NCBI GenBank assembly: GCA_965204725.1
Contig: OZ242005.1
Coordinates: forward strand, 864,001 to 928,000
Source: Candidatus Latescibacterota bacterium
GTDB lineage: Bacteria > Latescibacterota > UBA2968 > UBA8231
Length of the DNA: 64,000 nucleotides
Direction: 5' to 3'
The translations under genes were made by a program, and so were the position numbers. Under the pieces are notes generated by a model that was not told the DNA's origin, did no database searches, and saw only the letters and a list, made by a program, of their open reading frames with translations. Below, one piece after another: positions 1-64,000 of this stretch. Positions within the stretch are counted from its first letter, which is position 1. Every line of letters starts with the position of its first letter.

Positions 1-83
1 GAAGCCACGCGAAGAAAGCAAAAGTCGGCTCATCACGCAGAACCGATGACTCCTATCGGCTGCGAGAAAAACGCCTCTCTCAC

Positions 84-331
84 ATGACCCCTAATCCCGA
101 ACTGCTCAAGCGCATCACCGCCCGGACGTCTTTGGCGGCAAGCCCATCATTCGCAACATGCGAATTTCGGTAGAACTCATCCTGAGCCTGATGACACAGG
201 GCGTGACGACAAAGGCCATTCTGGAGGATTACCCCGAACTGGAACCAGACGACATCCGCGCCTGTACGGCCTACGCCCACGCAGTTATCGCCAAAGATAC
301 ACTGGCCGCCGTAGCGATTGCGGATTCGTGA
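84..331 (+). pseudogene. DUF433-family antitoxin, frameshifted copy
   Basis: Near-identical at DNA level to 2610..2852 but lacks 4 bp (atcaccgcccggacgtc vs atcaccgcccgcccggaagtc), which breaks the frame; followed by gtgagattccta (MRFL.., possible start of a lost PIN toxin). Confidence 0.8.
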
Positions 332-376
332 GATTCCTACGTAGAGCAGAGCCGCCAACACAAAAAAGGGAACTTC

Positions 377-556
377 ATGGACCAAATCACAATCAAAAAC
401 TTTCGCTGCTTCCGCGACAAACAGACCGCCCGTTTAGCACCACTGACGCTACTTGTCGGGGAGAATAGCACCGGCAAGACCTCGTTCATGGCCCTGATCC
501 GGGCACTTTGTATGGAACGGTCTATTTGGAAGAGACGGAAGGCTAAAGGGAGTTGA
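377..556 (+). pseudogene. AAA/ABC-type ATPase N-terminal fragment
   Basis: Manual translation MDQITIKNFRCFRDKQTARLAPLTLLVGENSTGKTSFMALIRAL.. contains a Walker A (GENSTGKT) but stops after 59 aa. Confidence 0.75.
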
Positions 557-559
557 GCC

Positions 560-754
560 ATGTGTGCAATTGTCGATGCGAATGTAGCCAATGAAGTTTT
601 CGGTCCCTGTAAATCTGAGGCAGGAAAGAAATTCTATGATTGGATCAACGCAGCAACGGGGCGTTTGGTAGTCGGCGGCAAGTTGCTTGCAGAACTCAAA
701 GAAGGTTCGCCAAAATTCAGAATCGACGCTATGCTCCTAGCAGGGCCGAGGTGA
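560..754 (+). pseudogene. PIN-like fragment fused to a short C-terminal remnant (IDAMLLAGPR)
   Basis: Starts MCAIVDANV (PIN-type first strand with Asp); only 64 aa; last 33 nt resemble 2551..2584. Confidence 0.5.
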
Positions 755-776
755 ATACGACCATTGGAGGAAAAGT

Positions 777-1655
777 ATGCTGATACGACACAGGATAATT
801 TTGGCTCTCCTCAGACGGATGCCGGAGCCGATCACGAGAATGTTCTTTGTGAAATTGGTCTTCCTATTGCGTCACGAGACGGCCCTAAAGAATGTAGCCA
901 GCTTCTATGACTTCGTGCCGTACAAATACGGTCCTTTTTCCTTTACTCTGTACCGGGATTTAGAACTTCTCCGCCAAGGTGGGTACGCAACCATCGAAGA
1001 CGAGATCGCGCTCTGCGAGCACACTGTCAACCAAACACAGATAGAGATCGAAAAACTATCCGATCCGATGGCATCAGCAGTAAGCGACATTGTGGACCGA
1101 TACGGCGCACTGAGCCAAAATGCCTTGATAAAAAACATGTACGCTAGATACCCATGGTTCGCACTCAACAGTGAACTTCCTGAGCGCAATCTGGTTTCGA
1201 CGCAACGTCCTAGAAGGGCTAAACCAGCCGTGTACACGGCTGGGTACGAGGGAAAATCGGTAGATGCTTTTTTCAATGCTCTCTTATTGCACGGCATTGA
1301 TGCACTTATCGATGTAAGGGCGAATCCTTCCTCCCGGAAATATGGATTTTCCAAGCGGCGACTGAGTCAGTTATGCGGCCGGTTGGATATTGAGTACCGC
1401 CACATGCCGAATTTGGGAGTGCCTAGCAGTGCCCGGACCAGTTTGGGAAGTTACGCCTCGTATCAACGCCTTCTGAGTTGGTACGAATGCTCAATGCTGC
1501 CCCAGCATGGTGCCGCAGTAGAAGAACTCGGCTGCCTCATGGGCCAGAAGCCATCCGTCCTTGTATGCGTAGAAGCAGACATCGAGTGTTGTCACCGAAG
1601 CAGGCTGGCCAAAGCCGTGGCGGACTCTACTGGCCTGGAGGTCGTGCATCTATGA
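777..1655 (+). CDS. DUF488-family protein with N-terminal SocA/Panacea(DUF4065)-like domain
   Basis: C-half has YTAGYEG..LIDVRANPSSRKYGFSK..LVCVEADIECCHRS (DUF488 signature); N-half has KLVFLL..YDFVPYKYGPFS; GGAGG RBS upstream. Confidence 0.8.
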   Translation: MLIRHRIILALLRRMPEPITRMFFVKLVFLLRHETALKNVASFYDFVPYKYGPFSFTLYRDLELLRQGGYATIEDEIALCEHTVNQTQIEIEKLSDPMASAVSDIVDRYGALSQNALIKNMYARYPWFALNSELPERNLVSTQRPRRAKPAVYTAGYEGKSVDAFFNALLLHGIDALIDVRANPSSRKYGFSKRRLSQLCGRLDIEYRHMPNLGVPSSARTSLGSYASYQRLLSWYECSMLPQHGAAVEELGCLMGQKPSVLVCVEADIECCHRSRLAKAVADSTGLEVVHL

Positions 1656-2479
1656 AGGGCCTCACTGATAAGCAGATGCTCAAGGTATTGATCACGGTCA
1701 AAACCTATCCGATCCCCTCCTCAAAGTACGACGAACTGGTTTGCACGGCCGGAGTGACGGAGACTGGGGATTTCGTGCGCCTCTATCCAATCAACTTTCG
1801 CGATCTGCCGTACAGCCGGCAGTACAAAAAGTATCAGTGGATAACAGTCACGGCTGAGCCACATGGCACAAGTGACGTACGAAAGGAAAGCTACCGCCCG
1901 GATAGTGACTCGATACAACTCGGTGAGATAGTCAAGAGTAACCCAGGAAATTGGCAGGAGCGTGCCCGCTATGCTTTGGCGAAAAAGGCCTGCTCCATTG
2001 AAGATCTGCGAGAAAGGCAAGAGGACAACGGCACCTCTCTGGGCGTTTTCAAGCCAAAGATCGTGCGTGACCTTGTCTTTTCGCCTGACGAGACCGACTG
2101 GAAGCCTCAGTTCAAGGCAGCACTGCAACAAGCTAGGCTATGGGAGACGCGCACGGTTAGTCTGAGAGAACCACCTCGTAAGGTGCCTTTTAAGTTTCAG
2201 TACCAATTTGAATGCGATGACTCACGGTGCAATGGGCACCAAATGATGATCGAGGACTGGGAGGTAGGAGCACTATTTTGGAAGCTCGTGGATAAGGGAA
2301 CCGATCACGAGGATGCAGCAACCCAGGTGCGGAAGAAGTTTTTGGACGATCTTTGCGGGCCTGACAAGGATACGCACTTCTTCGTGGGAACAATCCTCGC
2401 TTACCCCAAAAGCTGGGTCGTGATCGGCGTTTTTTACCCGAAAGTCGATCAACCAAAGCCACCAAGCCTTTTTGATTAA
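1652..2479 (+). CDS. Conserved hypothetical protein, DUF488 partner
   Basis: ATGA overlap with the DUF488 stop places the start at 1652; motif ITVKTYPIPSSKYDELVCTAG..VRLYPI; 275 aa. Confidence 0.75.
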   Translation: MKGLTDKQMLKVLITVKTYPIPSSKYDELVCTAGVTETGDFVRLYPINFRDLPYSRQYKKYQWITVTAEPHGTSDVRKESYRPDSDSIQLGEIVKSNPGNWQERARYALAKKACSIEDLRERQEDNGTSLGVFKPKIVRDLVFSPDETDWKPQFKAALQQARLWETRTVSLREPPRKVPFKFQYQFECDDSRCNGHQMMIEDWEVGALFWKLVDKGTDHEDAATQVRKKFLDDLCGPDKDTHFFVGTILAYPKSWVVIGVFYPKVDQPKPPSLFD

Positions 2480-2501
2480 AGTACCAATGAACATACCAAT
2501 G

Positions 2502-2584
2502 CTCCGCCTTGCCAACGCCCTATCCTCCCTCTACCCTCAAGGCTGCAACTCTCGACGCCATGCTGCCTAGCGGTGCCGAGGTAG
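2502..2584 (+). pseudogene. 3'-end remnant, probably of a DUF1156-type adenine methyltransferase
   Basis: Reads LRLANALSSLYPQG..LDAML(+1)LAVPR*; the last ~33 nt repeat 722..754. Assignment to DUF1156 is from recall of C-termini in DUF499 operons. Confidence 0.5.
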
Positions 2585-2609
2585 CCGGACGTAACCTACG
2601 GAGAGAGAC

Positions 2610-2852
2610 ATGACCCCTAATCCCGAACTGCTCAAGCTCATCACCGCCCGCCCGGAAGTCTTTGGCGGCAAGCCCATCATTCGCGACATGCGAATTTCAG
2701 TAGAACTCATCCTGAGCCTGATGACACAGGGCGTGACGACAAAGGCCATTCTGGAGGATTACCCCGAACTGGAACCAGACGACATCCGCGCCTGTACGGC
2801 CTACGCCCACGCAGTTATCGCTAAAGATACACTGGCCACCGTAAGGAGGTGA
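2610..2852 (+). CDS. DUF433-family antitoxin
   Basis: ITARPEVFGGKPIIRDMRISVELIL..ILEDYPELEPDDIRACTAYA is the DUF433 pattern. Confidence 0.9.
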   Translation: MTPNPELLKLITARPEVFGGKPIIRDMRISVELILSLMTQGVTTKAILEDYPELEPDDIRACTAYAHAVIAKDTLATVRR

Positions 2853-2856
2853 CAGC

Positions 2857-3822
2857 ATGGCACTCTATGGAAACGACCACGCAATATGGCAAGTATCTGC
2901 CGGCCCTACTAATCGATCCTACGCCAATAAGTTCCTGAAGTACGACGTAGCACTGATTGGTCCCGGAAATTCGGGACAGTGGCGTCCTGACCGATCCGAC
3001 GAGGAATTTGCAGGTAGGTTTGTTCGGTATTTTGCCGACCAGCTATGCAGTGGCGATGTGCTACTGCTTCGGACGGGTCAAAAGACCATACGGGCGGTCG
3101 GCTTGGTTACAGGAAAGTACCAGTACCTGCCGCAGTTTGACGACGTAAATGGCTGGGACTTGCAACATGGGCGGCGCGTACGCTGGTGTCCGCTTCCCGA
3201 GCCGTACGATTTTGGCAGACCAGTTTTTGGCGCGAACCCGCCTCGAATATCGCGTGTTCATGTGGAAGACGTCGTGGATTATGCAAATCGTTTTGTTCAA
3301 TCAGAACCCACGGATTGGCAAACTAAGGCTTTGCCAAGGTTGCCTAAGAAGGGAGCGGAACTCAAAGCACCACCACCGGAATTGCAGGAGATTGTCACTC
3401 AAGTCCATGACTTTTTAGATTTGTATTGGAATGAGGACAACTTCGGGACGCCACCAGTGGAGGATGAGTTAGTCGCGCACTACGTCGTTCCTTTCCTGCG
3501 CGCCCTAGGATGGCCCGTTGAGAGAATTGCGGTGAAATGGCGCGATATAGACCTGTGTGTGTTCTCCGCGCTGCCGAGAAAACCAGAGCATTGCCACTAC
3601 TTGATTGAGGCCAAACGATTGGGTGCAGGCGTTGAAGGTGCGCTTGAGCAGGCAAGAGGCTATGTCTCAGCCCTCGGCGTACCGTGTGACGTGGTCGTTA
3701 CCGATGGCATCCGCTACCGGATGTATGAGGCCAGTAAGAATTTCGAGCCCGTCGCCTACGCGAATCTGGCGCGTCTAAAGCAATCGTCCTTAGAATTATT
3801 CGCACGTATGCGCAGACCGTAA
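2857..3822 (+). CDS. Putative restriction endonuclease: EVE/PUA-like N-domain + HsdR_N-like PD-(D/E)XK nuclease
   Basis: N-part GDVLLLRTGQKTIRAVGLVTGKY; C-part PFLRALGW..DIDL..IEAKRLG..ALEQARGY..VVTDGIRY; AGGAGG RBS. Confidence 0.65.
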   Translation: MALYGNDHAIWQVSAGPTNRSYANKFLKYDVALIGPGNSGQWRPDRSDEEFAGRFVRYFADQLCSGDVLLLRTGQKTIRAVGLVTGKYQYLPQFDDVNGWDLQHGRRVRWCPLPEPYDFGRPVFGANPPRISRVHVEDVVDYANRFVQSEPTDWQTKALPRLPKKGAELKAPPPELQEIVTQVHDFLDLYWNEDNFGTPPVEDELVAHYVVPFLRALGWPVERIAVKWRDIDLCVFSALPRKPEHCHYLIEAKRLGAGVEGALEQARGYVSALGVPCDVVVTDGIRYRMYEASKNFEPVAYANLARLKQSSLELFARMRRP

Positions 3823-3835
3823 CCAGAGAAAAAAC

Positions 3836-3908
3836 GTGGCCCCTTGGCACAAAATCGTAATGCTCCGCAAGGAAGTGAGCGAAGGCCGCTCTTTAGCACG
3901 GGCGAGCG
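3836..3908 (+). repeat. Degenerate copy of the 5' end of the DUF499 gene
   Basis: gtggcccccttggcacaaaatcgtaatgctccgcaaggaagtgagcgaaggccgctctttagc aligns by eye with 5280.. atggccctcaacccttggtacaaaatcgtaacgcttcgcaaggaagtgcgcgaaggccgctcgtttagc. Confidence 0.85.
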
Positions 3909-3960
3909 GTGAGATGCCTCATTGGCAGACGAGCCGGTCTCCGCGCAGGGAGGATATTCG

Positions 3961-5139
3961 ATGAGCAAAACAGCCTCCATAGATTATATCCGCATCCAGG
4001 GCTTCCGATCCTTGAAGGATGTCGAGCTTGCGGGAATTCCCAAGGCAGCGGTTCTAATCGGAGCCAACGGCTCAGGCAAGTCCAACTTTATTCGCTTCTT
4101 TGAAATGATGAACTGGATGCTTGAGCATCGCAGGCTCGCTGAGTTCATCGGTAGCCGAGGAGGGGCCGATGACCAATTACATGGCGGCAGCCGACGGACG
4201 TCACACATAGAGGCCGAAGTTAGATTGCACATCGATGAGGGCTATGGCGACTATAGGTTCATGCTTTCCCGTGCTCAGCCCGACCGTTTCATATTCGCGG
4301 ATGAAGCATTCCGATTTATCTATCCCAACGATTCCCATGGCGAGACAGATTGGTATCCTCTCGGAAGTGGCCATTCGGAAGCAAAGATAGTCGATGCCGT
4401 ACAACTCTTCTCACCTTCGGCTAGCTCATTCCCTGCCACCCTCGCCACCCTCGATTGGCTCGAAGCCAATCCGCTTACTGCCGAGCGCATTATCAATCGA
4501 CTGCGGAAGTGTTCGATATATCAATTTCACGATACATCCGACGAGTCGAATTTCAAAAAGAGATGGGATGCTGAGGACAACAATGACCTTCTTAACCACG
4601 GGGGCAACTTGGCCGCCGTGCTACTCAGGTTGGAGCGGGAAGACATCAAGCGATACGAGAGAATCTGCCAGCACATCAGCCGAGTCTTGCCGCTCTTCGA
4701 CCGTTTTCAGGTCGAGGAGAGCTACGGAAAAGTATTGCTGAGATGGAAAGCCAAGTGGACGGACAAGACCTTCGGCGCACACCTCACGTCCGATGGCTCG
4801 CTGCGGTTCTTTGCCTTGGTGACACTACTCAATCTACCGCCGGAGATGTTGCCCGATGTCCTCTTGTTGGACGAACCGGAACTGGGCCTGCATCCGGCCG
4901 CCATCGCTTTAATCGGGGGTATGATAAAGTCCCTCGCCGAGGAAAGGCAGGTCATTGTGGCAACGCAATCGCCCTTGCTAGTTGATGCGTTTGGTCTCGA
5001 CGAGATTTTCGTGTTAGAGCTACGGGACGGTCGCACTGAAGTTCGCAAACACGCCCCGGATGACTATCAGGTGTGGCTCGACGACAACTTCACATCGGGT
5101 GAGCTTTGGCAGAAGAACCTGCTCGGAGGACGCCCATGA
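3961..5139 (+). CDS. AAA_21/SMC-like ABC-type ATPase
   Basis: Walker A GANGSGKS, signature SDGSLRF, Walker B LLLDEPELGLHP, ATQSP; GGAGG precedes ATG at 3961. Confidence 0.9.
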   Translation: MSKTASIDYIRIQGFRSLKDVELAGIPKAAVLIGANGSGKSNFIRFFEMMNWMLEHRRLAEFIGSRGGADDQLHGGSRRTSHIEAEVRLHIDEGYGDYRFMLSRAQPDRFIFADEAFRFIYPNDSHGETDWYPLGSGHSEAKIVDAVQLFSPSASSFPATLATLDWLEANPLTAERIINRLRKCSIYQFHDTSDESNFKKRWDAEDNNDLLNHGGNLAAVLLRLEREDIKRYERICQHISRVLPLFDRFQVEESYGKVLLRWKAKWTDKTFGAHLTSDGSLRFFALVTLLNLPPEMLPDVLLLDEPELGLHPAAIALIGGMIKSLAEERQVIVATQSPLLVDAFGLDEIFVLELRDGRTEVRKHAPDDYQVWLDDNFTSGELWQKNLLGGRP

Positions 5140-5249
5140 TCCGAGTTGACGGCCCCCTTTTAGCAATGGAGATAGGCTTAGCCAAAATTCGCGCTAAATG
5201 TCCTCGGTTCGATGGCTGGGTAACGAGCTTGGAGTCGCTGGGGAGCTGA
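5136..5249 (+). pseudogene. DUF4276-like gene with large in-frame internal deletion
   Basis: MIRV|DGPLLAMEIGLAKIRAKCPRFDGWVTSLESLGS*: ATGA-coupled to the ATPase; keeps only the first residues and the CPRFxxW C-terminus typical of the DUF4276 partner. Confidence 0.65.
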
Positions 5250-5279
5250 GATTAAACTGCCGCATAGGAGAGATACAGC

Positions 5280-6614
5280 ATGGCCCTCAACCCTTGGTAC
5301 AAAATCGTAACGCTTCGCAAGGAAGTGCGCGAAGGCCGCTCGTTTAGCCCGGACGAGTTCGCCATCGCCCTTGAGCAGATCGTAGCCCAAACCGCCCCGG
5401 CCGATTATCGCGAGCCAGCGCAATTCTTCTCACGCACCTGCTTCACCCGCGCCCTAAAGGAACACGCCGGCATGGTCCTCCGGCGACTTTCCGGCAAGAC
5501 CGAGAACACAGCACCCGTCCTCACGCTCGTCACCCAATTCGGCGGCGGCAAGATGCACACCCTCGCTTCCCTCTACCATATCGCCAATGCCGGCGCGGAG
5601 GCCGCCCAGTTCCTCGGGGTGGCAGACCTCCTAAACGAGGCGGGGATCGCAAAAGCTCCGCCCGCTCGCGTCGGCGTCTTCGTCGGCAACGCCTGGGACC
5701 CGGCCGAGGGTCGAGAGACGCCTTGGATCGAACTAGCGCGTCAACTGGCGGGCGATAAGGGCGTGGCCGCGCTCGGTACTGCCGCGAAAACCACACCCCC
5801 GGGAACCGAGGCGCTGGCCAACGTATTCGCCGCTGCGGACGCGCCCGTGCTGCTGTTGTTCGATGAAGTCCTAAACTTCGTCAACCGCCATCGCGACCTA
5901 GCCGAGCCTTTCCACGCCTTCCTGCAAAATCTGACCGTCGCGGTCACCGGCACCACGCGGGCCGCCGCGGTCATCAGTCTGCCGCGCAGCCAAGTTGAAA
6001 TGACCGATTGGGATCAGCAGTGGCAAGACCGAATCACCAAGGTGGTGCGCCGCGTCGCTCGCGATCTAATTGCCAACGACGAATCCGAAATTAGCGAAGT
6101 GGTGCGCCGGCGGCTGTTTGAAGACCTCGGCAACGAGCGCGTTCGCAAGCGCGTCGCCAAGACGTACGCGGACTGGTGCTTTGAACGCACCGCCCGCTTA
6201 CCGGCCGAGTGGCTGGCGGTCGATACCGCGACGACTGAGGCCAAGGCAAGGGAATTTTTGCGGGACCGCTTCGCAACGTGCTATCCCTTTCATCCGGCGA
6301 CCCTCTCGGTCTTTCAGCGCAAGTGGCGCGCACTCACTCAGTTCCAGCAAACCCGAGGGGCGCTGGCCATGCTAGCGCAATGGATTTCTTGGGCCGCCCG
6401 CGAGCAATTCACAAAGGCGCGCACCGAGCCGCTGATTACGCTGGGATCGGCGCCATTAGACGTGTCCGAGTTCCGCGCTGTGGTTTTGGGCCAGTTGGGC
6501 GAGTCGCGGCTCGACGTGGCGATTGACTCCGATCTCGACCTTGAGGATCAGGTACGCGTCGAACGATCGCAGCCCCCTCGGGCTACCCTTCCTCCCGCGC
6601 CACCTTCCCCTTGA
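5280..6614 (+). pseudogene. DUF499 AAA+ ATPase, truncated
   Basis: PWYKIV..DEFAIAL..TQFGGGKMH (Walker A Thr->Met), LLLFDEV, YPFHP, FQQTRG; much shorter than typical DUF499 proteins and runs into the convergent SDR. Confidence 0.8.
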
Positions 6615-7416
6615 CAATTCGCTCGGCCAGCGGCGGCCACAAGGCGTGAATCACCGCCAGCAGCCTGAGCCGTCTAGGCACATACAGCCGCTGCTGTCGC
6701 TTCTGCATCCCGCGCACAATGGCCTGCGCCGCGGCCTCCAAGCTCACCGCGTCCGCCCGGTGTTTGCGCGATGCAGCACCCAACGCCTTCCCGTCCTTCC
6801 CCAAGGCGCGTTGCCGTAGATCGGTCCCCTTGAGCCAGTGCAAGAGCACGGTCATCACCCCCACCCCGCTAGCGGCCACCTCCATCCGCAACGCGTCGCA
6901 AAACCCCTGCAGCGCGTGTTTGGACGCCGAATACCCCGTGTGCAGCGGCACCCCCACCTGCCCCTGAATGGACGAAATAGCCACGAATAGGCCCTTGCTT
7001 TTTTTGAGATGCGGCAGCGCCGGATGCACGCAGTACACAGCCCCCAAGTAATTCACCTCCATCAGGGTGCGGAACAAGGCCACCTCCTCGATCGCGGCAA
7101 ACGCGGTCCACATGCTGAGGCCGGCGTTGGCGACCAAGTAGTCTATGCGGCCAAAGTGCTCGATCGCGGCCTCAACCAGCCGCTTGCCAGCCTCGGCCAA
7201 GGAGACATCCCCGACGACGGTCACCACCTCGCTCCCCAACTGCTCGCACGCTCGGGCGACGGCCTCTAGCCGCTCGGCATCGCGCGCCAAAATAACCAGC
7301 CGCGCTCCCTGCTGGGCGCATTCCAACGCCAGCGCCGCGCCCAAGCCGGTAGAAGCCCCGGTAATGACGACCGTCTTATTGCTCAGGCTTTTCGCCCGCC
7401 CGGCCAAAAATCCCAT
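6583..7416 (-). CDS. SDR oxidoreductase, DHRS7/DHRS7B-like
   Basis: TGASTGLG Rossmann motif, ANAG, SSIQG, YSASKHA (YxxxK). Start uncertain (7416 ATG or 7428 TTG). Confidence 0.9.
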   Translation of the reverse strand: MGFLAGRAKSLSNKTVVITGASTGLGAALALECAQQGARLVILARDAERLEAVARACEQLGSEVVTVVGDVSLAEAGKRLVEAAIEHFGRIDYLVANAGLSMWTAFAAIEEVALFRTLMEVNYLGAVYCVHPALPHLKKSKGLFVAISSIQGQVGVPLHTGYSASKHALQGFCDALRMEVAASGVGVMTVLLHWLKGTDLRQRALGKDGKALGAASRKHRADAVSLEAAAQAIVRGMQKRQQRLYVPRRLRLLAVIHALWPPLAERIVKGKVAREEG

Positions 7417-9217
7417 TCTGAATGCCAAAGATATTTTGGGGATCCAGTGCTTGTTTGGTCTTGCGCAGGACCTCGATGCTGTTGTCGCTCTGGATGTGCC
7501 GGACGAAGCTCTGGCGGATTTTGCCTACCCCGTGGTGGTGGGACAGCGAGCCGCCGTGGTCCAAAATAGTCTGCCGCAGGGCGTGCTCAACGTCGTGATA
7601 GACCGCAATGGGGTGCGCCAATCCCCGGCCGGAAAACCCCATCGTAAAGTAGATGCACACCCCGGTGTGGTACGTCTGCGTCACCCGGTACGACAGATAA
7701 GGCCGGCCGGCCACGCCGCGGGCACTGCACTGCGCGCTGAGCTCGGCTTGCACGGCCTGCGTCACGTCGTGAATGCGGCTCCACGGCACGGAGGTCTCAA
7801 AGGTCTCGCCCAAGAAATCGAACTGGTTCAAAAAGTCGCGGATATAGGCGATCCCAAAGGTCAGCATGTAGCCGCGCCGGCCGTTGGTCGCCCCGGCACT
7901 CTTGCCGCCGTGGGCCTTGGCCAGCTTGAAAATAGTCCGCTTCTGGTGGGCGACCTCGGCGCGGCTCCCTTCCATCGCGATCGTACAGGCCGCCATTTTT
8001 AGCGGGTCAAACCCCAACACCTTCAACAAGGCAAACTTCTGCACCTTTTCCTTGAGATGCTGCAAGGGAGAGGGCGCGGCCTTGAGCGCCTGCCCGAAGC
8101 GGAACTCTTGGTTGTTGACCAAGCGGATACTCGCCGGCAAGGTCCCGGTCTGGCGCAGCGCCTGCAAGTACGCCACGCCTTGGGCAAAGGACTTGAACAC
8201 CAGCGAACCGTATTCGCGCACCTCTGGCACGGGATGGATCTTGAGCACGGCCTTGGTGATGATGCCGAGGTTGCCCTCCGAGCCAAAAAGCAGCCCGCGC
8301 GGCTGGATGCCGGTCGAGTTGCGAGGCGTGGTGTGCAAGGTCTCCAGCGCGCCAGTCGGCGTCACTAGGGTCGCTTCGAGCACGATGTCTTCGATGTTGC
8401 CGTAGCGGTTTTTCTTCATGCCGCTGGCGTTGGTCGCGATCCAGCCGCCCAAGGTCGAAAGCTCAATGCTGTCGGGATCGTGGCCGGCCGTGTAGCCCCG
8501 GGCGGCGAGCGCGCGCTCCAGCTCCTTGCCCGCAATCCCCGCTTCGACGCAGGCTTGGAGGTTTTCCTCGTCGAGCTCGACGATCCGGTTCATGCGCCGC
8601 ATGTCAACCGAGGCGAAGACGCGCTCGTCGTCTGCGGGCAGGGCCAACGCGCCGCTGACGTTGGTGCCGCCGCCGTAGGGCACGAGGCACACGTCGTGCT
8701 CGGAGGCGAGGCGCACGATAGCACTGACCTGCTCTTCGCTCGCGGGATAGAGCACCAGATCGACCACTCGCCCCAAGTCGTCGCCGTAGAGTACGCGATA
8801 GACCTCATCGACGCTGAGCTGGCCGTGGCTGTGAATTAGGCGCTCGTCGTCGTCGAGCGAAACGCCCTCGCGGCCGAGCGCGTCTTGCCAAGCGGCGACG
8901 AGGCTGACATCGGCCCGCGAGGGCGGTACGACTCGGCCCTCTTTTTCGACCGCCCGCTCGTTGGGATCAATCGGGACTTGGAGCATCTCCTCGACAAAGG
9001 GGATGAAATGGGGCATGGTGAAGCCGGCCAGCGGATAGCGGCTGCCCGTAACTCGCACGGTCTTTGGCCCGTCGAACTCAAAGCGGGTGTCCGTGTAGCC
9101 CCATTTGTGCGGATGGCGCTCGCCATCGGCGAAATCGTAACACGCATCGGTCGTGGCTCGGCGAACCACGGCCGCGGCGACCGCAAGCGCGGCGACAACG
9201 AGGGCGAATTCGATCAT
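7376..9217 (-). CDS. Alkyl-dihydroxyacetonephosphate synthase-like FAD oxidase (AGPS/ADPS family)
   Basis: KWGYTDTRF, HSHGQ, PYGGGTNVS, GHDPDSIELSTLGGWIATNASGMKKNRYGNIED, GSEGNLG, GETFETSVPW, RVTQTY, GGSLSHHHGVGKIR. Confidence 0.88.
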   Translation of the reverse strand: MIEFALVVAALAVAAAVVRRATTDACYDFADGERHPHKWGYTDTRFEFDGPKTVRVTGSRYPLAGFTMPHFIPFVEEMLQVPIDPNERAVEKEGRVVPPSRADVSLVAAWQDALGREGVSLDDDERLIHSHGQLSVDEVYRVLYGDDLGRVVDLVLYPASEEQVSAIVRLASEHDVCLVPYGGGTNVSGALALPADDERVFASVDMRRMNRIVELDEENLQACVEAGIAGKELERALAARGYTAGHDPDSIELSTLGGWIATNASGMKKNRYGNIEDIVLEATLVTPTGALETLHTTPRNSTGIQPRGLLFGSEGNLGIITKAVLKIHPVPEVREYGSLVFKSFAQGVAYLQALRQTGTLPASIRLVNNQEFRFGQALKAAPSPLQHLKEKVQKFALLKVLGFDPLKMAACTIAMEGSRAEVAHQKRTIFKLAKAHGGKSAGATNGRRGYMLTFGIAYIRDFLNQFDFLGETFETSVPWSRIHDVTQAVQAELSAQCSARGVAGRPYLSYRVTQTYHTGVCIYFTMGFSGRGLAHPIAVYHDVEHALRQTILDHGGSLSHHHGVGKIRQSFVRHIQSDNSIEVLRKTKQALDPQNIFGIQNGIFGRAGEKPEQ

Positions 9218-9250
9218 GGCTCCATCTCCTGTGAAGCAGTGGTCGCCAAA

Positions 9251-10303
9251 CTACAGCCCCTCCTGCACATCCTTTTTCCGCACTTTCCAGATAAAGGCGT
9301 CGTAGTAGTAATGGATCAGGGCAAAGGAACTGAGCAGCGAATAGCTGAAGAGGTCGAAATTGGTGTTGAAGCCGACTAGGCCAAAGCCAAAGTCGCGCAC
9401 CAAGCCCTCGCTCAGCGCGTGAAAGACGACGGCGTAGGCGGCGCACAGCAGGATGAAGAACTTGACGCCCCCCTTGCCCGCCACATAGCGCAGGAGGGCC
9501 GAATCGCCGCCCGTGCGCTCGACCTTGTGGCGGTTGTAGAAATACACCATGACGATGTACTGAAGCCCGTGCATAATCCGGTGCGCCACCGCAAAGACCA
9601 GCAGGTAGGCCGTGGTAAAACTAGTGAAGTACCACAGGAAATAGCTCGACAGCAAAAAGGCGTACTTGAGGGGATTGAGTGCCAAGCCGCGCCGAGCGCA
9701 ATAGGCGATGTGCCCCAAGTAAATCAGGCCGTAACCAAGGGCAACGGCCCAAGAAATTTGCTGGACCCATTGCACGGCCTCCGCGCTGATCGGCAAGTGC
9801 CACTCGTGCAACATGCGTACCCAGACCGTGGAAAACAGCGGCGACACCACGAGCATATTGCCGAAGAATATCCAATTGAAGGCCAAGTCGAACTTGGCGG
9901 TGGCGGGCGCGCCGGCCTGAGCCTTGAAGTCGTACACCCGCGCAAAGCCGTATTGCTGCATCAAGCTGTGCTGGTGATCCCACAAGGTCACGATCAAGAC
10001 CAAACTCAACGGCGCCCACTGGATTAAGCCATAAGCAAAGGCGACCAACACCACCGGCCCGAGAATGAACCGCTCCTTGAAGCGGGCGAACTCGGCCGGC
10101 GAGCCATAGACGCGCAGCCAAGTGACGAAGTGGTGCGGAATGGTCACCCACAGGGCAATGGCCGCCAGCGCGGCCCCCGGCAGGTAGTGCCCCGACACCA
10201 GCGCAAAGCAGACCGCGGCAAAGGGCAGGCCCACAAACCAGATATAGTCCTGCCGGCGATCGACGATATAAGCCGGTTGGAGAACGATGGAATTACTCGC
10301 CAT
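9251..10303 (-). CDS. Multi-pass membrane protein with conserved His motifs
   Basis: About 8-9 hydrophobic segments; motifs PHH, WDHQHSLMQQYG, HRIMHGLQY, HYYYDAFIWK. Confidence 0.8.
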   Translation of the reverse strand: MASNSIVLQPAYIVDRRQDYIWFVGLPFAAVCFALVSGHYLPGAALAAIALWVTIPHHFVTWLRVYGSPAEFARFKERFILGPVVLVAFAYGLIQWAPLSLVLIVTLWDHQHSLMQQYGFARVYDFKAQAGAPATAKFDLAFNWIFFGNMLVVSPLFSTVWVRMLHEWHLPISAEAVQWVQQISWAVALGYGLIYLGHIAYCARRGLALNPLKYAFLLSSYFLWYFTSFTTAYLLVFAVAHRIMHGLQYIVMVYFYNRHKVERTGGDSALLRYVAGKGGVKFFILLCAAYAVVFHALSEGLVRDFGFGLVGFNTNFDLFSYSLLSSFALIHYYYDAFIWKVRKKDVQEGL

Positions 10304-11870
10304 GAGCAGTGGCCAAAAGGGCTAACGCCACAGCGTCGGGGCTGAAGCGGATTTCGTGGGCGCGGCGCTGGCGCACCGCTGCGGCTAGCTCCTTGATTGC
10401 CGCTTGGAGTTGGGCCGCGCCCCAATCCTCCTCCACCTGTGCGCGGATTTCCTCAAGCGGCGGCAGGCGGGCCGGGCGGCGGCGCAACACCTGTAGGACA
10501 ATATAACCATTATCCGTGGCAAAGGGGCCGTGCAACGTCCCTTCGTCGGCGCGGAGGGCGCGGCTGACCGGGTTGTCGCCCTCTAAGGCGCCGCTGCCGT
10601 AGATCACGCTGACGAAGCGATCGACGAGCGCGGTCGTATCGCGGCCGGCGCGCATTTGCTCGACAAGGGCGATGCCCTCGGCCTCGTCGTGCGCGAGCAG
10701 CCGGCGCACCTCCACCTCGGCTTGGGTGGTGTACCGGAGCTTGTGCTCCTCGTAAAACAGGCGCAGGCCGTTGGGATTGGGCGCGGGCACCTGCGCTCGC
10801 AGCGCGTCCTGCAAACGCCGCGCCAGTTGCACCTGCCGCAATCGCTCCAACTCGCGCTGCAGGTCCGGGTCGGTGGCGAGCGCGAGACGCGCGGTTTCGA
10901 GCGGGACCAGCACGCGCCGCCCGACCTCGCGCCGCAGCACCTTTTCGCCCGCACCTTGGCCCTTCAGCAGGTCGCGGGCCTGCGCGACCGTTAGCACCCC
11001 GCCATCGTACGCAGCCACGACTGCCTCGGGCGACCGGCCCGGGGCCAGCCCATCCGGCTCGTAGCGCACGGCATAGCGCACGTGTAGGGTGTCGTAATAC
11101 GCCAACAACTGCCGCCCGAGCTTTTCCCGCAGCACCAAGCGCTGAATGGTCTCTCGCTCCTGCTCAAAGCTGACCGGGTGCATGTCCGTGAGCTTGATGA
11201 GAAAGTACCCGTCGGCGACCTGCAGCGGCTCGGAAACTTCCCCGACCTGCATGGAAAAGGCCCTCTCGGTCAGGGCGGCGTGCGAGGCCATGGTGTCGCC
11301 CCAGCGGTGATAGCCCATGTCGGCGCGGCGCTCCAAGATCCGCGAGTCCTGCGAGTGCTGTAGCGATAGCTCCTCAAAGTCGGCCCCGGCCGCGAGGGCG
11401 GCCAAAATCTCCGGTAGCTGCGCGGGGTCGCGCACCATTAGCAGGCTAAAGCGCACGCGGCGGTTGTACGGGCTGCGCTGGAAATAGGCCCGCAGTTCCT
11501 CCTCGGCAACCTCGGGCTGGGCGATCTCGGCGCGGGTGTACAAAGCCTGCTGCACCAGCCGCGCCTGCGCCTGCGCCTGCCATTGCAAAAACTCCGCGCT
11601 CTCGCCCAAGCCCCGCCGCTCGGCTTCCTGCACGAGCAGCGTTTGCTCGACGATGGCCTCCAACAGTTGCTCGGCCCCATACTCCGCCCGCAATTCCGGC
11701 GTCACCTTTGCGATGTACTGGCGGTAGTCGGCCACCCGAATCGCCGTTTGGCCCACCTCCACCAAAACCGCGTCTTCAGCCGCCCCGGCCGGACCGTCTT
11801 CAGCGCAGCCGCTTGCGCCGACCACGGCCGCGCAAAGCACCGTTCTCACCCAATGCTTATTCAGCTTCAC
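10293..11870 (-). CDS. PpiC/SurA/PrsA-like peptidyl-prolyl isomerase lipoprotein
   Basis: Lipobox-like ASGC; GADFEELSLQHSQD..DMGY..GEVSEPLQVADGYFLIK parvulin pattern; second degenerate PPIase domain. Confidence 0.8.
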   Translation of the reverse strand: MKLNKHWVRTVLCAAVVGASGCAEDGPAGAAEDAVLVEVGQTAIRVADYRQYIAKVTPELRAEYGAEQLLEAIVEQTLLVQEAERRGLGESAEFLQWQAQAQARLVQQALYTRAEIAQPEVAEEELRAYFQRSPYNRRVRFSLLMVRDPAQLPEILAALAAGADFEELSLQHSQDSRILERRADMGYHRWGDTMASHAALTERAFSMQVGEVSEPLQVADGYFLIKLTDMHPVSFEQERETIQRLVLREKLGRQLLAYYDTLHVRYAVRYEPDGLAPGRSPEAVVAAYDGGVLTVAQARDLLKGQGAGEKVLRREVGRRVLVPLETARLALATDPDLQRELERLRQVQLARRLQDALRAQVPAPNPNGLRLFYEEHKLRYTTQAEVEVRRLLAHDEAEGIALVEQMRAGRDTTALVDRFVSVIYGSGALEGDNPVSRALRADEGTLHGPFATDNGYIVLQVLRRRPARLPPLEEIRAQVEEDWGAAQLQAAIKELAAAVRQRRAHEIRFSPDAVALALLATAHGE

Positions 11871-13227
11871 GGTCTTCCTTCATCTTTTGAATCGTTGCCA
11901 ACTCCTGCTTGCTCTTTTCCACGTCCCCCGCTTTTAGATAGGCGATGGCCAATTTCCGGCGCGCATCCAAAAACTCCGGTCGCCCGGCCACCGCGGTCGC
12001 CAACACTTCGGCGGCCCGCGCAAAATCGCCCTCGCGCGCATAGAGCAAGCCCAAGAAGTAGTTGATCTCCACGTCTTCTGGCGTCCGCTCGTGCGCCGCG
12101 TGCAGGCTGGCTAGGGCCTCGTCAAAGCGCTGCAAGCGCATCTGCGCTTGGGCTAAATTGTAGTGGGCCTTGGCGTATTCGGGGTCCAAGGCCAGCGCGG
12201 CTTGGTATTCGGCGATGGCCGCGGCGAATTCGCCCAAGCGCAGGTAGAGGTTGCCTAAGTTGTTGCGGTAGCGCAAGCTATCCGGCGCGAGGCGCACGGC
12301 CAGCCGATAGGCTTCGGCCGCTTCGGCCAAGCGACCTTGCTCCGTGTACAACAGCGCGAGTTGCGCCCGCGCCTCGTGGTCGTCGGGCGCATTGCCCAGC
12401 ATCCGCAGTTGGTCGTCAATTTTGTCGAGTTGCTGGTCGAGCGCCCGAAACCGCGCCAGCACTTGGGTGCTCTCCGCAGAGTGGCCGAGCCGCTTGAGGG
12501 CATTGGCCAGCGCGAAGTACGCCTCCTTGGACAAAGAGTCGAGCGCGACTGCGCGGCGGGCGGCGCGTTCGGCAGCCGCGTACGCACGCCGCTTGAGTTC
12601 CACCTGCGCCAGATCGACGTACGCGGCTGCGTCCGTGCTGTCCAGCGCGACTGCCCGCCTCAGCGCGGTCGCGGCCCGCTCCAAGTCGAGTTCCTTCAGG
12701 CGCGTCCGGCCCAAGAGCCGATAGAAGGAAGCATTCGTCGAGTCGCGGTCCAGCCCTGCTTGCAGCAGCGTTTCCACTTCGCCGTACTCGCCGCGCAAGA
12801 AGTAGATGTACCCGAGGTCGTAGTAGGTCGTTAGATGACCGGGGTCTAACGAGAGTACCCGGCGGTGTTCGTCAATCGCTTGGGCGTAGTTGAGCTGTTT
12901 GACGTACAGGGCCGCGAGGTTGTGTCGCGCCGATACGTGCGTCGAGTCGAGTGCCAATACGCGCTGATAGGCCGCCATGGCGCGGGGGTAATCGAGCGAG
13001 CGCACGTAGGCATTGCCCAAGTTGTAGTGGATTTTGGCGGCAGCGGGCGCGAGCGCGGCGGCTTGCTGATAGGCGTCAATGGCCTCGGTGTGGCGGCCCT
13101 CCGAGGCGAGCGCAATGCCGCGCCCAAAGAGTGCTTCGGCTTCTATGGCCCAACCGGGGCGCACCTTTTCGGGCGGACTCTGCTCGGCACAAGCGTACAA
13201 TACGAAGCAGAAAAGCAAAGCTCTCAT
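11857..13227 (-). CDS. TPR-repeat lipoprotein
   Basis: Repeated HYNLGNAY/NNLGNLY/HYNLA TPR units; N-terminal LYAC. Confidence 0.9.
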   Translation of the reverse strand: MRALLFCFVLYACAEQSPPEKVRPGWAIEAEALFGRGIALASEGRHTEAIDAYQQAAALAPAAAKIHYNLGNAYVRSLDYPRAMAAYQRVLALDSTHVSARHNLAALYVKQLNYAQAIDEHRRVLSLDPGHLTTYYDLGYIYFLRGEYGEVETLLQAGLDRDSTNASFYRLLGRTRLKELDLERAATALRRAVALDSTDAAAYVDLAQVELKRRAYAAAERAARRAVALDSLSKEAYFALANALKRLGHSAESTQVLARFRALDQQLDKIDDQLRMLGNAPDDHEARAQLALLYTEQGRLAEAAEAYRLAVRLAPDSLRYRNNLGNLYLRLGEFAAAIAEYQAALALDPEYAKAHYNLAQAQMRLQRFDEALASLHAAHERTPEDVEINYFLGLLYAREGDFARAAEVLATAVAGRPEFLDARRKLAIAYLKAGDVEKSKQELATIQKMKEDREAE

Positions 13228-14852
13228 CGCGCCGCTCCTTCGACGAGCTCATGCTCTTGGTCGATTCCTAAGTCCGCGTATTCCTCGACCAGACCGCTCG
13301 GCCAATAGACGACCACGCGCTCAATAGTCGTGGCCGTTCCCAGCCCAAAGTGTAGCCGCAGGTCGCTCTGGGAGAGGAAGCTGGCACCGGAGCGCACTTC
13401 GTCGGTCTGCACCTGTCCGCCGCTTGTGACTTCGACGCGCGTACCAATGCCGGCGCGGTTGCTGTCGCGGCCGACTAGCCGCAGGCGCACATAGTGCCCG
13501 CCCGCGCCATCGTTGCGCATCAAGGTCGGCGCGGTGGCGACATTGGCGACTAGTACATCTATATCGCCATCGTCGTCGTAGTCGCCAAAGGCCGCGCCGC
13601 GGCTGACTCGTTTTAAGGACAGCGCACCGCCGTTCTCTACGTATTCTTCAAAGCGCCCATCGCCGGTGTTGAGAAAGAGCTGATTGCGCTGGGGGAAGGT
13701 CGCGTTCTCGTATTGCTCGACATCGCTTTCCAAGTGGCCATTGGCGATAAACAGATCGCGGTCGCCGTCGTTGTCGGCATCGAAAAAGCGCGTTCCCCAC
13801 GCCAAATAGGCAATCGTGCCCTTGCCCAACCCGGCGAGGAACGTCTCATCGACAAAGGTGCCGTCGCCGAGGTTTTTGTACAAGGTATTGGTCTCCCACT
13901 GAAAGTTGGTGACGAAAAGGTCGTAGTCGCCATCGTTGTCGTAGTCGCCCATGTCAACGCCCATGCCCGCTTCGACGTCGCCATCCTCGTTGTACGCCAC
14001 GCCGGCCAACAGCGCTTCTTCGGCAAAGTGGCCGGTGCCGTCATTGAGATACAAGAAGTTCAAGGTCTTGTCGTTGGCCAAGTAGAGATCGGGGTCGCCA
14101 TCGAGATCCACGTCGCCGAAAACCACGCCGAGCTCCTTGCCCTCGGCGCTGCCCAGCCCGGCGGCTGCCGTGATGTCGGCAAAGGTGCCGTCGCCCTCGT
14201 TCCGATACAGCACGTCGGTCACCCCGTCAAAAGCCTCCGGGCCGCAGTAGAGTTGCAAGCCGCTGCCGCCCTCGGCGCAGACGCGGTGGTTGGCATAAGA
14301 AAAGTTGTGGTAATTGCCCACGTACAAATCGACGAAGCCATCGCGGTCAATGTCGGCAAACGCAGCACTCGCTCCCCAGCCCTCGTCGCCGACTTGGGCG
14401 GCCGCGGTCACGTCGGCAAACGTTCCATCGCCCTCGTTCCGATACAGCACATTGGCGCCGAAGTTGGTGACGTACAGGTCGAGGTCGCCGTCGTTGTCCG
14501 TGTCGCCGACCGCTAGGCCCATGCCGTAGCCGGTGTCGCCGACGCCGGCGTGCTCGGTTGCATCGGCAAAGGTGCCGTCGCCTCTGTTCCGGTAGAGCGC
14601 GTTTTGCGGCGCCGGGTCGTATTCGGTCCCCCGCACAGCGGCTCCGTTGATGAGGTAGATGTCGAGGCGACCATCGCCATCGGAGTCGAAAAAGCCGCCG
14701 CCCGGACCGACCGTTTCAATGACGAATTTCTCGCCGTTAGCCCCGTTGACGTGGACGAAGCCGATGCCCGCGTCGTGGGTGGCGTCGTGGAAGTGCGGGT
14801 TGGCGTGGAGGGGGACGGATGCGAGCAGGAGGAGCAGGAGAAACTTGAGCAT
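13224..14852 (-). CDS. CRTAC1-family protein (FG-GAP/VCBS repeats + ASPIC/UnbV)
   Basis: Repeated DxDxDGDxDLY; C-terminal SNRAGIGTRV..SFLSQSDLRLHFGLG..WPSG; signal peptide. Confidence 0.92.
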   Translation of the reverse strand: MLKFLLLLLLASVPLHANPHFHDATHDAGIGFVHVNGANGEKFVIETVGPGGGFFDSDGDGRLDIYLINGAAVRGTEYDPAPQNALYRNRGDGTFADATEHAGVGDTGYGMGLAVGDTDNDGDLDLYVTNFGANVLYRNEGDGTFADVTAAAQVGDEGWGASAAFADIDRDGFVDLYVGNYHNFSYANHRVCAEGGSGLQLYCGPEAFDGVTDVLYRNEGDGTFADITAAAGLGSAEGKELGVVFGDVDLDGDPDLYLANDKTLNFLYLNDGTGHFAEEALLAGVAYNEDGDVEAGMGVDMGDYDNDGDYDLFVTNFQWETNTLYKNLGDGTFVDETFLAGLGKGTIAYLAWGTRFFDADNDGDRDLFIANGHLESDVEQYENATFPQRNQLFLNTGDGRFEEYVENGGALSLKRVSRGAAFGDYDDDGDIDVLVANVATAPTLMRNDGAGGHYVRLRLVGRDSNRAGIGTRVEVTSGGQVQTDEVRSGASFLSQSDLRLHFGLGTATTIERVVVYWPSGLVEEYADLGIDQEHELVEGAAR

Positions 14853-14868
14853 TTGGTAGGTGCGGTGG

Positions 14869-15135
14869 CTAGGGAAAGTGTTGGTAAAAATCTCGGCGTG
14901 GCAAACATCGTGCGAAAATTACGGTGCCCTCGTCGAATTGAAATCCAAGCCTATAGTCGCCGATTCGCACCCGGTAATGGTTTCCGCCGCCGCGGAGTTT
15001 TCGGACATCACTTATCTCTGTAAGATCGTTTGCTTCCTTGACTTGCTCTATCGCTGCCTTGACACGCGCTCCAATAGATCGATTTTGGATATGTCTGAGG
15101 TCTCTTCCAAAACTGTTTTTGAATAAGACTTTCAA
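14869..15135 (-). CDS. RelE/ParE-family toxin
   Basis: MKVLFKNSFGRDLR..VRKLRGGGNHYRVRIGDYRLG..RRDFYQHFP. Confidence 0.88.
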   Translation of the reverse strand: MKVLFKNSFGRDLRHIQNRSIGARVKAAIEQVKEANDLTEISDVRKLRGGGNHYRVRIGDYRLGFQFDEGTVIFARCLPRRDFYQHFP

Positions 15136-15138
15136 AAT

Positions 15139-16434
15139 TCAAGATATCCCTTCTAATATCTTAAATATCTGTTTTTCGGAGACAAACTTTGTTTTTTCTC
15201 CTTCTTTGATTGCATTCACCATAGCAATATCTTCAAGAATTTCCAAAACTGGCTTCAAGCTTTGGGCGATCCCTTTTACGAACTCCTGTCTGTCTTCCTT
15301 ATTAGATAGCAGCTTGAAAACCTTTGGGTCATTCAAATCCAGATTCAGACATCTATCGTCATATCGCCCATAGTCCCACCAAGGATACCACTTGTTTGGT
15401 TCTTCACCGCTCACTCTCTTCAATGCTTCTTTAAGTATGTCGTAACTTTCTCTATAATCCTTTTTGGAACAACCGATCCCGAACCAGATATAGTTAGGGT
15501 GATCTTTGTCCTTCCCAACTTCGAGTGAGGTAGCTTTACCCAACTGATAGTATAGACCTTCTGGACACTTCAAGCGTTTAAGGTATGGAATCTCTGATTC
15601 CAGCTTAACTCCAATTTCGTTCCACAGTTTCTTCGGTAACTCTGTCGTCGCGTTCTCCATCGCCTTGTACAAGTCTTGGACTAGAACGAGATTGTTATCC
15701 TGTGACAGAAGATCCTTTAATTCATCCATATATTTCCCCCTATCGTCTGTGCCTGTCAGCTTTAGGACAAGCTGTAAGTACTGGGTGACTACATCCTGCA
15801 ATGCGGCTTCGTTTTCGTCGCGTTTTTGGCAACGCTCCAACCAAGGAACAATATCCTTATAAGAAATACATTTAATAAATTTGCGGTCAAGATCACCAAC
15901 ACTATTGTCGGAAGGAGCATGGCCGTCAAGCGTCAGGTACAGCAGATGTATGTCGCTGTAACGCCGAGCTTCCAAGGCATTGTAGTACCTACACAGTTGG
16001 TGATCTTGATCTCTATCCCCGTTATTGCGCTTGCTTTTGTTTTCGATCACCACTGCCTGTTCGTTGGTGGTGATCAGGATGTCTATCTGGTTGTTCTTCT
16101 GCTCGTCCTGTGCGTTATGCCGTTCAAAGTGGCGTTCCCGCTCGACCTTAGTATGGCACTGTATAAAGCCCTCCACGAAACCTACCGGTAACTTCTTAAT
16201 ATGCTCTAAATGATCTAAAAAGTCCTTCAGGTTCTCTCTGGTTTCGTCTCCCGGTTTCTTATAGTCAAGCAGTGCGTGAAGAAACCGGGAGTGCAGAGTC
16301 TCGTTCAGGTGCCCCTCTTTATTCTGAAGAGAAGAGAAAACATTGAAAGGCTCCCGACATCCAACCCCATGCTTTTCGTAAAGCTGGGCTACTTTTGCCA
16401 GTAGCAACTGGTAGTTGTGATAGTTGTCGCTCAT
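15139..16434 (-). CDS. PD-(D/E)XK nuclease (PDDEXK_4-like) with antitoxin-like C-terminal tail
   Basis: FNVF..ETLHSRFLHALLD..IDILI..VVIENK..DQDHQLCRY..LYLTLDG; visibly AT-rich versus flanks. Confidence 0.8.
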   Translation of the reverse strand: MSDNYHNYQLLLAKVAQLYEKHGVGCREPFNVFSSLQNKEGHLNETLHSRFLHALLDYKKPGDETRENLKDFLDHLEHIKKLPVGFVEGFIQCHTKVERERHFERHNAQDEQKNNQIDILITTNEQAVVIENKSKRNNGDRDQDHQLCRYYNALEARRYSDIHLLYLTLDGHAPSDNSVGDLDRKFIKCISYKDIVPWLERCQKRDENEAALQDVVTQYLQLVLKLTGTDDRGKYMDELKDLLSQDNNLVLVQDLYKAMENATTELPKKLWNEIGVKLESEIPYLKRLKCPEGLYYQLGKATSLEVGKDKDHPNYIWFGIGCSKKDYRESYDILKEALKRVSGEEPNKWYPWWDYGRYDDRCLNLDLNDPKVFKLLSNKEDRQEFVKGIAQSLKPVLEILEDIAMVNAIKEGEKTKFVSEKQIFKILEGIS

Positions 16435-16497
16435 GCCTCATCCTCTTGGGAATTACCATTGAACCTAACTAGGTGCTTCTGCGGCGTCAAAAAGTCC

Positions 16498-17463
16498 TTA
16501 AACCCCCAATGCCTCGGCGATAAAGCGATACGCCCGCTGGCGGCTGGCGACGGGAAAATCGTGGTCGCAATCTGGATGGATCGCTTGCAGGGCCTCGCCG
16601 GCCCCGTACAGATCGTACACCGCTCGGGCGGTCTCGACCACTGTGGCGACGCTGCGCCAGCGGAAATTGGAGTCGCCCAAAGGCGCAGAGATGAAGCAAG
16701 GGCGCGGTGCTAACGCAGCGATCATATCGTGGAAGTCAAAGGGAAGGTCCTGCAAGGCGTAGTCCTGTAAGCGCGGCATGTAGCGATCGCTGGTCCAGCC
16801 GGTGATATCGCCGTCCATGTAATCTCGGTAGGAATCGAACCCGCAACTGGAGACGACAGCGGCGATGCGCGGGTCGAAAACCGCAGTGTAGATCGAATTG
16901 TGCCCGCCGAGCGAGTGGCCGATGGCGGCGCAAGACGCCCCCGCGACAAAGTGCAGGTCGGCCAGCAGATCGAGGCCGCGCACATTGTCCCATATCGCCT
17001 TCATGGTCCCCGACTGATAGCCGAGAGCACGCCAGTCCGGGCGATAATCGGCCAGCAGGGGATACGCCGGGGCAAGGGCGACAAAGCCGGCTTGAGCCAG
17101 TTCGCTGGCATAAGCGCGGTTGGCGCGGCCACCCAACCCGACGACTCCCTTGTGGCCGATGCGGTCGTCCGTGGGATGGAGGCAAAGCACGGCCGGGGCC
17201 GGAGATTGGAGAGCGGCGTGGGGAATCAGCAAATAAGCCGGCACTCGACAATCCGGCTCGGAGACGTAGGTAATGAACCGACGAGTATAAGAGCCGCAAT
17301 CTACTGTTTCGCCGAATTGAACATCGAGTGGCCCGCGCTTTTCCGGCCCGGGCAGCGGCCCCATGACCTGCTGCATGGCCTTCCACAGAGCAGGGCGTTG
17401 AGCTTCCCAAGCATCCCGAGCGGAAGGCGGGGCGACGAGGCGCAGGCTGGAAAAGACGGGCAT
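16498..17463 (-). CDS. Alpha/beta hydrolase (dienelactone hydrolase/acetyl xylan esterase-like)
   Basis: VPAYLLIP, AVLCLH, GHSLGG nucleophile elbow, APRP, HDF. Confidence 0.88.
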   Translation of the reverse strand: MPVFSSLRLVAPPSARDAWEAQRPALWKAMQQVMGPLPGPEKRGPLDVQFGETVDCGSYTRRFITYVSEPDCRVPAYLLIPHAALQSPAPAVLCLHPTDDRIGHKGVVGLGGRANRAYASELAQAGFVALAPAYPLLADYRPDWRALGYQSGTMKAIWDNVRGLDLLADLHFVAGASCAAIGHSLGGHNSIYTAVFDPRIAAVVSSCGFDSYRDYMDGDITGWTSDRYMPRLQDYALQDLPFDFHDMIAALAPRPCFISAPLGDSNFRWRSVATVVETARAVYDLYGAGEALQAIHPDCDHDFPVASRQRAYRFIAEALGV

Positions 17464-17589
17464 AATCAGAAAACAAGCGTTATGGAATACCTAGGCAGAA
17501 AGAGACAGCAAACTATTCAACAGATTCAGCATCCTAAGCCCTCTGAGAGTACCTTAAAACGGGCACCATACTGCGTCAAACCCGTCTCG

Positions 17590-20031
17590 TCAAAAGGCGC
17601 GGAGGGCCTCGGGCCACACTTCGGCGGGAACGGGTGGGCGGGGATGGCTCGCAGGAGACGCCGGATCCTCGGGATGGACGCTGAGGAAAGTGAAAGCGGC
17701 GAACCAACACAGGGCGACTAAGAGCAGGAGACCGAGCGCACGGCCGACTGAGCCTGTTGGCGGAGCGGCACTAACGCCCTCGGCAGGAATTCGGCGGCTG
17801 CCTAAAAAGAGGGCCGTGCCCGCTAAAACATAGATGGCGGCCCCCACTTCGAGCACCCCGCGGATGCTCCATTCCATGCCCAACGCTACGGCCCCGACCG
17901 AGCCGAGCACCGAGAAGAAACCATTGACGGCCCACAGCCAAGGGACGAGCCCGACACGTTGCCCACCGCCCAAGCGCAGACAGGCCGGGAAGCAGGTGCC
18001 CAGCACCATCCCAAGCGGCGCGACGAGGGCCAACGTTAGCCCCACCCGCGCCGGTAGAGACCACGCCAAGGCCCCAACGAGCACCCCATCGAGCAAGAAC
18101 CCATAGAGATAGCAGACGAGACCGACGCCGACGCCGACCAACCCCAACCCCCGAGGATGCGCGAGCGGGCGACACCATCCGCCCGCGAGGCTCCCGGCCC
18201 CCGTGCCCAGCAACAACCCAAAGAGCGCGACCGCCAGCGTTAGCGTCGGATAGCCGAGAAATAGGCCAAAGCGCTGCAAAAGATGGATCTCTACCATCAT
18301 AAAACCCGCGCCCAACCCGGCGACGAACAACGCCCACAGCAGCGGCGATGGCCCGGACGCGCTCGGCTGGCGCGTACTCAGCAGCGGCACCAACATCACC
18401 AGCGCACACGCCAACAACGCGCCGATCAACAGCCGGGTCAGCTTGGAATCCAGCCCGCGCGTCGCGTCGTAAAAAAAGGGCCGGTCGTCGGTCGTCGGCG
18501 AGATGTCGAGCGCGGCCGCAGCGACAAAGTCCGCCAGCGCGGTCGTGCGCAATGCCGCCAGCGCCGGCTGCTCGCGCCGGCCGGGCGAGAAGTACGCGTC
18601 TAGCCCCAACTCCGCCATGACCGCGTGTAGCCGCGCCAACTGCTCGGCTGTATAGGGCTGCTGCTGCACCAGCAACAAGGGGCGGTGGGCCTCCGCTCGC
18701 GCCGGGTCGCCGCGGGGGCCATTGACGACGACGAGGTGATCGAGGACCGCGCTCGGCTCGTGGCCGCGCTGCTCCCACAGCGAGCCTAAGGTGGCGACCG
18801 TCCGCAACATCAGCGCGTGATTGTGAACCACCAAGGCCAGCCGACCGCCTTCGGCCAGATGGTCGAGATAGGCGGCAAACGCCTCGCGGGTGAACAGGTA
18901 GTTCTCGGAGAGCGCGTACCCCACCAAGTCGGCCGCCTCGGCATACACCAAGGGCAGGGCGATTAGATCGTAGCGCACACGGGAACGCTCCAGATAGTTG
19001 CGGCCATCGCCGATGTGCCACTCCACACCGTCCAAGTCGTACAAATGACCGTTGTACTCTCCATAAGAGCGGACCAGCGCGGCGATCTCCGGGTTGATCT
19101 CTACGGCTTCGATTTGCCGCCAGCCGGTCATCAGTGCGTAGAGCACATCGGCCCCGCCGCCCGGGCCGATGATCAGGGCGCGGTCGCGCTGGGAAAAGTA
19201 ATAGGGGAAAAACGCGGCCTCGCGGCGCAAGAAAAACAGCCGCCGGTAATCTCCGGGGAAGCGAAACATGTACGAGCCAGCCCCGCCATCGACGTACAAA
19301 TTCAGGCCGGTGTCGCCCGTGCGATCTACGAGATCGGTGCGCGCATAAGCACTCCAGCGCGTGGCCTGTACTTCTCCGCGATGGCGCGCCGCGCCCAACG
19401 CCCGGAACATCGGCTTGTCAGCGGCCTCGGCCAGCGCAACGAGGTTGACGAGCTCGCGTTGTTGGGCACTGTAGGCGACGACTCCGGTCGCCAAAATAAT
19501 AGGGCCAGCCCATGCCCAGCGGCCCAAAAAGAGCGCGGCGGCCGCCACCGCAAAGACGCCCGCGCTCAACAGGGCACCGACGCCGCCCAACCATTCGAGG
19601 GCCGCCACGACGTAGAGGATGCCGAGGGCCGCGCCGACCAAGTCCCAAAAGTAGAGGATTTGGCTTTGTTGGTGCCGCGCCCGGAAGGCGAGGGCGAGAA
19701 ACGCGCCAGCCGCGATAAAGGGGAGACCGGCCAAGGCGACCACCAGCGGTAGCGGCATGCGGGGAAATTGGGCTAAGGCCAACGCGCCGCCCCCCATGCT
19801 GACGCCGCAGCCAACCGCCCAACAGCCCAAGTGTAGCCGCTCTTCCCGCACCCGCAGCACCGCACTCAGCGCCGCGCCCAACCCCACGCCGCAGATCGCT
19901 CCTGACACCACGAGAAACGTGTAGTGATAGTGCTGCAAAAAGGAAACCAGCCGGACGAGGCCGATCTCATAGCCGATGACGGCCGCGGCCACCAGCCCCA
20001 CGCCGAGCTGGAGCCGCCGCTCAGTGCTCAT
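17590..20031 (-). CDS. Membrane protein with spermidine-synthase-like SAM-binding domain
   Basis: TM bundles at both ends; LIIGPGGGADV, VEINP, DGRNYL, ENYLFTREA, TDDRPFF, WAVNG; start MSTERR at 20031 overlaps the upstream stop. Confidence 0.85.
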   Translation of the reverse strand: MSTERRLQLGVGLVAAAVIGYEIGLVRLVSFLQHYHYTFLVVSGAICGVGLGAALSAVLRVREERLHLGCWAVGCGVSMGGGALALAQFPRMPLPLVVALAGLPFIAAGAFLALAFRARHQQSQILYFWDLVGAALGILYVVAALEWLGGVGALLSAGVFAVAAAALFLGRWAWAGPIILATGVVAYSAQQRELVNLVALAEAADKPMFRALGAARHRGEVQATRWSAYARTDLVDRTGDTGLNLYVDGGAGSYMFRFPGDYRRLFFLRREAAFFPYYFSQRDRALIIGPGGGADVLYALMTGWRQIEAVEINPEIAALVRSYGEYNGHLYDLDGVEWHIGDGRNYLERSRVRYDLIALPLVYAEAADLVGYALSENYLFTREAFAAYLDHLAEGGRLALVVHNHALMLRTVATLGSLWEQRGHEPSAVLDHLVVVNGPRGDPARAEAHRPLLLVQQQPYTAEQLARLHAVMAELGLDAYFSPGRREQPALAALRTTALADFVAAAALDISPTTDDRPFFYDATRGLDSKLTRLLIGALLACALVMLVPLLSTRQPSASGPSPLLWALFVAGLGAGFMMVEIHLLQRFGLFLGYPTLTLAVALFGLLLGTGAGSLAGGWCRPLAHPRGLGLVGVGVGLVCYLYGFLLDGVLVGALAWSLPARVGLTLALVAPLGMVLGTCFPACLRLGGGQRVGLVPWLWAVNGFFSVLGSVGAVALGMEWSIRGVLEVGAAIYVLAGTALFLGSRRIPAEGVSAAPPTGSVGRALGLLLLVALCWFAAFTFLSVHPEDPASPASHPRPPVPAEVWPEALRAF

Positions 20032-23000
20032 CTTGGGCCTGCTGCAACTCGGCGAGCATCTGCCGCGCCTTGCGGTGTTCGGGGTCGGCTTCGACCGCCC
20101 GGGCAAACGCGGCCTTGGCGCGGGCCTTTTCGCCGGCCAACAGGTAGGCGTTGCCCAAGTTGTAGTGAGCGCGGGCGTAGTGGGGATCGCGGCGCAACAC
20201 CTCTTGGTACGCCGCAATGGCCCGCCCCAGGGCGCGGCGGCGCAGGTAGATGTTGCCCAAGTTGTTGCGGGCGTCGAGATGCCCCGGCGCCACCGTCAAG
20301 GCCGCTTGGTACGCTTGGCGGGCGGCCTCGTACCGGCCCATGCGCGCATAGACCGCCCCCAATTTGTAGTAAGCGTCCGCGTCGTTGGGGTTGAGCACCA
20401 CGGCCGTTTTGTGGGCCAGCAACGGTTGGTGCTCCTGCTGCAAGGCGCGGAAATAGTCAAGGAGTTGGCGGCCGCGCCCAGGTTCGTCGCGCCGCAACAA
20501 GGCTTGGCCCAAGTGATAGTACACTTCCGCACGGTCTGGGTCGGCCGCTAAGGCCCGCTGCAAAAGGGGTATGGCCTCGGCGTCTAAGTTTTCCTGCAAG
20601 AGCAAGATGCCCAGCCGCCCCAAAAGCGCGGCGCTGTTCGGGGCGTATTCCAGCCCCTGCTGCAAAGCAGCGCGGGCGGCCGCGGCGTCCTCGCGCACCA
20701 TCCAGATCTGGGCCGTCAACTCGTGTGCTTCCGCACGCGCCGGCTGCGCTTGCACCACCCCGGCGAGTTGCGCGAGCGCGTCCTCGTATTGCGCTTGGGC
20801 AAAATGGATGCGCGCCAGTTGCAGCATGAGCTCCACTGCCTCGGGGCGGGCCGCAAGGCCCCGGCGCAAAACAGCAATGGCCGGGCCGTAATCGGTCTGC
20901 CGTGCGTGTAAGCCCGCCAAGTTGAAATAGGCTTGGAGGTAGCGCGGCGACAGCGCGATGGCGCGCTCGTAGAGCGGCACGGCCGCGGCCAACCGCTGTT
21001 GGCGCAGGTGGATGTTGCCCAGCAGGTAGTGTGGCTCGGCCAAGGTGCTATCGAGCGCGATCGCCTGCCGGAGCGCGGCGACCGCCTGCTTGAGCGCACC
21101 GCGGTCGGCATAGAGCCGGCCCAAACCCACGTAGGCTTGAGCCGCGCCCGCGTCGATATGTAAGGCGCGGCGATAATGGGCTTCGGCCTCGTCGTAAGCA
21201 CGCTCTCGCCCGAGCGCGGCCGCCAGCTCGATGTGAACAGCGGCGACCTCCGGCTGCGCCTCGGCGGCGGCCCGCAGCTCGGATAGAGGGGCCATCGGCG
21301 GCAGGGGGGCGCGCGTCTTCTCGGGCAAAACCAAGGGGGCTTCCCGCCAGAATTGCTCCAGTTCTTCGGCCTCGCGCCTTGGGGAGCCGGCCGGCGCGGG
21401 GGTAGCGTCCGCCACCGCTTGCGGCTCCCTCGCATCCGGCTCGACGACCCGCAGCACCTGCCCGGCACGCACATCCGTTAAGACTTGGCGCACCCCCGAA
21501 GGCCACGCGATCTCCACCTGCTCGGCCTGCTCGCTCGTTCCCAGCCCAAAGAACATCCGCTCGTCGTTTTGCGACAAATAGCTCGCCGCACCGCGCTTTT
21601 CTGCCACCAGCGTCCGGCCGCCCACGCGCACCGCCACGCGGGCGCCGTAGCCATCGCGGTTGCTCGCTCGCCCCTCTAATGCCAGCGCCAAGTAGTGCCC
21701 CGCTTGGGTATCGTTGCGCCAAAGTAGGGCGCGTTGCCCGGTGTTGACCAAGAAAATATCCAAGTCGCCGTCGTTGTCGTAATCGGCCACGGCCGAGCCG
21801 CGCCCGACCAAATCCCGCGTGGGCGCGGCCACGCCAGCCGCTGCACTTGCATCGACAAAACGGCCTTGGCCATCGTTGAGGTACAACTGGTCGCTCTGGC
21901 CGTAGGTGGCCTGTGGATCAAACCGATTGATGTCCTCGTCAATGTGCCCATTGGCGACGTAGAGATCGGGGTCGCCATCGTTGTCGGCGTCGAGGAAATT
22001 GATGCCAAAGGCCAGCTTGTCCAAGCTGTTGGCCGCGATGCCCGCGGCCAGCGATTCGTCGGCAAACATCCCGCCGCCCGCGTTGTGGTACAAGGTGTTG
22101 CTCTCCCACTGGAAGTTGGTCATCGCCAAGTCGAGGAGGCCATCGCCGTCGCGGTCGGCCACATCCACGCCCATCGTCCCTTCGGGCTTGCCGCCGGCAT
22201 TGTACGCCACACCAGCCACCAGCCCCACCTCCACAAAGCGGCCGCCGTCGTTGCGCCAGAGAAAATTCGGGGTGGCGTCGTTGCCCTGAAACAAATCGGG
22301 ATCGCCGTCGAGATCGCAATCGACAAACGCGACTCCTAACTCGCGGCCCTCGCGGGTGAGCAGCCCGGCCGCGGCCGTCACATCCACAAAGCGGTCACCG
22401 TCGTTGCGCCAGAGCGCGTTTTGCGCCCCCGGATATTCGGTCGGGGCCAAGTGCCGCCGCGGCCGGCGCAGCGTTCCGCCCGCGCTCAACTCGCCGCGCT
22501 CAAACTCGTAGTGCAAGTAGTTGGCTACGTACAGGTCTAAATCACCGTCGAGATCGTAATCGACAAACGACGATCCGGTTGACCACCGCTCGTCTGCCCC
22601 GATCCCGACGGCCGCGGTCACATCCGCAAAGGCCCAACCCCGCGCCGATCCTTCGTTGCGATAGAGCCGGTTGCGGCCAAAGTTAGCCGCAAAGAGGTCG
22701 GCGTCGCCGTCGTTGTCGTAGTCTCCGGCCGACGCGCCCATGCCGTAGCTCGTGTCTGCCACTCCGAGGCTTGCGCCGACCTCGGCAAAGCGACCACCGT
22801 CGTTGCGGTACAGCGCGTTTTGCGGCCGCACCGCCGAGACGGACCCGGGCAAATCCGCCCCATTGACCGCGTACAAATCCATCCACCCGTCGCGGTTGTA
22901 ATCGAAAAACGCCGCTCCAGACCCAATCGTCTCCACCCCGTATTTGCGCCCGGACCGACCGCTGGTATGCACAAAGTCAATCCCGGCGGCCGCGGTCGCA

Positions 23001-23098
23001 TCGACAAAGCGTACGCTCGGCGCAGGCGGCGGCTCGCTCGCAGCGCAGCCACACACTAAGGCGGCGATACACCGTAAAAACCGACTTGGAATCATCAT
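20021..23098 (-). CDS. CRTAC1/ASPIC-UnbV protein fused to a C-terminal TPR array
   Basis: FG-GAP repeats, SNRDGYGARV..SYLSQND..FGLG..WPSG, then many TPRs; likely start MMIPSR at 23098 with lipoprotein-like VCGC. Confidence 0.9.
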   Translation of the reverse strand: MMIPSRFLRCIAALVCGCAASEPPPAPSVRFVDATAAAGIDFVHTSGRSGRKYGVETIGSGAAFFDYNRDGWMDLYAVNGADLPGSVSAVRPQNALYRNDGGRFAEVGASLGVADTSYGMGASAGDYDNDGDADLFAANFGRNRLYRNEGSARGWAFADVTAAVGIGADERWSTGSSFVDYDLDGDLDLYVANYLHYEFERGELSAGGTLRRPRRHLAPTEYPGAQNALWRNDGDRFVDVTAAAGLLTREGRELGVAFVDCDLDGDPDLFQGNDATPNFLWRNDGGRFVEVGLVAGVAYNAGGKPEGTMGVDVADRDGDGLLDLAMTNFQWESNTLYHNAGGGMFADESLAAGIAANSLDKLAFGINFLDADNDGDPDLYVANGHIDEDINRFDPQATYGQSDQLYLNDGQGRFVDASAAAGVAAPTRDLVGRGSAVADYDNDGDLDIFLVNTGQRALLWRNDTQAGHYLALALEGRASNRDGYGARVAVRVGGRTLVAEKRGAASYLSQNDERMFFGLGTSEQAEQVEIAWPSGVRQVLTDVRAGQVLRVVEPDAREPQAVADATPAPAGSPRREAEELEQFWREAPLVLPEKTRAPLPPMAPLSELRAAAEAQPEVAAVHIELAAALGRERAYDEAEAHYRRALHIDAGAAQAYVGLGRLYADRGALKQAVAALRQAIALDSTLAEPHYLLGNIHLRQQRLAAAVPLYERAIALSPRYLQAYFNLAGLHARQTDYGPAIAVLRRGLAARPEAVELMLQLARIHFAQAQYEDALAQLAGVVQAQPARAEAHELTAQIWMVREDAAAARAALQQGLEYAPNSAALLGRLGILLLQENLDAEAIPLLQRALAADPDRAEVYYHLGQALLRRDEPGRGRQLLDYFRALQQEHQPLLAHKTAVVLNPNDADAYYKLGAVYARMGRYEAARQAYQAALTVAPGHLDARNNLGNIYLRRRALGRAIAAYQEVLRRDPHYARAHYNLGNAYLLAGEKARAKAAFARAVEADPEHRKARQMLAELQQAQDEH

Positions 23099-23230
23099 CG
23101 CTTTGATACAGAATGGGTTCTTAGCGACCATAGTATAGCAGCTTGCTACGCGACACGATCCCCCAGCTTTCTTAGAAGCGTTCTTAACACTCTTGTTGCT
23201 TTTGGCTCGTCTTGCCTGACGACGCGAGGC

Positions 23231-23257
23231 GTCATTCCCGCGAAAGCGGGAATCCAG
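23231..23257. repeat. REP-like palindrome
   Basis: gtcattcccgcgaaagcgggaatccag hairpin; inverted near-copy at 42720..42746. Confidence 0.8.
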
Positions 23258-23354
23258 TATTGAAGGATGTAGGATTGCTATAATTAGCACTTAGCAAATT
23301 TACATGGCCCTAATATATTTGATTGAAATAGATACATTTTCTTAGGAGGTCTTT

Positions 23355-24989
23355 TTGCCGCATCTTTTTCTTTTATTACCCACCGCTTTACTCCTCGCCT
23401 GCACCTCCCCCGAACCCCCGTCCAACCCAGCGGTCCTCGCCCGCGTCGGCGACGTCTCAATCACGCGTGACCGCGTCGAGCGCGCGGCCGTGCGGCTCTT
23501 TCCCAAGAACGCCCCGGGCGACCTCCAGCGCCAAGCACTAGAGCAGCTCATCAATGTCGAAGTCTTGCTGTTGGCGGCCCGCCAAGACGGCCTAGACCAC
23601 GACTTCCAAGTCAAGAGCCAAGTCGCGCAACGGGAGCAAGAGCTCATCCTCAACGAAATGTATCGCCGCGGCGTGGTCGCGGTCGCCGAGGACATCAGCC
23701 GCGACGAGGCTCGCCAGTACTTTGAGGAGCACCGCATCGGCCAGCAACGCCGCCTAAGCCGCATTCTCGCCAGTGGGCCAGCCGCCATCGACCGCGTGCT
23801 TGCTCGCCTGCGGACGGCCGACAGCTTTGCCGCAGTCGCGGGCGAACTCTCCGACGACGGCAACACCGCCCAGCAGGGCGGCGACCTCGGCTGGAAGAGC
23901 CGCCTCGACTTCAAAAACTACGTTCTGCGCCGCCAGATATTTGGTGCCCAACGCGGGGAGATCATCGGTCCCGTGCAGGAGCCCGACGGCTTCTCGGTCT
24001 TCGTGGTCACCGACGAGCGCGAAAGGCCCTTTGCGGAGATGGCCCCGGCCGTCATCAAGGCCATGCAGGAGCAGAAACACGCCATCGCCACATTTGAATT
24101 TCTCGAAGAGCTGGCCAACCGCGCCGACATTGTGGAACGGCGCGAGACCTTTGAGCTGCTTTTGGCCCGGCTCAGCCAAGCCGGCGAAGCAATGCCCACG
24201 TTCAACAAGGGGGAAACCGAACTGGTGCTGCTCGAACTCGACGGCGAGCCGTGGACGCTGAACAACTTCATGGCGGCCATGACCAGCGAGCGCAATCCGG
24301 CCGAGATCCGCGAATTGGCCGACTTGCGGCGCTTCGCCCGGCGCCTCTATGCCCTCAAAATTCTGTTGCCCCGTCACGCCCGCGAAATAGGCATTCACGA
24401 GGCCGAGCGCGTCGCCAAGGGGATTGAGACCACGCGCCGCAAAGCCCTCGTCGAGCGCATCCGCCAAGTCCGAGTGCTCGAAACGCTCAACCCGTCCAAG
24501 GAGGAAATCAGCGCGTACTACGAGGCGCGTAAGGACCTCTATGTGCGTGCGGAGCGCATCTCGATCCTCGAAATCCTCGTCGATACGCGCACTCAGGCGG
24601 ACTCGCTGCTGGCCGCCATTGAACGCGGCGGCGAAATAGGCGAGTTGGCCCGCCGCTACTCGCGGCGCAGCACTCGCATCCGCCGCGCCGAAGGACGCAT
24701 CCAGCTTTTGCGCCCCGACAAGTACGGCAATATCGGGTGGGAGGCCAAAGACGCCGAGATCGGCCAGATCGTCGGCCCGGTCAAGACCGCGCAGGGCTTT
24801 GCGGTCTTCGAGGTGCTCAAGAAAATTCCCAGTCGTCAGCAGACCTTGGACGAGGTCTGGGGCCGGGTGCGCTCTCACCTGCTCCAAGATCAGGCCCGGG
24901 AACGCTTTGATGCGCTGCTAGTCAAACTCAACGCGCAGTACGCCGACCAGATTCACATCTACGAGGACCGCCTGTACAAAGGGACTTGA
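23355..24989 (+). CDS. SurA/PrsA-like two-domain PPIase lipoprotein
   Basis: AGGAGG + TTG start; LLAC lipobox; SFAAVAGELSDD..GGDLGW..GPVQEPDGF; second domain GPVKTAQGF. Confidence 0.85.
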   Translation: MPHLFLLLPTALLLACTSPEPPSNPAVLARVGDVSITRDRVERAAVRLFPKNAPGDLQRQALEQLINVEVLLLAARQDGLDHDFQVKSQVAQREQELILNEMYRRGVVAVAEDISRDEARQYFEEHRIGQQRRLSRILASGPAAIDRVLARLRTADSFAAVAGELSDDGNTAQQGGDLGWKSRLDFKNYVLRRQIFGAQRGEIIGPVQEPDGFSVFVVTDERERPFAEMAPAVIKAMQEQKHAIATFEFLEELANRADIVERRETFELLLARLSQAGEAMPTFNKGETELVLLELDGEPWTLNNFMAAMTSERNPAEIRELADLRRFARRLYALKILLPRHAREIGIHEAERVAKGIETTRRKALVERIRQVRVLETLNPSKEEISAYYEARKDLYVRAERISILEILVDTRTQADSLLAAIERGGEIGELARRYSRRSTRIRRAEGRIQLLRPDKYGNIGWEAKDAEIGQIVGPVKTAQGFAVFEVLKKIPSRQQTLDEVWGRVRSHLLQDQARERFDALLVKLNAQYADQIHIYEDRLYKGT

Positions 24990-24994
24990 GCGGT

Positions 24995-25480
24995 TCAATA
25001 AAGCGCGTCCCCGCCAAACCGCATCTTTCCCTTTGAGGCCTCGCCGAAGTACCGTTCTACCTTCTCCCGCGAGCGCGGAAAGTACCGACTCAACTCTTCG
25101 ACTACCGCTTGCACCTTCTCCACGTCTTCTCCCATATCGAGCAAGAGCCGGGCGTACAAAAAGAGCAGTTGCGCGTTGCGGCGATCTACGGCCATGGCCT
25201 GCTCTAGGTGCGTCCGCGCCTCTTCCAGCAGCCCCTCCTCGGCTAGGGCCGTACCCATCAGCAGATTGGCTTCGGCCCCCTCTGGGTACAGCGCGAGCAA
25301 CACCTGCGCCAACTCCCGCAAGGACGTGCCTTTGAGTTGCGGCTGCCCCCGGGCGTGCATGCGTTCCAAAAGATGCCCGTACTCGGCCGTGCGCTGCCGT
25401 TCAAAAAAGGCGAGCCCCGCGCCGACAGCCGCGACTACTAGGAGCAACTTGAGCGAGCGCAAGTATCGCATACGGTCCAC
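24995..25480 (-). CDS. Small membrane-anchored TPR protein
   Basis: N-terminal TM, helical TPR-like ANLLMGTALAEEG..HLEQA; abuts the upstream gene. Confidence 0.7.
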   Translation of the reverse strand: MDRMRYLRSLKLLLVVAAVGAGLAFFERQRTAEYGHLLERMHARGQPQLKGTSLRELAQVLLALYPEGAEANLLMGTALAEEGLLEEARTHLEQAMAVDRRNAQLLFLYARLLLDMGEDVEKVQAVVEELSRYFPRSREKVERYFGEASKGKMRFGGDALY

Positions 25481-25481
25481 T

Positions 25482-27101
25482 TCAGCGCACGAGCGTCATC
25501 CGCGCCAAGTGGCGCACCCCACCGAGTTGCGCCGAGACGAGATAGACGCCGCTGGCGACCGCTCGCCCGCCCGCGTCGCGTCCATCCCACGTTAGCCGAT
25601 AGACGCCAGCCGGCCGGTAGCCCCTGAAGAGCCGCCGCACCGCCTGCCCGAGGAGGTTGTACACCTCGACATGGACTTCGCCCGCCGCTGGCAATGCGAC
25701 TGAGATCGCGGTTGAGGCATTGAAGGGGTTGGGAAAATTGAACAGCCGCACGACGTTAGGGCGAGCCGCGGTCGCAGGCACCGGGATCACGAGGTCCGCC
25801 GCGGCCGCCAATTCGAGCCCAGCCGGCGGCAACCCACTGGGGACGCGCGCTGGCACGTGAACCGCTATCGTCGAATCGGTCAGGGCATGCATGAAGGCCA
25901 ACAGGTCTTGCTTCTCCTCGGCGGTCAGGCCCAGCGGCACCAGTTCGGGGTCGATGTTCTCGCGGTCAATCGTCGGTTCGTCGCCGCCGCCGCGGTCGTA
26001 GAATTCGATGACCTCCTCGAGCGTGGCAATGGCCCCGTCGTGCATGTAGGGCGCAGTCTGCGCGATCTGGCGCAAGCCCACCACGCGGAAAGCACCGATG
26101 TCGCGGCGGTTGCCCGAATTGAGGAATCGACCTTCGTCTCTTCCGGTGGGACGCGGAGTGCCGGTATTGGTCGTGGCCGACGCCCGGCCCGGCCCGATCT
26201 GCTCGACCCCTTGGACGCGGAAGCTCGAATCCGTAAACAGTGGGCCGCTGTGGCAGTTGACGCAACGCGCCTTGTCGTGGAAGAGCACCAACCCGCGCTT
26301 TTGCGCTGGCGTCAGAGCCTCGTCGGCGCCCGCCACATAGCGATCGTAGGGGGTGTTGACCGTGTTTTGCTCGCGCTCAAACGCAGCAATGGCCCGGCCG
26401 AAGGTCGAGCGCGTGATGACCGACTGCAAGGGCGTCGGGTCGTGGACGCAACCGAGGCGCGGCAACTGCCGGGCCACAGAGTCGGCTTCGGCCGGAAAGG
26501 CTTGCTCAAACAGGGTCACGTATTCGGGAATTGACCGCAGCCGCGCCAACACGCTATCCACGGCCATCTCGCGCTCGTACGCGTCGCCGCGCAACTCGAC
26601 GCGCACGATGATCGGCCGCAGGGCTTGGGCCTCCAAGCCGCGGTCTTTGCCATCCCACAGCATGAAGCCCTTGGTCGAGGGCTGCCCGGACTCGTCGCCA
26701 TTGTACCCGACGTTGAAGATGGTCATGGTGTGCCGCGCCTCCGAAATCACGGTATCGCCGGTGACCGCCGAATACCCCAGCACCCGATCCGGCCCCAAGC
26801 CCTGACCCGAAGGGCCGGCCCCGAGTTGCCGCCCGTCGGCCATGCCAAAGGTCGGCAGGTGACACGTGCCACAGGCCGTGTCCTTCTCGCCGCTGAGGAT
26901 GGGGTCGAAAAACAGGAGGCGACCCAACTCGACGCGGTTGGGATTGTAGGGGTTGTTGGCGGGATAGGGCAACGGCGGCAGCGGCTGGAGGCCGAAGCGC
27001 GGCCGCAGGTCGTCTTCCTGCCCTAGTGTGCGCACAGCACTGGCGAGTACGACTAGCGCGACTGCGAAGGCTGCTAGAGACTTCCTATTCATCTTCTTCA
27101 T
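25482..27101 (-). CDS. Di-heme cytochrome c peroxidase/MauG-family protein with C-terminal FlgD/T9SS type-A-like domain
   Basis: LGRLLFFDPILS, CGTCH, WDG, CVNCH, TAPYMHDG; tail NFPNPFN..VYNLLGQ..WDGRD..ASGVY. Confidence 0.9.
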   Translation of the reverse strand: MKKMNRKSLAAFAVALVVLASAVRTLGQEDDLRPRFGLQPLPPLPYPANNPYNPNRVELGRLLFFDPILSGEKDTACGTCHLPTFGMADGRQLGAGPSGQGLGPDRVLGYSAVTGDTVISEARHTMTIFNVGYNGDESGQPSTKGFMLWDGKDRGLEAQALRPIIVRVELRGDAYEREMAVDSVLARLRSIPEYVTLFEQAFPAEADSVARQLPRLGCVHDPTPLQSVITRSTFGRAIAAFEREQNTVNTPYDRYVAGADEALTPAQKRGLVLFHDKARCVNCHSGPLFTDSSFRVQGVEQIGPGRASATTNTGTPRPTGRDEGRFLNSGNRRDIGAFRVVGLRQIAQTAPYMHDGAIATLEEVIEFYDRGGGDEPTIDRENIDPELVPLGLTAEEKQDLLAFMHALTDSTIAVHVPARVPSGLPPAGLELAAAADLVIPVPATAARPNVVRLFNFPNPFNASTAISVALPAAGEVHVEVYNLLGQAVRRLFRGYRPAGVYRLTWDGRDAGGRAVASGVYLVSAQLGGVRHLARMTLVR

Positions 27102-28020
27102 GATTCCCCCTTTCGGGCCAGACCAGCGCGGAGTTCTTTATCGCGCCCCACGTCTCGCGGTGCTGCGCCGTGCCCGCGTCTAGAGTGGCACTAGCGGCGC
27201 AGCGAAACCCCACATCCGGGCCTTTGAAGTCCGGGGCGTCCCGCGCTCGGTACGTGGGCCGCACGTGGCTGGCATCCGCCGCGTACGAGCCGCCGCGCAC
27301 GGCCTTGACGACGCCGTCGTCCGGCCCTTGGGGATTGGTGTCGGGGCCAACTGTGTAGTAGTTCGGATGGTACCAGTCGTTGGTCCACTCAAAGACATTG
27401 CCCACCATGTCGTAGGCTCCAAAGGGACTGCCGCCATCCCGCGTTTGGTAGCCATCTCGGTTGGAACCGTCGAAAAAGCCGACCGGGTTGGTGCTGAGGA
27501 TGGCCCCGAAACCGCGCTCAAATGGATCGTCGCTTTGGAAGTAATTGGCGCGAAAGGCGTCGAGCCCGTCGCCCCAAGGATACTTGCGGCCGTCGTCGCA
27601 GCGCGCGGCGCGCTCCCACTCGGCTTCGGTGGGCAACCGCTTGCCAGCCCACTCGCAGAAGGCCGCTGCGTCGTACCACGTCACCAGCGCAATGGGGTGG
27701 TTTTGTCGTGCGGCCGTATTCTGCAAGGGCCACTCCGGGAGCAGCGCACCCGTGTCGCGCTGGTACTCTCCCCATTGCGCTACCGTTACCTCGTATTTGT
27801 CGATTAGGTACGCGTCGAGGTAAATCTCGCGCACGGGCTGCTCGTCAAAGGCCTCGCCTTCCATACCTCGGGGGAAAGACCCGGCCGGCACTAGCACCAT
27901 GGTGGTAGCCCAACCCGTAGGCAGGCTGACGATCCGCTCGACTTTCTCGTGCTGGGCACCGACCGGCAGGGCGATCAGCACACAGAGGGCAATTCGACCA
28001 ATCATAAGAGTATTCTCCAA
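27085..28020 (-). CDS. FGE-sulfatase (SUMF1-like) domain protein with TWGAIK tail
   Basis: KYEVT, WYDAAAFCEWAGKRLPTEAEWERAAR, YDMVGNVFEW, RGGS, GFRCA; ends ETWGAIK. Confidence 0.9.
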   Translation of the reverse strand: MENTLMIGRIALCVLIALPVGAQHEKVERIVSLPTGWATTMVLVPAGSFPRGMEGEAFDEQPVREIYLDAYLIDKYEVTVAQWGEYQRDTGALLPEWPLQNTAARQNHPIALVTWYDAAAFCEWAGKRLPTEAEWERAARCDDGRKYPWGDGLDAFRANYFQSDDPFERGFGAILSTNPVGFFDGSNRDGYQTRDGGSPFGAYDMVGNVFEWTNDWYHPNYYTVGPDTNPQGPDDGVVKAVRGGSYAADASHVRPTYRARDAPDFKGPDVGFRCAASATLDAGTAQHRETWGAIKNSALVWPERGNHEEDE

Positions 28021-28179
28021 AAAGGACTTGGTTTGGGCTATCAGAACGTTAAGAAAAGCTAAGATATAAATAGAGTAGGAATTCCGCTCCAGCCTGCGGG
28101 CCGCTCATTTGCCTTGTTCCGCGCCTTGGGTATTTTTAGCATTTATATAGCAGTCCTAAATGACTTGCAAGCATGTAGC

Positions 28180-28268
28180 GATGCTTCGACTTCGCTGCGC
28201 TCAGCATGACACCGAGACGGGGACTGCGTCCCCCAAACCTTGTCATACTGAGCGCAGCGAAGTATCTC
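28180..28268. repeat. Inverted pair of REP-like units forming a long stem-loop
   Basis: cttcgctgcgctcagcatgaca ... tgtcatactgagcgcagcgaag (22 bp, 1 mismatch) with inner hairpin ggggactgcgtcccc. Confidence 0.8.
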
Positions 28269-28339
28269 ATACCCAAAAAGGACTGCTATAATAACTACGA
28301 CGTTTTCCTTCTGCGATACGTGCGCGAAAGCAGGCACTC

Positions 28340-30682
28340 ATGAATTTTCGCATGGCCCTCGTCGCTGTCTTGATCTTGGGCGGCAGCCATCGGCTAGCGG
28401 CCGATCAACTGCGCTACGACTCGGTGCGCGACTGGCGGCAATGGAATCTGCCCTTGGGCGCAGTGGAACTGACGGCCGAGGGCGTGATCCAGCCCACCCG
28501 AATTGAGAAGCGGACCGACGCTGTGCGCGACCTAGCGGCCTTCGACGGGGGCATCCGCGACGCCGGATCCAATCGCGCCGCAGCCCGCTTCGCGACCGAC
28601 GGCAACCCGGAGACCGGCTGGGCACCCCGCCCAACGGACGACCCCGAAGACTGGTTTATCGAGATCGACTTGGGCCGCGCGGTCTCGGCTCACAGCGTTA
28701 CTTTGGTCTTTGACGCGGAGGCTCCGCCCTTTGCGCTGTTCGACCTCTTGCTTTCGACCGGCGAGCCGGAGACCGACTTTATCGCCGCACCCATTGAAGG
28801 CTCCCTCGTCTATCGCGTCAAAGAGCGCTTCAAGGAAAACGACCTCCACCGCTTGACCTACCAAATAGCGCACATCGACCAAGAACCGATCCAGTTCATC
28901 CGCTTCGAGCCGCTGCTTTTAGTGCCCGATGCCCGCCTCGTTGAGGTCGAGGTCGAGGCCATCGGCGACAACATCGCCCTCGGCCTTTTGGAGCGCGGCG
29001 GCGGCGTTGACATCAACATCAATCTCGCCAGCAACGATTCCCAGCCCCTCGGCAAAGCAAGAGCGCTCTTTGACGGCGACCTGTACGAGCGCTGGCGTGC
29101 GGGCACGGCGTCTAGAGGCCAAGTTGACATCCTCGCCCATATAGTTCTCGACTTAGGTGCGGTTTACTGGGTCGATCAAACGAGAATCATCGGCGGGGTG
29201 GTGGTGCGCTCCGGCTTTGGCGGCGGCATTACCACTAGACACTATGTCTCGCGCCGGCGGTGGGGCTTTCGCTTCTACGAGCTGATGACCTCAGACGGCT
29301 CGCTGTCGCCCGATGGAACCCGCCTGTGGACCAAGCACTTTTCCGGGGCCTCGCCCGGGGAGCAGACTTCCAAGGGTCTAGTGGATCATCACTTCGACCT
29401 GCTGCCGACGCGCTTCGTGCGCATCTTCTGGAAGTACTGGGACACCAGTTGCTTTTCCTTGCAGCGGCTCGGGGAGGAGGGCGGCATCAACAAAGTCCCC
29501 GGCTGTGGCGCGGGTGGAGAAACCGACGAGATTCAGATTTTCGGCCAAGGGTTTCCGGCCGAAGTCGGCTTCCGCTCGCCCCTGCTCGACTTGGGCGAGG
29601 ACAAGAACTTCAACTCGATAGAATGGGGCGGCGACCAGCCGCCGGGCACCCTGATCGAAATCCGCACCCGCACGGGCAACGAAATTTTGCAGACCTATAC
29701 CTACCACGACAAAAACGGCAAGGAAGTCTCCGAGCGGAAGTTCAACCGGCTCATCCCCAGTTTCAAGGGACCGATCGACACCTCCTTCGCGGCCGGCGGC
29801 GATTGGAGTGCTTGGAGCCGGCTTTATAGCTTCTCCGGCGATGCCTTTCTCTCGCCCTCGCCGCGCCGCTACATGGAGATCGACGTCAAGCTAGTCTCTA
29901 ACCAACCCGACCGGGCCGCTACGCTCGACTTCCTGACCATCCATTCCACTCCGCCGCTGGCCAGCCGGGTGCTGGGCGAAATTTCCCCTCAGCAGGCCCA
30001 GCCGGGCGTGCCGACCGAGTTCACCTATTACTTGCAGCCCGAAAACGCCCGCGGCTTCGACCGCCTCTCCGTTGAGTCGGACACCCCGGTGCAATTTACC
30101 AGCGTCGCGCACAATGGCACCGCGCTCGACGCGCAGATAGACACCACGACGAGCGGTTTCCGAGTCCATCTGCCCAACCGCATCCGCACCGATTCGCTCA
30201 TCGAGCTAAAGTTTGAATCCTCGGTGTTCCGGCAATCGACGCGCTTCGACGTCTTTTTGCAGGACAGCCGACAAGACGAGAGCGTGCGCCAGCGAGTCGA
30301 TCCGGGCGATGCCACCGACTTGGTCGCGAGCAACACCAACGTCGTCAGCTTGCCGGTCTCTCAGGAGCTACTCGCCAACATATCCCTCTCGTCCAAGGCG
30401 ATTACCCCCAACGGCGACGGGATCAACGACGACCTGACACTGGAGATCTCGCTGGTCAATGTGCTCGCGCCGCGCCCCCTGCGGCTCCGCTTGTACGACC
30501 TCGCCGGCCGCCTCGTGGGCGATCGCAGCGAAGACAGCCGCGCCGGCCCGCAAGAAATCGTCTGGGATGGCCGCGACAGCCACGGCGAGCGCGTGGCCCC
30601 GGGCCTGTACGTGCTCGAAGTGCTCGTCGAGGGCGACGCGGGCGATGCGAAAGCGCAAGTACTCGTGGCCGTAGCCTACTAG
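28340..30682 (+). CDS. Secreted protein paralog A1: discoidin-like domains + C-terminal FlgD/CHU_C-like domain
   Basis: Signal peptide; DGNPETGW..IDLG; WSAWSRLY..SPSPRRY; ITPNGDGIND..YDLAGR..WDGRD..PGLY; ends VAVAY. Confidence 0.85.
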   Translation: MNFRMALVAVLILGGSHRLAADQLRYDSVRDWRQWNLPLGAVELTAEGVIQPTRIEKRTDAVRDLAAFDGGIRDAGSNRAAARFATDGNPETGWAPRPTDDPEDWFIEIDLGRAVSAHSVTLVFDAEAPPFALFDLLLSTGEPETDFIAAPIEGSLVYRVKERFKENDLHRLTYQIAHIDQEPIQFIRFEPLLLVPDARLVEVEVEAIGDNIALGLLERGGGVDININLASNDSQPLGKARALFDGDLYERWRAGTASRGQVDILAHIVLDLGAVYWVDQTRIIGGVVVRSGFGGGITTRHYVSRRRWGFRFYELMTSDGSLSPDGTRLWTKHFSGASPGEQTSKGLVDHHFDLLPTRFVRIFWKYWDTSCFSLQRLGEEGGINKVPGCGAGGETDEIQIFGQGFPAEVGFRSPLLDLGEDKNFNSIEWGGDQPPGTLIEIRTRTGNEILQTYTYHDKNGKEVSERKFNRLIPSFKGPIDTSFAAGGDWSAWSRLYSFSGDAFLSPSPRRYMEIDVKLVSNQPDRAATLDFLTIHSTPPLASRVLGEISPQQAQPGVPTEFTYYLQPENARGFDRLSVESDTPVQFTSVAHNGTALDAQIDTTTSGFRVHLPNRIRTDSLIELKFESSVFRQSTRFDVFLQDSRQDESVRQRVDPGDATDLVASNTNVVSLPVSQELLANISLSSKAITPNGDGINDDLTLEISLVNVLAPRPLRLRLYDLAGRLVGDRSEDSRAGPQEIVWDGRDSHGERVAPGLYVLEVLVEGDAGDAKAQVLVAVAY

Positions 30683-30821
30683 AAGCGGGCAAAAAATTCT
30701 TGACAGCCAAGCGCATATTTATTTGTTTACCCAACTATTATGAGAAAAAAGTCGCAAAAAATCGCCGCGGAAAGGAGGTCTGAAAAACCAACTGCTGCAC
30801 TCTTGAAAACCTCGTATTTCC

Positions 30822-30856
30822 GCCCGCTCCAGAAGCCACAGCGGGCCTTTTCTTCT
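30822..30856 (+). terminator. Possible intrinsic terminator/attenuator in the leader of the 30898 gene
   Basis: gcccgct-N11-agcgggc followed by ctttttcttct-like pyrimidine run. Confidence 0.35.
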
Positions 30857-30897
30857 AACTTTTCACCTACAGAATCACTATCGAGGAGGATTTTACA

Positions 30898-31812
30898 ATG
30901 CGCAAAGTCCTAGCGTTGAACCTAGGCGTCTTGCTCGTCGCCGGTGCTGCCTTCGCGCAGGAGCCGGCCGAAGTACCGCTCTTCTTCGCCGTGGGGATCC
31001 CCAGCAACGCCCTGCCCACCATCGACGGCGACAATGCCGACTGGGCTTGGGTCGATCGCAGCTTTGAGGTCACCATCGAAGACATGAACCCGCTGACCGG
31101 CGGTGCCGACGATGCCGACGACCTGTTCATCGACCTGATCATCGGCTGGAGCGATGCCAACAACCGCATTCACGCCATGATTCACGTCCACGACGACTTC
31201 CTAATCGTCGATAAGAACCCCGCCTGCACGTTCCGCGACGACAACTGCGAAGTGCATTTCGATCCCGACAACCAAGGCGGCGGCCCGTACTCGGCGCCCA
31301 ACGACCAAGACTTGCAGCCGGCCTATCAGATGTGCCTGAGCTTCTCCGAGCAGTTCTCGCGCGTCCAAATGTACAACGGCGCGCTGGGCAATTTCGAGCA
31401 GGACGCCCTGAATTTCTGGTGGACCCACACCGACTTCGTAGAAGCCGGTCAAGTCAACACCGGCCAAGAGTACTACTACGAGTTCAGCGCCGAGCTGATG
31501 GACCCGATCTCGATCAGCGGCGGCCCAGACGCCAGCACCGTGTGGACGCTCGCGGCCGAGCAGACCATCGGCATGTCGATCTCGGTTGACGACGCCGACG
31601 AAGGGCTCAACGCCAACGGCAACGATCCGCTCTCTGAGGATTGCTGCGAGAACGGTTTCTTCTGGCAGGCCCAGTACAGCATGGCCGAGCAGTTTATGAA
31701 CAGCGGCGGCATGCCCGATGTCTTCCTGACGCAGATCGCAGAAGGCGCCGATACGTCGGTCGAGGACAACTCTTGGGGCCAAATCAAGGCGCTGGTAGGC
31801 GAAGAGCTCTAA
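30898..31812 (+). CDS. Secreted CBM9/DOMON-like acidic protein with SWGQIK tail
   Basis: GAGGAGG RBS; signal peptide; PTIDGDNADW..GWSD..VHDD..DNCEVHFDPD..YEF..IGMSISVDDAD; ends TSVEDNSWGQIKALV. Confidence 0.8.
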   Translation: MRKVLALNLGVLLVAGAAFAQEPAEVPLFFAVGIPSNALPTIDGDNADWAWVDRSFEVTIEDMNPLTGGADDADDLFIDLIIGWSDANNRIHAMIHVHDDFLIVDKNPACTFRDDNCEVHFDPDNQGGGPYSAPNDQDLQPAYQMCLSFSEQFSRVQMYNGALGNFEQDALNFWWTHTDFVEAGQVNTGQEYYYEFSAELMDPISISGGPDASTVWTLAAEQTIGMSISVDDADEGLNANGNDPLSEDCCENGFFWQAQYSMAEQFMNSGGMPDVFLTQIAEGADTSVEDNSWGQIKALVGEEL

Positions 31813-31852
31813 ACCGACTTTCGCAGTCTTAGTCTTCGTCTTAAATACGTTC

Positions 31853-31890
31853 ACAAGGGGAGGGGGAAAGGATTCCCCTCCCCTTGTTTT
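31853..31890 (+). terminator. Rho-independent terminator
   Basis: acaaggggagggggaa..ttcccctccccttgt followed by tttt, directly after the 30898 gene. Confidence 0.8.
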
Positions 31891-31919
31891 GTCTATGGGG
31901 GTGAGAGGCGACACGCGCT

Positions 31920-33719
31920 ATGTGCATAAAGCGATTTAGGCTGTTGATCTGCATTCTGTTGAGTGCTAAGGCGGCCGGTGCTGTCGAGGTGTGGACCGCG
32001 GGCGGCTCTGGCTTTGCTTGGGACGATGTCGGCGAACTGACGGGGCTTACCACCGACGAATTCGTCCTGCTCCCGGCCGTAGTCGATTCAACGACCAATG
32101 CCGTCGAAAACCTCACTCTCAAGCGGCGAGGGGGCGCGATCTCCTCACCGCAGTCGCGTGAGGACCTAACGGGCCTGCTCACCGACGGCAATGCCGAGAC
32201 CTTCTGGCGCGTCACCCGCGAGCGCCGCCCCGACGGCACTTCCATGCTCATCGACTTAGGCGCGATCCTGCCGATCAACCGCATTCGCTTTCAGGGCAAC
32301 CCCGACATCTTCCTTCGCGCCTATGAGCTTTTTGTTCACGACGGCAACCCCGCGCAACTGCGCGAGGACCGCCCGATTGCCTTCATCAATCAAGTCAGTG
32401 CCAACCTCGAACAGAGCGAATCGGAGATCGACGCGCACATCCCCCTCCAGTTTGTGCGGTTCATCCGCCTAATTAGCCGCTCGGGCCAAGAGTTCATCAT
32501 CGAGGAAGCCGAGGTCTTTGGCGACGGCTTCGCGCCCACCGGCAGCTATCTCTCCCAAGTCATCGACCTCGGGGAGGCGGCCAACTTCGGCCAACTCCGC
32601 TTGCAGACGCGCTCCGACCCCCTGACCAACGTGGTATTGCAAACGCGCACGGGCACGGTGCCCGACCCCAAAATCTACTACCGCAAAACCGAGGTCTTTG
32701 AGGGCGAGGATCGGCAGGAAGAGGCTATCTTGCCGATTGGCTCGCCCGAGGCGGCCGACGAATACGACGATCTGACCTCGTCCAACAAGGGCGCGATTAT
32801 CGACAATATCGACGAGTGGAGCCCTTGGTCGGCCCCTTATGAGGATTTTTTCGGCGATTTACTGTCCCCGGGCAACCGCCGCTACGTCCAGTTCCGCCTG
32901 TTGTTTTCGTCCGAGGACGCGCGCCAGTCGGCCCTTGTCGATTCGTTTTCCTTTGACTATTCGGTGCCGACGCTGGCCGAAGAGCTGACGGCCGAAGTCA
33001 CGCCGGCAACCGTTACCCTCGGCGAGAGCAACACCTTTGACTACTACATCCGCTCGACCTTCGGCCCGGCCAACGACGGGTTCGACCGCGTGGAAATCCG
33101 CACGCCTTTCAAGGCGACGGTCCATAGCGTCGAATTGGACGGGGAGCCGGTGGCCTTTACCGAAGCGGACGCGCAGGACGACAGCCGACTGGCCATCCAA
33201 CTGACGGGCGATCGCGTGACCGAATCGGGGCAGCTTTTGCGCATCCGCTTCGAGGCCATGGTGACCGTCTATGGCACCACGTTTTTCGCCAAGGTTTTCG
33301 ACAGCCAAACCGGCGAACTCGGCCAAGACGTGGTGCCCGGCGACGCCAGCCCTGAAGCCGAGGCCGATCGCTTGTCCATCCAAGGCGCATTGCGCCAAGA
33401 GCTAGTCCTCGAATTGAAGGCCGATCCGCCGGTATTCAGTCCCAACGGCGATGGGATTAACGACCAACTACAAGTATCCTATATCTTGCTGCGCGCCCTC
33501 TCGCAGGTGCCGGCCGACCTCATCGTGTACGACCTCGCCGGCCGGCCGGTGCGACGCCTGCAAAAAAGCGGCGCGCTCAACGGGCCGCAGCACGTGCCTT
33601 GGGACGGCTTGGACGAGAGCGGCGGCATCGCGCCGCCCGGGCTCTACATCCTGCGGCTTTCCATTGATACGGATACCGGCTCTGAAGACCGGTCGCTGCT
33701 GGTGGGGCTGGCGTACTGA
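31920..33719 (+). CDS. Secreted protein paralog B1 with C-terminal FlgD/CHU_C-like domain
   Basis: DGNAETFW..IDLG; WSPWSAPY..SPGNRRYVQF; FSPNGDGIND..YDLAGR..WDG..PGLY; ends VGLAY. Confidence 0.85.
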   Translation: MCIKRFRLLICILLSAKAAGAVEVWTAGGSGFAWDDVGELTGLTTDEFVLLPAVVDSTTNAVENLTLKRRGGAISSPQSREDLTGLLTDGNAETFWRVTRERRPDGTSMLIDLGAILPINRIRFQGNPDIFLRAYELFVHDGNPAQLREDRPIAFINQVSANLEQSESEIDAHIPLQFVRFIRLISRSGQEFIIEEAEVFGDGFAPTGSYLSQVIDLGEAANFGQLRLQTRSDPLTNVVLQTRTGTVPDPKIYYRKTEVFEGEDRQEEAILPIGSPEAADEYDDLTSSNKGAIIDNIDEWSPWSAPYEDFFGDLLSPGNRRYVQFRLLFSSEDARQSALVDSFSFDYSVPTLAEELTAEVTPATVTLGESNTFDYYIRSTFGPANDGFDRVEIRTPFKATVHSVELDGEPVAFTEADAQDDSRLAIQLTGDRVTESGQLLRIRFEAMVTVYGTTFFAKVFDSQTGELGQDVVPGDASPEAEADRLSIQGALRQELVLELKADPPVFSPNGDGINDQLQVSYILLRALSQVPADLIVYDLAGRPVRRLQKSGALNGPQHVPWDGLDESGGIAPPGLYILRLSIDTDTGSEDRSLLVGLAY

Positions 33720-33758
33720 GCGCGGGCCGCAGTTGGGATAGGCTAAGGGAGCACGGCT

Positions 33759-36128
33759 ATGACAATCACTGGCGCGTTATGCCTCGTTATGGCGTTGGGC
33801 AGTTTGGCCTTTGGCGAGCGCGTTTCGTTTGACACCCGCGCCGCGTGGCAGGAGTGGGCGCACCCGGTCGGCGCGGTCGAACTGCAAGCGACCGGCCGCA
33901 TTCAGCCCGTGCCCGTCCGCAAAAACATCAACGCCGTGCGCAACGCTGAGCGCTTTGGCGGCGGCATCCGCCGGGTCGGCAGCAACGCCGGCGACGCCCG
34001 CCTCATCATGGACGGCGACCCGACGACGAGCTGGGCACCCGACCCGGCCGACGGCCTTGAAAACGCGTACATCGAACTCGACTTGGGCCGCTTGGTGACG
34101 GCCTCCGAGATCGTCCTCACGTTTGACGAGGCCGCGCCGCCCTTTGAATTTTTCAACATTCTGCTGTCGAGCGGCGAGAAGTTCTTTACCAACGCCTTAG
34201 TGCCTGTGGAGGGCACCCTCGGATACGGCCTGTCCAAGGGCATTGGCTTCAACGACCGCCACGAGCTCGTCCTCGACCCCCGCCAGCGCACCTTGGGCGT
34301 GAGCGCGGCCGGGTCCGACGACATTGGCGGCGGCTTTGTCGAGGGCACGGTGCGCGAGTTCAAGGAATCTTCGGGCCTCGTCCGCATCATTCGCATTGAG
34401 TTGGCCAAGTTCGTCGAGGGCGCTGGCCTAGCCGAAATCTCGGTCTCCACCATCGGCGACAACATCGCCCTCGGGATCATTGAGCGCGGCGGCAACATCG
34501 AGCTCATCACCGACTTGCAGGCCGTGCTCTCCGGCGGCGAAAACATGGTCGATGGCGATATTGTCACCAACTGGGGCATGCAGACCTACCACCAGACCCA
34601 GACCGGCTTCGACATCTTCAATCGCATCATCTTCGACTTAGGAGCCCATTACTGGATCGACCAAATCCGCATCATCGGCGAGCCGGCCGGTGCCCCGTCG
34701 CGCATTCGCAGCCGCTACGCCAACTTCTTCTGGTATCAGCTCCTCGCTTCCGACGGGTCCATCGCCCCGGACGGCACCCTGAATTTTCACGAGATCGCCT
34801 TTGTGGACGACAGCCCCCTGAACGAGACGACGATCCGCAACTTCGACCACCAATTCAGCTTGCAGAAAATCCGCTACATCAAGCACTACTTCCCGTCCTC
34901 CCGCCACGGCGGCGAGCGCACCGGCACCCACGGCACGTACCGCCTCTTTGCCCTGATTAGCGAGTTCCAGATCTACGGCGAGGGCTTTCCGGCCGAGTTG
35001 CAGCTCACCTCGCCGATCCTCGACCTCGGCCAAGCCAAGGCCCTGACCTCGGTTGAGTGGGACGCCGAAATCCCGCCCGGTACGCGCATTGAGTTGCGCA
35101 GCCGCACCGGCGGCGAAGTCGTTGAGAATGTTCACTACTTCGACAAGAAGGGCAAAGAGATCACCGAGCGGAAATGGAACAAGACGCCCAAGACCCTGCG
35201 CGGGCCGACCAAAACCACGATTTCCGTCGGCTCGGACTGGAGCGTCTGGAGCGATCCGTACGTGACGTCGGGGGCGCTGTTTAGCTCGCCCTCGCCGCGC
35301 CGCTATGTCCGGCTCGACCTGCGCCTGATTTCGGACGATCCCAATGCGGCCCCGGCGATCAACGCCCTGCACTTGAACGCGGAAAACCCCATTGCCCTCC
35401 AAACCCGCGCCGAAGTCTTTCCCAGTATCGTCGAGCCGGGCGTCAAAAAGGATTTTACGTATTTTGTCCTGCCCACCTTTGGCGGGCGCTCGCAGGGCTT
35501 TGACCGCCTGACCATGGTCGCGTCCGTGCCCGTTGATTTTACCAGTCTGAAGTTGGGCGACGAGCCGGTGGAGGCCGCAATCACCGCGGTTGCCGACGGG
35601 TTTGTCGTCGATCTACCGGCCACCGTCCGCCGCTCCGAGCTCATCGAGCTCTCGTTCAGCAGCACCATTTACCAAAACCAGACGCGCTTCGATCTCTTTC
35701 TCGGCAACAGCAACCTCGGCCAAGACGTGCGCCAACTCGTCGACCAAGGCGACGCCAAAGCCGATGTGCCGAGCGAATCCGTGTCAGTGCAACTGCCGGT
35801 CAACGACCTCCTACTCGCCAACGTAGCCCTTTCGACGCCCGTGCTAACGCCCAATGGCGATGGGGTCGGCGACGAGCTGGTCATTGAATTCGACGCGCTC
35901 AAGTTGGTGACGCCGCGCCCCGTGCGGGTCCACATCTACGACCTCGCCGGTCGCAAGGTGCGCGTCCTCGACAGCGGCGCGGGGCTGGCTCGGCGCTACC
36001 GCTTCACTTGGAACGGGCGCGACCACGCCGGGGCGCTCGTGCGGCCGGGGACCTATCTAGCCCAGATCGAAATCGCCGGCGACTCCCAGACCGAGACGGT
36101 GCAGCGGATAGTGCCGGTGGCCTACTGA
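33759..36128 (+). CDS. Secreted protein paralog A2 with C-terminal FlgD/CHU_C-like domain
   Basis: Colinear with 28340..30682 (GGGIRRVGSN, IGDNIALG, FDLGAHYWID, SPSPRRY); LTPNGDG; ends VPVAY. Confidence 0.85.
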   Translation: MTITGALCLVMALGSLAFGERVSFDTRAAWQEWAHPVGAVELQATGRIQPVPVRKNINAVRNAERFGGGIRRVGSNAGDARLIMDGDPTTSWAPDPADGLENAYIELDLGRLVTASEIVLTFDEAAPPFEFFNILLSSGEKFFTNALVPVEGTLGYGLSKGIGFNDRHELVLDPRQRTLGVSAAGSDDIGGGFVEGTVREFKESSGLVRIIRIELAKFVEGAGLAEISVSTIGDNIALGIIERGGNIELITDLQAVLSGGENMVDGDIVTNWGMQTYHQTQTGFDIFNRIIFDLGAHYWIDQIRIIGEPAGAPSRIRSRYANFFWYQLLASDGSIAPDGTLNFHEIAFVDDSPLNETTIRNFDHQFSLQKIRYIKHYFPSSRHGGERTGTHGTYRLFALISEFQIYGEGFPAELQLTSPILDLGQAKALTSVEWDAEIPPGTRIELRSRTGGEVVENVHYFDKKGKEITERKWNKTPKTLRGPTKTTISVGSDWSVWSDPYVTSGALFSSPSPRRYVRLDLRLISDDPNAAPAINALHLNAENPIALQTRAEVFPSIVEPGVKKDFTYFVLPTFGGRSQGFDRLTMVASVPVDFTSLKLGDEPVEAAITAVADGFVVDLPATVRRSELIELSFSSTIYQNQTRFDLFLGNSNLGQDVRQLVDQGDAKADVPSESVSVQLPVNDLLLANVALSTPVLTPNGDGVGDELVIEFDALKLVTPRPVRVHIYDLAGRKVRVLDSGAGLARRYRFTWNGRDHAGALVRPGTYLAQIEIAGDSQTETVQRIVPVAY

Positions 36129-36168
36129 GGAAGCCGCTTTTGCCACCTTACAGCAAAGAGGAACAGCG

Positions 36169-37953
36169 ATGACCCGTGCCGCACTCGCATTAGCCTGCCT
36201 AGCGATGGGATACAACACGCCAGCCGCGGCCGCGGAACGGCTCAAAATAGGCGGCGATGGGCTGGAGTGGGAGAGCAACTCGCTCGTGTTCAACGCCCTC
36301 GAAGTCACCGCCGAGGGGGGGCTCTCGCCGTTGGAGGCCGACCCGGAGGAAAACATCCTGCCGCGCATCAAGGAGCTCGGCGGCAGCGCGACCACCTCGG
36401 TGCGCACGGCCGCGGCCCGCTCCAACCAGATACTCAACGAACTCATCGACGGCTCCCACACCACGGGTTGGCGCGTGTACACCAACCCCAACGGGGCCGA
36501 ACTCGAAGTCGATATGGGGGCGATTTTCGTCTTGCAACGCATCCGCCTATTGCGCGGCGTCCTCAACGACGACGAGCGCTCGTTGCGCGGCTACGAGTTC
36601 TACGTCAACGACGGCGATTCGCTCAATTTCGTCGGCGGCAATCCCGTGTACGCGCTCATCGCCCAAGACCGCTCGCACGGCCTGCCCGAGCTGGACTTGA
36701 GCTTCCCGCCGACGCAGGTGCGCTTTTTTAGGCTGCGCAGCACGGGCGAACGCGGCTTCCAAATGGGCGACCTCGAAGTATTCGGCGTGGGCGTCACGCC
36801 CTTTGCCCAGTACATATCCCAAGTCATCGACCTAGGGGAAGCGGCCAACTTCGGGCCGGTTGACGTGTACAGCCGCCTCTACGGCGCGGCCCAAGCGCAA
36901 TTCAGCACCAAGACCGGCTTTGTCGCCACGGACTCGCTCTACTTCCGCCAGACGGGCATTCCCGGGGAATTGGCGGAAGTGGCCCTAGCGGATTTCGATC
37001 GCACGCTCGACCCCTCGTATGCCGGCGTCATTCTCGAAAACGACCGCGACTGGAGCGCGTGGTCCCCGCCCTACGCCGAGTCGGTCCGCTCGTCGATCCA
37101 TTCGCCCGACAACCGGCGCTACCTCCAGTTCCAGTTCAAGCTCCTGTCGAATAGCTTGCTCGACAAAGCCGTCATCGACTCGGTGGTCTTCAACTACACG
37201 GTGCCGGCGCTGGCCGATTCAGTAGTCGCCGAAATCAGCCCGACGACCGCGACCCTCGGGCAGGAGAACGAGTTTACCTATCACCTGCGCTCGGTCGTCT
37301 CGGGCGGCCATCGCGGCTTTGACACCGCCATTATCCACACTCCGTTTGCGGCCCGCGCCACGGGCGTCCGCGTCGATGGCGTGGAGATCGACAACTTCAC
37401 ATCGGAGTTCGCTTCGGGCCGCTTACAGGTCCGCTTCCCGGACGCCCGCATTACCCGCAGTGGGCAAGAAGTCGCCGTGCGCTTCGTCTGCTTGGTAACC
37501 GTCTCGGGCACGGAGTTTCGCGGCGAGGTCGCCGACAGCCAGTCCGATGCGTTTCCGCAGCGCGTCGCTTTTGGCGACGCGGCCGAGGAAGCCGCCGACA
37601 ACACGCTCGTCGTCAGCGCCCGCATCGACGAAGAGCTCTTCACCGGCGTCGCGTTCTCGTCCGCCGTGATCACACCCAATGGCGACCAGATCAACGACCG
37701 GATCACCCTCGACTACATCCTGCTCAAGGCGACCCACGAGGTCGCAGTCGAGGTCGTCGCGTACGACTTGAGCGGTCGGCCGGTGCATCGCCTGTACCAA
37801 GCCCGCGATCGCTCCGGCCCCAACCAAGTGAGTTGGGATGGCCGCGACGACGCCGGGGCCGTGGTGCCGCCGGGTATGTACTTGCTTCGTCTCGAGGCCG
37901 CCACCGACGCCGGCATCGCCACGCAAATGCGGAGCATTGCCGTAGTATATTGA
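36169..37953 (+). CDS. Secreted protein paralog B2 with C-terminal FlgD/CHU_C-like domain
   Basis: Colinear with 31920..33719 (SQVIDLGEAANFG identical; WSAWSPPY..SPDNRRYLQF); ITPNGDQIND; ends IAVVY. Confidence 0.85.
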   Translation: MTRAALALACLAMGYNTPAAAAERLKIGGDGLEWESNSLVFNALEVTAEGGLSPLEADPEENILPRIKELGGSATTSVRTAAARSNQILNELIDGSHTTGWRVYTNPNGAELEVDMGAIFVLQRIRLLRGVLNDDERSLRGYEFYVNDGDSLNFVGGNPVYALIAQDRSHGLPELDLSFPPTQVRFFRLRSTGERGFQMGDLEVFGVGVTPFAQYISQVIDLGEAANFGPVDVYSRLYGAAQAQFSTKTGFVATDSLYFRQTGIPGELAEVALADFDRTLDPSYAGVILENDRDWSAWSPPYAESVRSSIHSPDNRRYLQFQFKLLSNSLLDKAVIDSVVFNYTVPALADSVVAEISPTTATLGQENEFTYHLRSVVSGGHRGFDTAIIHTPFAARATGVRVDGVEIDNFTSEFASGRLQVRFPDARITRSGQEVAVRFVCLVTVSGTEFRGEVADSQSDAFPQRVAFGDAAEEAADNTLVVSARIDEELFTGVAFSSAVITPNGDQINDRITLDYILLKATHEVAVEVVAYDLSGRPVHRLYQARDRSGPNQVSWDGRDDAGAVVPPGMYLLRLEAATDAGIATQMRSIAVVY

Positions 37954-37994
37954 TGATCAAAGACCGCTAAAAAACGCTCTAAGGGAGGGTTGTT

Positions 37995-40610
37995 ATGCGC
38001 AAAGTTATGTTCTGGGGGTTGTCTCTGCTGGTTTTAGCCGTTGCGGCGTCCAGCGTCCAAGCGGCGACCCCGGGGCGCGAGCGCGGCGCCACTTCGCAAG
38101 TTCGGATCGAGGGCTTCGACCCGCTGATCCCGACTCTGCGCAAGTGGTACGTGCCGCAAGATCTCTACTACATCTATCATTGGGGAGGCTACAAGTACAC
38201 CAACTACGCCAAGGAACCCTATCAGCGCTACGTTTCCACGCAGCTAGAGGGCACGGGCCAGTACGACATCTTCGGCAACTGGATCACCCGCGGCTGGCGC
38301 ATCTACGAGTGGCGTCAGCAGCAGCCGCTGGCCTTCGGCAGCACGGTCTTCAAAGACGGTCGCTTTAATTCTTGGTTCCAAAACCTAATCGTCGCCGCCG
38401 ACTCCAAGGGCCAGTACTATTCCTCCCTGACCATCGGCGACCGCATCCGCACGACCCTGACCCCGCTGACCTTCAGCCGAGCGCGCTTCAACGGCGTCCA
38501 GTGGGACTTTGCGTCCGACAAGTACGAGGCCACCGTGCTGCTGTCGCGCGTCAATCAGCCCGTGCAGGCCGTCCAAGGGTCCAACCGAGTGCAAGACACG
38601 GACTTCACCAATTTCATTGGCTTGCGCGGCACCGCCCAAGTCGGCGACTTCATGGGCTTAGGGCTAACGTACGTCAATACGAACTTCGGCTCGGCGAGCA
38701 GCAATTTCTCGGAAAACTCGCGCGCCGGCTTGCTGACCAGCAGCCAAAATTCGGGTAATGTCACCGAAATCGTCGTCCGCATCTCCGACGACTCGCCCGG
38801 CGACGCCTCGGGCGCGCTGTTCTTTTCGGCGCGGATGATCGTCGATGGGCAAGAGACCTCGGTCAATCCCACCATTGAGGGCGGCCGCCAGCGCGAAGGC
38901 TTCCTCGAAGCCCTTGAAGAGGCCCCGATCCTCCTCCGCTACCGAGTGCCCGACCCGCTCGTGGTGCAAAAGGTCCGCTTTGCCATGGTGCTCTCCAACG
39001 ACTACCGAGTCGAGATCACCTCCAACTTGCAGACGAACATCAACGGCCAGCCCATTTTCTTGCTGGTCACCCGCGCCGAAGGCAATGTGCGCGACAACAC
39101 CAACCAGCGCGTCGTCCGCTTTGACTATGGGCTGCCCTCGGCCAACCAAATCGCCAGCGTGGACTTGGTCATCGAGGATATATGGGGCTTGGAGGTGCGC
39201 GGCGAATTTGCGCGCAACACCCAGTTTCAGCGCTATCCCAACATCAACATCCAGAAACTGAGCAACCTCAAAAAGAGCGACCGCACGGCCGATGCTTGGT
39301 TCGTCAACGCCACCCGCCGCGCCGGCCGCTACTTTGGCTACGGCGAGGTGTTCAGCATGGACTACGACTACACCACGCGCGGGTACATCACCGACCAAAA
39401 CGATGTCGTGGATTACGAAAACCAGCGGCAGAATTGGTTCGAGTACATCGACGACAACGACGACCAAGACCAACTCGTCGATTGGCCGCGCTTTGGCGGC
39501 AGCGGCGGCGACAACGCCGTCTTCCCCGGCCTCGACGAAAACAACGACCTGCTCTCAGACTTCAACGAAAACTCCAACCTCACCCCAGACTACGAAGAGC
39601 CGTTCTTGCGCCACTACATCGATCCGCCCGATTTCCTCTTTGGCGTCGATATGAACCACAACACCGTGGTCGATCGCTTTGAAAACGACGACGAGGCCGA
39701 CTATCCCTACCGCAAGGGGCATCGCGGCTGGAACGTGTACGGAGGGGCCGAGATTTATCCGGGAATCAATATCACCGTAGGCCGCAATCGCGAATGGCTG
39801 ATCGCCGGCCAAGAGCGGTCAACCGCCGTGTACGGGTTGCTCAGCACTGTGCGAGATGTGGCGCGGACGGGCAAGTTCGAGGCCTTCTACATGCTCAAGT
39901 TCGTGGAAGACGACATTGCCGACAATCTACTGCAATGGGTACAGCGGCCCGGCTCCATTGGCGGCTTGCAGCCTTTTGACGACCCCCTAATCACCCAAAA
40001 CACCATCGTCAATCAGGGCTTTGTCGGCTACAAGTACACCCGCGGCAATTTGACCTTTGTCAACAAGTTTCGCTTCGATCATTTCAAGCAGCGCGACGAA
40101 GCGGCCACCCACCTGCGCGACAGCGCGTTCTTAGGCGTGATCAACAAGGCGGACTATCCCTTTTCCATCGGGCGCAACGTCACCTTGATCCCGCGCTGGA
40201 AAAACATGTGGCGCAAGCGCACCCAGCCGCGCACCGTCCAGCTCGAAATCAACGAGTTGAGCGAAATTTTCTCCCTGTCCGCCGTATTTCCCGTGCTGAC
40301 GAGAAGCCGCATCGAGGTCGGGGTGGAAGCCATTATTTTTCGCAATGCCGAGGCGATTCCAGACCCGCTGCCGCCCGAATACATCGACGACTTCATCGGC
40401 CGGGTGTTCACCGTGCAATACACCAATCGGGTGCAGTATCTAGGATACAGCGTCACCTCCAACGTTGGCTTTCAGCTCAACGACATCAACTTCGCCAATC
40501 TCGCCGACCAAGACGTGAGCAATACCATTGCCTTCATCGAGATCTATGTTGGGCAAGAAGAGGAGCGCTTGGGTGGTCGGCCCGCCGAAAGAAGGGGATG
40601 GAGCTTCTAA
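37995..40610 (+). CDS. Large exported protein, probable outer-membrane beta-barrel
   Basis: Signal peptide; alternating amphipathic strands; acidic DxNxN loops (DDNDDQD, GLDENNDLLSDFNENSN); terminal aromatic (GWSF). Confidence 0.65.
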   Translation: MRKVMFWGLSLLVLAVAASSVQAATPGRERGATSQVRIEGFDPLIPTLRKWYVPQDLYYIYHWGGYKYTNYAKEPYQRYVSTQLEGTGQYDIFGNWITRGWRIYEWRQQQPLAFGSTVFKDGRFNSWFQNLIVAADSKGQYYSSLTIGDRIRTTLTPLTFSRARFNGVQWDFASDKYEATVLLSRVNQPVQAVQGSNRVQDTDFTNFIGLRGTAQVGDFMGLGLTYVNTNFGSASSNFSENSRAGLLTSSQNSGNVTEIVVRISDDSPGDASGALFFSARMIVDGQETSVNPTIEGGRQREGFLEALEEAPILLRYRVPDPLVVQKVRFAMVLSNDYRVEITSNLQTNINGQPIFLLVTRAEGNVRDNTNQRVVRFDYGLPSANQIASVDLVIEDIWGLEVRGEFARNTQFQRYPNINIQKLSNLKKSDRTADAWFVNATRRAGRYFGYGEVFSMDYDYTTRGYITDQNDVVDYENQRQNWFEYIDDNDDQDQLVDWPRFGGSGGDNAVFPGLDENNDLLSDFNENSNLTPDYEEPFLRHYIDPPDFLFGVDMNHNTVVDRFENDDEADYPYRKGHRGWNVYGGAEIYPGINITVGRNREWLIAGQERSTAVYGLLSTVRDVARTGKFEAFYMLKFVEDDIADNLLQWVQRPGSIGGLQPFDDPLITQNTIVNQGFVGYKYTRGNLTFVNKFRFDHFKQRDEAATHLRDSAFLGVINKADYPFSIGRNVTLIPRWKNMWRKRTQPRTVQLEINELSEIFSLSAVFPVLTRSRIEVGVEAIIFRNAEAIPDPLPPEYIDDFIGRVFTVQYTNRVQYLGYSVTSNVGFQLNDINFANLADQDVSNTIAFIEIYVGQEEERLGGRPAERRGWSF

Positions 40611-41905
40611 CGCCGCGCACGGCCCTGCTGGCCTTGGGATTGTGGGCTTGCGCCGACGCGCCGGAAGAAAGCGCGCCGGCGGTCTTGGCCCGAGTGGGCG
40701 AAGCCGAGATTAGCGAGCGAGATTTTGCCGCGGCCCTAGCCAAGCTGCCCGCTGGCAGCAAAGCCCAGACCCTCGCCGACTGGCGTCGCCAATTGCAGGC
40801 TCTCATCGACAAGGAGCTCCTGCTGCTCGAAGCGCAAGACCAAGGGCTAGACGAAGCGGTCGTCCGGGCGATGGCGGCTTGGGAGCGCGAGGAGCTCGTC
40901 GAGCAATTGCTCGGGCGCGCGTTGGGCGAGCCGTTGGCCCCTACCGAATCCGAACTCGAAGCATTTTTCGCCGAATCGGGCGCGGCCCGCGAAATTCGCC
41001 TGCGTCGCTTGCCCGTGCGCGACCGGGCCGCGGCCCTAGCGGTGCTCAGCAAGGCCCAGCAAGGGGAGGATTTGCCCGGGGCGTGGAGCGAGAGCGGGTG
41101 GCTCAACGCGCTCAACGCCGGCGACGCGCGCATGGCCGCCCTGTTCCTACAGGAAGTGGGGGCCGTCGAGTTGGTGGAAACCGACGGGCGCTACTCGATA
41201 ATCGCCGTTGCGGCCGAGCGCGAAGTCTCGCTGGCAGACCGCCGCCCGCTCGCAGAAGCGGCTCTAACTCGGCGCAAGAAGCAACAGGCGAACTTGGCTT
41301 ACTTAGAGCAGTTGACGAGCCAGTACGCGGTGCAGTTAGACACGGCCGGGTTGCGGCAGGTCGCCGCGGGCGAGGCTGGCCCACAGGTGCGCTTGGTCCG
41401 CAGCACGGCGGGCGATTGGAGCGCGGCCGACTACCAGCAAGCCCTCGTGCGGCTCGGGGCCGCGGCCGAGCCGCTACCGGCCGATGTCAGTGCCCTCGGG
41501 TTCAAGGTGACGCGGGCCTTTGTCGCCGACCAGCTTCTGCCGCAGGAGGCGCGCAAGCACGAAGTGTACGCCGAGTTGGAGCCGCGCCGCGCCCAAGTCC
41601 GCCAACAAAAGTTGATCCAAGCCTTATGGGAGCGAGAAATTTTCGCGCACATCGAAATCGACCCCGCGCAGGTGCGCGCCTTTTACGAGGCCAACCCGCA
41701 ACGCTACGCCCGCTCGGGCGCATTCGGCCGGCAACTGCAAGTACGCGTCGCCCGCGATTTGCGCGACGCCCAAGCCGCGCCCCTGTTCGATCGCTACATC
41801 GAGCAGTTGCGCGCCAAATACGCTACGGTCGTCGCGGTGGAAGAAGGGCCGTTGGGAGAATTTGTCTCCCGCCAGCGACAGGCTGCCAACCCCGTCGAGC
41901 TATGA
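40598..41905 (+). CDS. SurA/PrsA-like chaperone lipoprotein (degenerate PPIase)
   Basis: Start MELLTP at 40598 overlaps the previous gene; LWAC lipobox; VLARVGEAEI..LQALIDKELLLLEA as in the other two PPIases. Confidence 0.75.
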   Translation: MELLTPRTALLALGLWACADAPEESAPAVLARVGEAEISERDFAAALAKLPAGSKAQTLADWRRQLQALIDKELLLLEAQDQGLDEAVVRAMAAWEREELVEQLLGRALGEPLAPTESELEAFFAESGAAREIRLRRLPVRDRAAALAVLSKAQQGEDLPGAWSESGWLNALNAGDARMAALFLQEVGAVELVETDGRYSIIAVAAEREVSLADRRPLAEAALTRRKKQQANLAYLEQLTSQYAVQLDTAGLRQVAAGEAGPQVRLVRSTAGDWSAADYQQALVRLGAAAEPLPADVSALGFKVTRAFVADQLLPQEARKHEVYAELEPRRAQVRQQKLIQALWEREIFAHIEIDPAQVRAFYEANPQRYARSGAFGRQLQVRVARDLRDAQAAPLFDRYIEQLRAKYATVVAVEEGPLGEFVSRQRQAANPVEL

Positions 41906-41935
41906 GCTTGTTCGATCGTTAGAGAGGAGTATTCC

Positions 41936-42700
41936 ATGTCCGCGTACAAAAAATGTTCCATCCTCGCCGCTGCGACCCTGTTGTTGGGCTGCGGTCACTA
42001 CTTGGTGCCCGGGCGCTTCCAGCCCTTAGAGACCGCCCAGCAGCAGACCGACATTCAAGGGTCGAGCATGAAAATCCTCGACGACGGCACCGTGACCTTC
42101 GTGCAGAACCGCCTCGAAGTGTCCGTGCGGCCCATGAGCGACGAGGAGCTCAACCGCCAGTACCCGGCCGAATCGACCAACGCCAGCGGCCCGGCCGACG
42201 AGCTGCCATCCAACCCGTTCACCTATGGCAACTGGCTCGATCCGCGCACCGGCAAGGCACCGCAGCGCTTGTCCATCTTCAAGGTCACGGTCAAAAACTA
42301 CGAATACCCCAAGGTCAAGTTCGACCCGCTGACGGTCACCATTGAGTCGGCCAACGGTCGCCGCTACTACCCTTGGGGCTCCTACGACGTGGAGGAGTAC
42401 TTCCGGCGGTTTCCACTGGCCTTCAACGGCTTGGGCCGGATGCGCTACAAAGAGCGCACCGCGATCTACAACCAAGCCAAGTATCCAGACGACGAGTTTT
42501 GCTTCTCCGGGCAAGTGGTCGAGGGCTACGTGGTGTTCTCCAAAATTCACGACGACGTCGCCGAGATCGTCTTTGTGATTTCCGAGTTGGGGCTGCGCTA
42601 CGATTTCCGCAACGAACCCCTAGAGACCATCGACCTCCGCTTTCGCTTCAAGCGCGACCTCAAGAAGGTCAGAAACATCGAAAAACTAGCGGCCCACTAG
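41936..42700 (+). CDS. Conserved hypothetical lipoprotein
   Basis: GAGGAG RBS; LLGC lipobox; NPFTYGNW..FKVTVKNY..VEGYVVF. Confidence 0.8.
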   Translation: MSAYKKCSILAAATLLLGCGHYLVPGRFQPLETAQQQTDIQGSSMKILDDGTVTFVQNRLEVSVRPMSDEELNRQYPAESTNASGPADELPSNPFTYGNWLDPRTGKAPQRLSIFKVTVKNYEYPKVKFDPLTVTIESANGRRYYPWGSYDVEEYFRRFPLAFNGLGRMRYKERTAIYNQAKYPDDEFCFSGQVVEGYVVFSKIHDDVAEIVFVISELGLRYDFRNEPLETIDLRFRFKRDLKKVRNIEKLAAH

Positions 42701-42719
42701 CCGCGCTAGCCGGTAAGAA

Positions 42720-42746
42720 CTGGATTCCCGCTTGCGCGGGAATGAC
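42720..42746. repeat. REP-like palindrome (inverted copy of 23231..23257)
   Basis: ctggattcccgcttgcgcgggaatgac. Confidence 0.8.
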
Positions 42747-42835
42747 GAAAGCCGGCTCTACGGCTTGTTCAACATGACCCAAGGTGGGTCTTCAGACAGC
42801 CTCTAAGGGGCGCCTTTCTGCCCGACGCCCGTTCC

Positions 42836-45800
42836 ATGCTGACCAAATTCCTCCTAGCCGCCACCGCGGCCTTCTTCCTGCTATCGGTCACGGCCTTTGA
42901 CCCGGCCACCATTTCGCGCTGGCTTGAACAGGCCATCGGCTGGGAGCCGCTGCGCGAAGCACCGCCCACCGCTCAAGCATCCTCGTTGCGCGAAGCGGTC
43001 GCGCAAATAAACGCCGCCGATCTAGCGCGTCACCTCCGCGTCCTCACCGCAGACTCGTCCCGCGTCACCGGCTATGCCGGAGCTGCCCGCGCCGCCCGCT
43101 ATATCGACGGGGAATTTCGCCGCCTCGGCCTGCAAGTCACCAGCGAATTTTTCCCGGTTTCCGTTCCCCTAGATCGCGGCGGTCGGCTGCGCTTGATCGG
43201 CTCAGACGAAACCATCCCCATCTACGGATTGTGGCCCAACCACGTGCGCTCGCCATCCCTGTCGCCGGGCGGCGTCTCCGGCCCCCTCATAGACTTGGGG
43301 CGCGGCCGGTTGGCCGAGATGGATGGCAAACGGCTAGCCGGCAGCATCGCGCTGATGGGGTTTGGCTCAGGCAACGCCCACGTCCAAGCGCGGGCCTTGG
43401 GCGTCCAAGCCATCTTGCTGTACGACGATGGCCGCGTCACGCGCAGCGAGGCCGCGGAAAAATTCCTCCAAGTGCCCGTGGACATCCCGCGCTTTTGGCT
43501 CGAAGCGGCCGGCGCGCAATTCCTGCGGCAGCAAGCGCGCACCGGCGACGTCGAGGTGCATCTCGAAGCGCGCATGGACTGGACGTCGGTCCAAGCGCGC
43601 AACCTATTTGCCGTCCTGCCGGGCTTGGCCGAGGATATGCCGCGCGGCCAGCGCCGCGAAATCGAGCGGTGGAGCGACCAAATCATCGTCCTGCAAGCGC
43701 ATTACGACGCCATCTCGGTCGTCCCCGCGCTGGCCCCGGGTGCTGAGAACGCGACCGGCATGGCCGCGCTGCTCGAAATCGCACGGTTGCTCGTGGCCGA
43801 AGGCACCCGCTACACCGTGCTCTTTTTGGCCACCCCCGGGCACTTTCAGGGCTTGGCCGGCGTCAACGACTTTCTCTACCGCCACGCGCGCGAAAGCGAG
43901 CACTTCCGCGACCAGATCCCGCCGGCCGAGCGCATTGACTTCCGCCTCTTCGTCGGGCTCGACTTGGCCAGCCACAGCCCCCGGGTCGGCAGCTTCACCA
44001 TGGGCACGTTCTACAACTCGGCGTGGCGCAACGACGACTATCAGAAGAACCTGATGGCGCACTACGCCGCGCGCTTTGGCCGCTACAACCGCGAGATTTT
44101 CGCCGACTCCACTCGCTATCAAGACGCCATTGCCCCGCAGAAGCGGGTGTGGAAAAACTTTATGCCCGTGCGGCTGGCCCTCGACAGCGAGGCCGCGGCC
44201 TTCGTGGGCAAGGAAGCGCTCTCTTTTGTCACGCCCAACCAACTGCGCCAGCGCGTGGATACGCCCCTCGACCGGCTCGAATTCGTCGCGCTCGACAACC
44301 TCGCCGAGCAGACCCGCACCCTAGCCGGGCTGATGCTCAAGGCCGCTTCCGACCCAGACTTTTTCAACGACACCAAGCTGACCCTGCGCGATTGGGGGCA
44401 CCGCCTAGAGGGCAACATCTACTGGTTTGACCGCGACGTGAATTTTGCCGTGCCCAAGGCACCCGTGCCCAAAGCCCTCGTCACCTATCTCCAGCCCGGC
44501 CCCAACTCCGTGGCCGGCGTCCGCACCCTGATTGCCACGCACGGCGACGAAAACGGCTACTTTGAGTTCGACATCGTGCGCAACCGCTTTGCCAACCGGA
44601 TTCAAGCCTTTGAACTCGACGAATACGGGCGCATCGTCTCCGCGCCCGACCTCGGGGAGGAGGGCGACAAAACCTACCCGGGCACCCAGCCGTACGGGTG
44701 GTGGGAAAACCGCATGTTGCAGGTCCTGTTTCGCTGCCGCGCCCTGAGCTTTTTGGAGGTGGTCGATCCGCGCTATTTATCGGCCATGGACCGCGTCAAC
44801 GTCCTCGGCACCAACGACGCGCCCCCGCGCTCTTTTTCCCTCAACTACATCGAAAACCAGAGCGCGGCCCAGGACCGGGTGGTGCAGGCCGGCGTGGTGT
44901 TCGCCGAGCCGGGCACTCGCGTCAAAATTCTCGCCGGTGAGAGCGCCTTTGGCGGCGAGAACGCGCTCGCCGGCGTGCGCTACATGCTCACCAACGCAGA
45001 CTCCGCGCTGTTCACCGACCTCGACCCGGCCCGCGTCGATCTGGCGACCATTGAGCGGGCACAGGGCGAGGGCTTTCCCATCGAACAGGGCCTCATCCCC
45101 TATCCGGCCTTGCAGGCGGCCCGCGACCTCTGGATCATCGACGAGGCGCGGATCAAACAAATGGTGCGCCACGGCATCGTCCTCGAGCAGCTACAGGCCA
45201 TGCACGAGCAAGCGCGGGAGGCCCTGCTCGCGGCCGGCGACAAACTCGCAGCTTTTGATTACACCGGCTACCAGCGCGCCGTGCGCCGCGCCCTCGGGCT
45301 AGAGGCCCGCATCTACCCAGAAGTCAAGGCCACCGCCAACGACGCCGTCCGCGCGGTAATTTTCTACTTCGCGCTCCTGTTGCCCTTTGCCTTCTTCTGC
45401 GAGCGGTTCTTCTTCGGCTTCCCGGACGTGCGGCGGCAAATCGCCGGCTTTGTGGGCATCTTCGTCCTCGTGTTTTTGATCCTGCGCTTCGTCCATCCGG
45501 CCTTCAAACTGAGCACCTCGCCGTACATCATCTTCCTCGCGTTTGTCATCCTCGCCTTGGGCGTCCTCGTCATCTTCATCGTCGTCACGCGCTTCAAGGG
45601 GCTTTTGCAACGGCGCAAGGGAGCAGCCGCCGGGATGCACGAGACCGACGTGGGGCGCGTGGCCGCGGGGTTTGCGGCCGTGCTGTTGGGCATCTCCAAC
45701 TTGAGCAAGCGTCGCCTGCGCACCGCGCTGACGGCCGCAACCCTGACCTTTTTGACCTTTACCGTCAATTCCTTTACCTCGGTCAAGTCCAGCCTCGACT

Positions 45801-47422
45801 TCTACCGCCTGCCGCGCGACACCCCGCCCTTGTACGAGGGGGGCCTCATCCGCGACCGCGCTTGGCGCGGGATGCAGGATTCCATCTTGGACTACGTGCA
45901 GAGCGCCTTCGGCGACCGCGCCTTGGTCGTGCCGCGCGCCTGGTACTTGTCGCCGGTCGAATCCGAGCGGGCCTTTATCGACTTTGCCGCCACCGCGACC
46001 GGCGCGACCAGTTTTGTCCACGGCTTGGTGGGCCTGCAGCCGGCCGAAGCCCAAGTAACGGGCCTCGACGCGCACCTGTCGGCCGGCCGCTTCTTCGCGG
46101 CGGGCGACGACCGGGCCGTCATCTTGCCCGACAGCCTAGCCGCGCTCGTCGGCATTGGGGCCGCAGAGGTGGGCACCGCGACTATCGAACTCTACGGCGA
46201 GGAGTACCGAGTCATCGGCTTGTTCGACAGCGCAGCCCTGAAAGAAGTGGTCGATCTCGACGGCGAGCGGCTAACGCCTGTGGACACGGTCAAAGACGCC
46301 GGGCTTATCGTGCGAGAGAGCACCGAAGACCCGCGCACCCTAGCCGCGACCGCAGTTGAGACCTTCAACCACCTCGAAGTGGTCAACACCCTCTTCTTGC
46401 CCTATCAGCGCGTCCGCGCCATGGACGGCCGTTTGCGCTCCATCGCCATTGCCGCCGACGCAGACGACCCGGAATTCGTCCGGCGCGTAGAGTCCTTTAT
46501 GTCGCGGGTGGCCCTGACCCTGTTCGTCGGCCAAGGCGATCGCGTCGTGGCGTACAGCTCAATTGGCTCCACCGAAATAAGCGGGGCCGGTCAGCTTTTG
46601 GTGCCCGTGATCATCGCCGCCTTGATCGTGCTCAATACCATGATGGGGGCCGTGTATGAGCGCGTGCGCGAGATCGGCATCTATAGCGTCGTGGGCTTGG
46701 CCCCCAGCCACATCGGCCTGCTGTTCTTGGCCGAATCCACGGTCTTTGCCACCTTTGGCGCGGTGGTCGGCTACGCCTTGGGCCAAATCGCCCACCTGTT
46801 CATGCTGCAATACGGGCTGCTCGCCGGCCTGACGCTCAACTACTCGTCGCTTTCGGCCGTGTGGGCTACGGTCGTCGTCATCGGCACGGTCTATTTATCG
46901 ACCTTGTATCCCGCACGCTTGGCGGCCAACATGGCCGTCCCCGACGTGACGCGGCAATGGCAATTCCCCCCGCCCGTGGGCGATCACTGGCGCTTTGACT
47001 TTCCCTTTACGGTCGGCGGGGCCGAGGTGCCGAGCATGTACGCGTATCTCAAGTCGGTCTTTGTCGCGTACGGCGAAGGCTCCATCGGCGACTTCATCGC
47101 CCGCGACGTCGAGCTATCCATCGCCACCGACGGGCCGGAGCCATCCTACGCCATTGCCATGCGGACTTGGCTGGCCCCCTACGACCTAGGCATCAGCCAA
47201 AAGGTGCGCTTGCAGGCGACGCCCACCGGCGAGCACCGCATCTACAAGATCGAGACTCACATCGAGCGCCTCAGCGGCGACGTGGCCTCTTGGCAGCGCA
47301 TGAATCGCAAGTTCCTCAACGTGCTCCGCAAGCGCTTCCTCGTGTGGCGCACCCTGTCGCCGGGAATTCGCCAAGGGTATCGGGACGAGGCGGAACAGGC
47401 GTTTGCCGAGGCGGGGCCGTAG
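42836..47422 (+). CDS. Giant M28-peptidase-like / FtsX(MacB)-like permease fusion
   Basis: SRVTGYAG, AHYD..APGAENATG (M28-like); ISNLSKRRLRTALT and NTMMGAVYERVREIGIYSVVGLAP..FLAES (FtsX TM domain); 1528 aa. Confidence 0.85.
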   Translation: MLTKFLLAATAAFFLLSVTAFDPATISRWLEQAIGWEPLREAPPTAQASSLREAVAQINAADLARHLRVLTADSSRVTGYAGAARAARYIDGEFRRLGLQVTSEFFPVSVPLDRGGRLRLIGSDETIPIYGLWPNHVRSPSLSPGGVSGPLIDLGRGRLAEMDGKRLAGSIALMGFGSGNAHVQARALGVQAILLYDDGRVTRSEAAEKFLQVPVDIPRFWLEAAGAQFLRQQARTGDVEVHLEARMDWTSVQARNLFAVLPGLAEDMPRGQRREIERWSDQIIVLQAHYDAISVVPALAPGAENATGMAALLEIARLLVAEGTRYTVLFLATPGHFQGLAGVNDFLYRHARESEHFRDQIPPAERIDFRLFVGLDLASHSPRVGSFTMGTFYNSAWRNDDYQKNLMAHYAARFGRYNREIFADSTRYQDAIAPQKRVWKNFMPVRLALDSEAAAFVGKEALSFVTPNQLRQRVDTPLDRLEFVALDNLAEQTRTLAGLMLKAASDPDFFNDTKLTLRDWGHRLEGNIYWFDRDVNFAVPKAPVPKALVTYLQPGPNSVAGVRTLIATHGDENGYFEFDIVRNRFANRIQAFELDEYGRIVSAPDLGEEGDKTYPGTQPYGWWENRMLQVLFRCRALSFLEVVDPRYLSAMDRVNVLGTNDAPPRSFSLNYIENQSAAQDRVVQAGVVFAEPGTRVKILAGESAFGGENALAGVRYMLTNADSALFTDLDPARVDLATIERAQGEGFPIEQGLIPYPALQAARDLWIIDEARIKQMVRHGIVLEQLQAMHEQAREALLAAGDKLAAFDYTGYQRAVRRALGLEARIYPEVKATANDAVRAVIFYFALLLPFAFFCERFFFGFPDVRRQIAGFVGIFVLVFLILRFVHPAFKLSTSPYIIFLAFVILALGVLVIFIVVTRFKGLLQRRKGAAAGMHETDVGRVAAGFAAVLLGISNLSKRRLRTALTAATLTFLTFTVNSFTSVKSSLDFYRLPRDTPPLYEGGLIRDRAWRGMQDSILDYVQSAFGDRALVVPRAWYLSPVESERAFIDFAATATGATSFVHGLVGLQPAEAQVTGLDAHLSAGRFFAAGDDRAVILPDSLAALVGIGAAEVGTATIELYGEEYRVIGLFDSAALKEVVDLDGERLTPVDTVKDAGLIVRESTEDPRTLAATAVETFNHLEVVNTLFLPYQRVRAMDGRLRSIAIAADADDPEFVRRVESFMSRVALTLFVGQGDRVVAYSSIGSTEISGAGQLLVPVIIAALIVLNTMMGAVYERVREIGIYSVVGLAPSHIGLLFLAESTVFATFGAVVGYALGQIAHLFMLQYGLLAGLTLNYSSLSAVWATVVVIGTVYLSTLYPARLAANMAVPDVTRQWQFPPPVGDHWRFDFPFTVGGAEVPSMYAYLKSVFVAYGEGSIGDFIARDVELSIATDGPEPSYAIAMRTWLAPYDLGISQKVRLQATPTGEHRIYKIETHIERLSGDVASWQRMNRKFLNVLRKRFLVWRTLSPGIRQGYRDEAEQAFAEAGP

Positions 47423-47431
47423 GAAAAAGCT

Positions 47432-48427
47432 GTGCGCGAAAAGCCACCCTATACCATCGCGGCGGATATTCTTTTTCGCATTGAACAGATCGGCGAAGCG
47501 ATTGGCCGGGCCGAGGCCGCGGGCCTTGCACGGGATTTGCGCTTGCGGCGCATCAATCGCATCCGCACAATTTGTGGCTCGCTCGCCATTGAAGGCAACA
47601 TCCTCAGCGAGGAGCAAATCTCCACGATTCTCGACGGCAAGCCCGTCGTCGCCCCCCCGCGAGACATTCGGGAAGTCCGCAACGCCATTGCGGCCTACGA
47701 TCAATACCAGCAATGCAGCCCCGCCAGCGAGGCCGACCTTTTACGCATGCACGAAATTTTGCTGACCGGCTTATTGGACGCGCCCGGACAGTATCGCCGC
47801 ACTGGCATTGGCGTTATGGGCGGCGGCCAAGTCCATCACGTCGGCCCGCCCGCCCAGCGTGTACCGCAACTCATGGCGAATTTGTTGGCATGGCTGGGCA
47901 GCACCGATGAGCATCCGCTCATTGCCAGTTCGGTCTTCCACTACGAGTTCGAGTTCATTCACCCTTTTGAGGACGGCAATGGGCGGATGGGGCGGCTCTG
48001 GCAGACGCTGATTCTGACCCGCTGGAAACCCCTGTTCGCCCACATCCCGGTGGAGAGCATGGTAAACATTCGCCAAGGCGACTACTACGAAGCGATCCGG
48101 CAGAGTTCGGCCGCCGGTGAGAGTACACCGTTTATTGGGTTCATGCTGGACATCATTCTGGAGGCCCTCCAATCTTCCGCAATAAGCGACCAAGTAAGCG
48201 ACCAAGTAAGCGACCAAGTAGCGCGGCTCCTCAAGGCACTGCGGACCGGCCCGAAAACCGCCGCTGAACTCATGGCGGCTCTGGGGCTGGCGCATCGTCC
48301 TACACTCCGCAAAAACTACATTCGCCCGGCCCTAGCCGCCGGGCTGGTGGAAATGACCCGCCCGGAATCGCCCACTGCGAAAAACCAAAAGTATCGGCTC
48401 ACTACACGCGGGCGGGAGATGCGCTGA
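47432..48427 (+). CDS. Fic-family protein with C-terminal HTH
   Basis: SLAIEGN; HPFEDGNGRMGR Fic motif; tail PESPTAKNQKYRLT. Confidence 0.92.
   Translation: MREKPPYTIAADILFRIEQIGEAIGRAEAAGLARDLRLRRINRIRTICGSLAIEGNILSEEQISTILDGKPVVAPPRDIREVRNAIAAYDQYQQCSPASEADLLRMHEILLTGLLDAPGQYRRTGIGVMGGGQVHHVGPPAQRVPQLMANLLAWLGSTDEHPLIASSVFHYEFEFIHPFEDGNGRMGRLWQTLILTRWKPLFAHIPVESMVNIRQGDYYEAIRQSSAAGESTPFIGFMLDIILEALQSSAISDQVSDQVSDQVARLLKALRTGPKTAAELMAALGLAHRPTLRKNYIRPALAAGLVEMTRPESPTAKNQKYRLTTRGREMR
48185..48220 (+). repeat. 12-bp tandem repeat x3 (SDQV linker) in Fic
   Basis: agcgaccaagta three exact copies. Confidence 0.95.
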
Positions 48428-48442
48428 TACTCGGCTGCATCC

Positions 48443-48487
48443 TTGACACGGTGCCGCCACAAAAATAGACTTAGCTTAACTTAGCTA
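48443..48487 (+). promoter_or_regulatory. Sigma70-type promoter and likely operator of the vapBC pair
   Basis: TTGACA (48443)-N17-TAGACT (48466), followed by imperfect palindrome tagcttaacttagcta and GGAGG RBS. Confidence 0.7.
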
Positions 48488-48501
48488 TTGGAGGATTCGC
48501 C

Positions 48502-48756
48502 ATGACAAAGGTGAACATGCACGAGGCCAAATCGCAGCTTTCGCGCCTAGGTAAGTTGGCTTGGGCCGGGGAAGAAGTCGTCATCGCCAAGGCCGGCGAG
48601 CCGTATCTGCGGCTGGAACCGTATCGGGAGCGCTTAGAGAAACGTCAGCTTGGTGGGCTAGAAGGAAAAATCTGGCTGTCTCCAGACTTTGACGAGCCCG
48701 ATGAAGAACTCATAGACCTGATTGAGAACTCGAAAATTTTCCCAGATGAGGATTAG
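48502..48756 (+). CDS. Phd/YefM-family antitoxin
   Basis: VNMHEAKSQLSRL..GEEVVIAKAGEP. Confidence 0.9.
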   Translation: MTKVNMHEAKSQLSRLGKLAWAGEEVVIAKAGEPYLRLEPYRERLEKRQLGGLEGKIWLSPDFDEPDEELIDLIENSKIFPDED

Positions 48757-48758
48757 CC

Positions 48759-49139
48759 ATGTCGCGGCTGCTGTTGGATACCCACACCTTTTTGTGGTGC
48801 CTATCCGATGTGGAGCAACTGGCCGAAGATATCCAAGCCGCAATCGTCGATCCGCACAACGACGTTTTCGTCAGCGCGATCACCGGGTGGGAAATCGCGG
48901 TCAAGCAGGCCAAGGGTCGCTTGGTCGCTCCAGACAATCTGCCGCTGTTGATTGAGCAAAGGGGCTTTACCCACCTTCCACTGACATTCCAGCACGCCGA
49001 GCAGGCCGGCAGCCTCCCGCTGCACCACCGGGATCCCTTCGATCGGTTCCTGATTGCCCAAGCTCAGGCCGAAGGGCTGGTCCTCGTGACCCGGGATGGC
49101 CTCATGCGGCGATACGACGTGCCCATTATGAAGGTTTGA
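48759..49139 (+). CDS. vapC: VapC/PIN toxin
   Basis: LLLDTHTFLW..WEIAVK..HHRDPFDRFLIAQA..LVTRD. Confidence 0.92.
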   Translation: MSRLLLDTHTFLWCLSDVEQLAEDIQAAIVDPHNDVFVSAITGWEIAVKQAKGRLVAPDNLPLLIEQRGFTHLPLTFQHAEQAGSLPLHHRDPFDRFLIAQAQAEGLVLVTRDGLMRRYDVPIMKV

Positions 49140-49160
49140 AGCCATGAACGGTCAGCTTAC

Positions 49161-51071
49161 ATGACCGCACGCGCCTTCCTCATCGGCTTGGGCCTCGTGG
49201 TCCTGATCAACATTGGGGCCCCGTACAGCATGTTCATCCTCAAGTCCTCGCAGTGGGCGATCAGCTACCTGCCCTTGAGCGTCGTCTTTCTCTTTACCGC
49301 CTTAGTCTTTCTCAACGCCACGGCCAAGTCGCTGCTCAAAGTGCGCGGCCTGAGCACCAGCGAGCTCGGCCTCGTCTTTACCATGTCCTTAGTCGGGGCC
49401 TCGATTCCCACTTGGGGCACCTCCACGTACATGATCGCGGTCATCGCCGCTCCCCAGTACTTTGCCTCGCCTGAGAATCAGTGGCAGAGCAAGGTCGTCC
49501 AATACATTGAGGAATGGCTCGTGCCCAACGACGCGATTGCCCTCAAGTGGTTTTACAACGGCCTGCCCGCCGGCGAATCCATCCCTTGGGGTGCTTGGAT
49601 CGGGCCGCTTTTTTGGTGGACCAGCTTGGTCATGGCCATCTTCTTTTTGTGTCAGTGCATGGTCGCCGCCCTGCGCAAGCAGTGGGTTGAGTACGAGCGC
49701 CTGCCCTTCGCCCTGATGGAGTTGCCCCAACAACTCATCGACCCGCCGCGCGGCTCGAACTGGCCCGGTTTCGTGCGCCAAAAGGCGTTTTGGTTCGGCT
49801 TTGCCCTGCCCTTCTGCATGGTTATGTGGAACGTGGTCACCTACTTTACTCCGGCCTTTCCGCCTATCCCCCGCGACCTGTCCGACCCCATCCGCATTGG
49901 CCGCGAATTTCCCGCCATTCACACCAACGTCAACTGGGCCATCGTCGGCTTTGCGTACTTCGTCAACCTCGACGTGTCGTTCAGCATGTGGTTCTTCACC
50001 GCGCTCACCATGCTGCAACAGGGGCTGTTCAATCGCTTCGGCTACACCCTTCCCGGCCGCGACGTGTACACCCTCGGGCATCCCGGCATTGGCTGGCAGT
50101 CTTTCGGTGCCCTGATCGCCCTCGTCGCCGGCATGCTGTGGATGGCGCGTGGGCACCTCGGCGCGATCTGGCGCAAAGCGGTGTACAACGATGCGGACAT
50201 CGACGACGCAGACGAGCTGATGTCCTATCGGATGATCGTCTTTGGCGGCGGGCTGGCCCTGCTCTACATCGCCTTTTGGATGGGGCGGGCCGGCATGAAC
50301 CTGCCCACCATCGCGCTCTTTATCTTGGCGACCTTGGTCCTCTACGTCGGCATTACGCGCATCATCATGGAGGGCGGCTTGCTCTTCAGCCGCGCCCCGC
50401 TCGTCGGCCAGACCTTCGTCGGGTACGCGCTCGGGCCGCACGCCACCGCGCAGAGCAACATCGCCCTGGGGCTGTCCTACGGCTGGCACCACGAGCTCAA
50501 GGGCTTTTTCATGGTCGCCGCGGCCAACAGCGCCAAAGTGGCCGGCTCCATCCGCGGCAACCGCCGCTATCTGAGCTTCTACATCCTCCTCTCGGCACTG
50601 GTGGCCCTCGTCGTCTCCATGGCCTTCGCGCTCTACATGGGCTATTCCTTTGGCGCGTACAACTACGGGGGCTGGATCTTCGGCACAGGCTCGCAAGTGC
50701 CCTACGTGGAAAGCCTGCGTAAAATCGATCTCAAGGCCCCGGATTGGACGCGGTTGGGCCACCTCGTCAGCGGCGCGGGCGCGATGGGGCTTTTGACCTT
50801 TATGCGCTACCGCTTCTCGTGGTGGCCCCTACACCCCATTGGCATGCCGGTCGGCATCTGTTCCTACCCCATGACCATTATCGTCTTTTCGATCTTCGTC
50901 TCGTGGCTGGCCAAATGGGCCATCATGCGCTCGGGCGGCATCGGCCTCTATCACCGCGCCCAACCCTTCTTCATCGGCCTCATCCTCGGGTACTTCACCG
51001 CGATTGGCCTGTCCTTTTGCATCGACATGATTTGGTTCCCCGGGCAAGGGCACCCGCTATACGGAAACTAG
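49161..51071 (+). CDS. DUF6785/DUF6784-like polytopic membrane protein (OPT-related)
   Basis: RKQWVEYERLPFAL, many TM helices, RYRFSWWPLHPIG, WLAKW..GGIGLY..PFFIGLILG. Confidence 0.75.
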   Translation: MTARAFLIGLGLVVLINIGAPYSMFILKSSQWAISYLPLSVVFLFTALVFLNATAKSLLKVRGLSTSELGLVFTMSLVGASIPTWGTSTYMIAVIAAPQYFASPENQWQSKVVQYIEEWLVPNDAIALKWFYNGLPAGESIPWGAWIGPLFWWTSLVMAIFFLCQCMVAALRKQWVEYERLPFALMELPQQLIDPPRGSNWPGFVRQKAFWFGFALPFCMVMWNVVTYFTPAFPPIPRDLSDPIRIGREFPAIHTNVNWAIVGFAYFVNLDVSFSMWFFTALTMLQQGLFNRFGYTLPGRDVYTLGHPGIGWQSFGALIALVAGMLWMARGHLGAIWRKAVYNDADIDDADELMSYRMIVFGGGLALLYIAFWMGRAGMNLPTIALFILATLVLYVGITRIIMEGGLLFSRAPLVGQTFVGYALGPHATAQSNIALGLSYGWHHELKGFFMVAAANSAKVAGSIRGNRRYLSFYILLSALVALVVSMAFALYMGYSFGAYNYGGWIFGTGSQVPYVESLRKIDLKAPDWTRLGHLVSGAGAMGLLTFMRYRFSWWPLHPIGMPVGICSYPMTIIVFSIFVSWLAKWAIMRSGGIGLYHRAQPFFIGLILGYFTAIGLSFCIDMIWFPGQGHPLYGN

Positions 51072-51074
51072 CGC

Positions 51075-53057
51075 ATGGCTCAAGACGACAAAAAATCACC
51101 TGAGCTGATTCCCGCGGACCTCAAATTCGAGCCGGGTTTTAACGTCAAGACCTTGTGGGCCGCGCTCTTCGTCGGCTTCATCATGCTGCCCGGGGCCATC
51201 TACTTGGGGCTGGTAACCGGCCAAAGCATGGCGGGCGGCGCCGAGTGGGTGACGCTGATCCTCTTCATCGAAATCGCCAAGCGCTCCTTTGCCCGGCTGC
51301 GCACCCAAGAGGTGATCATTCTCTACTGGGTGGCCGGCGGCTTGGTCGTGATGGGCGGCAAGCTGGGCACTGGGGCCGAGCTGTTTGGCGGGCCTTTTGG
51401 CGGGCTGATCTGGGACCAGTACTTGATTCAATCGCCCCAAGCCGACGGCTTGCACCAGTACATCCCCGATTGGGTGGTGCCACCGCGCGGCTCGCCGGCC
51501 CTAGCCGGACGCTCCTTTTTGCACCCCGATTGGATCAAGCCCATCGCCCTCCTGCTGACCGTCATCGTCATGCAGAAGGTCAACAGCCTGTCCTTGGGCT
51601 ACGTGCTCTTTCGCGTCACCAACGACATCGAGCGCCTGCCGTACCCGCTGGCCGCAGTGCAGGCCGGCGGCGCCACCGCCCTCGCCGAGAGCTCCGGGCC
51701 GAGCCAAGGCTGGCGATGGGAAGTCTTTAGCGTCGGGGCCTTTATCGGCATTGTCTGGGGGCTGTTCTACGTGGTCATCCCCACGATTTCGGGCATTTTC
51801 TTTACCGAAACGGTGACCATCCTGCCGATTCCGTTCATCGACCTGACCGTTTCGATCAAGGAAATGCTGCCGGCGAGCATCATGGGTATTGGCACGGACT
51901 TAGGGCACGTCATGGTCGGCTTTGTCCTGCCCTTTTGGATTGTGGTCGGCTCCTTTGCCGCCGCCTTCCTCGTCAACCTCCTCGTCAATCCGGTGCTCTA
52001 CGCATACGACGTGCTGCACACTTGGGAGCCGGGCATGTCGGCGATCCCAACGCAGATCGCCAACTCCTTCGACTTCTGGCTCAGCTTCTCCATTGGCGGC
52101 GCGGTCGTCGTGGCCCTGATGGGTTTTGCCATGGTCGGCAAGACCTTGTGGACTTTGCGCGGGGTCAAGCGCGCCGAAGACGACGAGCACCTAACCGAGG
52201 GCCGCGGCGACATCCCCATCCCCCTCGCCTTGGGCGTCTGGGCGGTGAGTACGCTCGGCTTCGTGGTTTTGGTGTGGTATTTGGTGCCGGAATTTCCCTG
52301 GTGGATCAGCGCGTTCTTCGGCTTTGTGTGGACGCCGATTTACTCGTACATCGGAGCGCGTATGATCGGCCTGACCGGCTCGCCGCAAGGAGCGTCCTTC
52401 CCCTATCTGCGCGAAGGCTCCTTTTACCTGTCGGGCTATCAGGGCGCGGCCGTGTGGTTCGCGCCGATTCCGCTCTTCCAGTGGGGGTACGAAGCGGCGG
52501 CCTTCAAGCAACTAGAACTGACCCGCACGCACTTCGGCAGCATCGTCAAGCTGGCCGGCGTCACCTTGCTGATCATGTTCGTCTGCTCGTTTGTGTTCTG
52601 GTCTTTTATCTGGAAGTTGGGGCCGATTCCCTCGGCGGCCTATCCCTACGTGCAAAAGTTTTGGCCCTTTCACGCCACCATGCAGGCGTTCTGGGCCAAA
52701 TCGACCCTCGCCGAGGGAGGCAACGAGCTGATCAAGACCATCATTCGCTGGGAATACGTGCTCACCGGCGCGCTGGGCAGCGCGGGGATTTTGGGCGCGT
52801 TGGCCCTGGTGCGCTGGCCGGTCGCCCTGTTTTACGGATTCATCGGCGGCGTGGGCGCATGGCCGCACTTTCTGCTGCCCAACTTCATCGGCGCGTTGCT
52901 GGGCCGCTATCACTTGCAGAAGCGTTTTGGCGCGGCGCGCTGGCGGGCTTACGCGCCGATTCTCTTGGCGGGCTATTCGTGCGGGATGGGATTGGTCGGC
53001 ATGTCTTCCATCGCGCTGGCACTGATTTCCAAAGCGGTGTCGAGCATTGTGTTTTGA
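51075..53057 (+). CDS. OPT-like peptide transporter
   Basis: MLPGAIYLGL..EWVTLILF, DIERLPYPLA, PIPSAAYPY..WP, PILLAGYSCGMG; about 16 TM segments. Confidence 0.75.
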   Translation: MAQDDKKSPELIPADLKFEPGFNVKTLWAALFVGFIMLPGAIYLGLVTGQSMAGGAEWVTLILFIEIAKRSFARLRTQEVIILYWVAGGLVVMGGKLGTGAELFGGPFGGLIWDQYLIQSPQADGLHQYIPDWVVPPRGSPALAGRSFLHPDWIKPIALLLTVIVMQKVNSLSLGYVLFRVTNDIERLPYPLAAVQAGGATALAESSGPSQGWRWEVFSVGAFIGIVWGLFYVVIPTISGIFFTETVTILPIPFIDLTVSIKEMLPASIMGIGTDLGHVMVGFVLPFWIVVGSFAAAFLVNLLVNPVLYAYDVLHTWEPGMSAIPTQIANSFDFWLSFSIGGAVVVALMGFAMVGKTLWTLRGVKRAEDDEHLTEGRGDIPIPLALGVWAVSTLGFVVLVWYLVPEFPWWISAFFGFVWTPIYSYIGARMIGLTGSPQGASFPYLREGSFYLSGYQGAAVWFAPIPLFQWGYEAAAFKQLELTRTHFGSIVKLAGVTLLIMFVCSFVFWSFIWKLGPIPSAAYPYVQKFWPFHATMQAFWAKSTLAEGGNELIKTIIRWEYVLTGALGSAGILGALALVRWPVALFYGFIGGVGAWPHFLLPNFIGALLGRYHLQKRFGAARWRAYAPILLAGYSCGMGLVGMSSIALALISKAVSSIVF

Positions 53058-53100
53058 GGTGTCAATCGGCGAAGCATTGTCAAGGGCATTGTCAAATTAG

Positions 53101-53950
53101 CTAGAAGCTATCTCATAAATACCGTAGCAATATGAGGATACATCCGAGTTGTACAAAGCCGAGGTAGTTTCCAGCATAGTATTCGTATCGAACCACGATG
53201 CGGCGGAAGTTATGCAACCAAGCAAACAGTCTTTCTACTTTCCAACGTCTTTTGTAGCCCCGCAACCGCCGCCCATCCTGGGTTTTGGCTTGCGTGCGAT
53301 TGCGGCGATGCGGGGCGATCATCTCAATGCCTTGGTCGGCCAGGCTCGCATCCAATCGATCCGAGTCATAGGCTCGATCCCCGATGAGTCGTTGCGGTCG
53401 GGGCTGGACCCATCGGTTTTCCAAGGTGGCTTCTACGAGGGTGCCTTCGTGCGGCGAAGCACTTTGGATGGGTACGGCGATAGGAAGACCAGCGCGGTCT
53501 GCCACTGCCATGAGCTTCGTACCTTTGCCCCGCTTGGTCGGACCCACTCGGTCCCCCCTTTTTTCGCCGCGACAAACAGGCCGTCGATGAAACATTCGCT
53601 CACATCAAGGCCCCCGCGCTCATGCAAGTCGTGCGCGAGGGTGCGCAGAATACGCTCCAAGGTGCCATCAGACGACCACTGTTGGAATCGACGATGGCAG
53701 GTCTGGTAGGACGGATAGCGATCAGGCAGGTCATGCCAAGGCGCCCCGGTGCGGAGAATCCACAGAATACCATTGAGCACCGCCCGGTTACAACGCCAAG
53801 GACGACCCCGGCCATCGCGGCGTTTGGGACACGCCGGCCGCAGCGGGGACACGATCGACCACTGGTCATCGGTACGATCCATAAGAGATACCTCCGAAAG
53901 GGAATACCACTAACGTAGCACAGCCAGACTATTTATGAGATAGCTTCTAG
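53101..53950 (-). mobile_element. IS5-family insertion sequence (IS427-group-like)
   Basis: Perfect 21-bp inverted ends ctagaagctatctcataaata / tatttatgagatagcttctag (including CTAG target); split transposase inside. Confidence 0.93.
53113..53882 (-). CDS. IS5 transposase, orfA (53433..53882) + orfB (53113..~53595) joined by -1 frameshift
   Basis: orf[22 protein letters not shown]; orf[26 protein letters not shown]; slippery AAAAAAGGGGGG at 53564..53553. Confidence 0.9.
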
Positions 53951-54315
53951 ATTTTTGGAGCTTTATCGAGGCTAGCTTCGCATGGTTTGAAGAATCGCCC
54001 AAAACAGTTCCTGCATTCGATGACAACATAACGGAATATAAGGAAGAGAAGGACACGTGGCATGACCTCGTGAACGAAGTGGTTAGTGAATGTGGACGAG
54101 AACAAGTGACCCTAAATGTGCTGTTACAAGGTCTCGATCTTCGTTCCAAAACGTCGGTTCCACCTAAGGACTCAGTACCCTGCTTTACTATTCATGCCTC
54201 AAAGGGCATGGAATTCGAGCATGTTTATCTAGTTGGACTAGTGGAAGACCAATTACCGAATTGGGCAGCAGTCAAAAAGGGGGATGATAGCCATGAGATG
54301 CGGTTAGTAAATTGA
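53950..54315 (+). pseudogene. UvrD/Rep-like SF1 helicase C-terminal fragment
   Basis: Frame is open from the IS edge; TIHASKGMEFEHVYLVGL (motif V); motif VI absent before the stop. Confidence 0.75.
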
Positions 54316-54510
54316 GAGATGGATAATTTGTTGTGGAACTGGCGGTTTTTATTACGCCTTAGCGGCTTTCCTTGTCAGTCCTTTTCGGTCATTGGTTCAC
54401 CGCAAGGGTCGGCTGACCCCTGCGAATCGCTTACCTATGAGATAACCCGTGTACTCCGTGCCAAACAGCCCGTGCATTCTTCTGCACTCCGAGCCTGTGT
54501 GCCGTATAAC

Positions 54511-55527
54511 CTACGAGACCTGCTCAACGAAGGTGATCCACAGCGGGCTTTCGCCTACTTCGTGTTGCTCCAAGGGCGTCAGCGCACCAGTCACCGCGTC
54601 AATGCGATACGAAGCTAGCCGCCCCGATCCTTGGCCGACCGCGTAGGCGAAGCGGCCGCTCGGATCCAACTCAAAGAAGCGGGGCGTGGCCTCGGTGGGA
54701 TAGTGTCCTTTGGCCGTCAGCCTCCCATCGTTGCCAATGGCAAACAGGGCCAAGGAATCGTGGCCGCGATTGGACCCGTAGAGAAACCGGCCATTGGGTG
54801 CGATCTTTATTTCGGCCGTCGTGTTGCCCGCACGATCAAACCCCTCCGGCAGGGTCGAGATGACCTGAAACGACGACAGGGCCCCCGATTCCGGGTCGAA
54901 GCGGTAGGCCGAAATGGTGCTGCCGTTTTCGTTGATCGAATAGAGGAGATCGCGGGTTGGGTGGAAGGCGAAGTGGCGCGGGCCTTCGGGCGTGGCCGGT
55001 TGGACCTTGGGCGGGTCGTTGGGCGTTAGCTGCCCGGTTTGCTCGTCAAAGCGGAACTGAAAGATGGCGTTGGTCGGGTTGGTGTGCGGCACAAAGGCGA
55101 AGCGGTTCGAGCGGTCGGTTTGGATGCTGTGGGCGCGTATGGCGGTGGGGAGCATTTGCCGCGGCTGGTCCGCGAGTATGCCGGGGCCGCTCATGCTGTG
55201 AACGCCGACGTGGCCCGACCCATAGTAAGACGACAATAAAAAGGAGCAGGTATTGTCCAAAAATAAATAAGGCGGGCCTTCGGCTAGGGCCGTCTCCGAG
55301 AGCCTGGCGAGCGTCCCCTTCTCCTGATCGACCACATAGTTGACCAGTAATCTGGCGGCGCGCAGGGCCACAAACATCACTCTCCCGTTTGGGTGCATGA
55401 CCACCGCTCCGGGGGCACCCTCCAGCTCGATATTGGGCTGCGGCTCTAGTGCGCCGCTGTCTTCGTCCATTAGGAAATGAGAGAAAAAGTTGTTGCCCGA
55501 GTTTGAAACATATACGTGATAGGCCAT
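54511..55527 (-). CDS. pgl: 6-phosphogluconolactonase-like beta-propeller lactonase
   Basis: HSI..NRFAFVP, GPRHFAFHP..YSINE, AEIKIAPNGRFLYGSNRGHDS, PRFF. Confidence 0.8.
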   Translation of the reverse strand: MAYHVYVSNSGNNFFSHFLMDEDSGALEPQPNIELEGAPGAVVMHPNGRVMFVALRAARLLVNYVVDQEKGTLARLSETALAEGPPYLFLDNTCSFLLSSYYGSGHVGVHSMSGPGILADQPRQMLPTAIRAHSIQTDRSNRFAFVPHTNPTNAIFQFRFDEQTGQLTPNDPPKVQPATPEGPRHFAFHPTRDLLYSINENGSTISAYRFDPESGALSSFQVISTLPEGFDRAGNTTAEIKIAPNGRFLYGSNRGHDSLALFAIGNDGRLTAKGHYPTEATPRFFELDPSGRFAYAVGQGSGRLASYRIDAVTGALTPLEQHEVGESPLWITFVEQVS

Positions 55528-55548
55528 GGTGAGCTCCGCGGAAAAGTG

Positions 55549-56136
55549 TTAGGTAAGCGATGGGCAATATGCCGCTTCTCGCAAGGCATGCAAAAACGCG
55601 ACTGGATCGGCCGGGCCGAGCAAGAGGGCGTAGGGGCCGTGCGTTGGAATATACACGGCGCGCGGCGCACCGGTGTAGAAAACGTGCGCCTTCTCCTCGC
55701 TGCGCAGATGGAACGCCCCCCCGTAAAAAAAGAACGCGCTGATGGCGAAAATTTTGCGGCCGGGCCGATATTGGGGCGCGGCCGGCAAATCGACGACGTG
55801 GGCCTCCTCCACCGTTAGCTCGTTATAGGCAAAGTGCTTGCCGTGGGCGCTGTTGCGGATGAGGAGGTGCTCCTCTAGCAAGGCGAAATCCGTGCGGCGG
55901 GCACTCAAGTAAAACCAAGTGAGGACCGAGAAAAATATGATCAGCATCAGCGCGTACGACGAGCCCAAGGCCACGGGCGCGGCGAGTTGCGCGACCGGGC
56001 CTTCTGGGTCAATGGCCGCGTAGAGCGCGAAGGTCAGCACGGCGAAAAAGGCGGTGGTCGCGGCAAAAGACGCGGCCAGTACTTTGCCGAACAGGGCCGC
56101 GGACGGCGGGTGGATGGGAAAGATGCGCGGGTCCAT
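55549..56136 (-). CDS. Membrane protein with bacterial PH-like domain
   Basis: Two TM helices then GAFHLR..VYIPT..LLLGPADPVAFL. Confidence 0.65.
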   Translation of the reverse strand: MDPRIFPIHPPSAALFGKVLAASFAATTAFFAVLTFALYAAIDPEGPVAQLAAPVALGSSYALMLIIFFSVLTWFYLSARRTDFALLEEHLLIRNSAHGKHFAYNELTVEEAHVVDLPAAPQYRPGRKIFAISAFFFYGGAFHLRSEEKAHVFYTGAPRAVYIPTHGPYALLLGPADPVAFLHALREAAYCPSLT

Positions 56137-56137
56137 G

Positions 56138-56992
56138 TCAACTGGCCTTAATGAGCACCAACCCCCCGACGATGGCGAGGAGGCCGGTGGCCTTGAGCAG
56201 GGTGAGCCGTTCCTTGAGGAATATCCAGCCCAGCAGCGCGCCGATTACGACCGACGACTCGCGCACGGCGACGATGTACCCGACCGGGCCTTGGGTATAG
56301 GCGTAGAGAATCAGCAGATACGTGCCCAGCGAGGCTACGCCGATCAGGGTGATAACAGGCCAATGGACGCGGGCTATCGTCAGCAATCCCGCCCCGTACC
56401 GGCGCACGACCCAAGGTGCGCGCACGAGGCTGCCGATCAGCCACATGCCGGTGATGTAGTAGAGCGGTTGCACGTAGCCGACGCCTATTTTATCCACCAG
56501 CGAGTAGCAGACAATCGTCAGCCCCACGCCCAACGCGAGTTGCAAGCCGCGCGTCTGGTGCTTGAAGGCGGAGGCGCCCAAGCAGAAAATTCCCGCCAAG
56601 ACCAAGGCGATGCCGCTGGCTCCCAACAGGGAAATGTCTTCGCCCAAGGCCAGCCACGCGGCTAGGGCTGTCAGCCCCACGCCCGAGCCGCGGGCGACCG
56701 GATAGACGAGGGAGATTTCGCCGTGCTCATAAGCCTCGGCCAGCAGCGCGAAGTACAGCCCGTGAATAATGCCCGTAGCCACGAGGCACAGGCCGCCGGA
56801 CCACGACAGGGGCAGGGGCGGCGGTGTGCCCTGCCACCACGTGTACGCGCAAAACGGGATGGCGACTAGCACCCCAACCACTACGGAGAGCCAAATTATG
56901 GCTGCATCGCCAGCGGCTTTGCGGGCGGCGAAATTCCACAGGGCGTGGCCGATGGCGGCCGTCAATACGAGTCCCCAAACGTCGGCGTTCAT
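56138..56992 (-). CDS. EamA/DMT-family transporter
   Basis: HALWN, AYEHGEISLVYPVARG, YSLVDK, VRESSV..LKE. Confidence 0.9.
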   Translation of the reverse strand: MNADVWGLVLTAAIGHALWNFAARKAAGDAAIIWLSVVVGVLVAIPFCAYTWWQGTPPPLPLSWSGGLCLVATGIIHGLYFALLAEAYEHGEISLVYPVARGSGVGLTALAAWLALGEDISLLGASGIALVLAGIFCLGASAFKHQTRGLQLALGVGLTIVCYSLVDKIGVGYVQPLYYITGMWLIGSLVRAPWVVRRYGAGLLTIARVHWPVITLIGVASLGTYLLILYAYTQGPVGYIVAVRESSVVIGALLGWIFLKERLTLLKATGLLAIVGGLVLIKAS

Positions 56993-57118
56993 TTTTTACT
57001 AAGGCAATCGGGGTACATGGGCCGGTTGACCATAGCGAGATTGAACTCTCGCGTCAAATGATCAATATTCTAAGCGAGCGATGGTACGCGGTGTTTCCTT
57101 ACTCGACTGAATAAACGG

Positions 57119-58093
57119 ATGGCAAACATATCTACTCCTACTTTCGCGGCGGTGGAGGAGGCCGCGGCGTTTATTGGGGCGCATCTGACGCCGACGCCGC
57201 TGGTCCACTGCTGGAAGCTCTCGCAAATGCTCGGTTGCCAATACCACGCCAAGTGCGAGAACTTGCAGCCTGTGGGGGCCTTTAAGGTCCGCGGCGGCGT
57301 CAACCTCATCGGGCGCTTGCGCCCAGATGAGCGACAACGGGGTGTCATCAGCGCGAGCACCGGCAATCACGGCCAGTCGCTGGCCTACGCGGGTCGGCTC
57401 TTTGGCACGCCGGTGATCATCTACGGGCCGGAGCGCGCCAGCAACCCGGCTAAGGTCGCGGCCATGCGCGCCCTCGGAGCCGAAGTCCGCCTGTGGGGCC
57501 GCGATTTCGACGAGGCCCGCGAGGAAGTCGAGCGCGTGGCGCGCAGCACGGGCTGCCGCTATGTGCATTCGGCCAACGAGCCTTTGCTGATCGCCGGCGT
57601 GGGCACCATGGGCTTGGAGATTTTTGCTGCCCTGCCCGATGTAGATGCGCTGATCGTGCCCGTAGGCGGCGGCAGCGGCATTTGCGGCCTCTCGCTCGTG
57701 GCTCGCCACCTAAACCCGGCTGTCGAGATCATCGGCGTCCAGACCGAGAGTGCCCCCGCCTGCTACCGGGCTTGGCAGCAGCGGCGGCTCGACGTGGCAG
57801 CCCCCATGACTACGCGGCACGAGGGGCTCGCCACACGCGTACCCTTTGCGATGACCGCGCGCATGATGTGGACACTCGTAGATCGCTTCGAGCTGGTCAC
57901 CGACGAGGAGATCGACGCGGCGATTGGCCTGCTGGCGCGGGAAGCCAAGCTGGTGGCCGAAGGTGCCGGGGCCGCATCCCTCGCCGCGGCCTTGAAGATC
58001 CGCAAGTCCTTGGCCGGCAAAAAGGTCGTGGGCATCCTCAGCGGTGGGAACGCGCCCGCCGAGGACTTGGCGAGGGTTTTGCAGCATGGCTAA
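57119..58093 (+). CDS. PLP-dependent threonine/serine dehydratase family protein
   Basis: KCENLQPVGAFKVRG, STGNHGQ, PVGGGSG, EGAGAA, SGGN. Confidence 0.9.
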   Translation: MANISTPTFAAVEEAAAFIGAHLTPTPLVHCWKLSQMLGCQYHAKCENLQPVGAFKVRGGVNLIGRLRPDERQRGVISASTGNHGQSLAYAGRLFGTPVIIYGPERASNPAKVAAMRALGAEVRLWGRDFDEAREEVERVARSTGCRYVHSANEPLLIAGVGTMGLEIFAALPDVDALIVPVGGGSGICGLSLVARHLNPAVEIIGVQTESAPACYRAWQQRRLDVAAPMTTRHEGLATRVPFAMTARMMWTLVDRFELVTDEEIDAAIGLLAREAKLVAEGAGAASLAAALKIRKSLAGKKVVGILSGGNAPAEDLARVLQHG

Positions 58094-59768
58094 AGGAACG
58101 AGGCGCAAAAAGGGACGGCGGCGGGGCGCGACCGCCCGCGCCAATGCCGAGTTGGGTGCCCACCTAGCGTCGCTGGGCCTAGCGGCGATTGAAGCCTATA
58201 AGGTCTGGTGCCGCCAGCACGGGTTTAGTGCCGCCCTGAGCAAGACTTGGCAGGAGCGGCGGCAAGAGCGCGTGGCCCACCAGCGCGACCAACGGGCCGC
58301 CCAAGCCACCCAAGCCCTGCAGCAACACGTCGAGCGACTGGGGCTCGACGGGGTGGCCGCCTACCAAGCGTGGTGTCGGCAACAGGGGATCGGCGACGCC
58401 ATGTACAAAAGCACGACCCAGCGCAACAAGGAACTCAAGCTCCACCAGCAAATTCAGAGTACGCAAGTCTTGCATGCGGGCCGCAAGCACAGCCGGCGCA
58501 CCAAAGACCTCGTCGAACAGATCTGGGCCGGCACCATCGCCGAGGAAGTACTGTCCACCGATGTCCTGCGCTTGCTCGGCCGGGCCTTTGCCGGATTGGC
58601 GGGCCGCGAGCGAGCGCAGCTACGAGATCTGCTTTTGCACGTGGAGAAGCGGGCGTCCAGCCTGCTCGACGCTCGCCCGGCCCTCCAGCGCTTGGGGCGG
58701 GTGGAGGGCAATACCTTTGTCGAAGCACTCGGCGCGTTGGCGCGGCACAGCCACGTCTGGCAGCGGCCCCCAGCCGAGTGGAAGCCAGACAGCCGCAACC
58801 CCCGGCGGCAATTCGCCGCGCTGGCCCGCTTCTTATTGGCCCGTTACGAGGTGTCGGCCTGCTTGGATTCGGGGTGGTTCGGCGGCTGGGGGCCAGCGGC
58901 CCAACGCCAGCAGGGGTGGTTTGTCCACGTGGGCAGCGGGCAGAACCTCCGCACGGCCGATCTGCCGCTTGTGCTCTCCAAACGCATGGCGCACGTCTTT
59001 GCCCAAGCACCGAGCGACCTGACGGCGACCGAGGCCCTGCGCTGGGCGCAAGTGGTGGGACAGGGTGGCAGCGAGGTACTGGCGCAAGCCGTAATAGCCA
59101 CGGAATTGGGGTGCGGTTTTGCCGACGAATCCTTCTGGAGCACCGCGGTGCTCTTCTTGGTTGAAAACCCAATGCTCGACCCGGATATGGTCGGGCCAAT
59201 CGTCGATTATATCAATCACCAAAAGTACGCGCCCACCGAGGAGGGCGGGCCGCCGCAGCCGGACTACGCCATGAAGGGGCGCAGCGCGGTTAAGCTCCTG
59301 AGCCAAGTCGAGGAATGGCACGAGCAACTCGCACGCGCCCGCCGCCAGCCCGGCGGGCAGTGGCCGGGGTCGGGCATTGAGGGGTTTGCCGAGGCGGACG
59401 ACGAGGAAGGGCTGCGCTGGACCATCCACGAGCTGACCTCCGCCAAGGAGCTGATGCTCGAAGGGCGGGCCATGAAACACTGCGTGGCCTCGTACGTGGC
59501 CAATTGCCGCCGCGGCAGCAAGTCGGTGTGGTCGCTACAAGCGGCCGACGCCGAGGGCCGCAGTGCGCGTGTAGCGACGATTGCCGTACACAACTCGAGC
59601 CGCAGAGTCGTCGAGGTGCGGGGGCGCTGCAACGCCGCGCTGTCGGGCAAGCGCGCGCAAAACAAGCGCTTGCAGCGGCCCTACCGGGAGTTATTGGCGC
59701 GCTCGGGGGCGGTGTTGCGAAAGTGGATTGACGCCGAGGAGCTGGGGCGGACCAAGCAAGTTTTCTGA
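58086..59768 (+). CDS. PcfJ-domain protein
   Basis: C-terminal ELMLEGRAMKHCVASY..ATIAV..EVRGRCN; start MAKGT at 58086 overlaps the previous stop. Confidence 0.8.
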   Translation: MAKGTRRKKGRRRGATARANAELGAHLASLGLAAIEAYKVWCRQHGFSAALSKTWQERRQERVAHQRDQRAAQATQALQQHVERLGLDGVAAYQAWCRQQGIGDAMYKSTTQRNKELKLHQQIQSTQVLHAGRKHSRRTKDLVEQIWAGTIAEEVLSTDVLRLLGRAFAGLAGRERAQLRDLLLHVEKRASSLLDARPALQRLGRVEGNTFVEALGALARHSHVWQRPPAEWKPDSRNPRRQFAALARFLLARYEVSACLDSGWFGGWGPAAQRQQGWFVHVGSGQNLRTADLPLVLSKRMAHVFAQAPSDLTATEALRWAQVVGQGGSEVLAQAVIATELGCGFADESFWSTAVLFLVENPMLDPDMVGPIVDYINHQKYAPTEEGGPPQPDYAMKGRSAVKLLSQVEEWHEQLARARRQPGGQWPGSGIEGFAEADDEEGLRWTIHELTSAKELMLEGRAMKHCVASYVANCRRGSKSVWSLQAADAEGRSARVATIAVHNSSRRVVEVRGRCNAALSGKRAQNKRLQRPYRELLARSGAVLRKWIDAEELGRTKQVF

Positions 59769-59780
59769 TAGGAGGGTATT

Positions 59781-61631
59781 ATGTACGCAAAGTGCTTGTT
59801 TTCTCTATCGTTGTCTTTGGTGCTCAGCGTCCCGGCGGCCCGCGCTTGCGGCGGCTTCTTCTGCACCACGGTTCCCATGAATCAAGTCGCTGAAAACATC
59901 CTCTTCATCCAAGGGGAAGGCACGGTCACGACCCACGTCCAGATCCAGTATAGCGGCACGGCCGCGGACTTTGCGTGGGTGTTGCCCCTGCCGGCCGTGC
60001 CCGAACTCGCCGTCAGCCACAACCAAATTTTCGTCGAGTTGCAGCGCGCCACTCAGCCCTCGTTCCAATTGAACTTTCAAGAGGACGTTAGCTGTGGGTT
60101 CCCCCCCATTGCATTTTCTACTAGCGTCGAGTCCGGCCCTAGGTCTGTGGAAGTCGCCTCTGAGGAGCGCGTCGGTCCCTACGACACGGCCGTCATTTCC
60201 GCGGACGATGCCGAGGCCGTCGTCGGCTGGCTCGTAGAAAATGGCTACCAACTCGGCGATCTCGGGGTCGAGCTTTTGACGCCCTATATAGAAGAGGGCT
60301 TCTACTTCTTGGCCCTCAAACTCGCGCCGGACCGCGATGTCGGCGACCTGCAACCCATCGCCATGACCTATGCGGCCGATAGACCCGGTATCCCCATCCG
60401 CCTCACCGCCGTTGCCACCGAGCCGGACTTAGGCGTCCTCGCATACGTCTTGGGCGAGCACCGCGCTGTCCCCACCAACTACCTGCACGTGCAACTCAAC
60501 AAAGCAGCCATCAATTGGTTCTTCGGCGGCTTCAACTACCAAAGTGTCGTCTCGCAAGCCGCCAATGAGGCCGGGGGCCAAGCCTTTGTCACAGAGTACG
60601 CTGGCCCCAGTGCGATCGTCGGCGACTTTTTCTTGGATACCTTTGATCTAGATGAACTGCGCCAACAGGATCATCCCGCCGACTTCATCACCACCGCCCT
60701 AGCGCAGGGTTTCCCCAACGACGCGCAGATGCAAACCCTGCTCCGCCGCCACATTCCCATGCCGTCGGTCGTGCTGACAGAAGGCGTGCTCAAAGTGGTG
60801 TTTGCCGGCGACCGCGAAGCCTACGAGCAAGCGCGCCAAGGAGGCTGGCTGCAAGACACAGCCGAAAGCTCCTTCTACGGCAACATGCGCGCGTACGACC
60901 GCTATCTCGCTGACGTTGCCTTTGACGCCCGTGCTTTTGTCGATGACTTGGAGCGCATCGTGGTTGATGCGCTGATGCAGGTGCAAGCGGTATTGGCCGA
61001 CGCGCCGTACCTCACCCGGCTCTACACCACCCTCTCGGCCGACGAGATGACCCTCGACCCGGTGTTCTCCTACAATCCCGATCTGCCTCGCGTCAGCAAT
61101 GTTCACGCTGCGGACGCCTATTGGGATTGTGCCGACCCGGAGACGACTCCGCTCGAAGAATGGGGGTTGGTCGTCGCGTTGGCCGACGGCCGCCAATTCC
61201 GCACGCTTCCGTTTACCGCGCTTGGCGATCCGCGCTCCGTGCCCGCCAATATGGAGGCCGCCGAGGTCGTCGAGCGACTAACCACGTCCGGCCCGCCGCA
61301 AGTCCTCCGCGCCTTCCCCACGACCATAGAAGCTACTGCCGGCTCCACTCCGACCGGCTGGTCCCTCTTGCCCAACTATCCCAACCCCTTCAATGCGGGC
61401 ACGATCTTGCCCTTTATCGCGCCCGACTCCGCGCCCGCCGCCCTACGCATCTACAATCTCCATGGGCAGCAGATTCGCACCCTCACCACCGACCAAGCCG
61501 CGGCCGGATACGGCGAAGTCGCTTGGGATGGACGCGACCACAGCGGCCACGTCGTGGCCAGCGGCGTGTATCTGTATCGCTTGGAGACTGAAGGGATGGA
61601 GTTGACGCGCAAGCTGCTCTTTTTGCGCTAG
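59781..61631 (+). CDS. DUF2330-family exported protein with C-terminal FlgD/T9SS type-A-like domain
   Basis: ACGGFFC, QIQYSG..FAWVLPLP, VGPYD, PIRLTAVA, LTRLYTTLS..EMTLDPVF; tail NYPNPFN..IYNLHGQ..WDGRD..ASGVY. Confidence 0.85.
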   Translation: MYAKCLFSLSLSLVLSVPAARACGGFFCTTVPMNQVAENILFIQGEGTVTTHVQIQYSGTAADFAWVLPLPAVPELAVSHNQIFVELQRATQPSFQLNFQEDVSCGFPPIAFSTSVESGPRSVEVASEERVGPYDTAVISADDAEAVVGWLVENGYQLGDLGVELLTPYIEEGFYFLALKLAPDRDVGDLQPIAMTYAADRPGIPIRLTAVATEPDLGVLAYVLGEHRAVPTNYLHVQLNKAAINWFFGGFNYQSVVSQAANEAGGQAFVTEYAGPSAIVGDFFLDTFDLDELRQQDHPADFITTALAQGFPNDAQMQTLLRRHIPMPSVVLTEGVLKVVFAGDREAYEQARQGGWLQDTAESSFYGNMRAYDRYLADVAFDARAFVDDLERIVVDALMQVQAVLADAPYLTRLYTTLSADEMTLDPVFSYNPDLPRVSNVHAADAYWDCADPETTPLEEWGLVVALADGRQFRTLPFTALGDPRSVPANMEAAEVVERLTTSGPPQVLRAFPTTIEATAGSTPTGWSLLPNYPNPFNAGTILPFIAPDSAPAALRIYNLHGQQIRTLTTDQAAAGYGEVAWDGRDHSGHVVASGVYLYRLETEGMELTRKLLFLR

Positions 61632-62122
61632 GATTCCCTCGGGGATACGCGCACTTCGCTTAACTCGGGATTGAGTACAGAAAGCCCTGCCAAGGTGGCG
61701 ATCCGACAGAAGGGGCCATCAGCGCAAACAAAATAATTGAGCGGTGTATGGCTATTGACGTGAAGAGCAACGGCAAGCTGAAGAGCATCTAAGGTCCGCA
61801 AATTTTCGGTGAAAGCATAACGGGCGAGAAGTCGAACAGCTTGGTTTTGGTGTGTGCGCTCAAAAGGCAGAATGAGAAATTTTCGCTGCCGAATATCTAA
61901 AAGAAATCGAGTCCGTATCGTTTGAAACTCGTCTTGGGTAAACGTATTCATGCGCATGAGACGAAAAAAAGCCGAATGCCATTCTATCAGTCCAAGCCGT
62001 GAAATAAAAATGCGATTGTTTGGATTATCAACGAGGTCAACAACCTTTTGCCTTCCCTACTCGTTGTGATAGTACTTGATCAGAGCACTAGTATCTAAAA
62101 AACAGAAGGCATTATCGTTCAT
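61628..62122 (-). pseudogene. VapC/PIN toxin with premature stop
   Basis: MNDNAFCFLDTSALIKYYHNE*(TAG at 62059..62057)GRQKVV.. continuing in frame to LRTLDALQLAVA..FVCAD..VLNP. Confidence 0.85.
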
Positions 62123-62420
62123 CTCGTTCTTCACTCACGATCTTTGCCATAGACCCCTTAAACTTAGATGTGATTCTGAGCACTTCCTCCATCGAGGTCG
62201 AAGCCGCTGTGGCATCGGCGTTTTCTCGATTCCATTCCAATCCCCACAAGTCGTCCTCATGAAGGTCATCCAATAGCTTCTGAGACCGATCCGGTTTTTG
62301 GAGTTGCCTTTCGATCCTTCGTTTGACTTCCCGCAGCGTGTCAGGGGGCAGTTCGCACAGGGTGTCAATGAGGTCTTTGAGGGGCAAATTAATTTCGACG
62401 TTTTTGTCAATGCTAGTCAT
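62112..62420 (-). CDS. Putative antitoxin of the PIN pseudogene
   Basis: Small ORF overlapping the PIN start; tail SMAKIVSEERDER is typical of VapB-like proteins. Confidence 0.65.
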   Translation of the reverse strand: MTSIDKNVEINLPLKDLIDTLCELPPDTLREVKRRIERQLQKPDRSQKLLDDLHEDDLWGLEWNRENADATAASTSMEEVLRITSKFKGSMAKIVSEERDER

Positions 62421-62433
62421 TTTATACCTCTAT

Positions 62434-62847
62434 CTAGCGGCGGATCGCGTCCAGCTCGGGTAAGAGTTTAACGCTCTCTTGTTCGTTGGGGTCCGTCCGG
62501 GCGATCACAGCCGTGCAGGTTTCTGTCTCGCTGGGGTTGTAGGGAAGGTGAGGGACGCCGGAAGGGATGTAAACAAAGTCGCCGCTGCCGACGTATTGAT
62601 GCTCCTCTAACCGCTCGCCATACCACATTCCAGCTTGGCCGCTGATGACGTAAATAGCGGTTTCGTGGTTTTCGTGCAGGTGTGCCTTGGCCCGTCCTTT
62701 AGGGGGCATGTTCAGCAGGTGCATGCAAATCCTCTGCGAGCCAGTGGTTTCGGCTGCGACCCCCGAAATGTACGTGAGTGCCTGTTTGCCTTCGTAGGTT
62801 GCTTGGGGGCGAATCACCTTGCAGGTTGGCTTGGAGTGCTCTGACAT
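62434..62847 (-). CDS. Cupin-domain protein
   Basis: GAGGAG RBS then MSEHSKP; AHLHENHETAIY..GDFVYIPSGVPHLPYN..ARTDPNEQES. Confidence 0.9.
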   Translation of the reverse strand: MSEHSKPTCKVIRPQATYEGKQALTYISGVAAETTGSQRICMHLLNMPPKGRAKAHLHENHETAIYVISGQAGMWYGERLEEHQYVGSGDFVYIPSGVPHLPYNPSETETCTAVIARTDPNEQESVKLLPELDAIRR

Positions 62848-62890
62848 TCGGTTCTCCTCTGTGAGTGAGTTGGTTCTCGCGGCTGGCAGT

Positions 62891-64000
62891 TCAAGACGCC
62901 AGCCCGTCGAGCAGGTACTGCTGGATGCGGTCGAGCTCCTCGGGGCTGGCGATCTTTTGCCCCTCGGCATCGACGATGTAGAAGGCGTCTTGGGCGCGCG
63001 CCGCGACCGTGTTGATAATGGCGCGGTGAATGTTGAGACCCAGCTCGCCCAGCAGGTACGCGATTCGGTAGAGCAGGCCCACGTCGTCTTGGGCCTCGAT
63101 ATCGACGACCGTATAGCGCGCCGAGATCTGGTTGTCGAGCGCGATGCGAGGCGGCTGGTCGTACTGCCGCTGCCGGCGGCGGCGATCCCAACTGCTGCTG
63201 TACCGCTCCAGCAAGTCGCGAGCCTTGAGCCGCAGCGAGATGACCTCGTCCACCCGCTCGCGCACCCGCTCCTTCTTCCAATCGGGCAGCACCGGGCTGC
63301 CGTCGATGTCGGTCCCTTGGAAAATGTCGAGCACCACGTCGTCGGCGCGGGTGTTGACATCGGCGCGGAGGATGTTGATGTCGTTGACGGCCAAGGCACC
63401 GCAGATCTTGGCCATGAGTTGGCGCTGGTCGCGGGTGCAGACGACGATCTCGGTGTGCCCCTCGTGCTCAATGAATTCCACGACAAAAGGCTGCTCCCGG
63501 CTCAGGCGGGCGATCATCGCTAGATGCACCTTGATCTGCGCGCGGTTGTAAGCGACCAAGTAGCTGGGGGATAGCAGCTCGATGTGTTCTTGGAACTGGA
63601 CGACCCGCTGGGCCGACCAGCGGCCCTCAATGTGATCGAGGTGCTCGTTGAGCACCTGCCGAGCGCGTTGTTTGGCCTCTAGGGCCTGCATGTCCGAGTG
63701 CAATTGCTCGGCTGTCTTGTAGTACAATTCCCACAGCAAGGCCCCTTGCCAGTCGGTCCAAGCATCGGGCGCGACGGCCGACAGGTCGGCATACGAAACC
63801 AAGTAGAGCGCCCGCAGCCATTCCGCGTGGGCGAACAGCCCGGCGAACTCGGCGATCATCTCGTAGTCGTCGAGATTGCGCCGCCTAGAGATTAGCACCA
63901 TATCTTGGTGGTGCTCCACGAGGAAGCGCAGCATGGCCCGCTCCTCTTGGGCCAGCCCCATCCGCTCGCTCAACGCCTCGGTCATCTCAATGCCCCGCGC
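62891..64000 (-). CDS. glnD: [Protein-PII] uridylyltransferase, 3' part (HD + two ACT domains); continues beyond the window
   Basis: FLVEHH..SRRRNLDD, LYLVSYADLSAV..WTDWQGALLWELY, ACT domains (CGALAVNDINILRA; AQDDVGLLYRI..AQDAFYI). Confidence 0.92.
   Translation of the reverse strand, partial: ARGIEMTEALSERMGLAQEERAMLRFLVEHHQDMVLISRRRNLDDYEMIAEFAGLFAHAEWLRALYLVSYADLSAVAPDAWTDWQGALLWELYYKTAEQLHSDMQALEAKQRARQVLNEHLDHIEGRWSAQRVVQFQEHIELLSPSYLVAYNRAQIKVHLAMIARLSREQPFVVEFIEHEGHTEIVVCTRDQRQLMAKICGALAVNDINILRADVNTRADDVVLDIFQGTDIDGSPVLPDWKKERVRERVDEVISLRLKARDLLERYSSSWDRRRRQRQYDQPPRIALDNQISARYTVVDIEAQDDVGLLYRIAYLLGELGLNIHRAIINTVAARAQDAFYIVDAEGQKIASPEELDRIQQYLLDGLAS

Follow-up and report, generated by a model that had tools for sequence, protein, structure and literature searches.

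An AGPS ortholog overlaps a classical SDR gene

The window analyzed here, a stretch of 64,000 nucleotides, carries two overlapping genes on its minus strand. The first (positions 7376 to 9217; 613 aa from an ATG start) encodes an ortholog of AGPS, the FAD-dependent alkyl-DHAP synthase of EC 2.5.1.26, and the second (6583 to 7428; 266 to 281 aa, depending on the start) a classical SDR that is a candidate NADPH-dependent acyl/alkyl-DHAP reductase of EC 1.1.1.101. Upstream of AGPS lies a membrane protein that belongs to no family; the SDR is its downstream neighbor. Both reading frames had been picked out in an earlier, sequence-only reading, and all of the motifs quoted there are present. Possible SDR starts are TTG 7428 (281 aa), ATG 7416, and TTG 7407, with ATG 7416 the likely one, and AGPS stops at a TAA (7378 to 7376). 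The 3' end of AGPS and the 5' end of the SDR gene overlap within 7376 to 7428 (minus strand) by 32 to 53 nt, depending on the start codon, an arrangement that suggests a shared transcript and translational coupling. Close relatives show the same overlap, with offsets of -43 to -49.

The AGPS protein begins with a hydrophobic segment (residues 4 to 18) and contains the Pfam domains FAD_binding_4 (PF01565; residues 153 to 293, 140.7 bits) and FAD-oxidase_C (PF02913; residues 331 to 597, 125.8 bits). A PDB search aligns its residues 37 to 601 with positions 94 to 656 of guinea pig AGPS (4bby; 500 bits, E 6.8e-149) and also recovers Dictyostelium AGPS (2uuu; 293 bits), whereas the best match outside AGPS, the putative oxidoreductase 3pm9, scores 103 bits. 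From residue 37 onward, this similarity includes the AGPS-specific N-terminal region. The hallmark motifs are located at residues 37 to 48 (HKWGYTDTRFEF), 265 to 277 (SGMKKNRYGNIED), 511 to 516 (RVTQTY), and 557 to 566 (SLSHHHGVGK). Tyr523 aligns with guinea pig Tyr578 and Dictyostelium Tyr508, Arg365 with Arg419 and Arg352, and Arg460 with Dictyostelium Arg447; the roles of the catalytic tyrosine and the two arginines are given in the legend to Fig. 5 of PMC3509576. The mutant chains 4bca (Tyr to Phe) and 4bc7 (Arg to His) depart from the wild type at exactly the Tyr523 and Arg365 columns, and the HHH loop (His560 to His562, in SLSHHHGVGK) is identical to both solved AGPS proteins in the alignment. 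One database protein, P0072, has AGPS fused to a class I/II aminotransferase domain.

Database names alone might suggest an ordinary VAO-family 2-hydroxyacid dehydrogenase acting on D-lactate or glycolate, with the SDR as an unrelated neighbor. The best NCBIfam match is GlcD (175 bits, far under the cutoff of 568) in a collection that contains no AGPS model, and GenBank labels the relatives only "FAD-binding oxidoreductase." However, lactate and glycolate enzymes reach at most 103 bits, against 500 for AGPS, the catalytic residues and the HHH loop are retained, and the gene order with FAR and acyltransferase genes described below is conserved. We consider a 2-hydroxyacid dehydrogenase highly improbable. 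Judged from its sequence, the flavoenzyme is an AGPS ortholog with a predicted acyl/alkyl exchange activity, which bears out the earlier identification by AGPS hallmarks and its separation from the D-lactate/glycolate dehydrogenases.

The downstream SDR belongs to NF004825

The SDR matches Pfam adh_short (165 bits) and exceeds the cutoff of NCBIfam NF004825 (PRK06181; 292.1 bits against 215), covering model positions 2 to 266 of 268. Its length and motif set are those of the 11beta-HSD1/DHRS7-like classical SDRs and of NF004825: TGxxxGxG at residues 23 to 30, Arg49, NAG at 101 to 103, Asn126, Ser152/153, Tyr166, and Lys170, with SSIQGQVGVPLHTGYSASKHA spanning residues 152 to 172. Arg49 follows strand 2, as in the NADPH-using 11beta-HSD1. 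The closest PDB relatives are 11beta-HSD1 structures (99 bits). Among the best 30 Atlas clusters, automatically named 3-dehydrosphinganine reductase (KDSR) clusters occupy ranks 1 and 2, 11beta-HSD1 occupies rank 17, and DHRS7B occupies rank 27. By these matches the SDR falls in the 11beta-HSD1/DHRS7-like neighborhood, and the likeness of both proteins to their families is, on the alignment scores, far beyond chance.

DHRS7B has an N-terminal membrane anchor, which is a feature of localization and not of catalysis. The SDR has no such anchor, as its Rossmann motif begins 10 to 22 residues past any possible start; anchored SDR representatives of 300 to 350 aa carry 30 to 50 additional N-terminal residues and share its C-terminal helical extension. 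Its "SSIQG" motif we take to resemble that of DHRS7B. The proposal of a DHRS7B/PexRAP-like reductase survives in part: a classical SDR does adjoin AGPS, but the best PDB relatives, the Atlas rank of DHRS7B, and the missing anchor leave orthology to DHRS7B no more than a candidate relationship. The function of NF004825 as a family is unnamed; the SDR described here is an unanchored protein with a context strictly tied to AGPS.

AGPS and the SDR are linked across loci and genomes

Of 80 related loci, 63 have an SDR ortholog (47 to 91% identity) directly downstream of AGPS and in the same orientation. In more distant loci it follows AGPS by 0 to 150 nt, and the gap is at most 150 nt in 50 of the 63 SDR-bearing loci. 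Four of the 17 loci without the SDR have less than 1.2 kb of DNA downstream of AGPS. The other 13, which are informative, comprise eight from Chloroflexota (L090 to L096 and L098), two from Planctomycetota (L086 and L089), and L072, L074, and L077. The pair also occurs in records titled Trueperaceae, Poribacteria, and Planctomycetota, among others.

Of 168 genomes of the phylum, 125 have AGPS, 118 have the SDR, and 43 have neither. AGPS accompanies the SDR in all 118 SDR-positive genomes; an SDR without AGPS is found in none of the 168. Of the seven AGPS-positive genomes that have no SDR match, four have fragmented assemblies and two a divergent AGPS. The trait extends across one class of the phylum (71/75 genomes in family f1, 22/22 in f3, and 29/31 in f4). 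Neither a typical AGPS nor the SDR occurs in genus g15 or family f2, which nevertheless retain the 650-aa acyltransferase introduced below. Kinship among the genomes means that they are not independent samples, and few evolutionary events underlie the co-occurrence. A functional link between AGPS and the SDR, earlier read from a single locus as an operon, is well supported by gene order and co-occurrence.

Related operons add a FAR and a divergent acyltransferase

In 26 of the 80 loci, including ones in sister lineages, the operon reads FAR, a divergent acyltransferase of ~650 aa, AGPS, and SDR, an order that matches that of the four steps in the peroxisomal pathway. The operon FAR has a NAD_binding_4 plus Sterile architecture. 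The acyltransferase does not reach the gathering score of Pfam PF01553 (23 bits), with 17.8 bits for the 646-aa protein of the genome under study and 13.9 bits for the L064 homolog. An invariant His with Asp or Glu at position +5 (PTHQSLLDH or PSHQSMLEH) is found in 20/20 aligned sequences. A model of the ~650-aa protein (pLDDT 81.7) superposes on PlsC over 230 residues (Z 17.0, rmsd 3.4 Å), with Z scores of 11.3 against human GPAT1 and 9.6 to 9.9 against plastid GPATs, and Foldseek matches it to 5kym (E 7.9e-5). As modeled, the protein has a PlsC/GPAT acyltransferase fold with an H(X)4[D/E] motif; its acyl acceptor is putatively DHAP.

The genome encodes candidate substrate-supplying enzymes in trans

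A genome search for GNPAT-like and fatty acyl reductase (FAR) genes, suggested by the sequence-only reading, returned two candidates for the acyltransferase as well as a FAR domain. The sole FAR homolog is part of a 1,398-aa ElbD-like protein encoded on contig 1 (near 4.62 Mb), at a distance of ~3.75 Mb from AGPS and the SDR, and is 39% identical to the operon FAR over 530 aa. Like ElbD of the myxobacterial elb cluster, this protein combines FAR (NAD_binding_4 plus Sterile), AMP-binding (acyl-CoA-synthetase), and acyltransferase domains. It differs from ElbD in that no PP-binding domain is detected in it at the 0.001 threshold and in its neighbors, named by their own families as Lgt, an FMN oxidoreductase, and, three genes away, a second SDR. 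The other acyltransferase candidate is a divergent 646-aa protein of GPAT/PlsC fold (contig 1 near 4.13 Mb), 45% identical to the ~650-aa operon protein. The PlsR/Ger domain PF09989 was not found in the genome by a search that was positive in control genomes. The PEDS1/CarF domain PF10520 was not found in this 94%-complete genome, and the same search was negative in all 14 control genomes too.

A DHAP route to ether lipids is the favored reading

We consider it rather probable that AGPS and the SDR are the central enzymes of a "peroxisome-type" ether-lipid pathway by the DHAP route in this Latescibacterota-like, uncultured marine bacterium. AGPS would use oxidized FAD as a covalent scaffold to exchange the acyl group of 1-acyl-DHAP for a fatty alcohol, yielding 1-O-alkyl-DHAP. 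The SDR would then, most likely, reduce the C2 keto group with NADPH to give 1-O-alkyl-sn-glycerol-3-phosphate, which could enter ordinary phospholipid synthesis. Both AGPS substrates would be made in trans: the fatty alcohol by the FAR domain of the 1,398-aa protein, and acyl-DHAP by the acyltransferase domain of that protein, by the 646-aa acyltransferase, or by both. The ElbD-like protein would in this way probably feed the AGPS pathway. Genomic context points to alkyl- or acyl-DHAP as the putative SDR substrate, and the lipid products are predicted from the gene set.

Alternatively, AGPS might make alkyl-DHAP while another enzyme reduces it, leaving the SDR to act on a fatty aldehyde (to the alcohol) or on a 3-keto-sphingoid-type base or other lipid ketone. 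The 3-dehydrosphinganine reductase names of the two closest Atlas clusters point this way, as do the closest solved relatives, which are steroid dehydrogenases and include no DHAP reductase. The second SDR near the ElbD-like gene could be the reductase, and the aminotransferase fusion in P0072 also speaks for this reading. Against this, the SDR never occurs without AGPS in the genomes surveyed and, in the operon, always follows AGPS behind FAR and acyltransferase, in pathway order. FARs with the architecture of the operon enzyme take acyl-CoA fully to the alcohol, and an aminotransferase was not seen among the scanned neighbors of 22 loci. We regard a different step for the SDR as unlikely.

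A use of the AGPS-SDR pair in the salvage or remodeling of host or prey ether lipids or fatty alcohols, instead of de novo membrane synthesis, seems less likely still. An RNA library labeled as a sponge metagenome has contigs 90 to 95% like the AGPS-SDR genes, a sponge-symbiont preprint (10.64898/2026.06.23.733905) describes sponges as rich in ether lipids, and FAR and the acyltransferase lie outside the operon in this genus. Yet the bacterium has genes of its own for a FAR domain and two candidate acyltransferases, the presence of which makes remodeling of host lipids less likely. Further, 26 of the 80 loci combine all four biosynthetic genes in one operon, the trait extends across a class of the phylum, and lipid uptake genes were not seen beside the pair.

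Comparison with known ether-lipid systems

Compared with the eukaryotic peroxisomal pathway (FAR1, GNPAT, AGPS, and DHRS7B/PexRAP), the AGPS described here is a full-length ortholog with the same catalytic residues, and the related operons hold the same four types of step in order. The setting differs, being a bacterium without the organelle or a PTS2; AGPS has its hydrophobic N terminus instead. Unlike GNPAT, the acyltransferase lies beyond Pfam and PDB sequence searches and is recognized by its fold and H(X)4[D/E] motif only, and the SDR differs from DHRS7B in its missing anchor.

An AGPS route is already known from Myxococcus xanthus: passages of PMC9131029 describe the MXAN_1676 operon and report that loss of the AGPS gene lowered ether lipids only slightly, ElbD being the main route. 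The M. xanthus genome, too, pairs an AGPS route to alkyl ether lipids with a multidomain protein of the ElbD type (PMC9131029, same passages). Because an ElbD-like gene is present here as in M. xanthus, AGPS could, by analogy, be a minor contributor to ether lipids in this bacterium. The two operons are set apart by gene content. That of M. xanthus contains AGPS, a FAR-GNPAT fusion, and an epimerase-family gene, whereas here AGPS is followed by an NF004825-type SDR, and FAR and the ~650-aa acyltransferase are separate upstream genes in the sister lineages. A FAR-acyltransferase fusion adjoining AGPS was not found at the locus, the only FAR being the distant one.

AGPS matches in Latescibacterota have been published (PMC11868695; section 15 of 10.64898/2026.06.23.733905), as have standalone elbD matches (same section 15). 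The view of the sequence-only reading that the system is distinct from known bacterial routes was overstated, considering these matches, the M. xanthus route, and the ElbD-like protein in the genome. A point against the DHAP-route reading is that section 15 of the same preprint reports no short-chain plasmalogens of the kind that it ascribes to bacteria.

Implications

Bacterial AGPS is known, and what is apparently new is its conserved partner genes; the value lies in these and their distribution, not in AGPS itself. Tentatively, and with less confidence than in the core pair, we propose that a class of Latescibacterota may possess a complete bacterial form of the "peroxisomal" ether-lipid pathway, encoded by a four-gene operon that is split in this genome. 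Two of its enzyme families would be unrecognized ones: a highly divergent GPAT-fold protein of ~650 aa, as the bacterial DHAP acyltransferase, and an SDR of the NF004825 type, which would become the first acyl/alkyl-DHAP reductase from a bacterium.

Bacterial ether lipids serve as environmental biomarkers, and they matter for the "lipid divide" and for the question of how eukaryotic plasmalogen synthesis arose. Surveys to date count agps and elbD matches gene by gene. The AGPS-SDR pair and the four-gene operon offer candidates for the alkyl-DHAP reductase and the DHAP acyltransferase still missing on the bacterial side, and a stricter genomic marker of a working DHAP route than a lone AGPS match. 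If the SDR is a sister of eukaryotic DHRS7/DHRS7B, every eukaryotic step up to alkyl-glycerol-3-phosphate would be matched by a separate bacterial gene outside Myxococcota, a result with consequences for the proposal that the eukaryotic pathway came from myxobacteria.

The gene pair and its overlap

The sequence-only reading placed two minus-strand ORFs at positions 6583 to 9217 and took them for an ether-lipid module of an alkyl-DHAP synthase (AGPS) and a DHRS7B/PexRAP-like reductase (SDR). Its placement of both ORFs is exact and every motif it quoted is found, confirming the observation as a whole; its interpretation of the pair as an ether-lipid module is partly supported. AGPS occupies 7376-9217 (minus strand, 613 aa) and SDR 6583-7428 (minus strand, 281 aa counted from TTG). 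The TAA stop of AGPS (7378-7376) falls within the SDR frame, which has possible starts at TTG 7428, ATG 7416, and TTG 7407, giving an overlap of 32 to 53 nt between the two genes.

Promoter and terminator predictions over positions 5000 to 17000 are as numerous as in shuffled sequence (4 versus 2.7 and 13 versus 12.7) and so do not delimit the operon. RNA-library contigs from four studies partially cover AGPS, SDR, and the gene of a neighboring 350-aa membrane protein, but are only 90 to 95% alike and so come from relatives; none bridges the AGPS-SDR junction. As assembled contigs, these data are incapable of showing transcription, strand, or level, and we draw no conclusion from them.

Identity of the flavoenzyme

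Pfam assigns FAD_binding_4 and FAD-oxidase_C domains to AGPS. No NCBIfam model fits; the best match there, GlcD, scores 175 bits where the cut-off is 568. In a search of all PDB sequences, the top match is guinea pig AGPS (4bby; 500 bits, E = 6.8e-149, query residues 37 to 601 on chain residues 94 to 656), with Dictyostelium AGPS (2uuu) at 293 bits. The next family is a putative oxidoreductase at 103 bits, and below it D-lactate and glycolate enzymes reach 90 to 96 bits. Residues R365 and Y523 of the query align with the columns in which the mutant chains 4bc7 (ASI[R/H]L) and 4bca (CI[Y/F]F), respectively, depart from wild type, and the HHH of SLSHHHGVGK is identical between the query and solved AGPS. 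Further, R460 and Y523 align with Dictyostelium R447 and Y508, which, together with R352, are important for catalysis according to the legend of Fig. 5 in PMC3509576. The alternative grouping with D-lactate or glycolate dehydrogenases thus fails, because both the PDB scores and the aligned catalytic residues favor AGPS, and the AGPS identity proposed from the sequence is upheld. These comparisons identify the flavoenzyme as an AGPS orthologue with a predicted AGPS active site, and it is very probably a working AGPS. Unlike the eukaryotic enzymes, it begins with a hydrophobic stretch (residues 4 to 18).

One database relative, P0072 (1,060 aa, on a 5.8-kb contig), joins an AGPS with 67% identity to the query to a C-terminal aminotransferase domain of class I/II (residues 708 to 1044); as a single-member cluster, it may represent either a genuine fusion or read-through in gene calling.

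The reductase

SDR is of the classical type (Pfam adh_short, 165 bits), and its sequence shows the predicted catalytic set: TGxxxGxG (residues 23 to 30), NAG (101 to 103), N126, S152/153, Y166, and K170. The best-aligned solved structure is 11beta-HSD1 (99 bits). Arg49 of SDR comes after strand 2, as in NADPH-dependent 11beta-HSD1, and we take an Arg in this position to be a sign of NADPH use. SDR also matches the functionally unnamed family NCBIfam NF004825 at 292 bits (curated cut-off, 215).

The sequence-only reading called this enzyme DHRS7B-like, and the SSIQG segment presumably does resemble DHRS7B. In the Atlas ranking, clusters auto-named 3-dehydrosphinganine reductase hold places 1 and 2, 11beta-HSD1 place 17, and DHRS7B place 27 of 30. 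By sequence, SDR belongs to the 11beta-HSD1/DHRS7-like neighborhood, but this does not establish orthology to DHRS7B.

An exhaustive search returned 474 SDR representatives at E <=1e-30, several of which, at 35 to 40% identity, are 300 to 350 aa long with a hydrophobic N terminus. No fusion to a fatty acyl-CoA reductase (FAR), AGPS, or acyltransferase was found among the scanned representatives (those of 500 to 840 aa and one of 451 aa): the longer ones are tandem SDR-SDR proteins and the 451-aa protein carries an alpha/beta-hydrolase domain.

Conservation of the AGPS-SDR linkage

Scanning one genome per species with an AGPS alignment gave at least 601 pattern matches, of which 509 encode a relative; we retained the 80 best loci. 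By record title, these best 80 of at least 509 are mostly Latescibacterota with some Gemmatimonadota; single records are titled Trueperaceae, Poribacteria, Planctomycetota, Neomarinimicrobiota or Chloroflexota. In 63 of the 80 loci, AGPS is followed on its own strand by an SDR orthologue (47 to 91% identity, tblastn); the gap is 150 nt or less in 50 of the 63. Among the 17 loci without SDR, four have less than 1.2 kb of downstream DNA (L030, L032, L038, and L069), eight are Chloroflexota (L090 to L096 and L098), two are Planctomycetota (L086 and L089), and three are Latescibacterota (L072, L074, and L077). The Chloroflexota loci, titled Ardenticatenaceae, Anaerolineae, Leptofilum or Promineifilum, encode an AGPS of 55 to 56% identity and lack SDR, FAR, and the ~650-aa protein described below; in L090, genes for a thiolase and an enoyl-CoA hydratase/3-hydroxyacyl-CoA dehydrogenase precede AGPS.

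We also profiled 168 genomes of the phylum, counting AGPS at E <=1e-100 and SDR at E <=1e-60. AGPS is present in 125 and SDR in 118, with neither in 43; all 118 SDR-positive genomes also have AGPS, and SDR alone occurs in 0 of 168. Related genomes among these are not independent. The trait is in essence a marker of families f1, f3, and f4, all of one class, and the informative events for co-occurrence are the joint absences of AGPS and SDR in genus g15 and family f2. Seven genomes have AGPS without SDR, four of them fragmented assemblies (G117, G120, G093, and G065) and the others G151, G038, and G034. SDR is retained elsewhere in the genome in genus g9 (G103, G104, and G105) and in G092. The coupling of AGPS and SDR is conserved.

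A second, divergent AGPS type, 44 to 47% identical to the query, occurs within the phylum in G151, G038, and G095. It is this type (46 to 47% identity) that the AGPS-only genomes G151 and G038 carry, and a genome search found no SDR orthologue in either. In G038, the gene sits on one contig with that of the 650-aa acyltransferase, directly 3' of it.

A four-gene operon in related genomes

In 26 of the 80 best loci, genes for FAR and then a ~650-aa protein lie 5' of AGPS on the same strand, and all 26 also have SDR, forming a FAR/acyltransferase/AGPS/SDR operon. The operon FARs contain NAD_binding_4 (about 200 to 218 bits) and Sterile domains. The ~650-aa protein has no Pfam match at 1e-5, scores below threshold against PF01553 (13.9 and 17.8 bits), and finds nothing below E = 0.27 in a PDB sequence-profile search; only a fold search resolved its family. 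In a 20-member alignment, one His is invariant and is followed at +5 by D or E (PTHQSLLDH/PSHQSMLEH), and IYPMGTTA and VVIVPIAFRG form further blocks; we take these three elements to resemble acyltransferase blocks I, III, and IV. In the AlphaFold model of the 646-aa copy from the window's own genome (pLDDT 81.7, pTM 0.85), residues 358 to 646 match Thermotoga maritima PlsC (Foldseek E = 7.9e-5, Z = 17.0, root mean square deviation of 3.4 Å, 230 of 241 residues), human GPAT1 (Z = 11.3), and plastid GPATs (Z = 9.6 to 9.9). Alignment and model establish a predicted acyltransferase fold and motif. Because this part of the model matches PlsC/GPAT folds, the protein is a predicted glycerolipid acyltransferase with a helical N-terminal domain of ~350 residues, and its operon position makes it a candidate DHAP acyltransferase. 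It is encoded in 132 of the 168 phylum genomes, being missing from 2 AGPS-positive and present in 9 AGPS-negative genomes.

Pathway genes in the window's own genome

In this genome (5.43 Mb, 94% complete, 10% contamination), the ether-lipid functions are dispersed rather than in one operon. The search for FAR and GNPAT-like genes proposed in the sequence-only reading recovered a FAR domain and two acyltransferase candidates. The sole FAR homologue forms the N-terminal portion of a 1,398-aa FAR/AMP-binding/acyltransferase protein (contig 1, near 4.623 to 4.627 Mb), 39% identical to the operon FAR over 530 aa; around it lie genes for Lgt, an FMN oxidoreductase, and another SDR. The second acyltransferase candidate, besides the domain in this protein, is the 646-aa protein (contig 1, near 4.128 to 4.130 Mb), 45% identical to the operon copy. 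The PlsR/Ger domain PF09989 was not found in this genome, and control genomes gave matches. PF10520 (CarF) has no match either, but 0 of 14 control genomes matched, so its absence is not established.

The 646-aa acyltransferase gene lies 3' of several other genes on the same strand (locus L100, 378-9463; contig 1, 4.121 to 4.130 Mb). Two of these encode sulfotransferases, one encodes a fusion of GPP34 (Golgi phosphoprotein 3) with a cytochrome P450, and one a PhyH-type dioxygenase; two small family-less ORFs complete a set that looks like a lipid-tailoring cluster.

Neighboring genes

Upstream of AGPS lie the 350-aa membrane protein gene (9251-10303, minus strand), encoding a polytopic, all-helical protein of an unnamed family, and genes for FG-GAP/UnbV_ASPIC, TPR, and PPIase-domain proteins (10293-14852, minus strand). 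In the organism's own genus, these genes precede the pair, joined by overlaps or a 33-nt gap; the block as a whole lies beside AGPS in just 13 of the 80 best loci. The membrane protein occurs in 51 of 168 phylum genomes, all in f1; f3 and f4, both with AGPS and SDR, lack it. Of 5 g15 genomes, 4 encode it, and a single one of these gives an AGPS match, a divergent one. Because its distribution departs from that of AGPS and it is adjacent in only those 13 loci, we exclude it from the module.

Invariant His/Asp clusters in the membrane protein (H57, D109/Q111/H112, H241/H245, and H331/D335) resemble a metal site. Neither Pfam nor NCBIfam gives a match even at E = 1; among the protein's 247 database matches, all named ones of those listed are "hypothetical protein." Its model (pLDDT 82.5) finds nothing in Foldseek at E <=0.001, and the best VIA match, to rhodopsins, has a Z of 7.1, within the noise range for helical bundles. 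A role as a CarF/PEDS1- or AGMO-like desaturase or hydroxylase of the module was rejected in view of these searches and of its distribution. On contig 1, near 5.293 Mb and near 1.541 Mb, longer frames contain two distant paralogues (29% identity).

The upstream gene set recurs nearby as a 1,089-aa FG-GAP, ASPIC, and TPR fusion (20021-23290, minus strand) beside a divergent second PPIase gene (23355-24989, plus strand). At the 3' end of SDR, a convergent 444-aa ORF (5280-6614, plus strand) overlaps it by 32 nt and aligns with just the initial third of the ~1,025-aa anti-phage DUF499 model. An AAA_21/AAA_15 ATPase gene (3922-5139, plus strand) directly precedes this ORF, and G+C content falls from about 0.63 to 0.52-0.58 over positions 1 to 6000. 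This region is possibly the edge of a defense island with a truncated gene. Farther along, a gene for a 1,528-aa protein with Peptidase_M28 and FtsX-like permease domains (42836-47422, plus strand) adjoins one for a Fic/DOC-family protein (47432-48427, plus strand).

Relation to known ether-lipid routes and proposed pathway

Many relatives of the query carry the JGI name "alkyldihydroxyacetonephosphate synthase." One survey counts Agps homologues in 67 of 92 and homologues of ElbD, the multidomain ether-lipid protein of myxobacteria, in 50 of 92 Black Sea Latescibacterota metagenome-assembled genomes (PMC11868695). Similarly, a 2026 preprint describes co-occurring agps and elbD matches in sponge-associated Latescibacterota, Poribacteria, and Acidobacteriota (10.64898/2026.06.23.733905). 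Because such surveys and the JGI names already report AGPS, the gene is not new in this lineage. In Myxococcus xanthus, loss of the AGPS gene MXAN_1676 lowers ether lipids only slightly, ElbD being the main route, according to PMC9131029 and 10.1101/2025.10.10.681575. Within the partial coverage of our full-text literature search, which excluded preprint supplements, no SDR partner of a bacterial AGPS, bacterial acyl/alkyl-DHAP reductase candidate, or FAR/acyltransferase/AGPS/SDR operon is described.

In the proposed pathway, a FAR domain would supply the fatty alcohol, and the 650-aa enzyme or an ElbD-like acyltransferase domain would acylate DHAP. After the AGPS step, SDR would reduce alkyl-DHAP using NADPH, and the end products would be 1-O-alkyl glycerolipids. 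We consider this AGPS pathway as a whole, including the role of SDR as alkyl-DHAP reductase, moderately probable. The pair is a new operon arrangement of an already known bacterial pathway, and the main interest of the module is that it yields testable candidates for two missing bacterial enzymes.

Follow-up and report, generated by a model that had tools for sequence, protein, structure and literature searches.

The window analysed here, a 64,000-nucleotide stretch of a Candidatus Latescibacterota genome, carries between positions 28340 and 53057 a long run of co-oriented genes for cell-envelope proteins, which raises the question of whether they encode a single machine or several. The first-pass annotation had proposed one integrated machine of eleven co-oriented genes. 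All eleven exist on the plus strand with the coordinates given below, but the span comprises 14 ORFs, the other three (a Fic gene, an 84-aa ORF and a PIN gene) being sited between the genes for X and T. We found that this part of the genome, which belongs to an uncultured marine member of the Latescibacterota, comprises two distinct and hitherto undescribed cell-envelope gene sets that adjoin each other: module 1 (28340-42700, plus accessory genes extending upstream to ~20000) and module 2 (42836-53057). The notion of a multi-component cell-envelope system was thus upheld, as two systems. The features of module 1 and its upstream genes are as follows:

20021..23290, minus strand: FG-GAP/UnbV_ASPIC/TPR protein, 1089 aa (Pfam)
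23355..24989, plus strand: double-rotamase PPIase, 544 aa (Pfam Rotamase_2/Rotamase)
27085..28020, minus strand: FGE-sulfatase-fold protein, 311 aa, divergent from D1 (Pfam)
28340..30682, plus strand: D1, long discoidin-type protein, 780 aa, type-B-like CTD (F5_F8_type_C 40.8 bits, CHU_C 26.5, FlgD_ig 24.6)
30898..31812, plus strand: C, secreted CBM9/DOMON-like protein, 304 aa (CBM9_1)
31853..31887, plus strand: terminator-like hairpin with a 15-bp stem between C and D2 (consensus match)
31920..33719, plus strand: D2, short discoidin-type protein, 599 aa, type-B-like CTD (Pfam, translation)
33759..36128, plus strand: D3, long discoidin-type protein, 789 aa, type-B-like CTD (F5_F8_type_C 32.3 bits, CHU_C 28.8, FlgD_ig 31.4)
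36169..37953, plus strand: D4, short discoidin-type protein, 594 aa, type-B-like CTD (Pfam, model)
37995..40610, plus strand: B, predicted outer-membrane barrel, 871 aa, family undescribed (no Pfam/NCBIfam match; model; 39 paralogues)
40598..41905, plus strand: S, lipoprotein, 435 aa, weakly SurA-N/EpsD-like (TIGR02925 42 bits, cut-off 108.9; SurA_N_3 E 0.015)
41936..42700, plus strand: L, lipoprotein, 254 aa, in no known family (13 paralogues)

The four secreted discoidin-like paralogues recognised at first reading fall into two size classes (780/789 aa and 599/594 aa). The F5/8 type C domain scored above the Pfam cut-off in D1 and D3 and slightly below it in D2 and D4. FlgD_ig/CHU_C-type tails were detected by Pfam on all four proteins, the D1 tail motif could be seen in the translation, and CHU_C matched 22 of 23 short-D members. 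It should be noted that CHU_C scores on the D tails ranged from 22.1 to 28.8 bits against a cut-off of 27, and that the NCBIfam type-B model gave no D-tail match at E<=0.01, both of which count against a reading of the D proteins as type-B cargo. Across the genome, all 69 ORFs with a strict type-B-like tail motif were D-family members, whereas 63 of the 68 ORFs with a type-A-like motif were not; TIGR04183 matched a flanking type-A protein above cut-off and none of the D proteins. A B gene lay within 10 kb of 48 of the 69 type-B-like ORFs, compared with 7 of the 68 type-A-like ones, and the other 21 type-B-like ORFs, which have no barrel within that distance, count against a set of cargo plus anchor. 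The D4 model (pLDDT 85.5) comprised four all-beta domains, for which Foldseek returned galactose oxidase, Ig-type adhesins and PorU. The D proteins have an all-beta, lectin-like build made up of a discoidin domain, a second sandwich and an Ig-like domain.

The proposed 871-aa beta-barrel was borne out by the B model (pLDDT 74.9, pTM 0.70), a predicted large beta-barrel of ~26 strands into which a beta-sandwich is inserted and which has a loop rich in Asp/Asn; acidic columns at 487-569 were invariant. No match was found in Pfam or NCBIfam, PorP_SprF included, which counts against a PorP/SprF-type anchor; so does the size of B, PorP/SprF-like proteins being much smaller. Structure searches with the model returned only generic barrel matches.

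Among the smaller components, C is CBM9/DOMON-like as first described, CBM9_1 being just above cut-off (25.2 vs 23.4 bits), and has 23 paralogues in the genome. The gene for S, whose start was corrected to 40598, overlaps the stop of B. Its lipobox is present in the translation, but the likeness to SurA that had been claimed for it is weak, with TIGR02925 far below cut-off. L was rightly called a lipoprotein, without family match. The partner genes that recur sit upstream of 28340 (20021-28020). The protein at 20021..23290 is a fused version of a protein pair recurring in paralogous loci, and its families account for 60 genes across 21 of 27 D-B loci. The PPIase cluster recurs beside D-B modules (13 genes in 13 loci, by clustering, with Pfam on the paralogues), and the FGE-sulfatase-fold protein recurs in 4 loci, NCBIfam matches to EgtB/GldK/PvdO all being sub-threshold. 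Terminator-like sites in the region were no more numerous than in shuffled sequence, and the hairpin between C and D2 is a consensus match only.

Module 1 is one member of a large set. This genome contains 91 D genes and, spread over 28 loci, 39 B ORFs; B and D together account for 5.67% of the genome as coding share. A D gene lay within 10 kb of all 28 B loci (9.7 expected from random placement), and the same null gave 2.5, 2.3 and 1.4 loci for C, S and L, which were actually observed at 19, 17 and 11 of the 28, respectively. For 24 of the 39 B genes a D gene is immediately upstream on the same strand, and 6 further B genes come after a tandem B. With regard to type IX secretion (T9SS), SprA_N was above cut-off in a 2198-aa ORF, and PorU scored 623 bits (cut-off 420) next to a PorV-like gene (150 bits); none of the Gld/Por K-N motor genes was identified, which counts against the cargo reading, although for the empty GldM search the control was also silent. 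Among 168 genomes of the phylum, B was identified in 107, D in 103 and PorU above cut-off in 105, counts that overstate the support since related genomes are not independent. Family f1 had both B and D in 75 of 75 genomes, whereas both were absent from all genomes of f2 (0/31), f3 (0/3) and f4 (0/22), families in which PorU above cut-off was found in no genome. Thus, B, D and canonical PorU share one common family distribution within the phylum. Family f14, with PorU above cut-off in 4 of 5 genomes and B plus D in only 1 of 5, counts against a type-B cargo set.

These features recall the type-B cargo and PorP/SprF barrels of the Bacteroidota T9SS (SprB-SprF, PG1035-PorP). Type-B cargo binds PorP-like barrels, leading to surface anchorage (PMC9143113), genes for type-B proteins frequently occur in linkage with those for their PorP/SprF shuttles, and 12 type-B substrates are reported in F. 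johnsoniae (PMC12618676). In both cases the cargo CTD matches CHU_C, the cargo gene adjoins a dedicated outer-membrane barrel gene, each genome has many cognate pairs, homologues of SprA and PorU occur, as does a PorV-like protein, and a separate class of type-A tails exists in the same genome. The differences are that B, with its 871 aa, ~26 modelled strands, inserted sandwich and acidic loop, has no PorP_SprF match; that 2-4 putative cargos accompany each barrel; that 39 barrels and 91 putative cargos compare with the 12 substrates reported for F. johnsoniae; that the phylum is Latescibacterota and not Bacteroidota; and that D tails score close to the family cut-off. The surface half nevertheless appears to follow the logic of type-B cargo with a partner barrel, contrary to the suggestion that it was built from parts different from those of T9SS modules. 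The analogy to Sus/PUL modules held for the same half, which is a repeated, PUL-like locus type. Like SusC/SusD PULs, its loci are diverged repeats combining an outer-membrane barrel with putative surface binding proteins, often near importers and sugar-catabolic genes. In contrast with PULs, they have no TonB-dependent receptor/Plug, no SusD and hardly any glycoside hydrolases, and the D proteins bear T9SS tails instead of lipid anchors.

Module 2 and its downstream edge contain the following features:

42836..47422, plus strand: X, 1528 aa, PA/M28-like periplasmic head plus MacB/FtsX-type membrane domain (Pfam)
47432..48427, plus strand: Fic-domain gene, variable insertion (Pfam Fic and Fic-like_C)
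48502..49139, plus strand: 84-aa ORF plus PIN gene, VapBC-like pair, variable insertion (PIN 62.5 bits)
49161..51071, plus strand: T, DUF6785+DUF6784 polytopic membrane protein, 636 aa (Pfam 371 and 87 bits)
51075..53057, plus strand: U, 660-aa polytopic protein, distant T homologue with an OPT-like lead (no Pfam match; hhalign)
53113..53595, minus strand: DDE transposase fragment, downstream edge marker (Pfam DDE_Tnp_1)

The 1528-aa M28-like/FtsX fusion was confirmed, with Peptidase_M28 and FtsX both above the Pfam cut-off in X. Its best PDB sequence matches were YtrF, MacB, LolC and FtsX, with weak matches to Nicalin, and an X paralogue matches MacB_PCD. The head is ~800 aa long, and three extra TM-like hydrophobic segments are present. 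Across 54 loci, His (54/54) and Phe (53/54) stand in place of the Glu-Glu site of the head; in 13 of these loci the first His ligand was retained. Judged by these residues, the head is catalytically degenerate, without the M28 catalytic residues. Of 57 X loci, 55 had T or U no more than 10 kb away, whereas an ORF resembling an ABC ATPase was near X in 1; a 2086-aa ORF of this genome joins MacB_PCD, FtsX, DUF6785 and DUF6784, that is, an X-type protein fused to a permease. T gave 33 tblastn matches in the genome, and each of 41 related genomes examined had at least 18 matches to DUF6785. Description of T and U as twin transporters did not stand at the level of BLASTP (E 0.15); profile comparison identified them as distant homologues (hhalign 96.3%, E 1.8e-9), and DUF6785/DUF6784 were matched by T and not U. 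As for their being OPT-like, both are polytopic and have look-alikes in the Atlas, where the clusters nearest U are named peptide transporters and OPT is found on 15-33% of members, but Pfam OPT matches neither protein, even at E<=10. OPT membership of T and U would be a lead, drawn from Atlas look-alikes only.

Between X and T, the 84-aa ORF (48502-48756) has a weak resemblance to Phd/YefM (E 7e-4, below cut-off) and precedes the PIN gene (48759-49139); their presence varies among X loci. Of the 11 orthologous loci that also carry the B-D module, 2 contain Fic (truncated in one) and 9 do not.

X thus shares with type VII ABC transporters (MacB, LolCDE, FtsEX, YtrEF) an FtsX domain above cut-off, its best PDB matches and a MacB_PCD paralogue; it differs in the near absence of a cognate ABC ATPase, in three more TM-like segments and the large head, and in its constant pairing with DUF6785-type permeases. 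With inactive M28-fold proteins such as Nicalin it shares a PA/M28-like match above the Pfam cut-off and replaced metal and catalytic positions, although X is a bacterial protein of the inner membrane, and its head is joined to a MacB/FtsX membrane domain. T belongs to DUF6785+DUF6784 over its full length, whereas U, whose nearest clusters suggest a kinship with the OPT superfamily, belongs to no Pfam family. The statement that no characterised system has this architecture agrees with our literature searches, which turned up nothing of the kind; no paper was found that names DUF6785, DUF6784, PF20581 or PF20580, or that joins Latescibacter* and 'type IX secretion'.

If D1 to U formed one trans-envelope machine for capture and uptake (or export and assembly), in which surface proteins and barrel feed X, T and U, the two modules should travel together. 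The genes all run in one direction at close spacing, and the 135-bp gap between L and X has no strong terminator-like site. Gene order is kept in three same-genus genomes, and 11 of the 12 orthologous X loci whose flanks are long enough retain the adjoining D-B module, down to 63% X identity. Of the 28 B loci, 16 had T within 20 kb (null mean 6.1, maximum 14 in 2000 random placements), and a second X-T-U locus of this genome is ~23 kb from barrels. However, the 11 X loci (of 57) with a barrel within 10 kb all belong to the orthologue group of the window, and outside this group B or D was found within 10 kb of X in 0 of 43 loci. In one X-T-U locus with 67% X identity, neither B nor D occurs within 10 kb, and X was within 20 kb of 1 of 28 B loci, against 1.3 expected by chance. 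The three sister families f2, f3 and f4, which have no B or D in any of 56 genomes, keep X-U in all 16 genomes sampled, with 18-28 DUF6785 matches; five genomes, from two sister families, have X next to U and no D, C, B, S or L in the 20 kb upstream of X. Some relatives tolerate a Fic/PIN insert that separates X from T. The surface and FtsX/OPT blocks are, then, mostly not syntenic in relatives: synteny holds in most of the orthologue group and fails outside it. The adjacency of the modules is a lineage-specific arrangement, and we consider the single machine quite unlikely, although a local functional link at this one locus is possible.

The surface module itself might be read as a SusCD-like importer, with the barrel as substrate channel and the D proteins as surface binders feeding it, a role compatible with anchoring. 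The modelled barrel of ~26 strands seems, in our judgement, bigger than an anchor needs; the D heads appear lectin-like; paralogous loci often contain ABC sugar/peptide importers, sugar-catabolic enzymes and DUF6785 permeases; and immediately after one divergent B paralogue come ExbB-ExbD-ExbD and a TPR-protein gene. That arrangement was seen in one only of the neighbour-scanned loci, B has no Plug or TonB-dependent-receptor match in Pfam, and its structural matches are generic. Degradative enzymes were not enriched either (one GH99-like hydrolase and one M19 dipeptidase among 106 neighbours in 10 loci), and we give the importer a low probability. A structural coat or adhesin layer, with B as SlpA-like anchors and D as the layer without nutrient capture, would suit the very large coding investment, the resemblance of D to Ig-type adhesins and the best Foldseek rows for B, which are Deinococcus SlpA/SDBC barrels (E 4e-9 to 5e-9). 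The TM-scores to these barrels are merely 0.19-0.27, and ~28 diverged loci, with 27-30% identity between D body domains, suit diversified specificity better than a single lattice. Discoidin and CBM9-like domains are, moreover, mostly ligand-binding, and a pure coat appears highly improbable.

The reading that we favour, and regard as moderately probable, is that the locus juxtaposes two separate envelope modules and a mobile toxin-antitoxin-type insert, D-B being T9SS type-B cargo with an anchoring barrel and X an accessory of OPT-like transporters. X would be a periplasm-facing accessory, with a binding head and a MacB-type stalk, for secondary transporters whose substrates are probably peptides or other oligomers. 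Module 1 would be one copy of a Latescibacterota surface module that occurs ~28 times per genome and in which D proteins would be exported by Sec and then moved across the outer membrane by the T9SS, S and the PPIase may act as chaperones for large barrels and cargos, and the adjoining barrel B, by analogy with PorP/SprF, would receive D and keep it at the surface. The diverged D sets may thereby provide the organism with a repertoire of putative ligand-binding heads for glycans or particles.

The window's locus comprises a surface half and a membrane half, and the best reading of the former is by analogy with type IX secretion (T9SS). ORF listing and translation revealed that all eleven + strand genes named in the first-pass annotation exist, but that annotation had overlooked three ORFs located between the M28-like/FtsX fusion protein (X) and the following polytopic protein (T).

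Genes of the locus (window coordinates). All eleven genes marked + strand were read from ORF listing and translation.
28340-30682, + strand: D1, discoidin-type surface protein
30898-31812, + strand: C, CBM9/DOMON-like protein; CBM9_1 match
31920-33719, + strand: D2, discoidin-type surface protein
33759-36128, + strand: D3, discoidin-type surface protein
36169-37953, + strand: D4, discoidin-type surface protein
37995-40610, + strand: B, 871-aa barrel; no family match
40598-41905, + strand: S, lipoprotein; start corrected, overlapping the stop of B
41936-42700, + strand: L, lipoprotein; no family match
42836-47422, + strand: X, 1528 aa; Peptidase_M28 and FtsX matches
47432-48427: Fic gene, between X and T
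48502-48756: 84-aa ORF, weakly Phd/YefM-like, between X and T
48759-49139: PIN gene, between X and T
49161-51071, + strand: T, polytopic protein; DUF6785 and DUF6784 matches
51075-53057, + strand: U, 660-aa polytopic protein; no family match

The Fic gene, the Phd/YefM-like ORF and the PIN gene look like a mobile toxin-antitoxin-type insertion because their presence varies: some orthologous loci have the insert whole, some in part (PIN by itself, or Fic in truncated form) and some not at all. Signs of mobile DNA also flank the locus: a DDE transposase fragment (53113-53595), a PD-(D/E)XK nuclease-family gene (15139-16434) and a PcfJ-like gene (58044-59768). A promoter and terminator scan yielded sites no commoner than in shuffled sequences (1 versus 3.6 and 16 versus 19.7).

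Searches with tblastn of the window's proteins against their own 5.43-Mb genome, the source of the paralogue counts given here, identified 39 B-type ORFs at 25-45% identity, which group into 28 B loci. The same searches found 23 matches to C, 21 to S, 13 to L, 33 to T and 5 to U, as well as X at 6 loci. For each surface family, the number of the 28 B loci having a member no more than 10 kb away was set against that expected under random placement.

Surface-family members within 10 kb of B loci, with the mean under random placement.
D: 28/28 (null mean 9.7)
C: 19/28 (null mean 2.5)
S: 17/28 (null mean 2.3)
L: 11/28 (null mean 1.4)

In these D-B loci, C and L usually come first, followed by two short D, a single long D, one or two copies of B and finally S. 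A D gene lay directly upstream of B on the same strand for 24 of the 39 B genes, and six more were preceded by a tandem B. It should be noted that our gene caller fails to find some genes and puts others on the wrong strand, so that counts of recurrent neighbours, tail classes and genome share are approximate, whereas the tblastn-based counts (paralogues, B-locus proximity and D upstream of B) are independent of it. With that reservation, B and D together occupied about 5.67% of the genome; FG-GAP/UnbV_ASPIC and TPR proteins recurred beside the modules (approximately 60 genes, in 21 of 27 D-B loci), double-rotamase PPIases in about 13 D-B loci and FGE-sulfatase-fold proteins in about four. Copies of the FG-GAP/UnbV_ASPIC-TPR, PPIase and FGE-sulfatase-fold proteins are also present at 20021-28020, just upstream of where the first-pass annotation began, and the FG-GAP/UnbV_ASPIC and TPR parts are fused there as one 1089-aa protein (20021-23290).

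Several other neighbours deserve mention. Membrane proteins combining PMT_2 (GT-C glycosyltransferase-like) with a C-terminal TPR recur beside D-B modules at five loci (L064, L065, L066, L074 and L077), which raises the possibility that D-B surface proteins could be glycosylated. At another locus (L053, G000:C1:92000-110000 in the window's own genome), downstream of a divergent B paralogue of 1036 aa (28% identity) come a 1090-aa TPR protein and then ExbB-ExbD-ExbD, an order that suggests a link between at least one barrel and a proton-motive-force transducer. A scan of 106 neighbouring proteins from 10 paralogous loci detected ABC sugar/peptide importers and sugar-catabolic enzymes. The only hydrolases among them were one GH99-like hydrolase and one M19 dipeptidase, and because of this scarcity the D-B loci were rejected as classical PULs.

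The C-terminal tails of the D proteins are of the FlgD_ig/CHU_C type. Matches to CHU_C (the type-B signal in Pfam; PF13585, cut-off 27 bits) scored 26.5 for D1, 22.1 for D2, 28.8 for D3 and 22.8 for D4, and 22 of 23 short-D members matched at E<=0.01 (best 1.7e-9); the NCBIfam model that we take, from its presumed accession, to describe type-B tails had no match to the D proteins at E<=0.01. When tails were classified from the last 130 residues of our own gene calls (counts therefore approximate), a strict TPNGDGxND-type tail was found in 69 ORFs, all 69 of the D-family, and a degenerate form in 22 further D members. An NPFNP-type (type-A-like) tail was observed in 68 ORFs, 63 of them outside the D-family. 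Proximity to B also differed between these approximate classes: the nearest B gene was no more than 10 kb away for 48 of 69 strict type-B-like ORFs versus 7 of 68 type-A-like ORFs. Two unrelated window proteins carry type-A-like tails, namely a CCP_MauG di-haem cytochrome c peroxidase-like protein (25482-27101) and a DUF2330 protein (59781-61631); thus, the genome uses both tail classes. The tail of the CCP_MauG protein scored over the cut-off of the type-A model TIGR04183, which the D proteins did not match; the family models CHU_C and TIGR04183 agree with the two-class split. Among D paralogues, identity was 38.6% in the tail versus 27-30% in the three body domains.

Components of the secretion system were also identified. 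A 2198-aa ORF of the genome scored over the cut-off for SprA_N, PorU was present at 623 bits (cut-off 420), and an adjoining PorV-like gene reached 150 bits, under its cut-off of 250. A genome search for GldM had no match, but its control was equally silent. The type-B cargos of Bacteroidota are anchored to the surface by binding to PorP-like barrels (PMC9143113), and genetic linkage between such cargos and cognate PorP/SprF shuttles is frequent (PMC12618676). The D-B gene arrangement follows the same logic, by which B would hold the secreted D proteins at the surface.

The barrel itself is different. No Pfam family matched B at E<=0.01, PorP_SprF (PF11751) included, and B is therefore not a member of the PorP/SprF family; a genome-wide search for PorP_SprF was also without match, but its control was equally silent. 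PorP/SprF-like proteins are, moreover, much smaller than B. The structural model of B (pLDDT 74.9, pTM 0.70) is a barrel of approximately 26 long strands with a beta-sandwich insert at roughly 258-360. A loop at 484-575 was modelled with low confidence and has many Asp/Asn columns invariant across 35 homologues, and the N-terminal stretch 41-80 is conserved and has no confident model. Foldseek (TM<=0.28) and VIA-align (top Z 13.8, on small porins) returned generic barrels only, some large and some small, among them SlpA, MtrB, LptD, FimD and porins, at low TM or high rmsd. Structural matches to TonB-dependent transporters (Z 9-11, rmsd 9-10) were the same as those given by unrelated barrels, and no Plug or TonB-dependent receptor match was found in Pfam or NCBIfam. 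All 30 nearest Atlas clusters to B were without a name, with DUF6029 at 0.89 serving as a lead only. A profile search of 1.84 billion representatives placed 1065 members in the B family at E<=1e-3.

The model of D4 (pLDDT 85.5) shows four all-beta domains, that is, a discoidin-type domain, a second sandwich, an Ig-like domain and the tail, with no catalytic domain visible. Its structural likeness is to galactose oxidase, whose N-terminal domain is discoidin-like, and to Ig-type adhesins and PorU. For F5/8 type C (cut-off 28.2 bits), D1 (40.8) and D3 (32.3) were over and D2 (23.7) and D4 (26.2) under the cut-off, and 8 of 23 short-D members matched at E<=0.01. The description of S as a SurA-like lipoprotein could be retained only as weak SurA-type similarity, and neither a SurA N-terminal nor a parvulin domain was over threshold (TIGR02925 42 bits, cut-off 108.9; SurA_N_3 E 0.015; Rotamase_2 E 0.066).

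We also examined B, D and PorU in the same 168 genomes of the phylum, and found B in 107, D in 103 and PorU over cut-off in 105. Both B and D were present in all 75 genomes of the window's own family. They were absent from three families of the same class, f2 (0/31), f3 (0/3) and f4 (0/22), which also had no PorU over cut-off. In f2 and f4, PorU matches were sub-threshold only: ORFs some 1900 aa long score about 270 bits over model positions 5-737 (for example, G035:C1:4187008-4189167). Both families have a PorU-related protein and lack canonical PorU as well as B and D. Elsewhere, PorU was over cut-off in 4 of 5 genomes of family f14, B and D occurring in 1 of 5 only, and the single genome of family f8 had B and lacked D. 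Because related genomes are not independent, this pattern amounts to about a dozen family-level observations. By analogy with Bacteroidota, the reading that best fits the surface half is a new and much expanded form of the arrangement in which T9SS type-B cargo goes with a partner barrel.

In the membrane half, an M28-like/FtsX protein goes together with permeases of the DUF6785 type, an uncharacterised combination. X contains one MacB/FtsX-type unit (FtsX 43.3 bits, cut-off 25.5; MacB_PCD 27.2 versus 27 in a fused paralogue), whose best PDB sequence matches were YtrF, MacB, LolC and FtsX, and three extra TM-like hydrophobic segments. Its N-terminal PA/M28-like head (Peptidase_M28 36.9 bits, cut-off 21.3) matches 2ek8 and 6hc6, with weak Nicalin matches. 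When aligned to these two aminopeptidases, the head has His-Phe at the Glu-Glu site and Glu in place of the bridging Asp. Residues were counted by tblastn read-out, for which 54 of the 57 X loci had a match: His occupied the first Glu position in 54/54 and Phe the second in 53/54, Glu replaced the bridging Asp in 53/54, and the first His ligand was kept in only 13/54. Since the positions that we take to be metal-binding or catalytic in M28 enzymes are replaced, the head is probably not a peptidase.

Neighbourhoods of these 57 X loci, all from species-representative genomes, had T or U within 10 kb of X in 55 (of the two exceptions, one sits on a contig of just 4.5 kb), and all six X loci of the window's genome had T within about 7 kb. 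X shares its FtsX-type membrane domain and a periplasmic domain with MacB/FtsX type VII ABC transporters. In those systems, however, the cognate ATPase is fused or encoded alongside, whereas an ABC-ATPase-like ORF (Walker A plus LSGGQ) was located within 10 kb of X at only 1 of 57 loci, and ABC_tran was found neither among the window's genes nor in a scan of 44 neighbours at five further loci of X or U. X may use a distant, shared ATPase encoded elsewhere. At one of the six X loci of the genome, a single 2086-aa ORF (G000:C1:504829-511089; L054:6830-13087) carries MacB_PCD and FtsX followed by DUF6785 and DUF6784, with a short acidic linker between, and by its domain content is a natural fusion of an X-type protein with its partner, a DUF6785+DUF6784 permease.

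T matches both DUF6785 (PF20581, 371 bits) and DUF6784 (PF20580, 87 bits) in full length. U has no direct match to either, and is a distant homologue of T by hhalign (96.3%, E 1.8e-9), a relation that BLASTP does not see. Pfam OPT (PF03169) had no match to T, U or three U paralogues at E<=10; as a lead only, the clusters nearest to U in the Atlas bear peptide-transporter names, and 15-33% of their members carry OPT. A U profile gave 0 matches against PDB sequences, and T alone gave chance-level matches only. A 1094-aa paralogue of U (G000:C1:1641507-1644791; L055:12508-15789) contains a pair of PDZ domains, inserted close to its C-terminal part, a hint that its ligands may be peptide or protein C-termini. 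Furthermore, a 40-aa stretch 95% identical to the U C-terminus (G000:C1:1063950-1064069) lies far from any U gene and looks like a recent fragment copy.

The first-pass annotation had taken all eleven genes as one capture/uptake or export/assembly machine. The order D1-C-D2-D3-D4-B-S-L-X-(insert)-T-U is indeed kept in three genomes of the genus and, of the 12 orthologous X loci whose flanks are long enough, 11 keep it at X identities down to 63%. L and X are 135 bp apart, and no strong terminator-like site lies between them. In addition, 16 of the 28 B loci had a T gene no more than 20 kb away (null mean 6.1, maximum 14 in 2000 placements). However, X itself was within 20 kb of only 1 of 28 B loci, and B and D were present at 11 of 57 X loci overall, with B or D at 0 of 43 deeper X loci. 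One locus (L091) has X-T-U, with B and D absent within 10 kb. In five f2/f4 genomes, U directly follows X and no D, C, B, S or L is found in the 20 kb upstream; 16 sampled genomes of f2, f3 and f4, which are without B and D, keep X-U and 18-28 DUF6785 matches. A single system of both halves is thus not supported: because X-T-U occurs without B/D elsewhere and B loci rarely have X, we read the D-B/X-T-U adjacency as a lineage-specific arrangement. At the window's own locus the two halves may nevertheless be coupled.

A broader proposal, which we consider improbable, is that the D-B modules correspond to PULs but are assembled by the T9SS. Each large barrel would hold its cognate lectin-like proteins and serve as import channel for the captured material, and the inner-membrane step would fall to DUF6785-type OPT-like permeases. 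The window's locus, with D-B beside X-T-U at 11 of the 12 sufficiently flanked orthologous loci, would then be a full outer-to-inner-membrane uptake route in which X would act as periplasmic bridge.

A literature search, with supplements and most subscription journals outside its coverage, found no paper on DUF6785/DUF6784 or on type IX secretion in Latescibacterota. Co-oriented neighbouring genes should not be taken as one machine before paralogues and phyletic patterns are checked. The X-T/U pairing offers a first functional handle on Pfam's uncharacterised DUF6785/DUF6784, with at least 18 matches per genome here, and on a MacB/FtsX-type domain that seemingly works without its own ATPase. 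Latescibacterota are widespread and uncultured. If our reading of the surface half is true, the type-B cargo-and-anchor logic of T9SS would reach beyond Bacteroidota, with a new and much larger partner barrel, and would have expanded to 39 barrels and 91 cargos (5.7% of the genome), a scale that would point to a major marine surface repertoire for binding particles or polymers.
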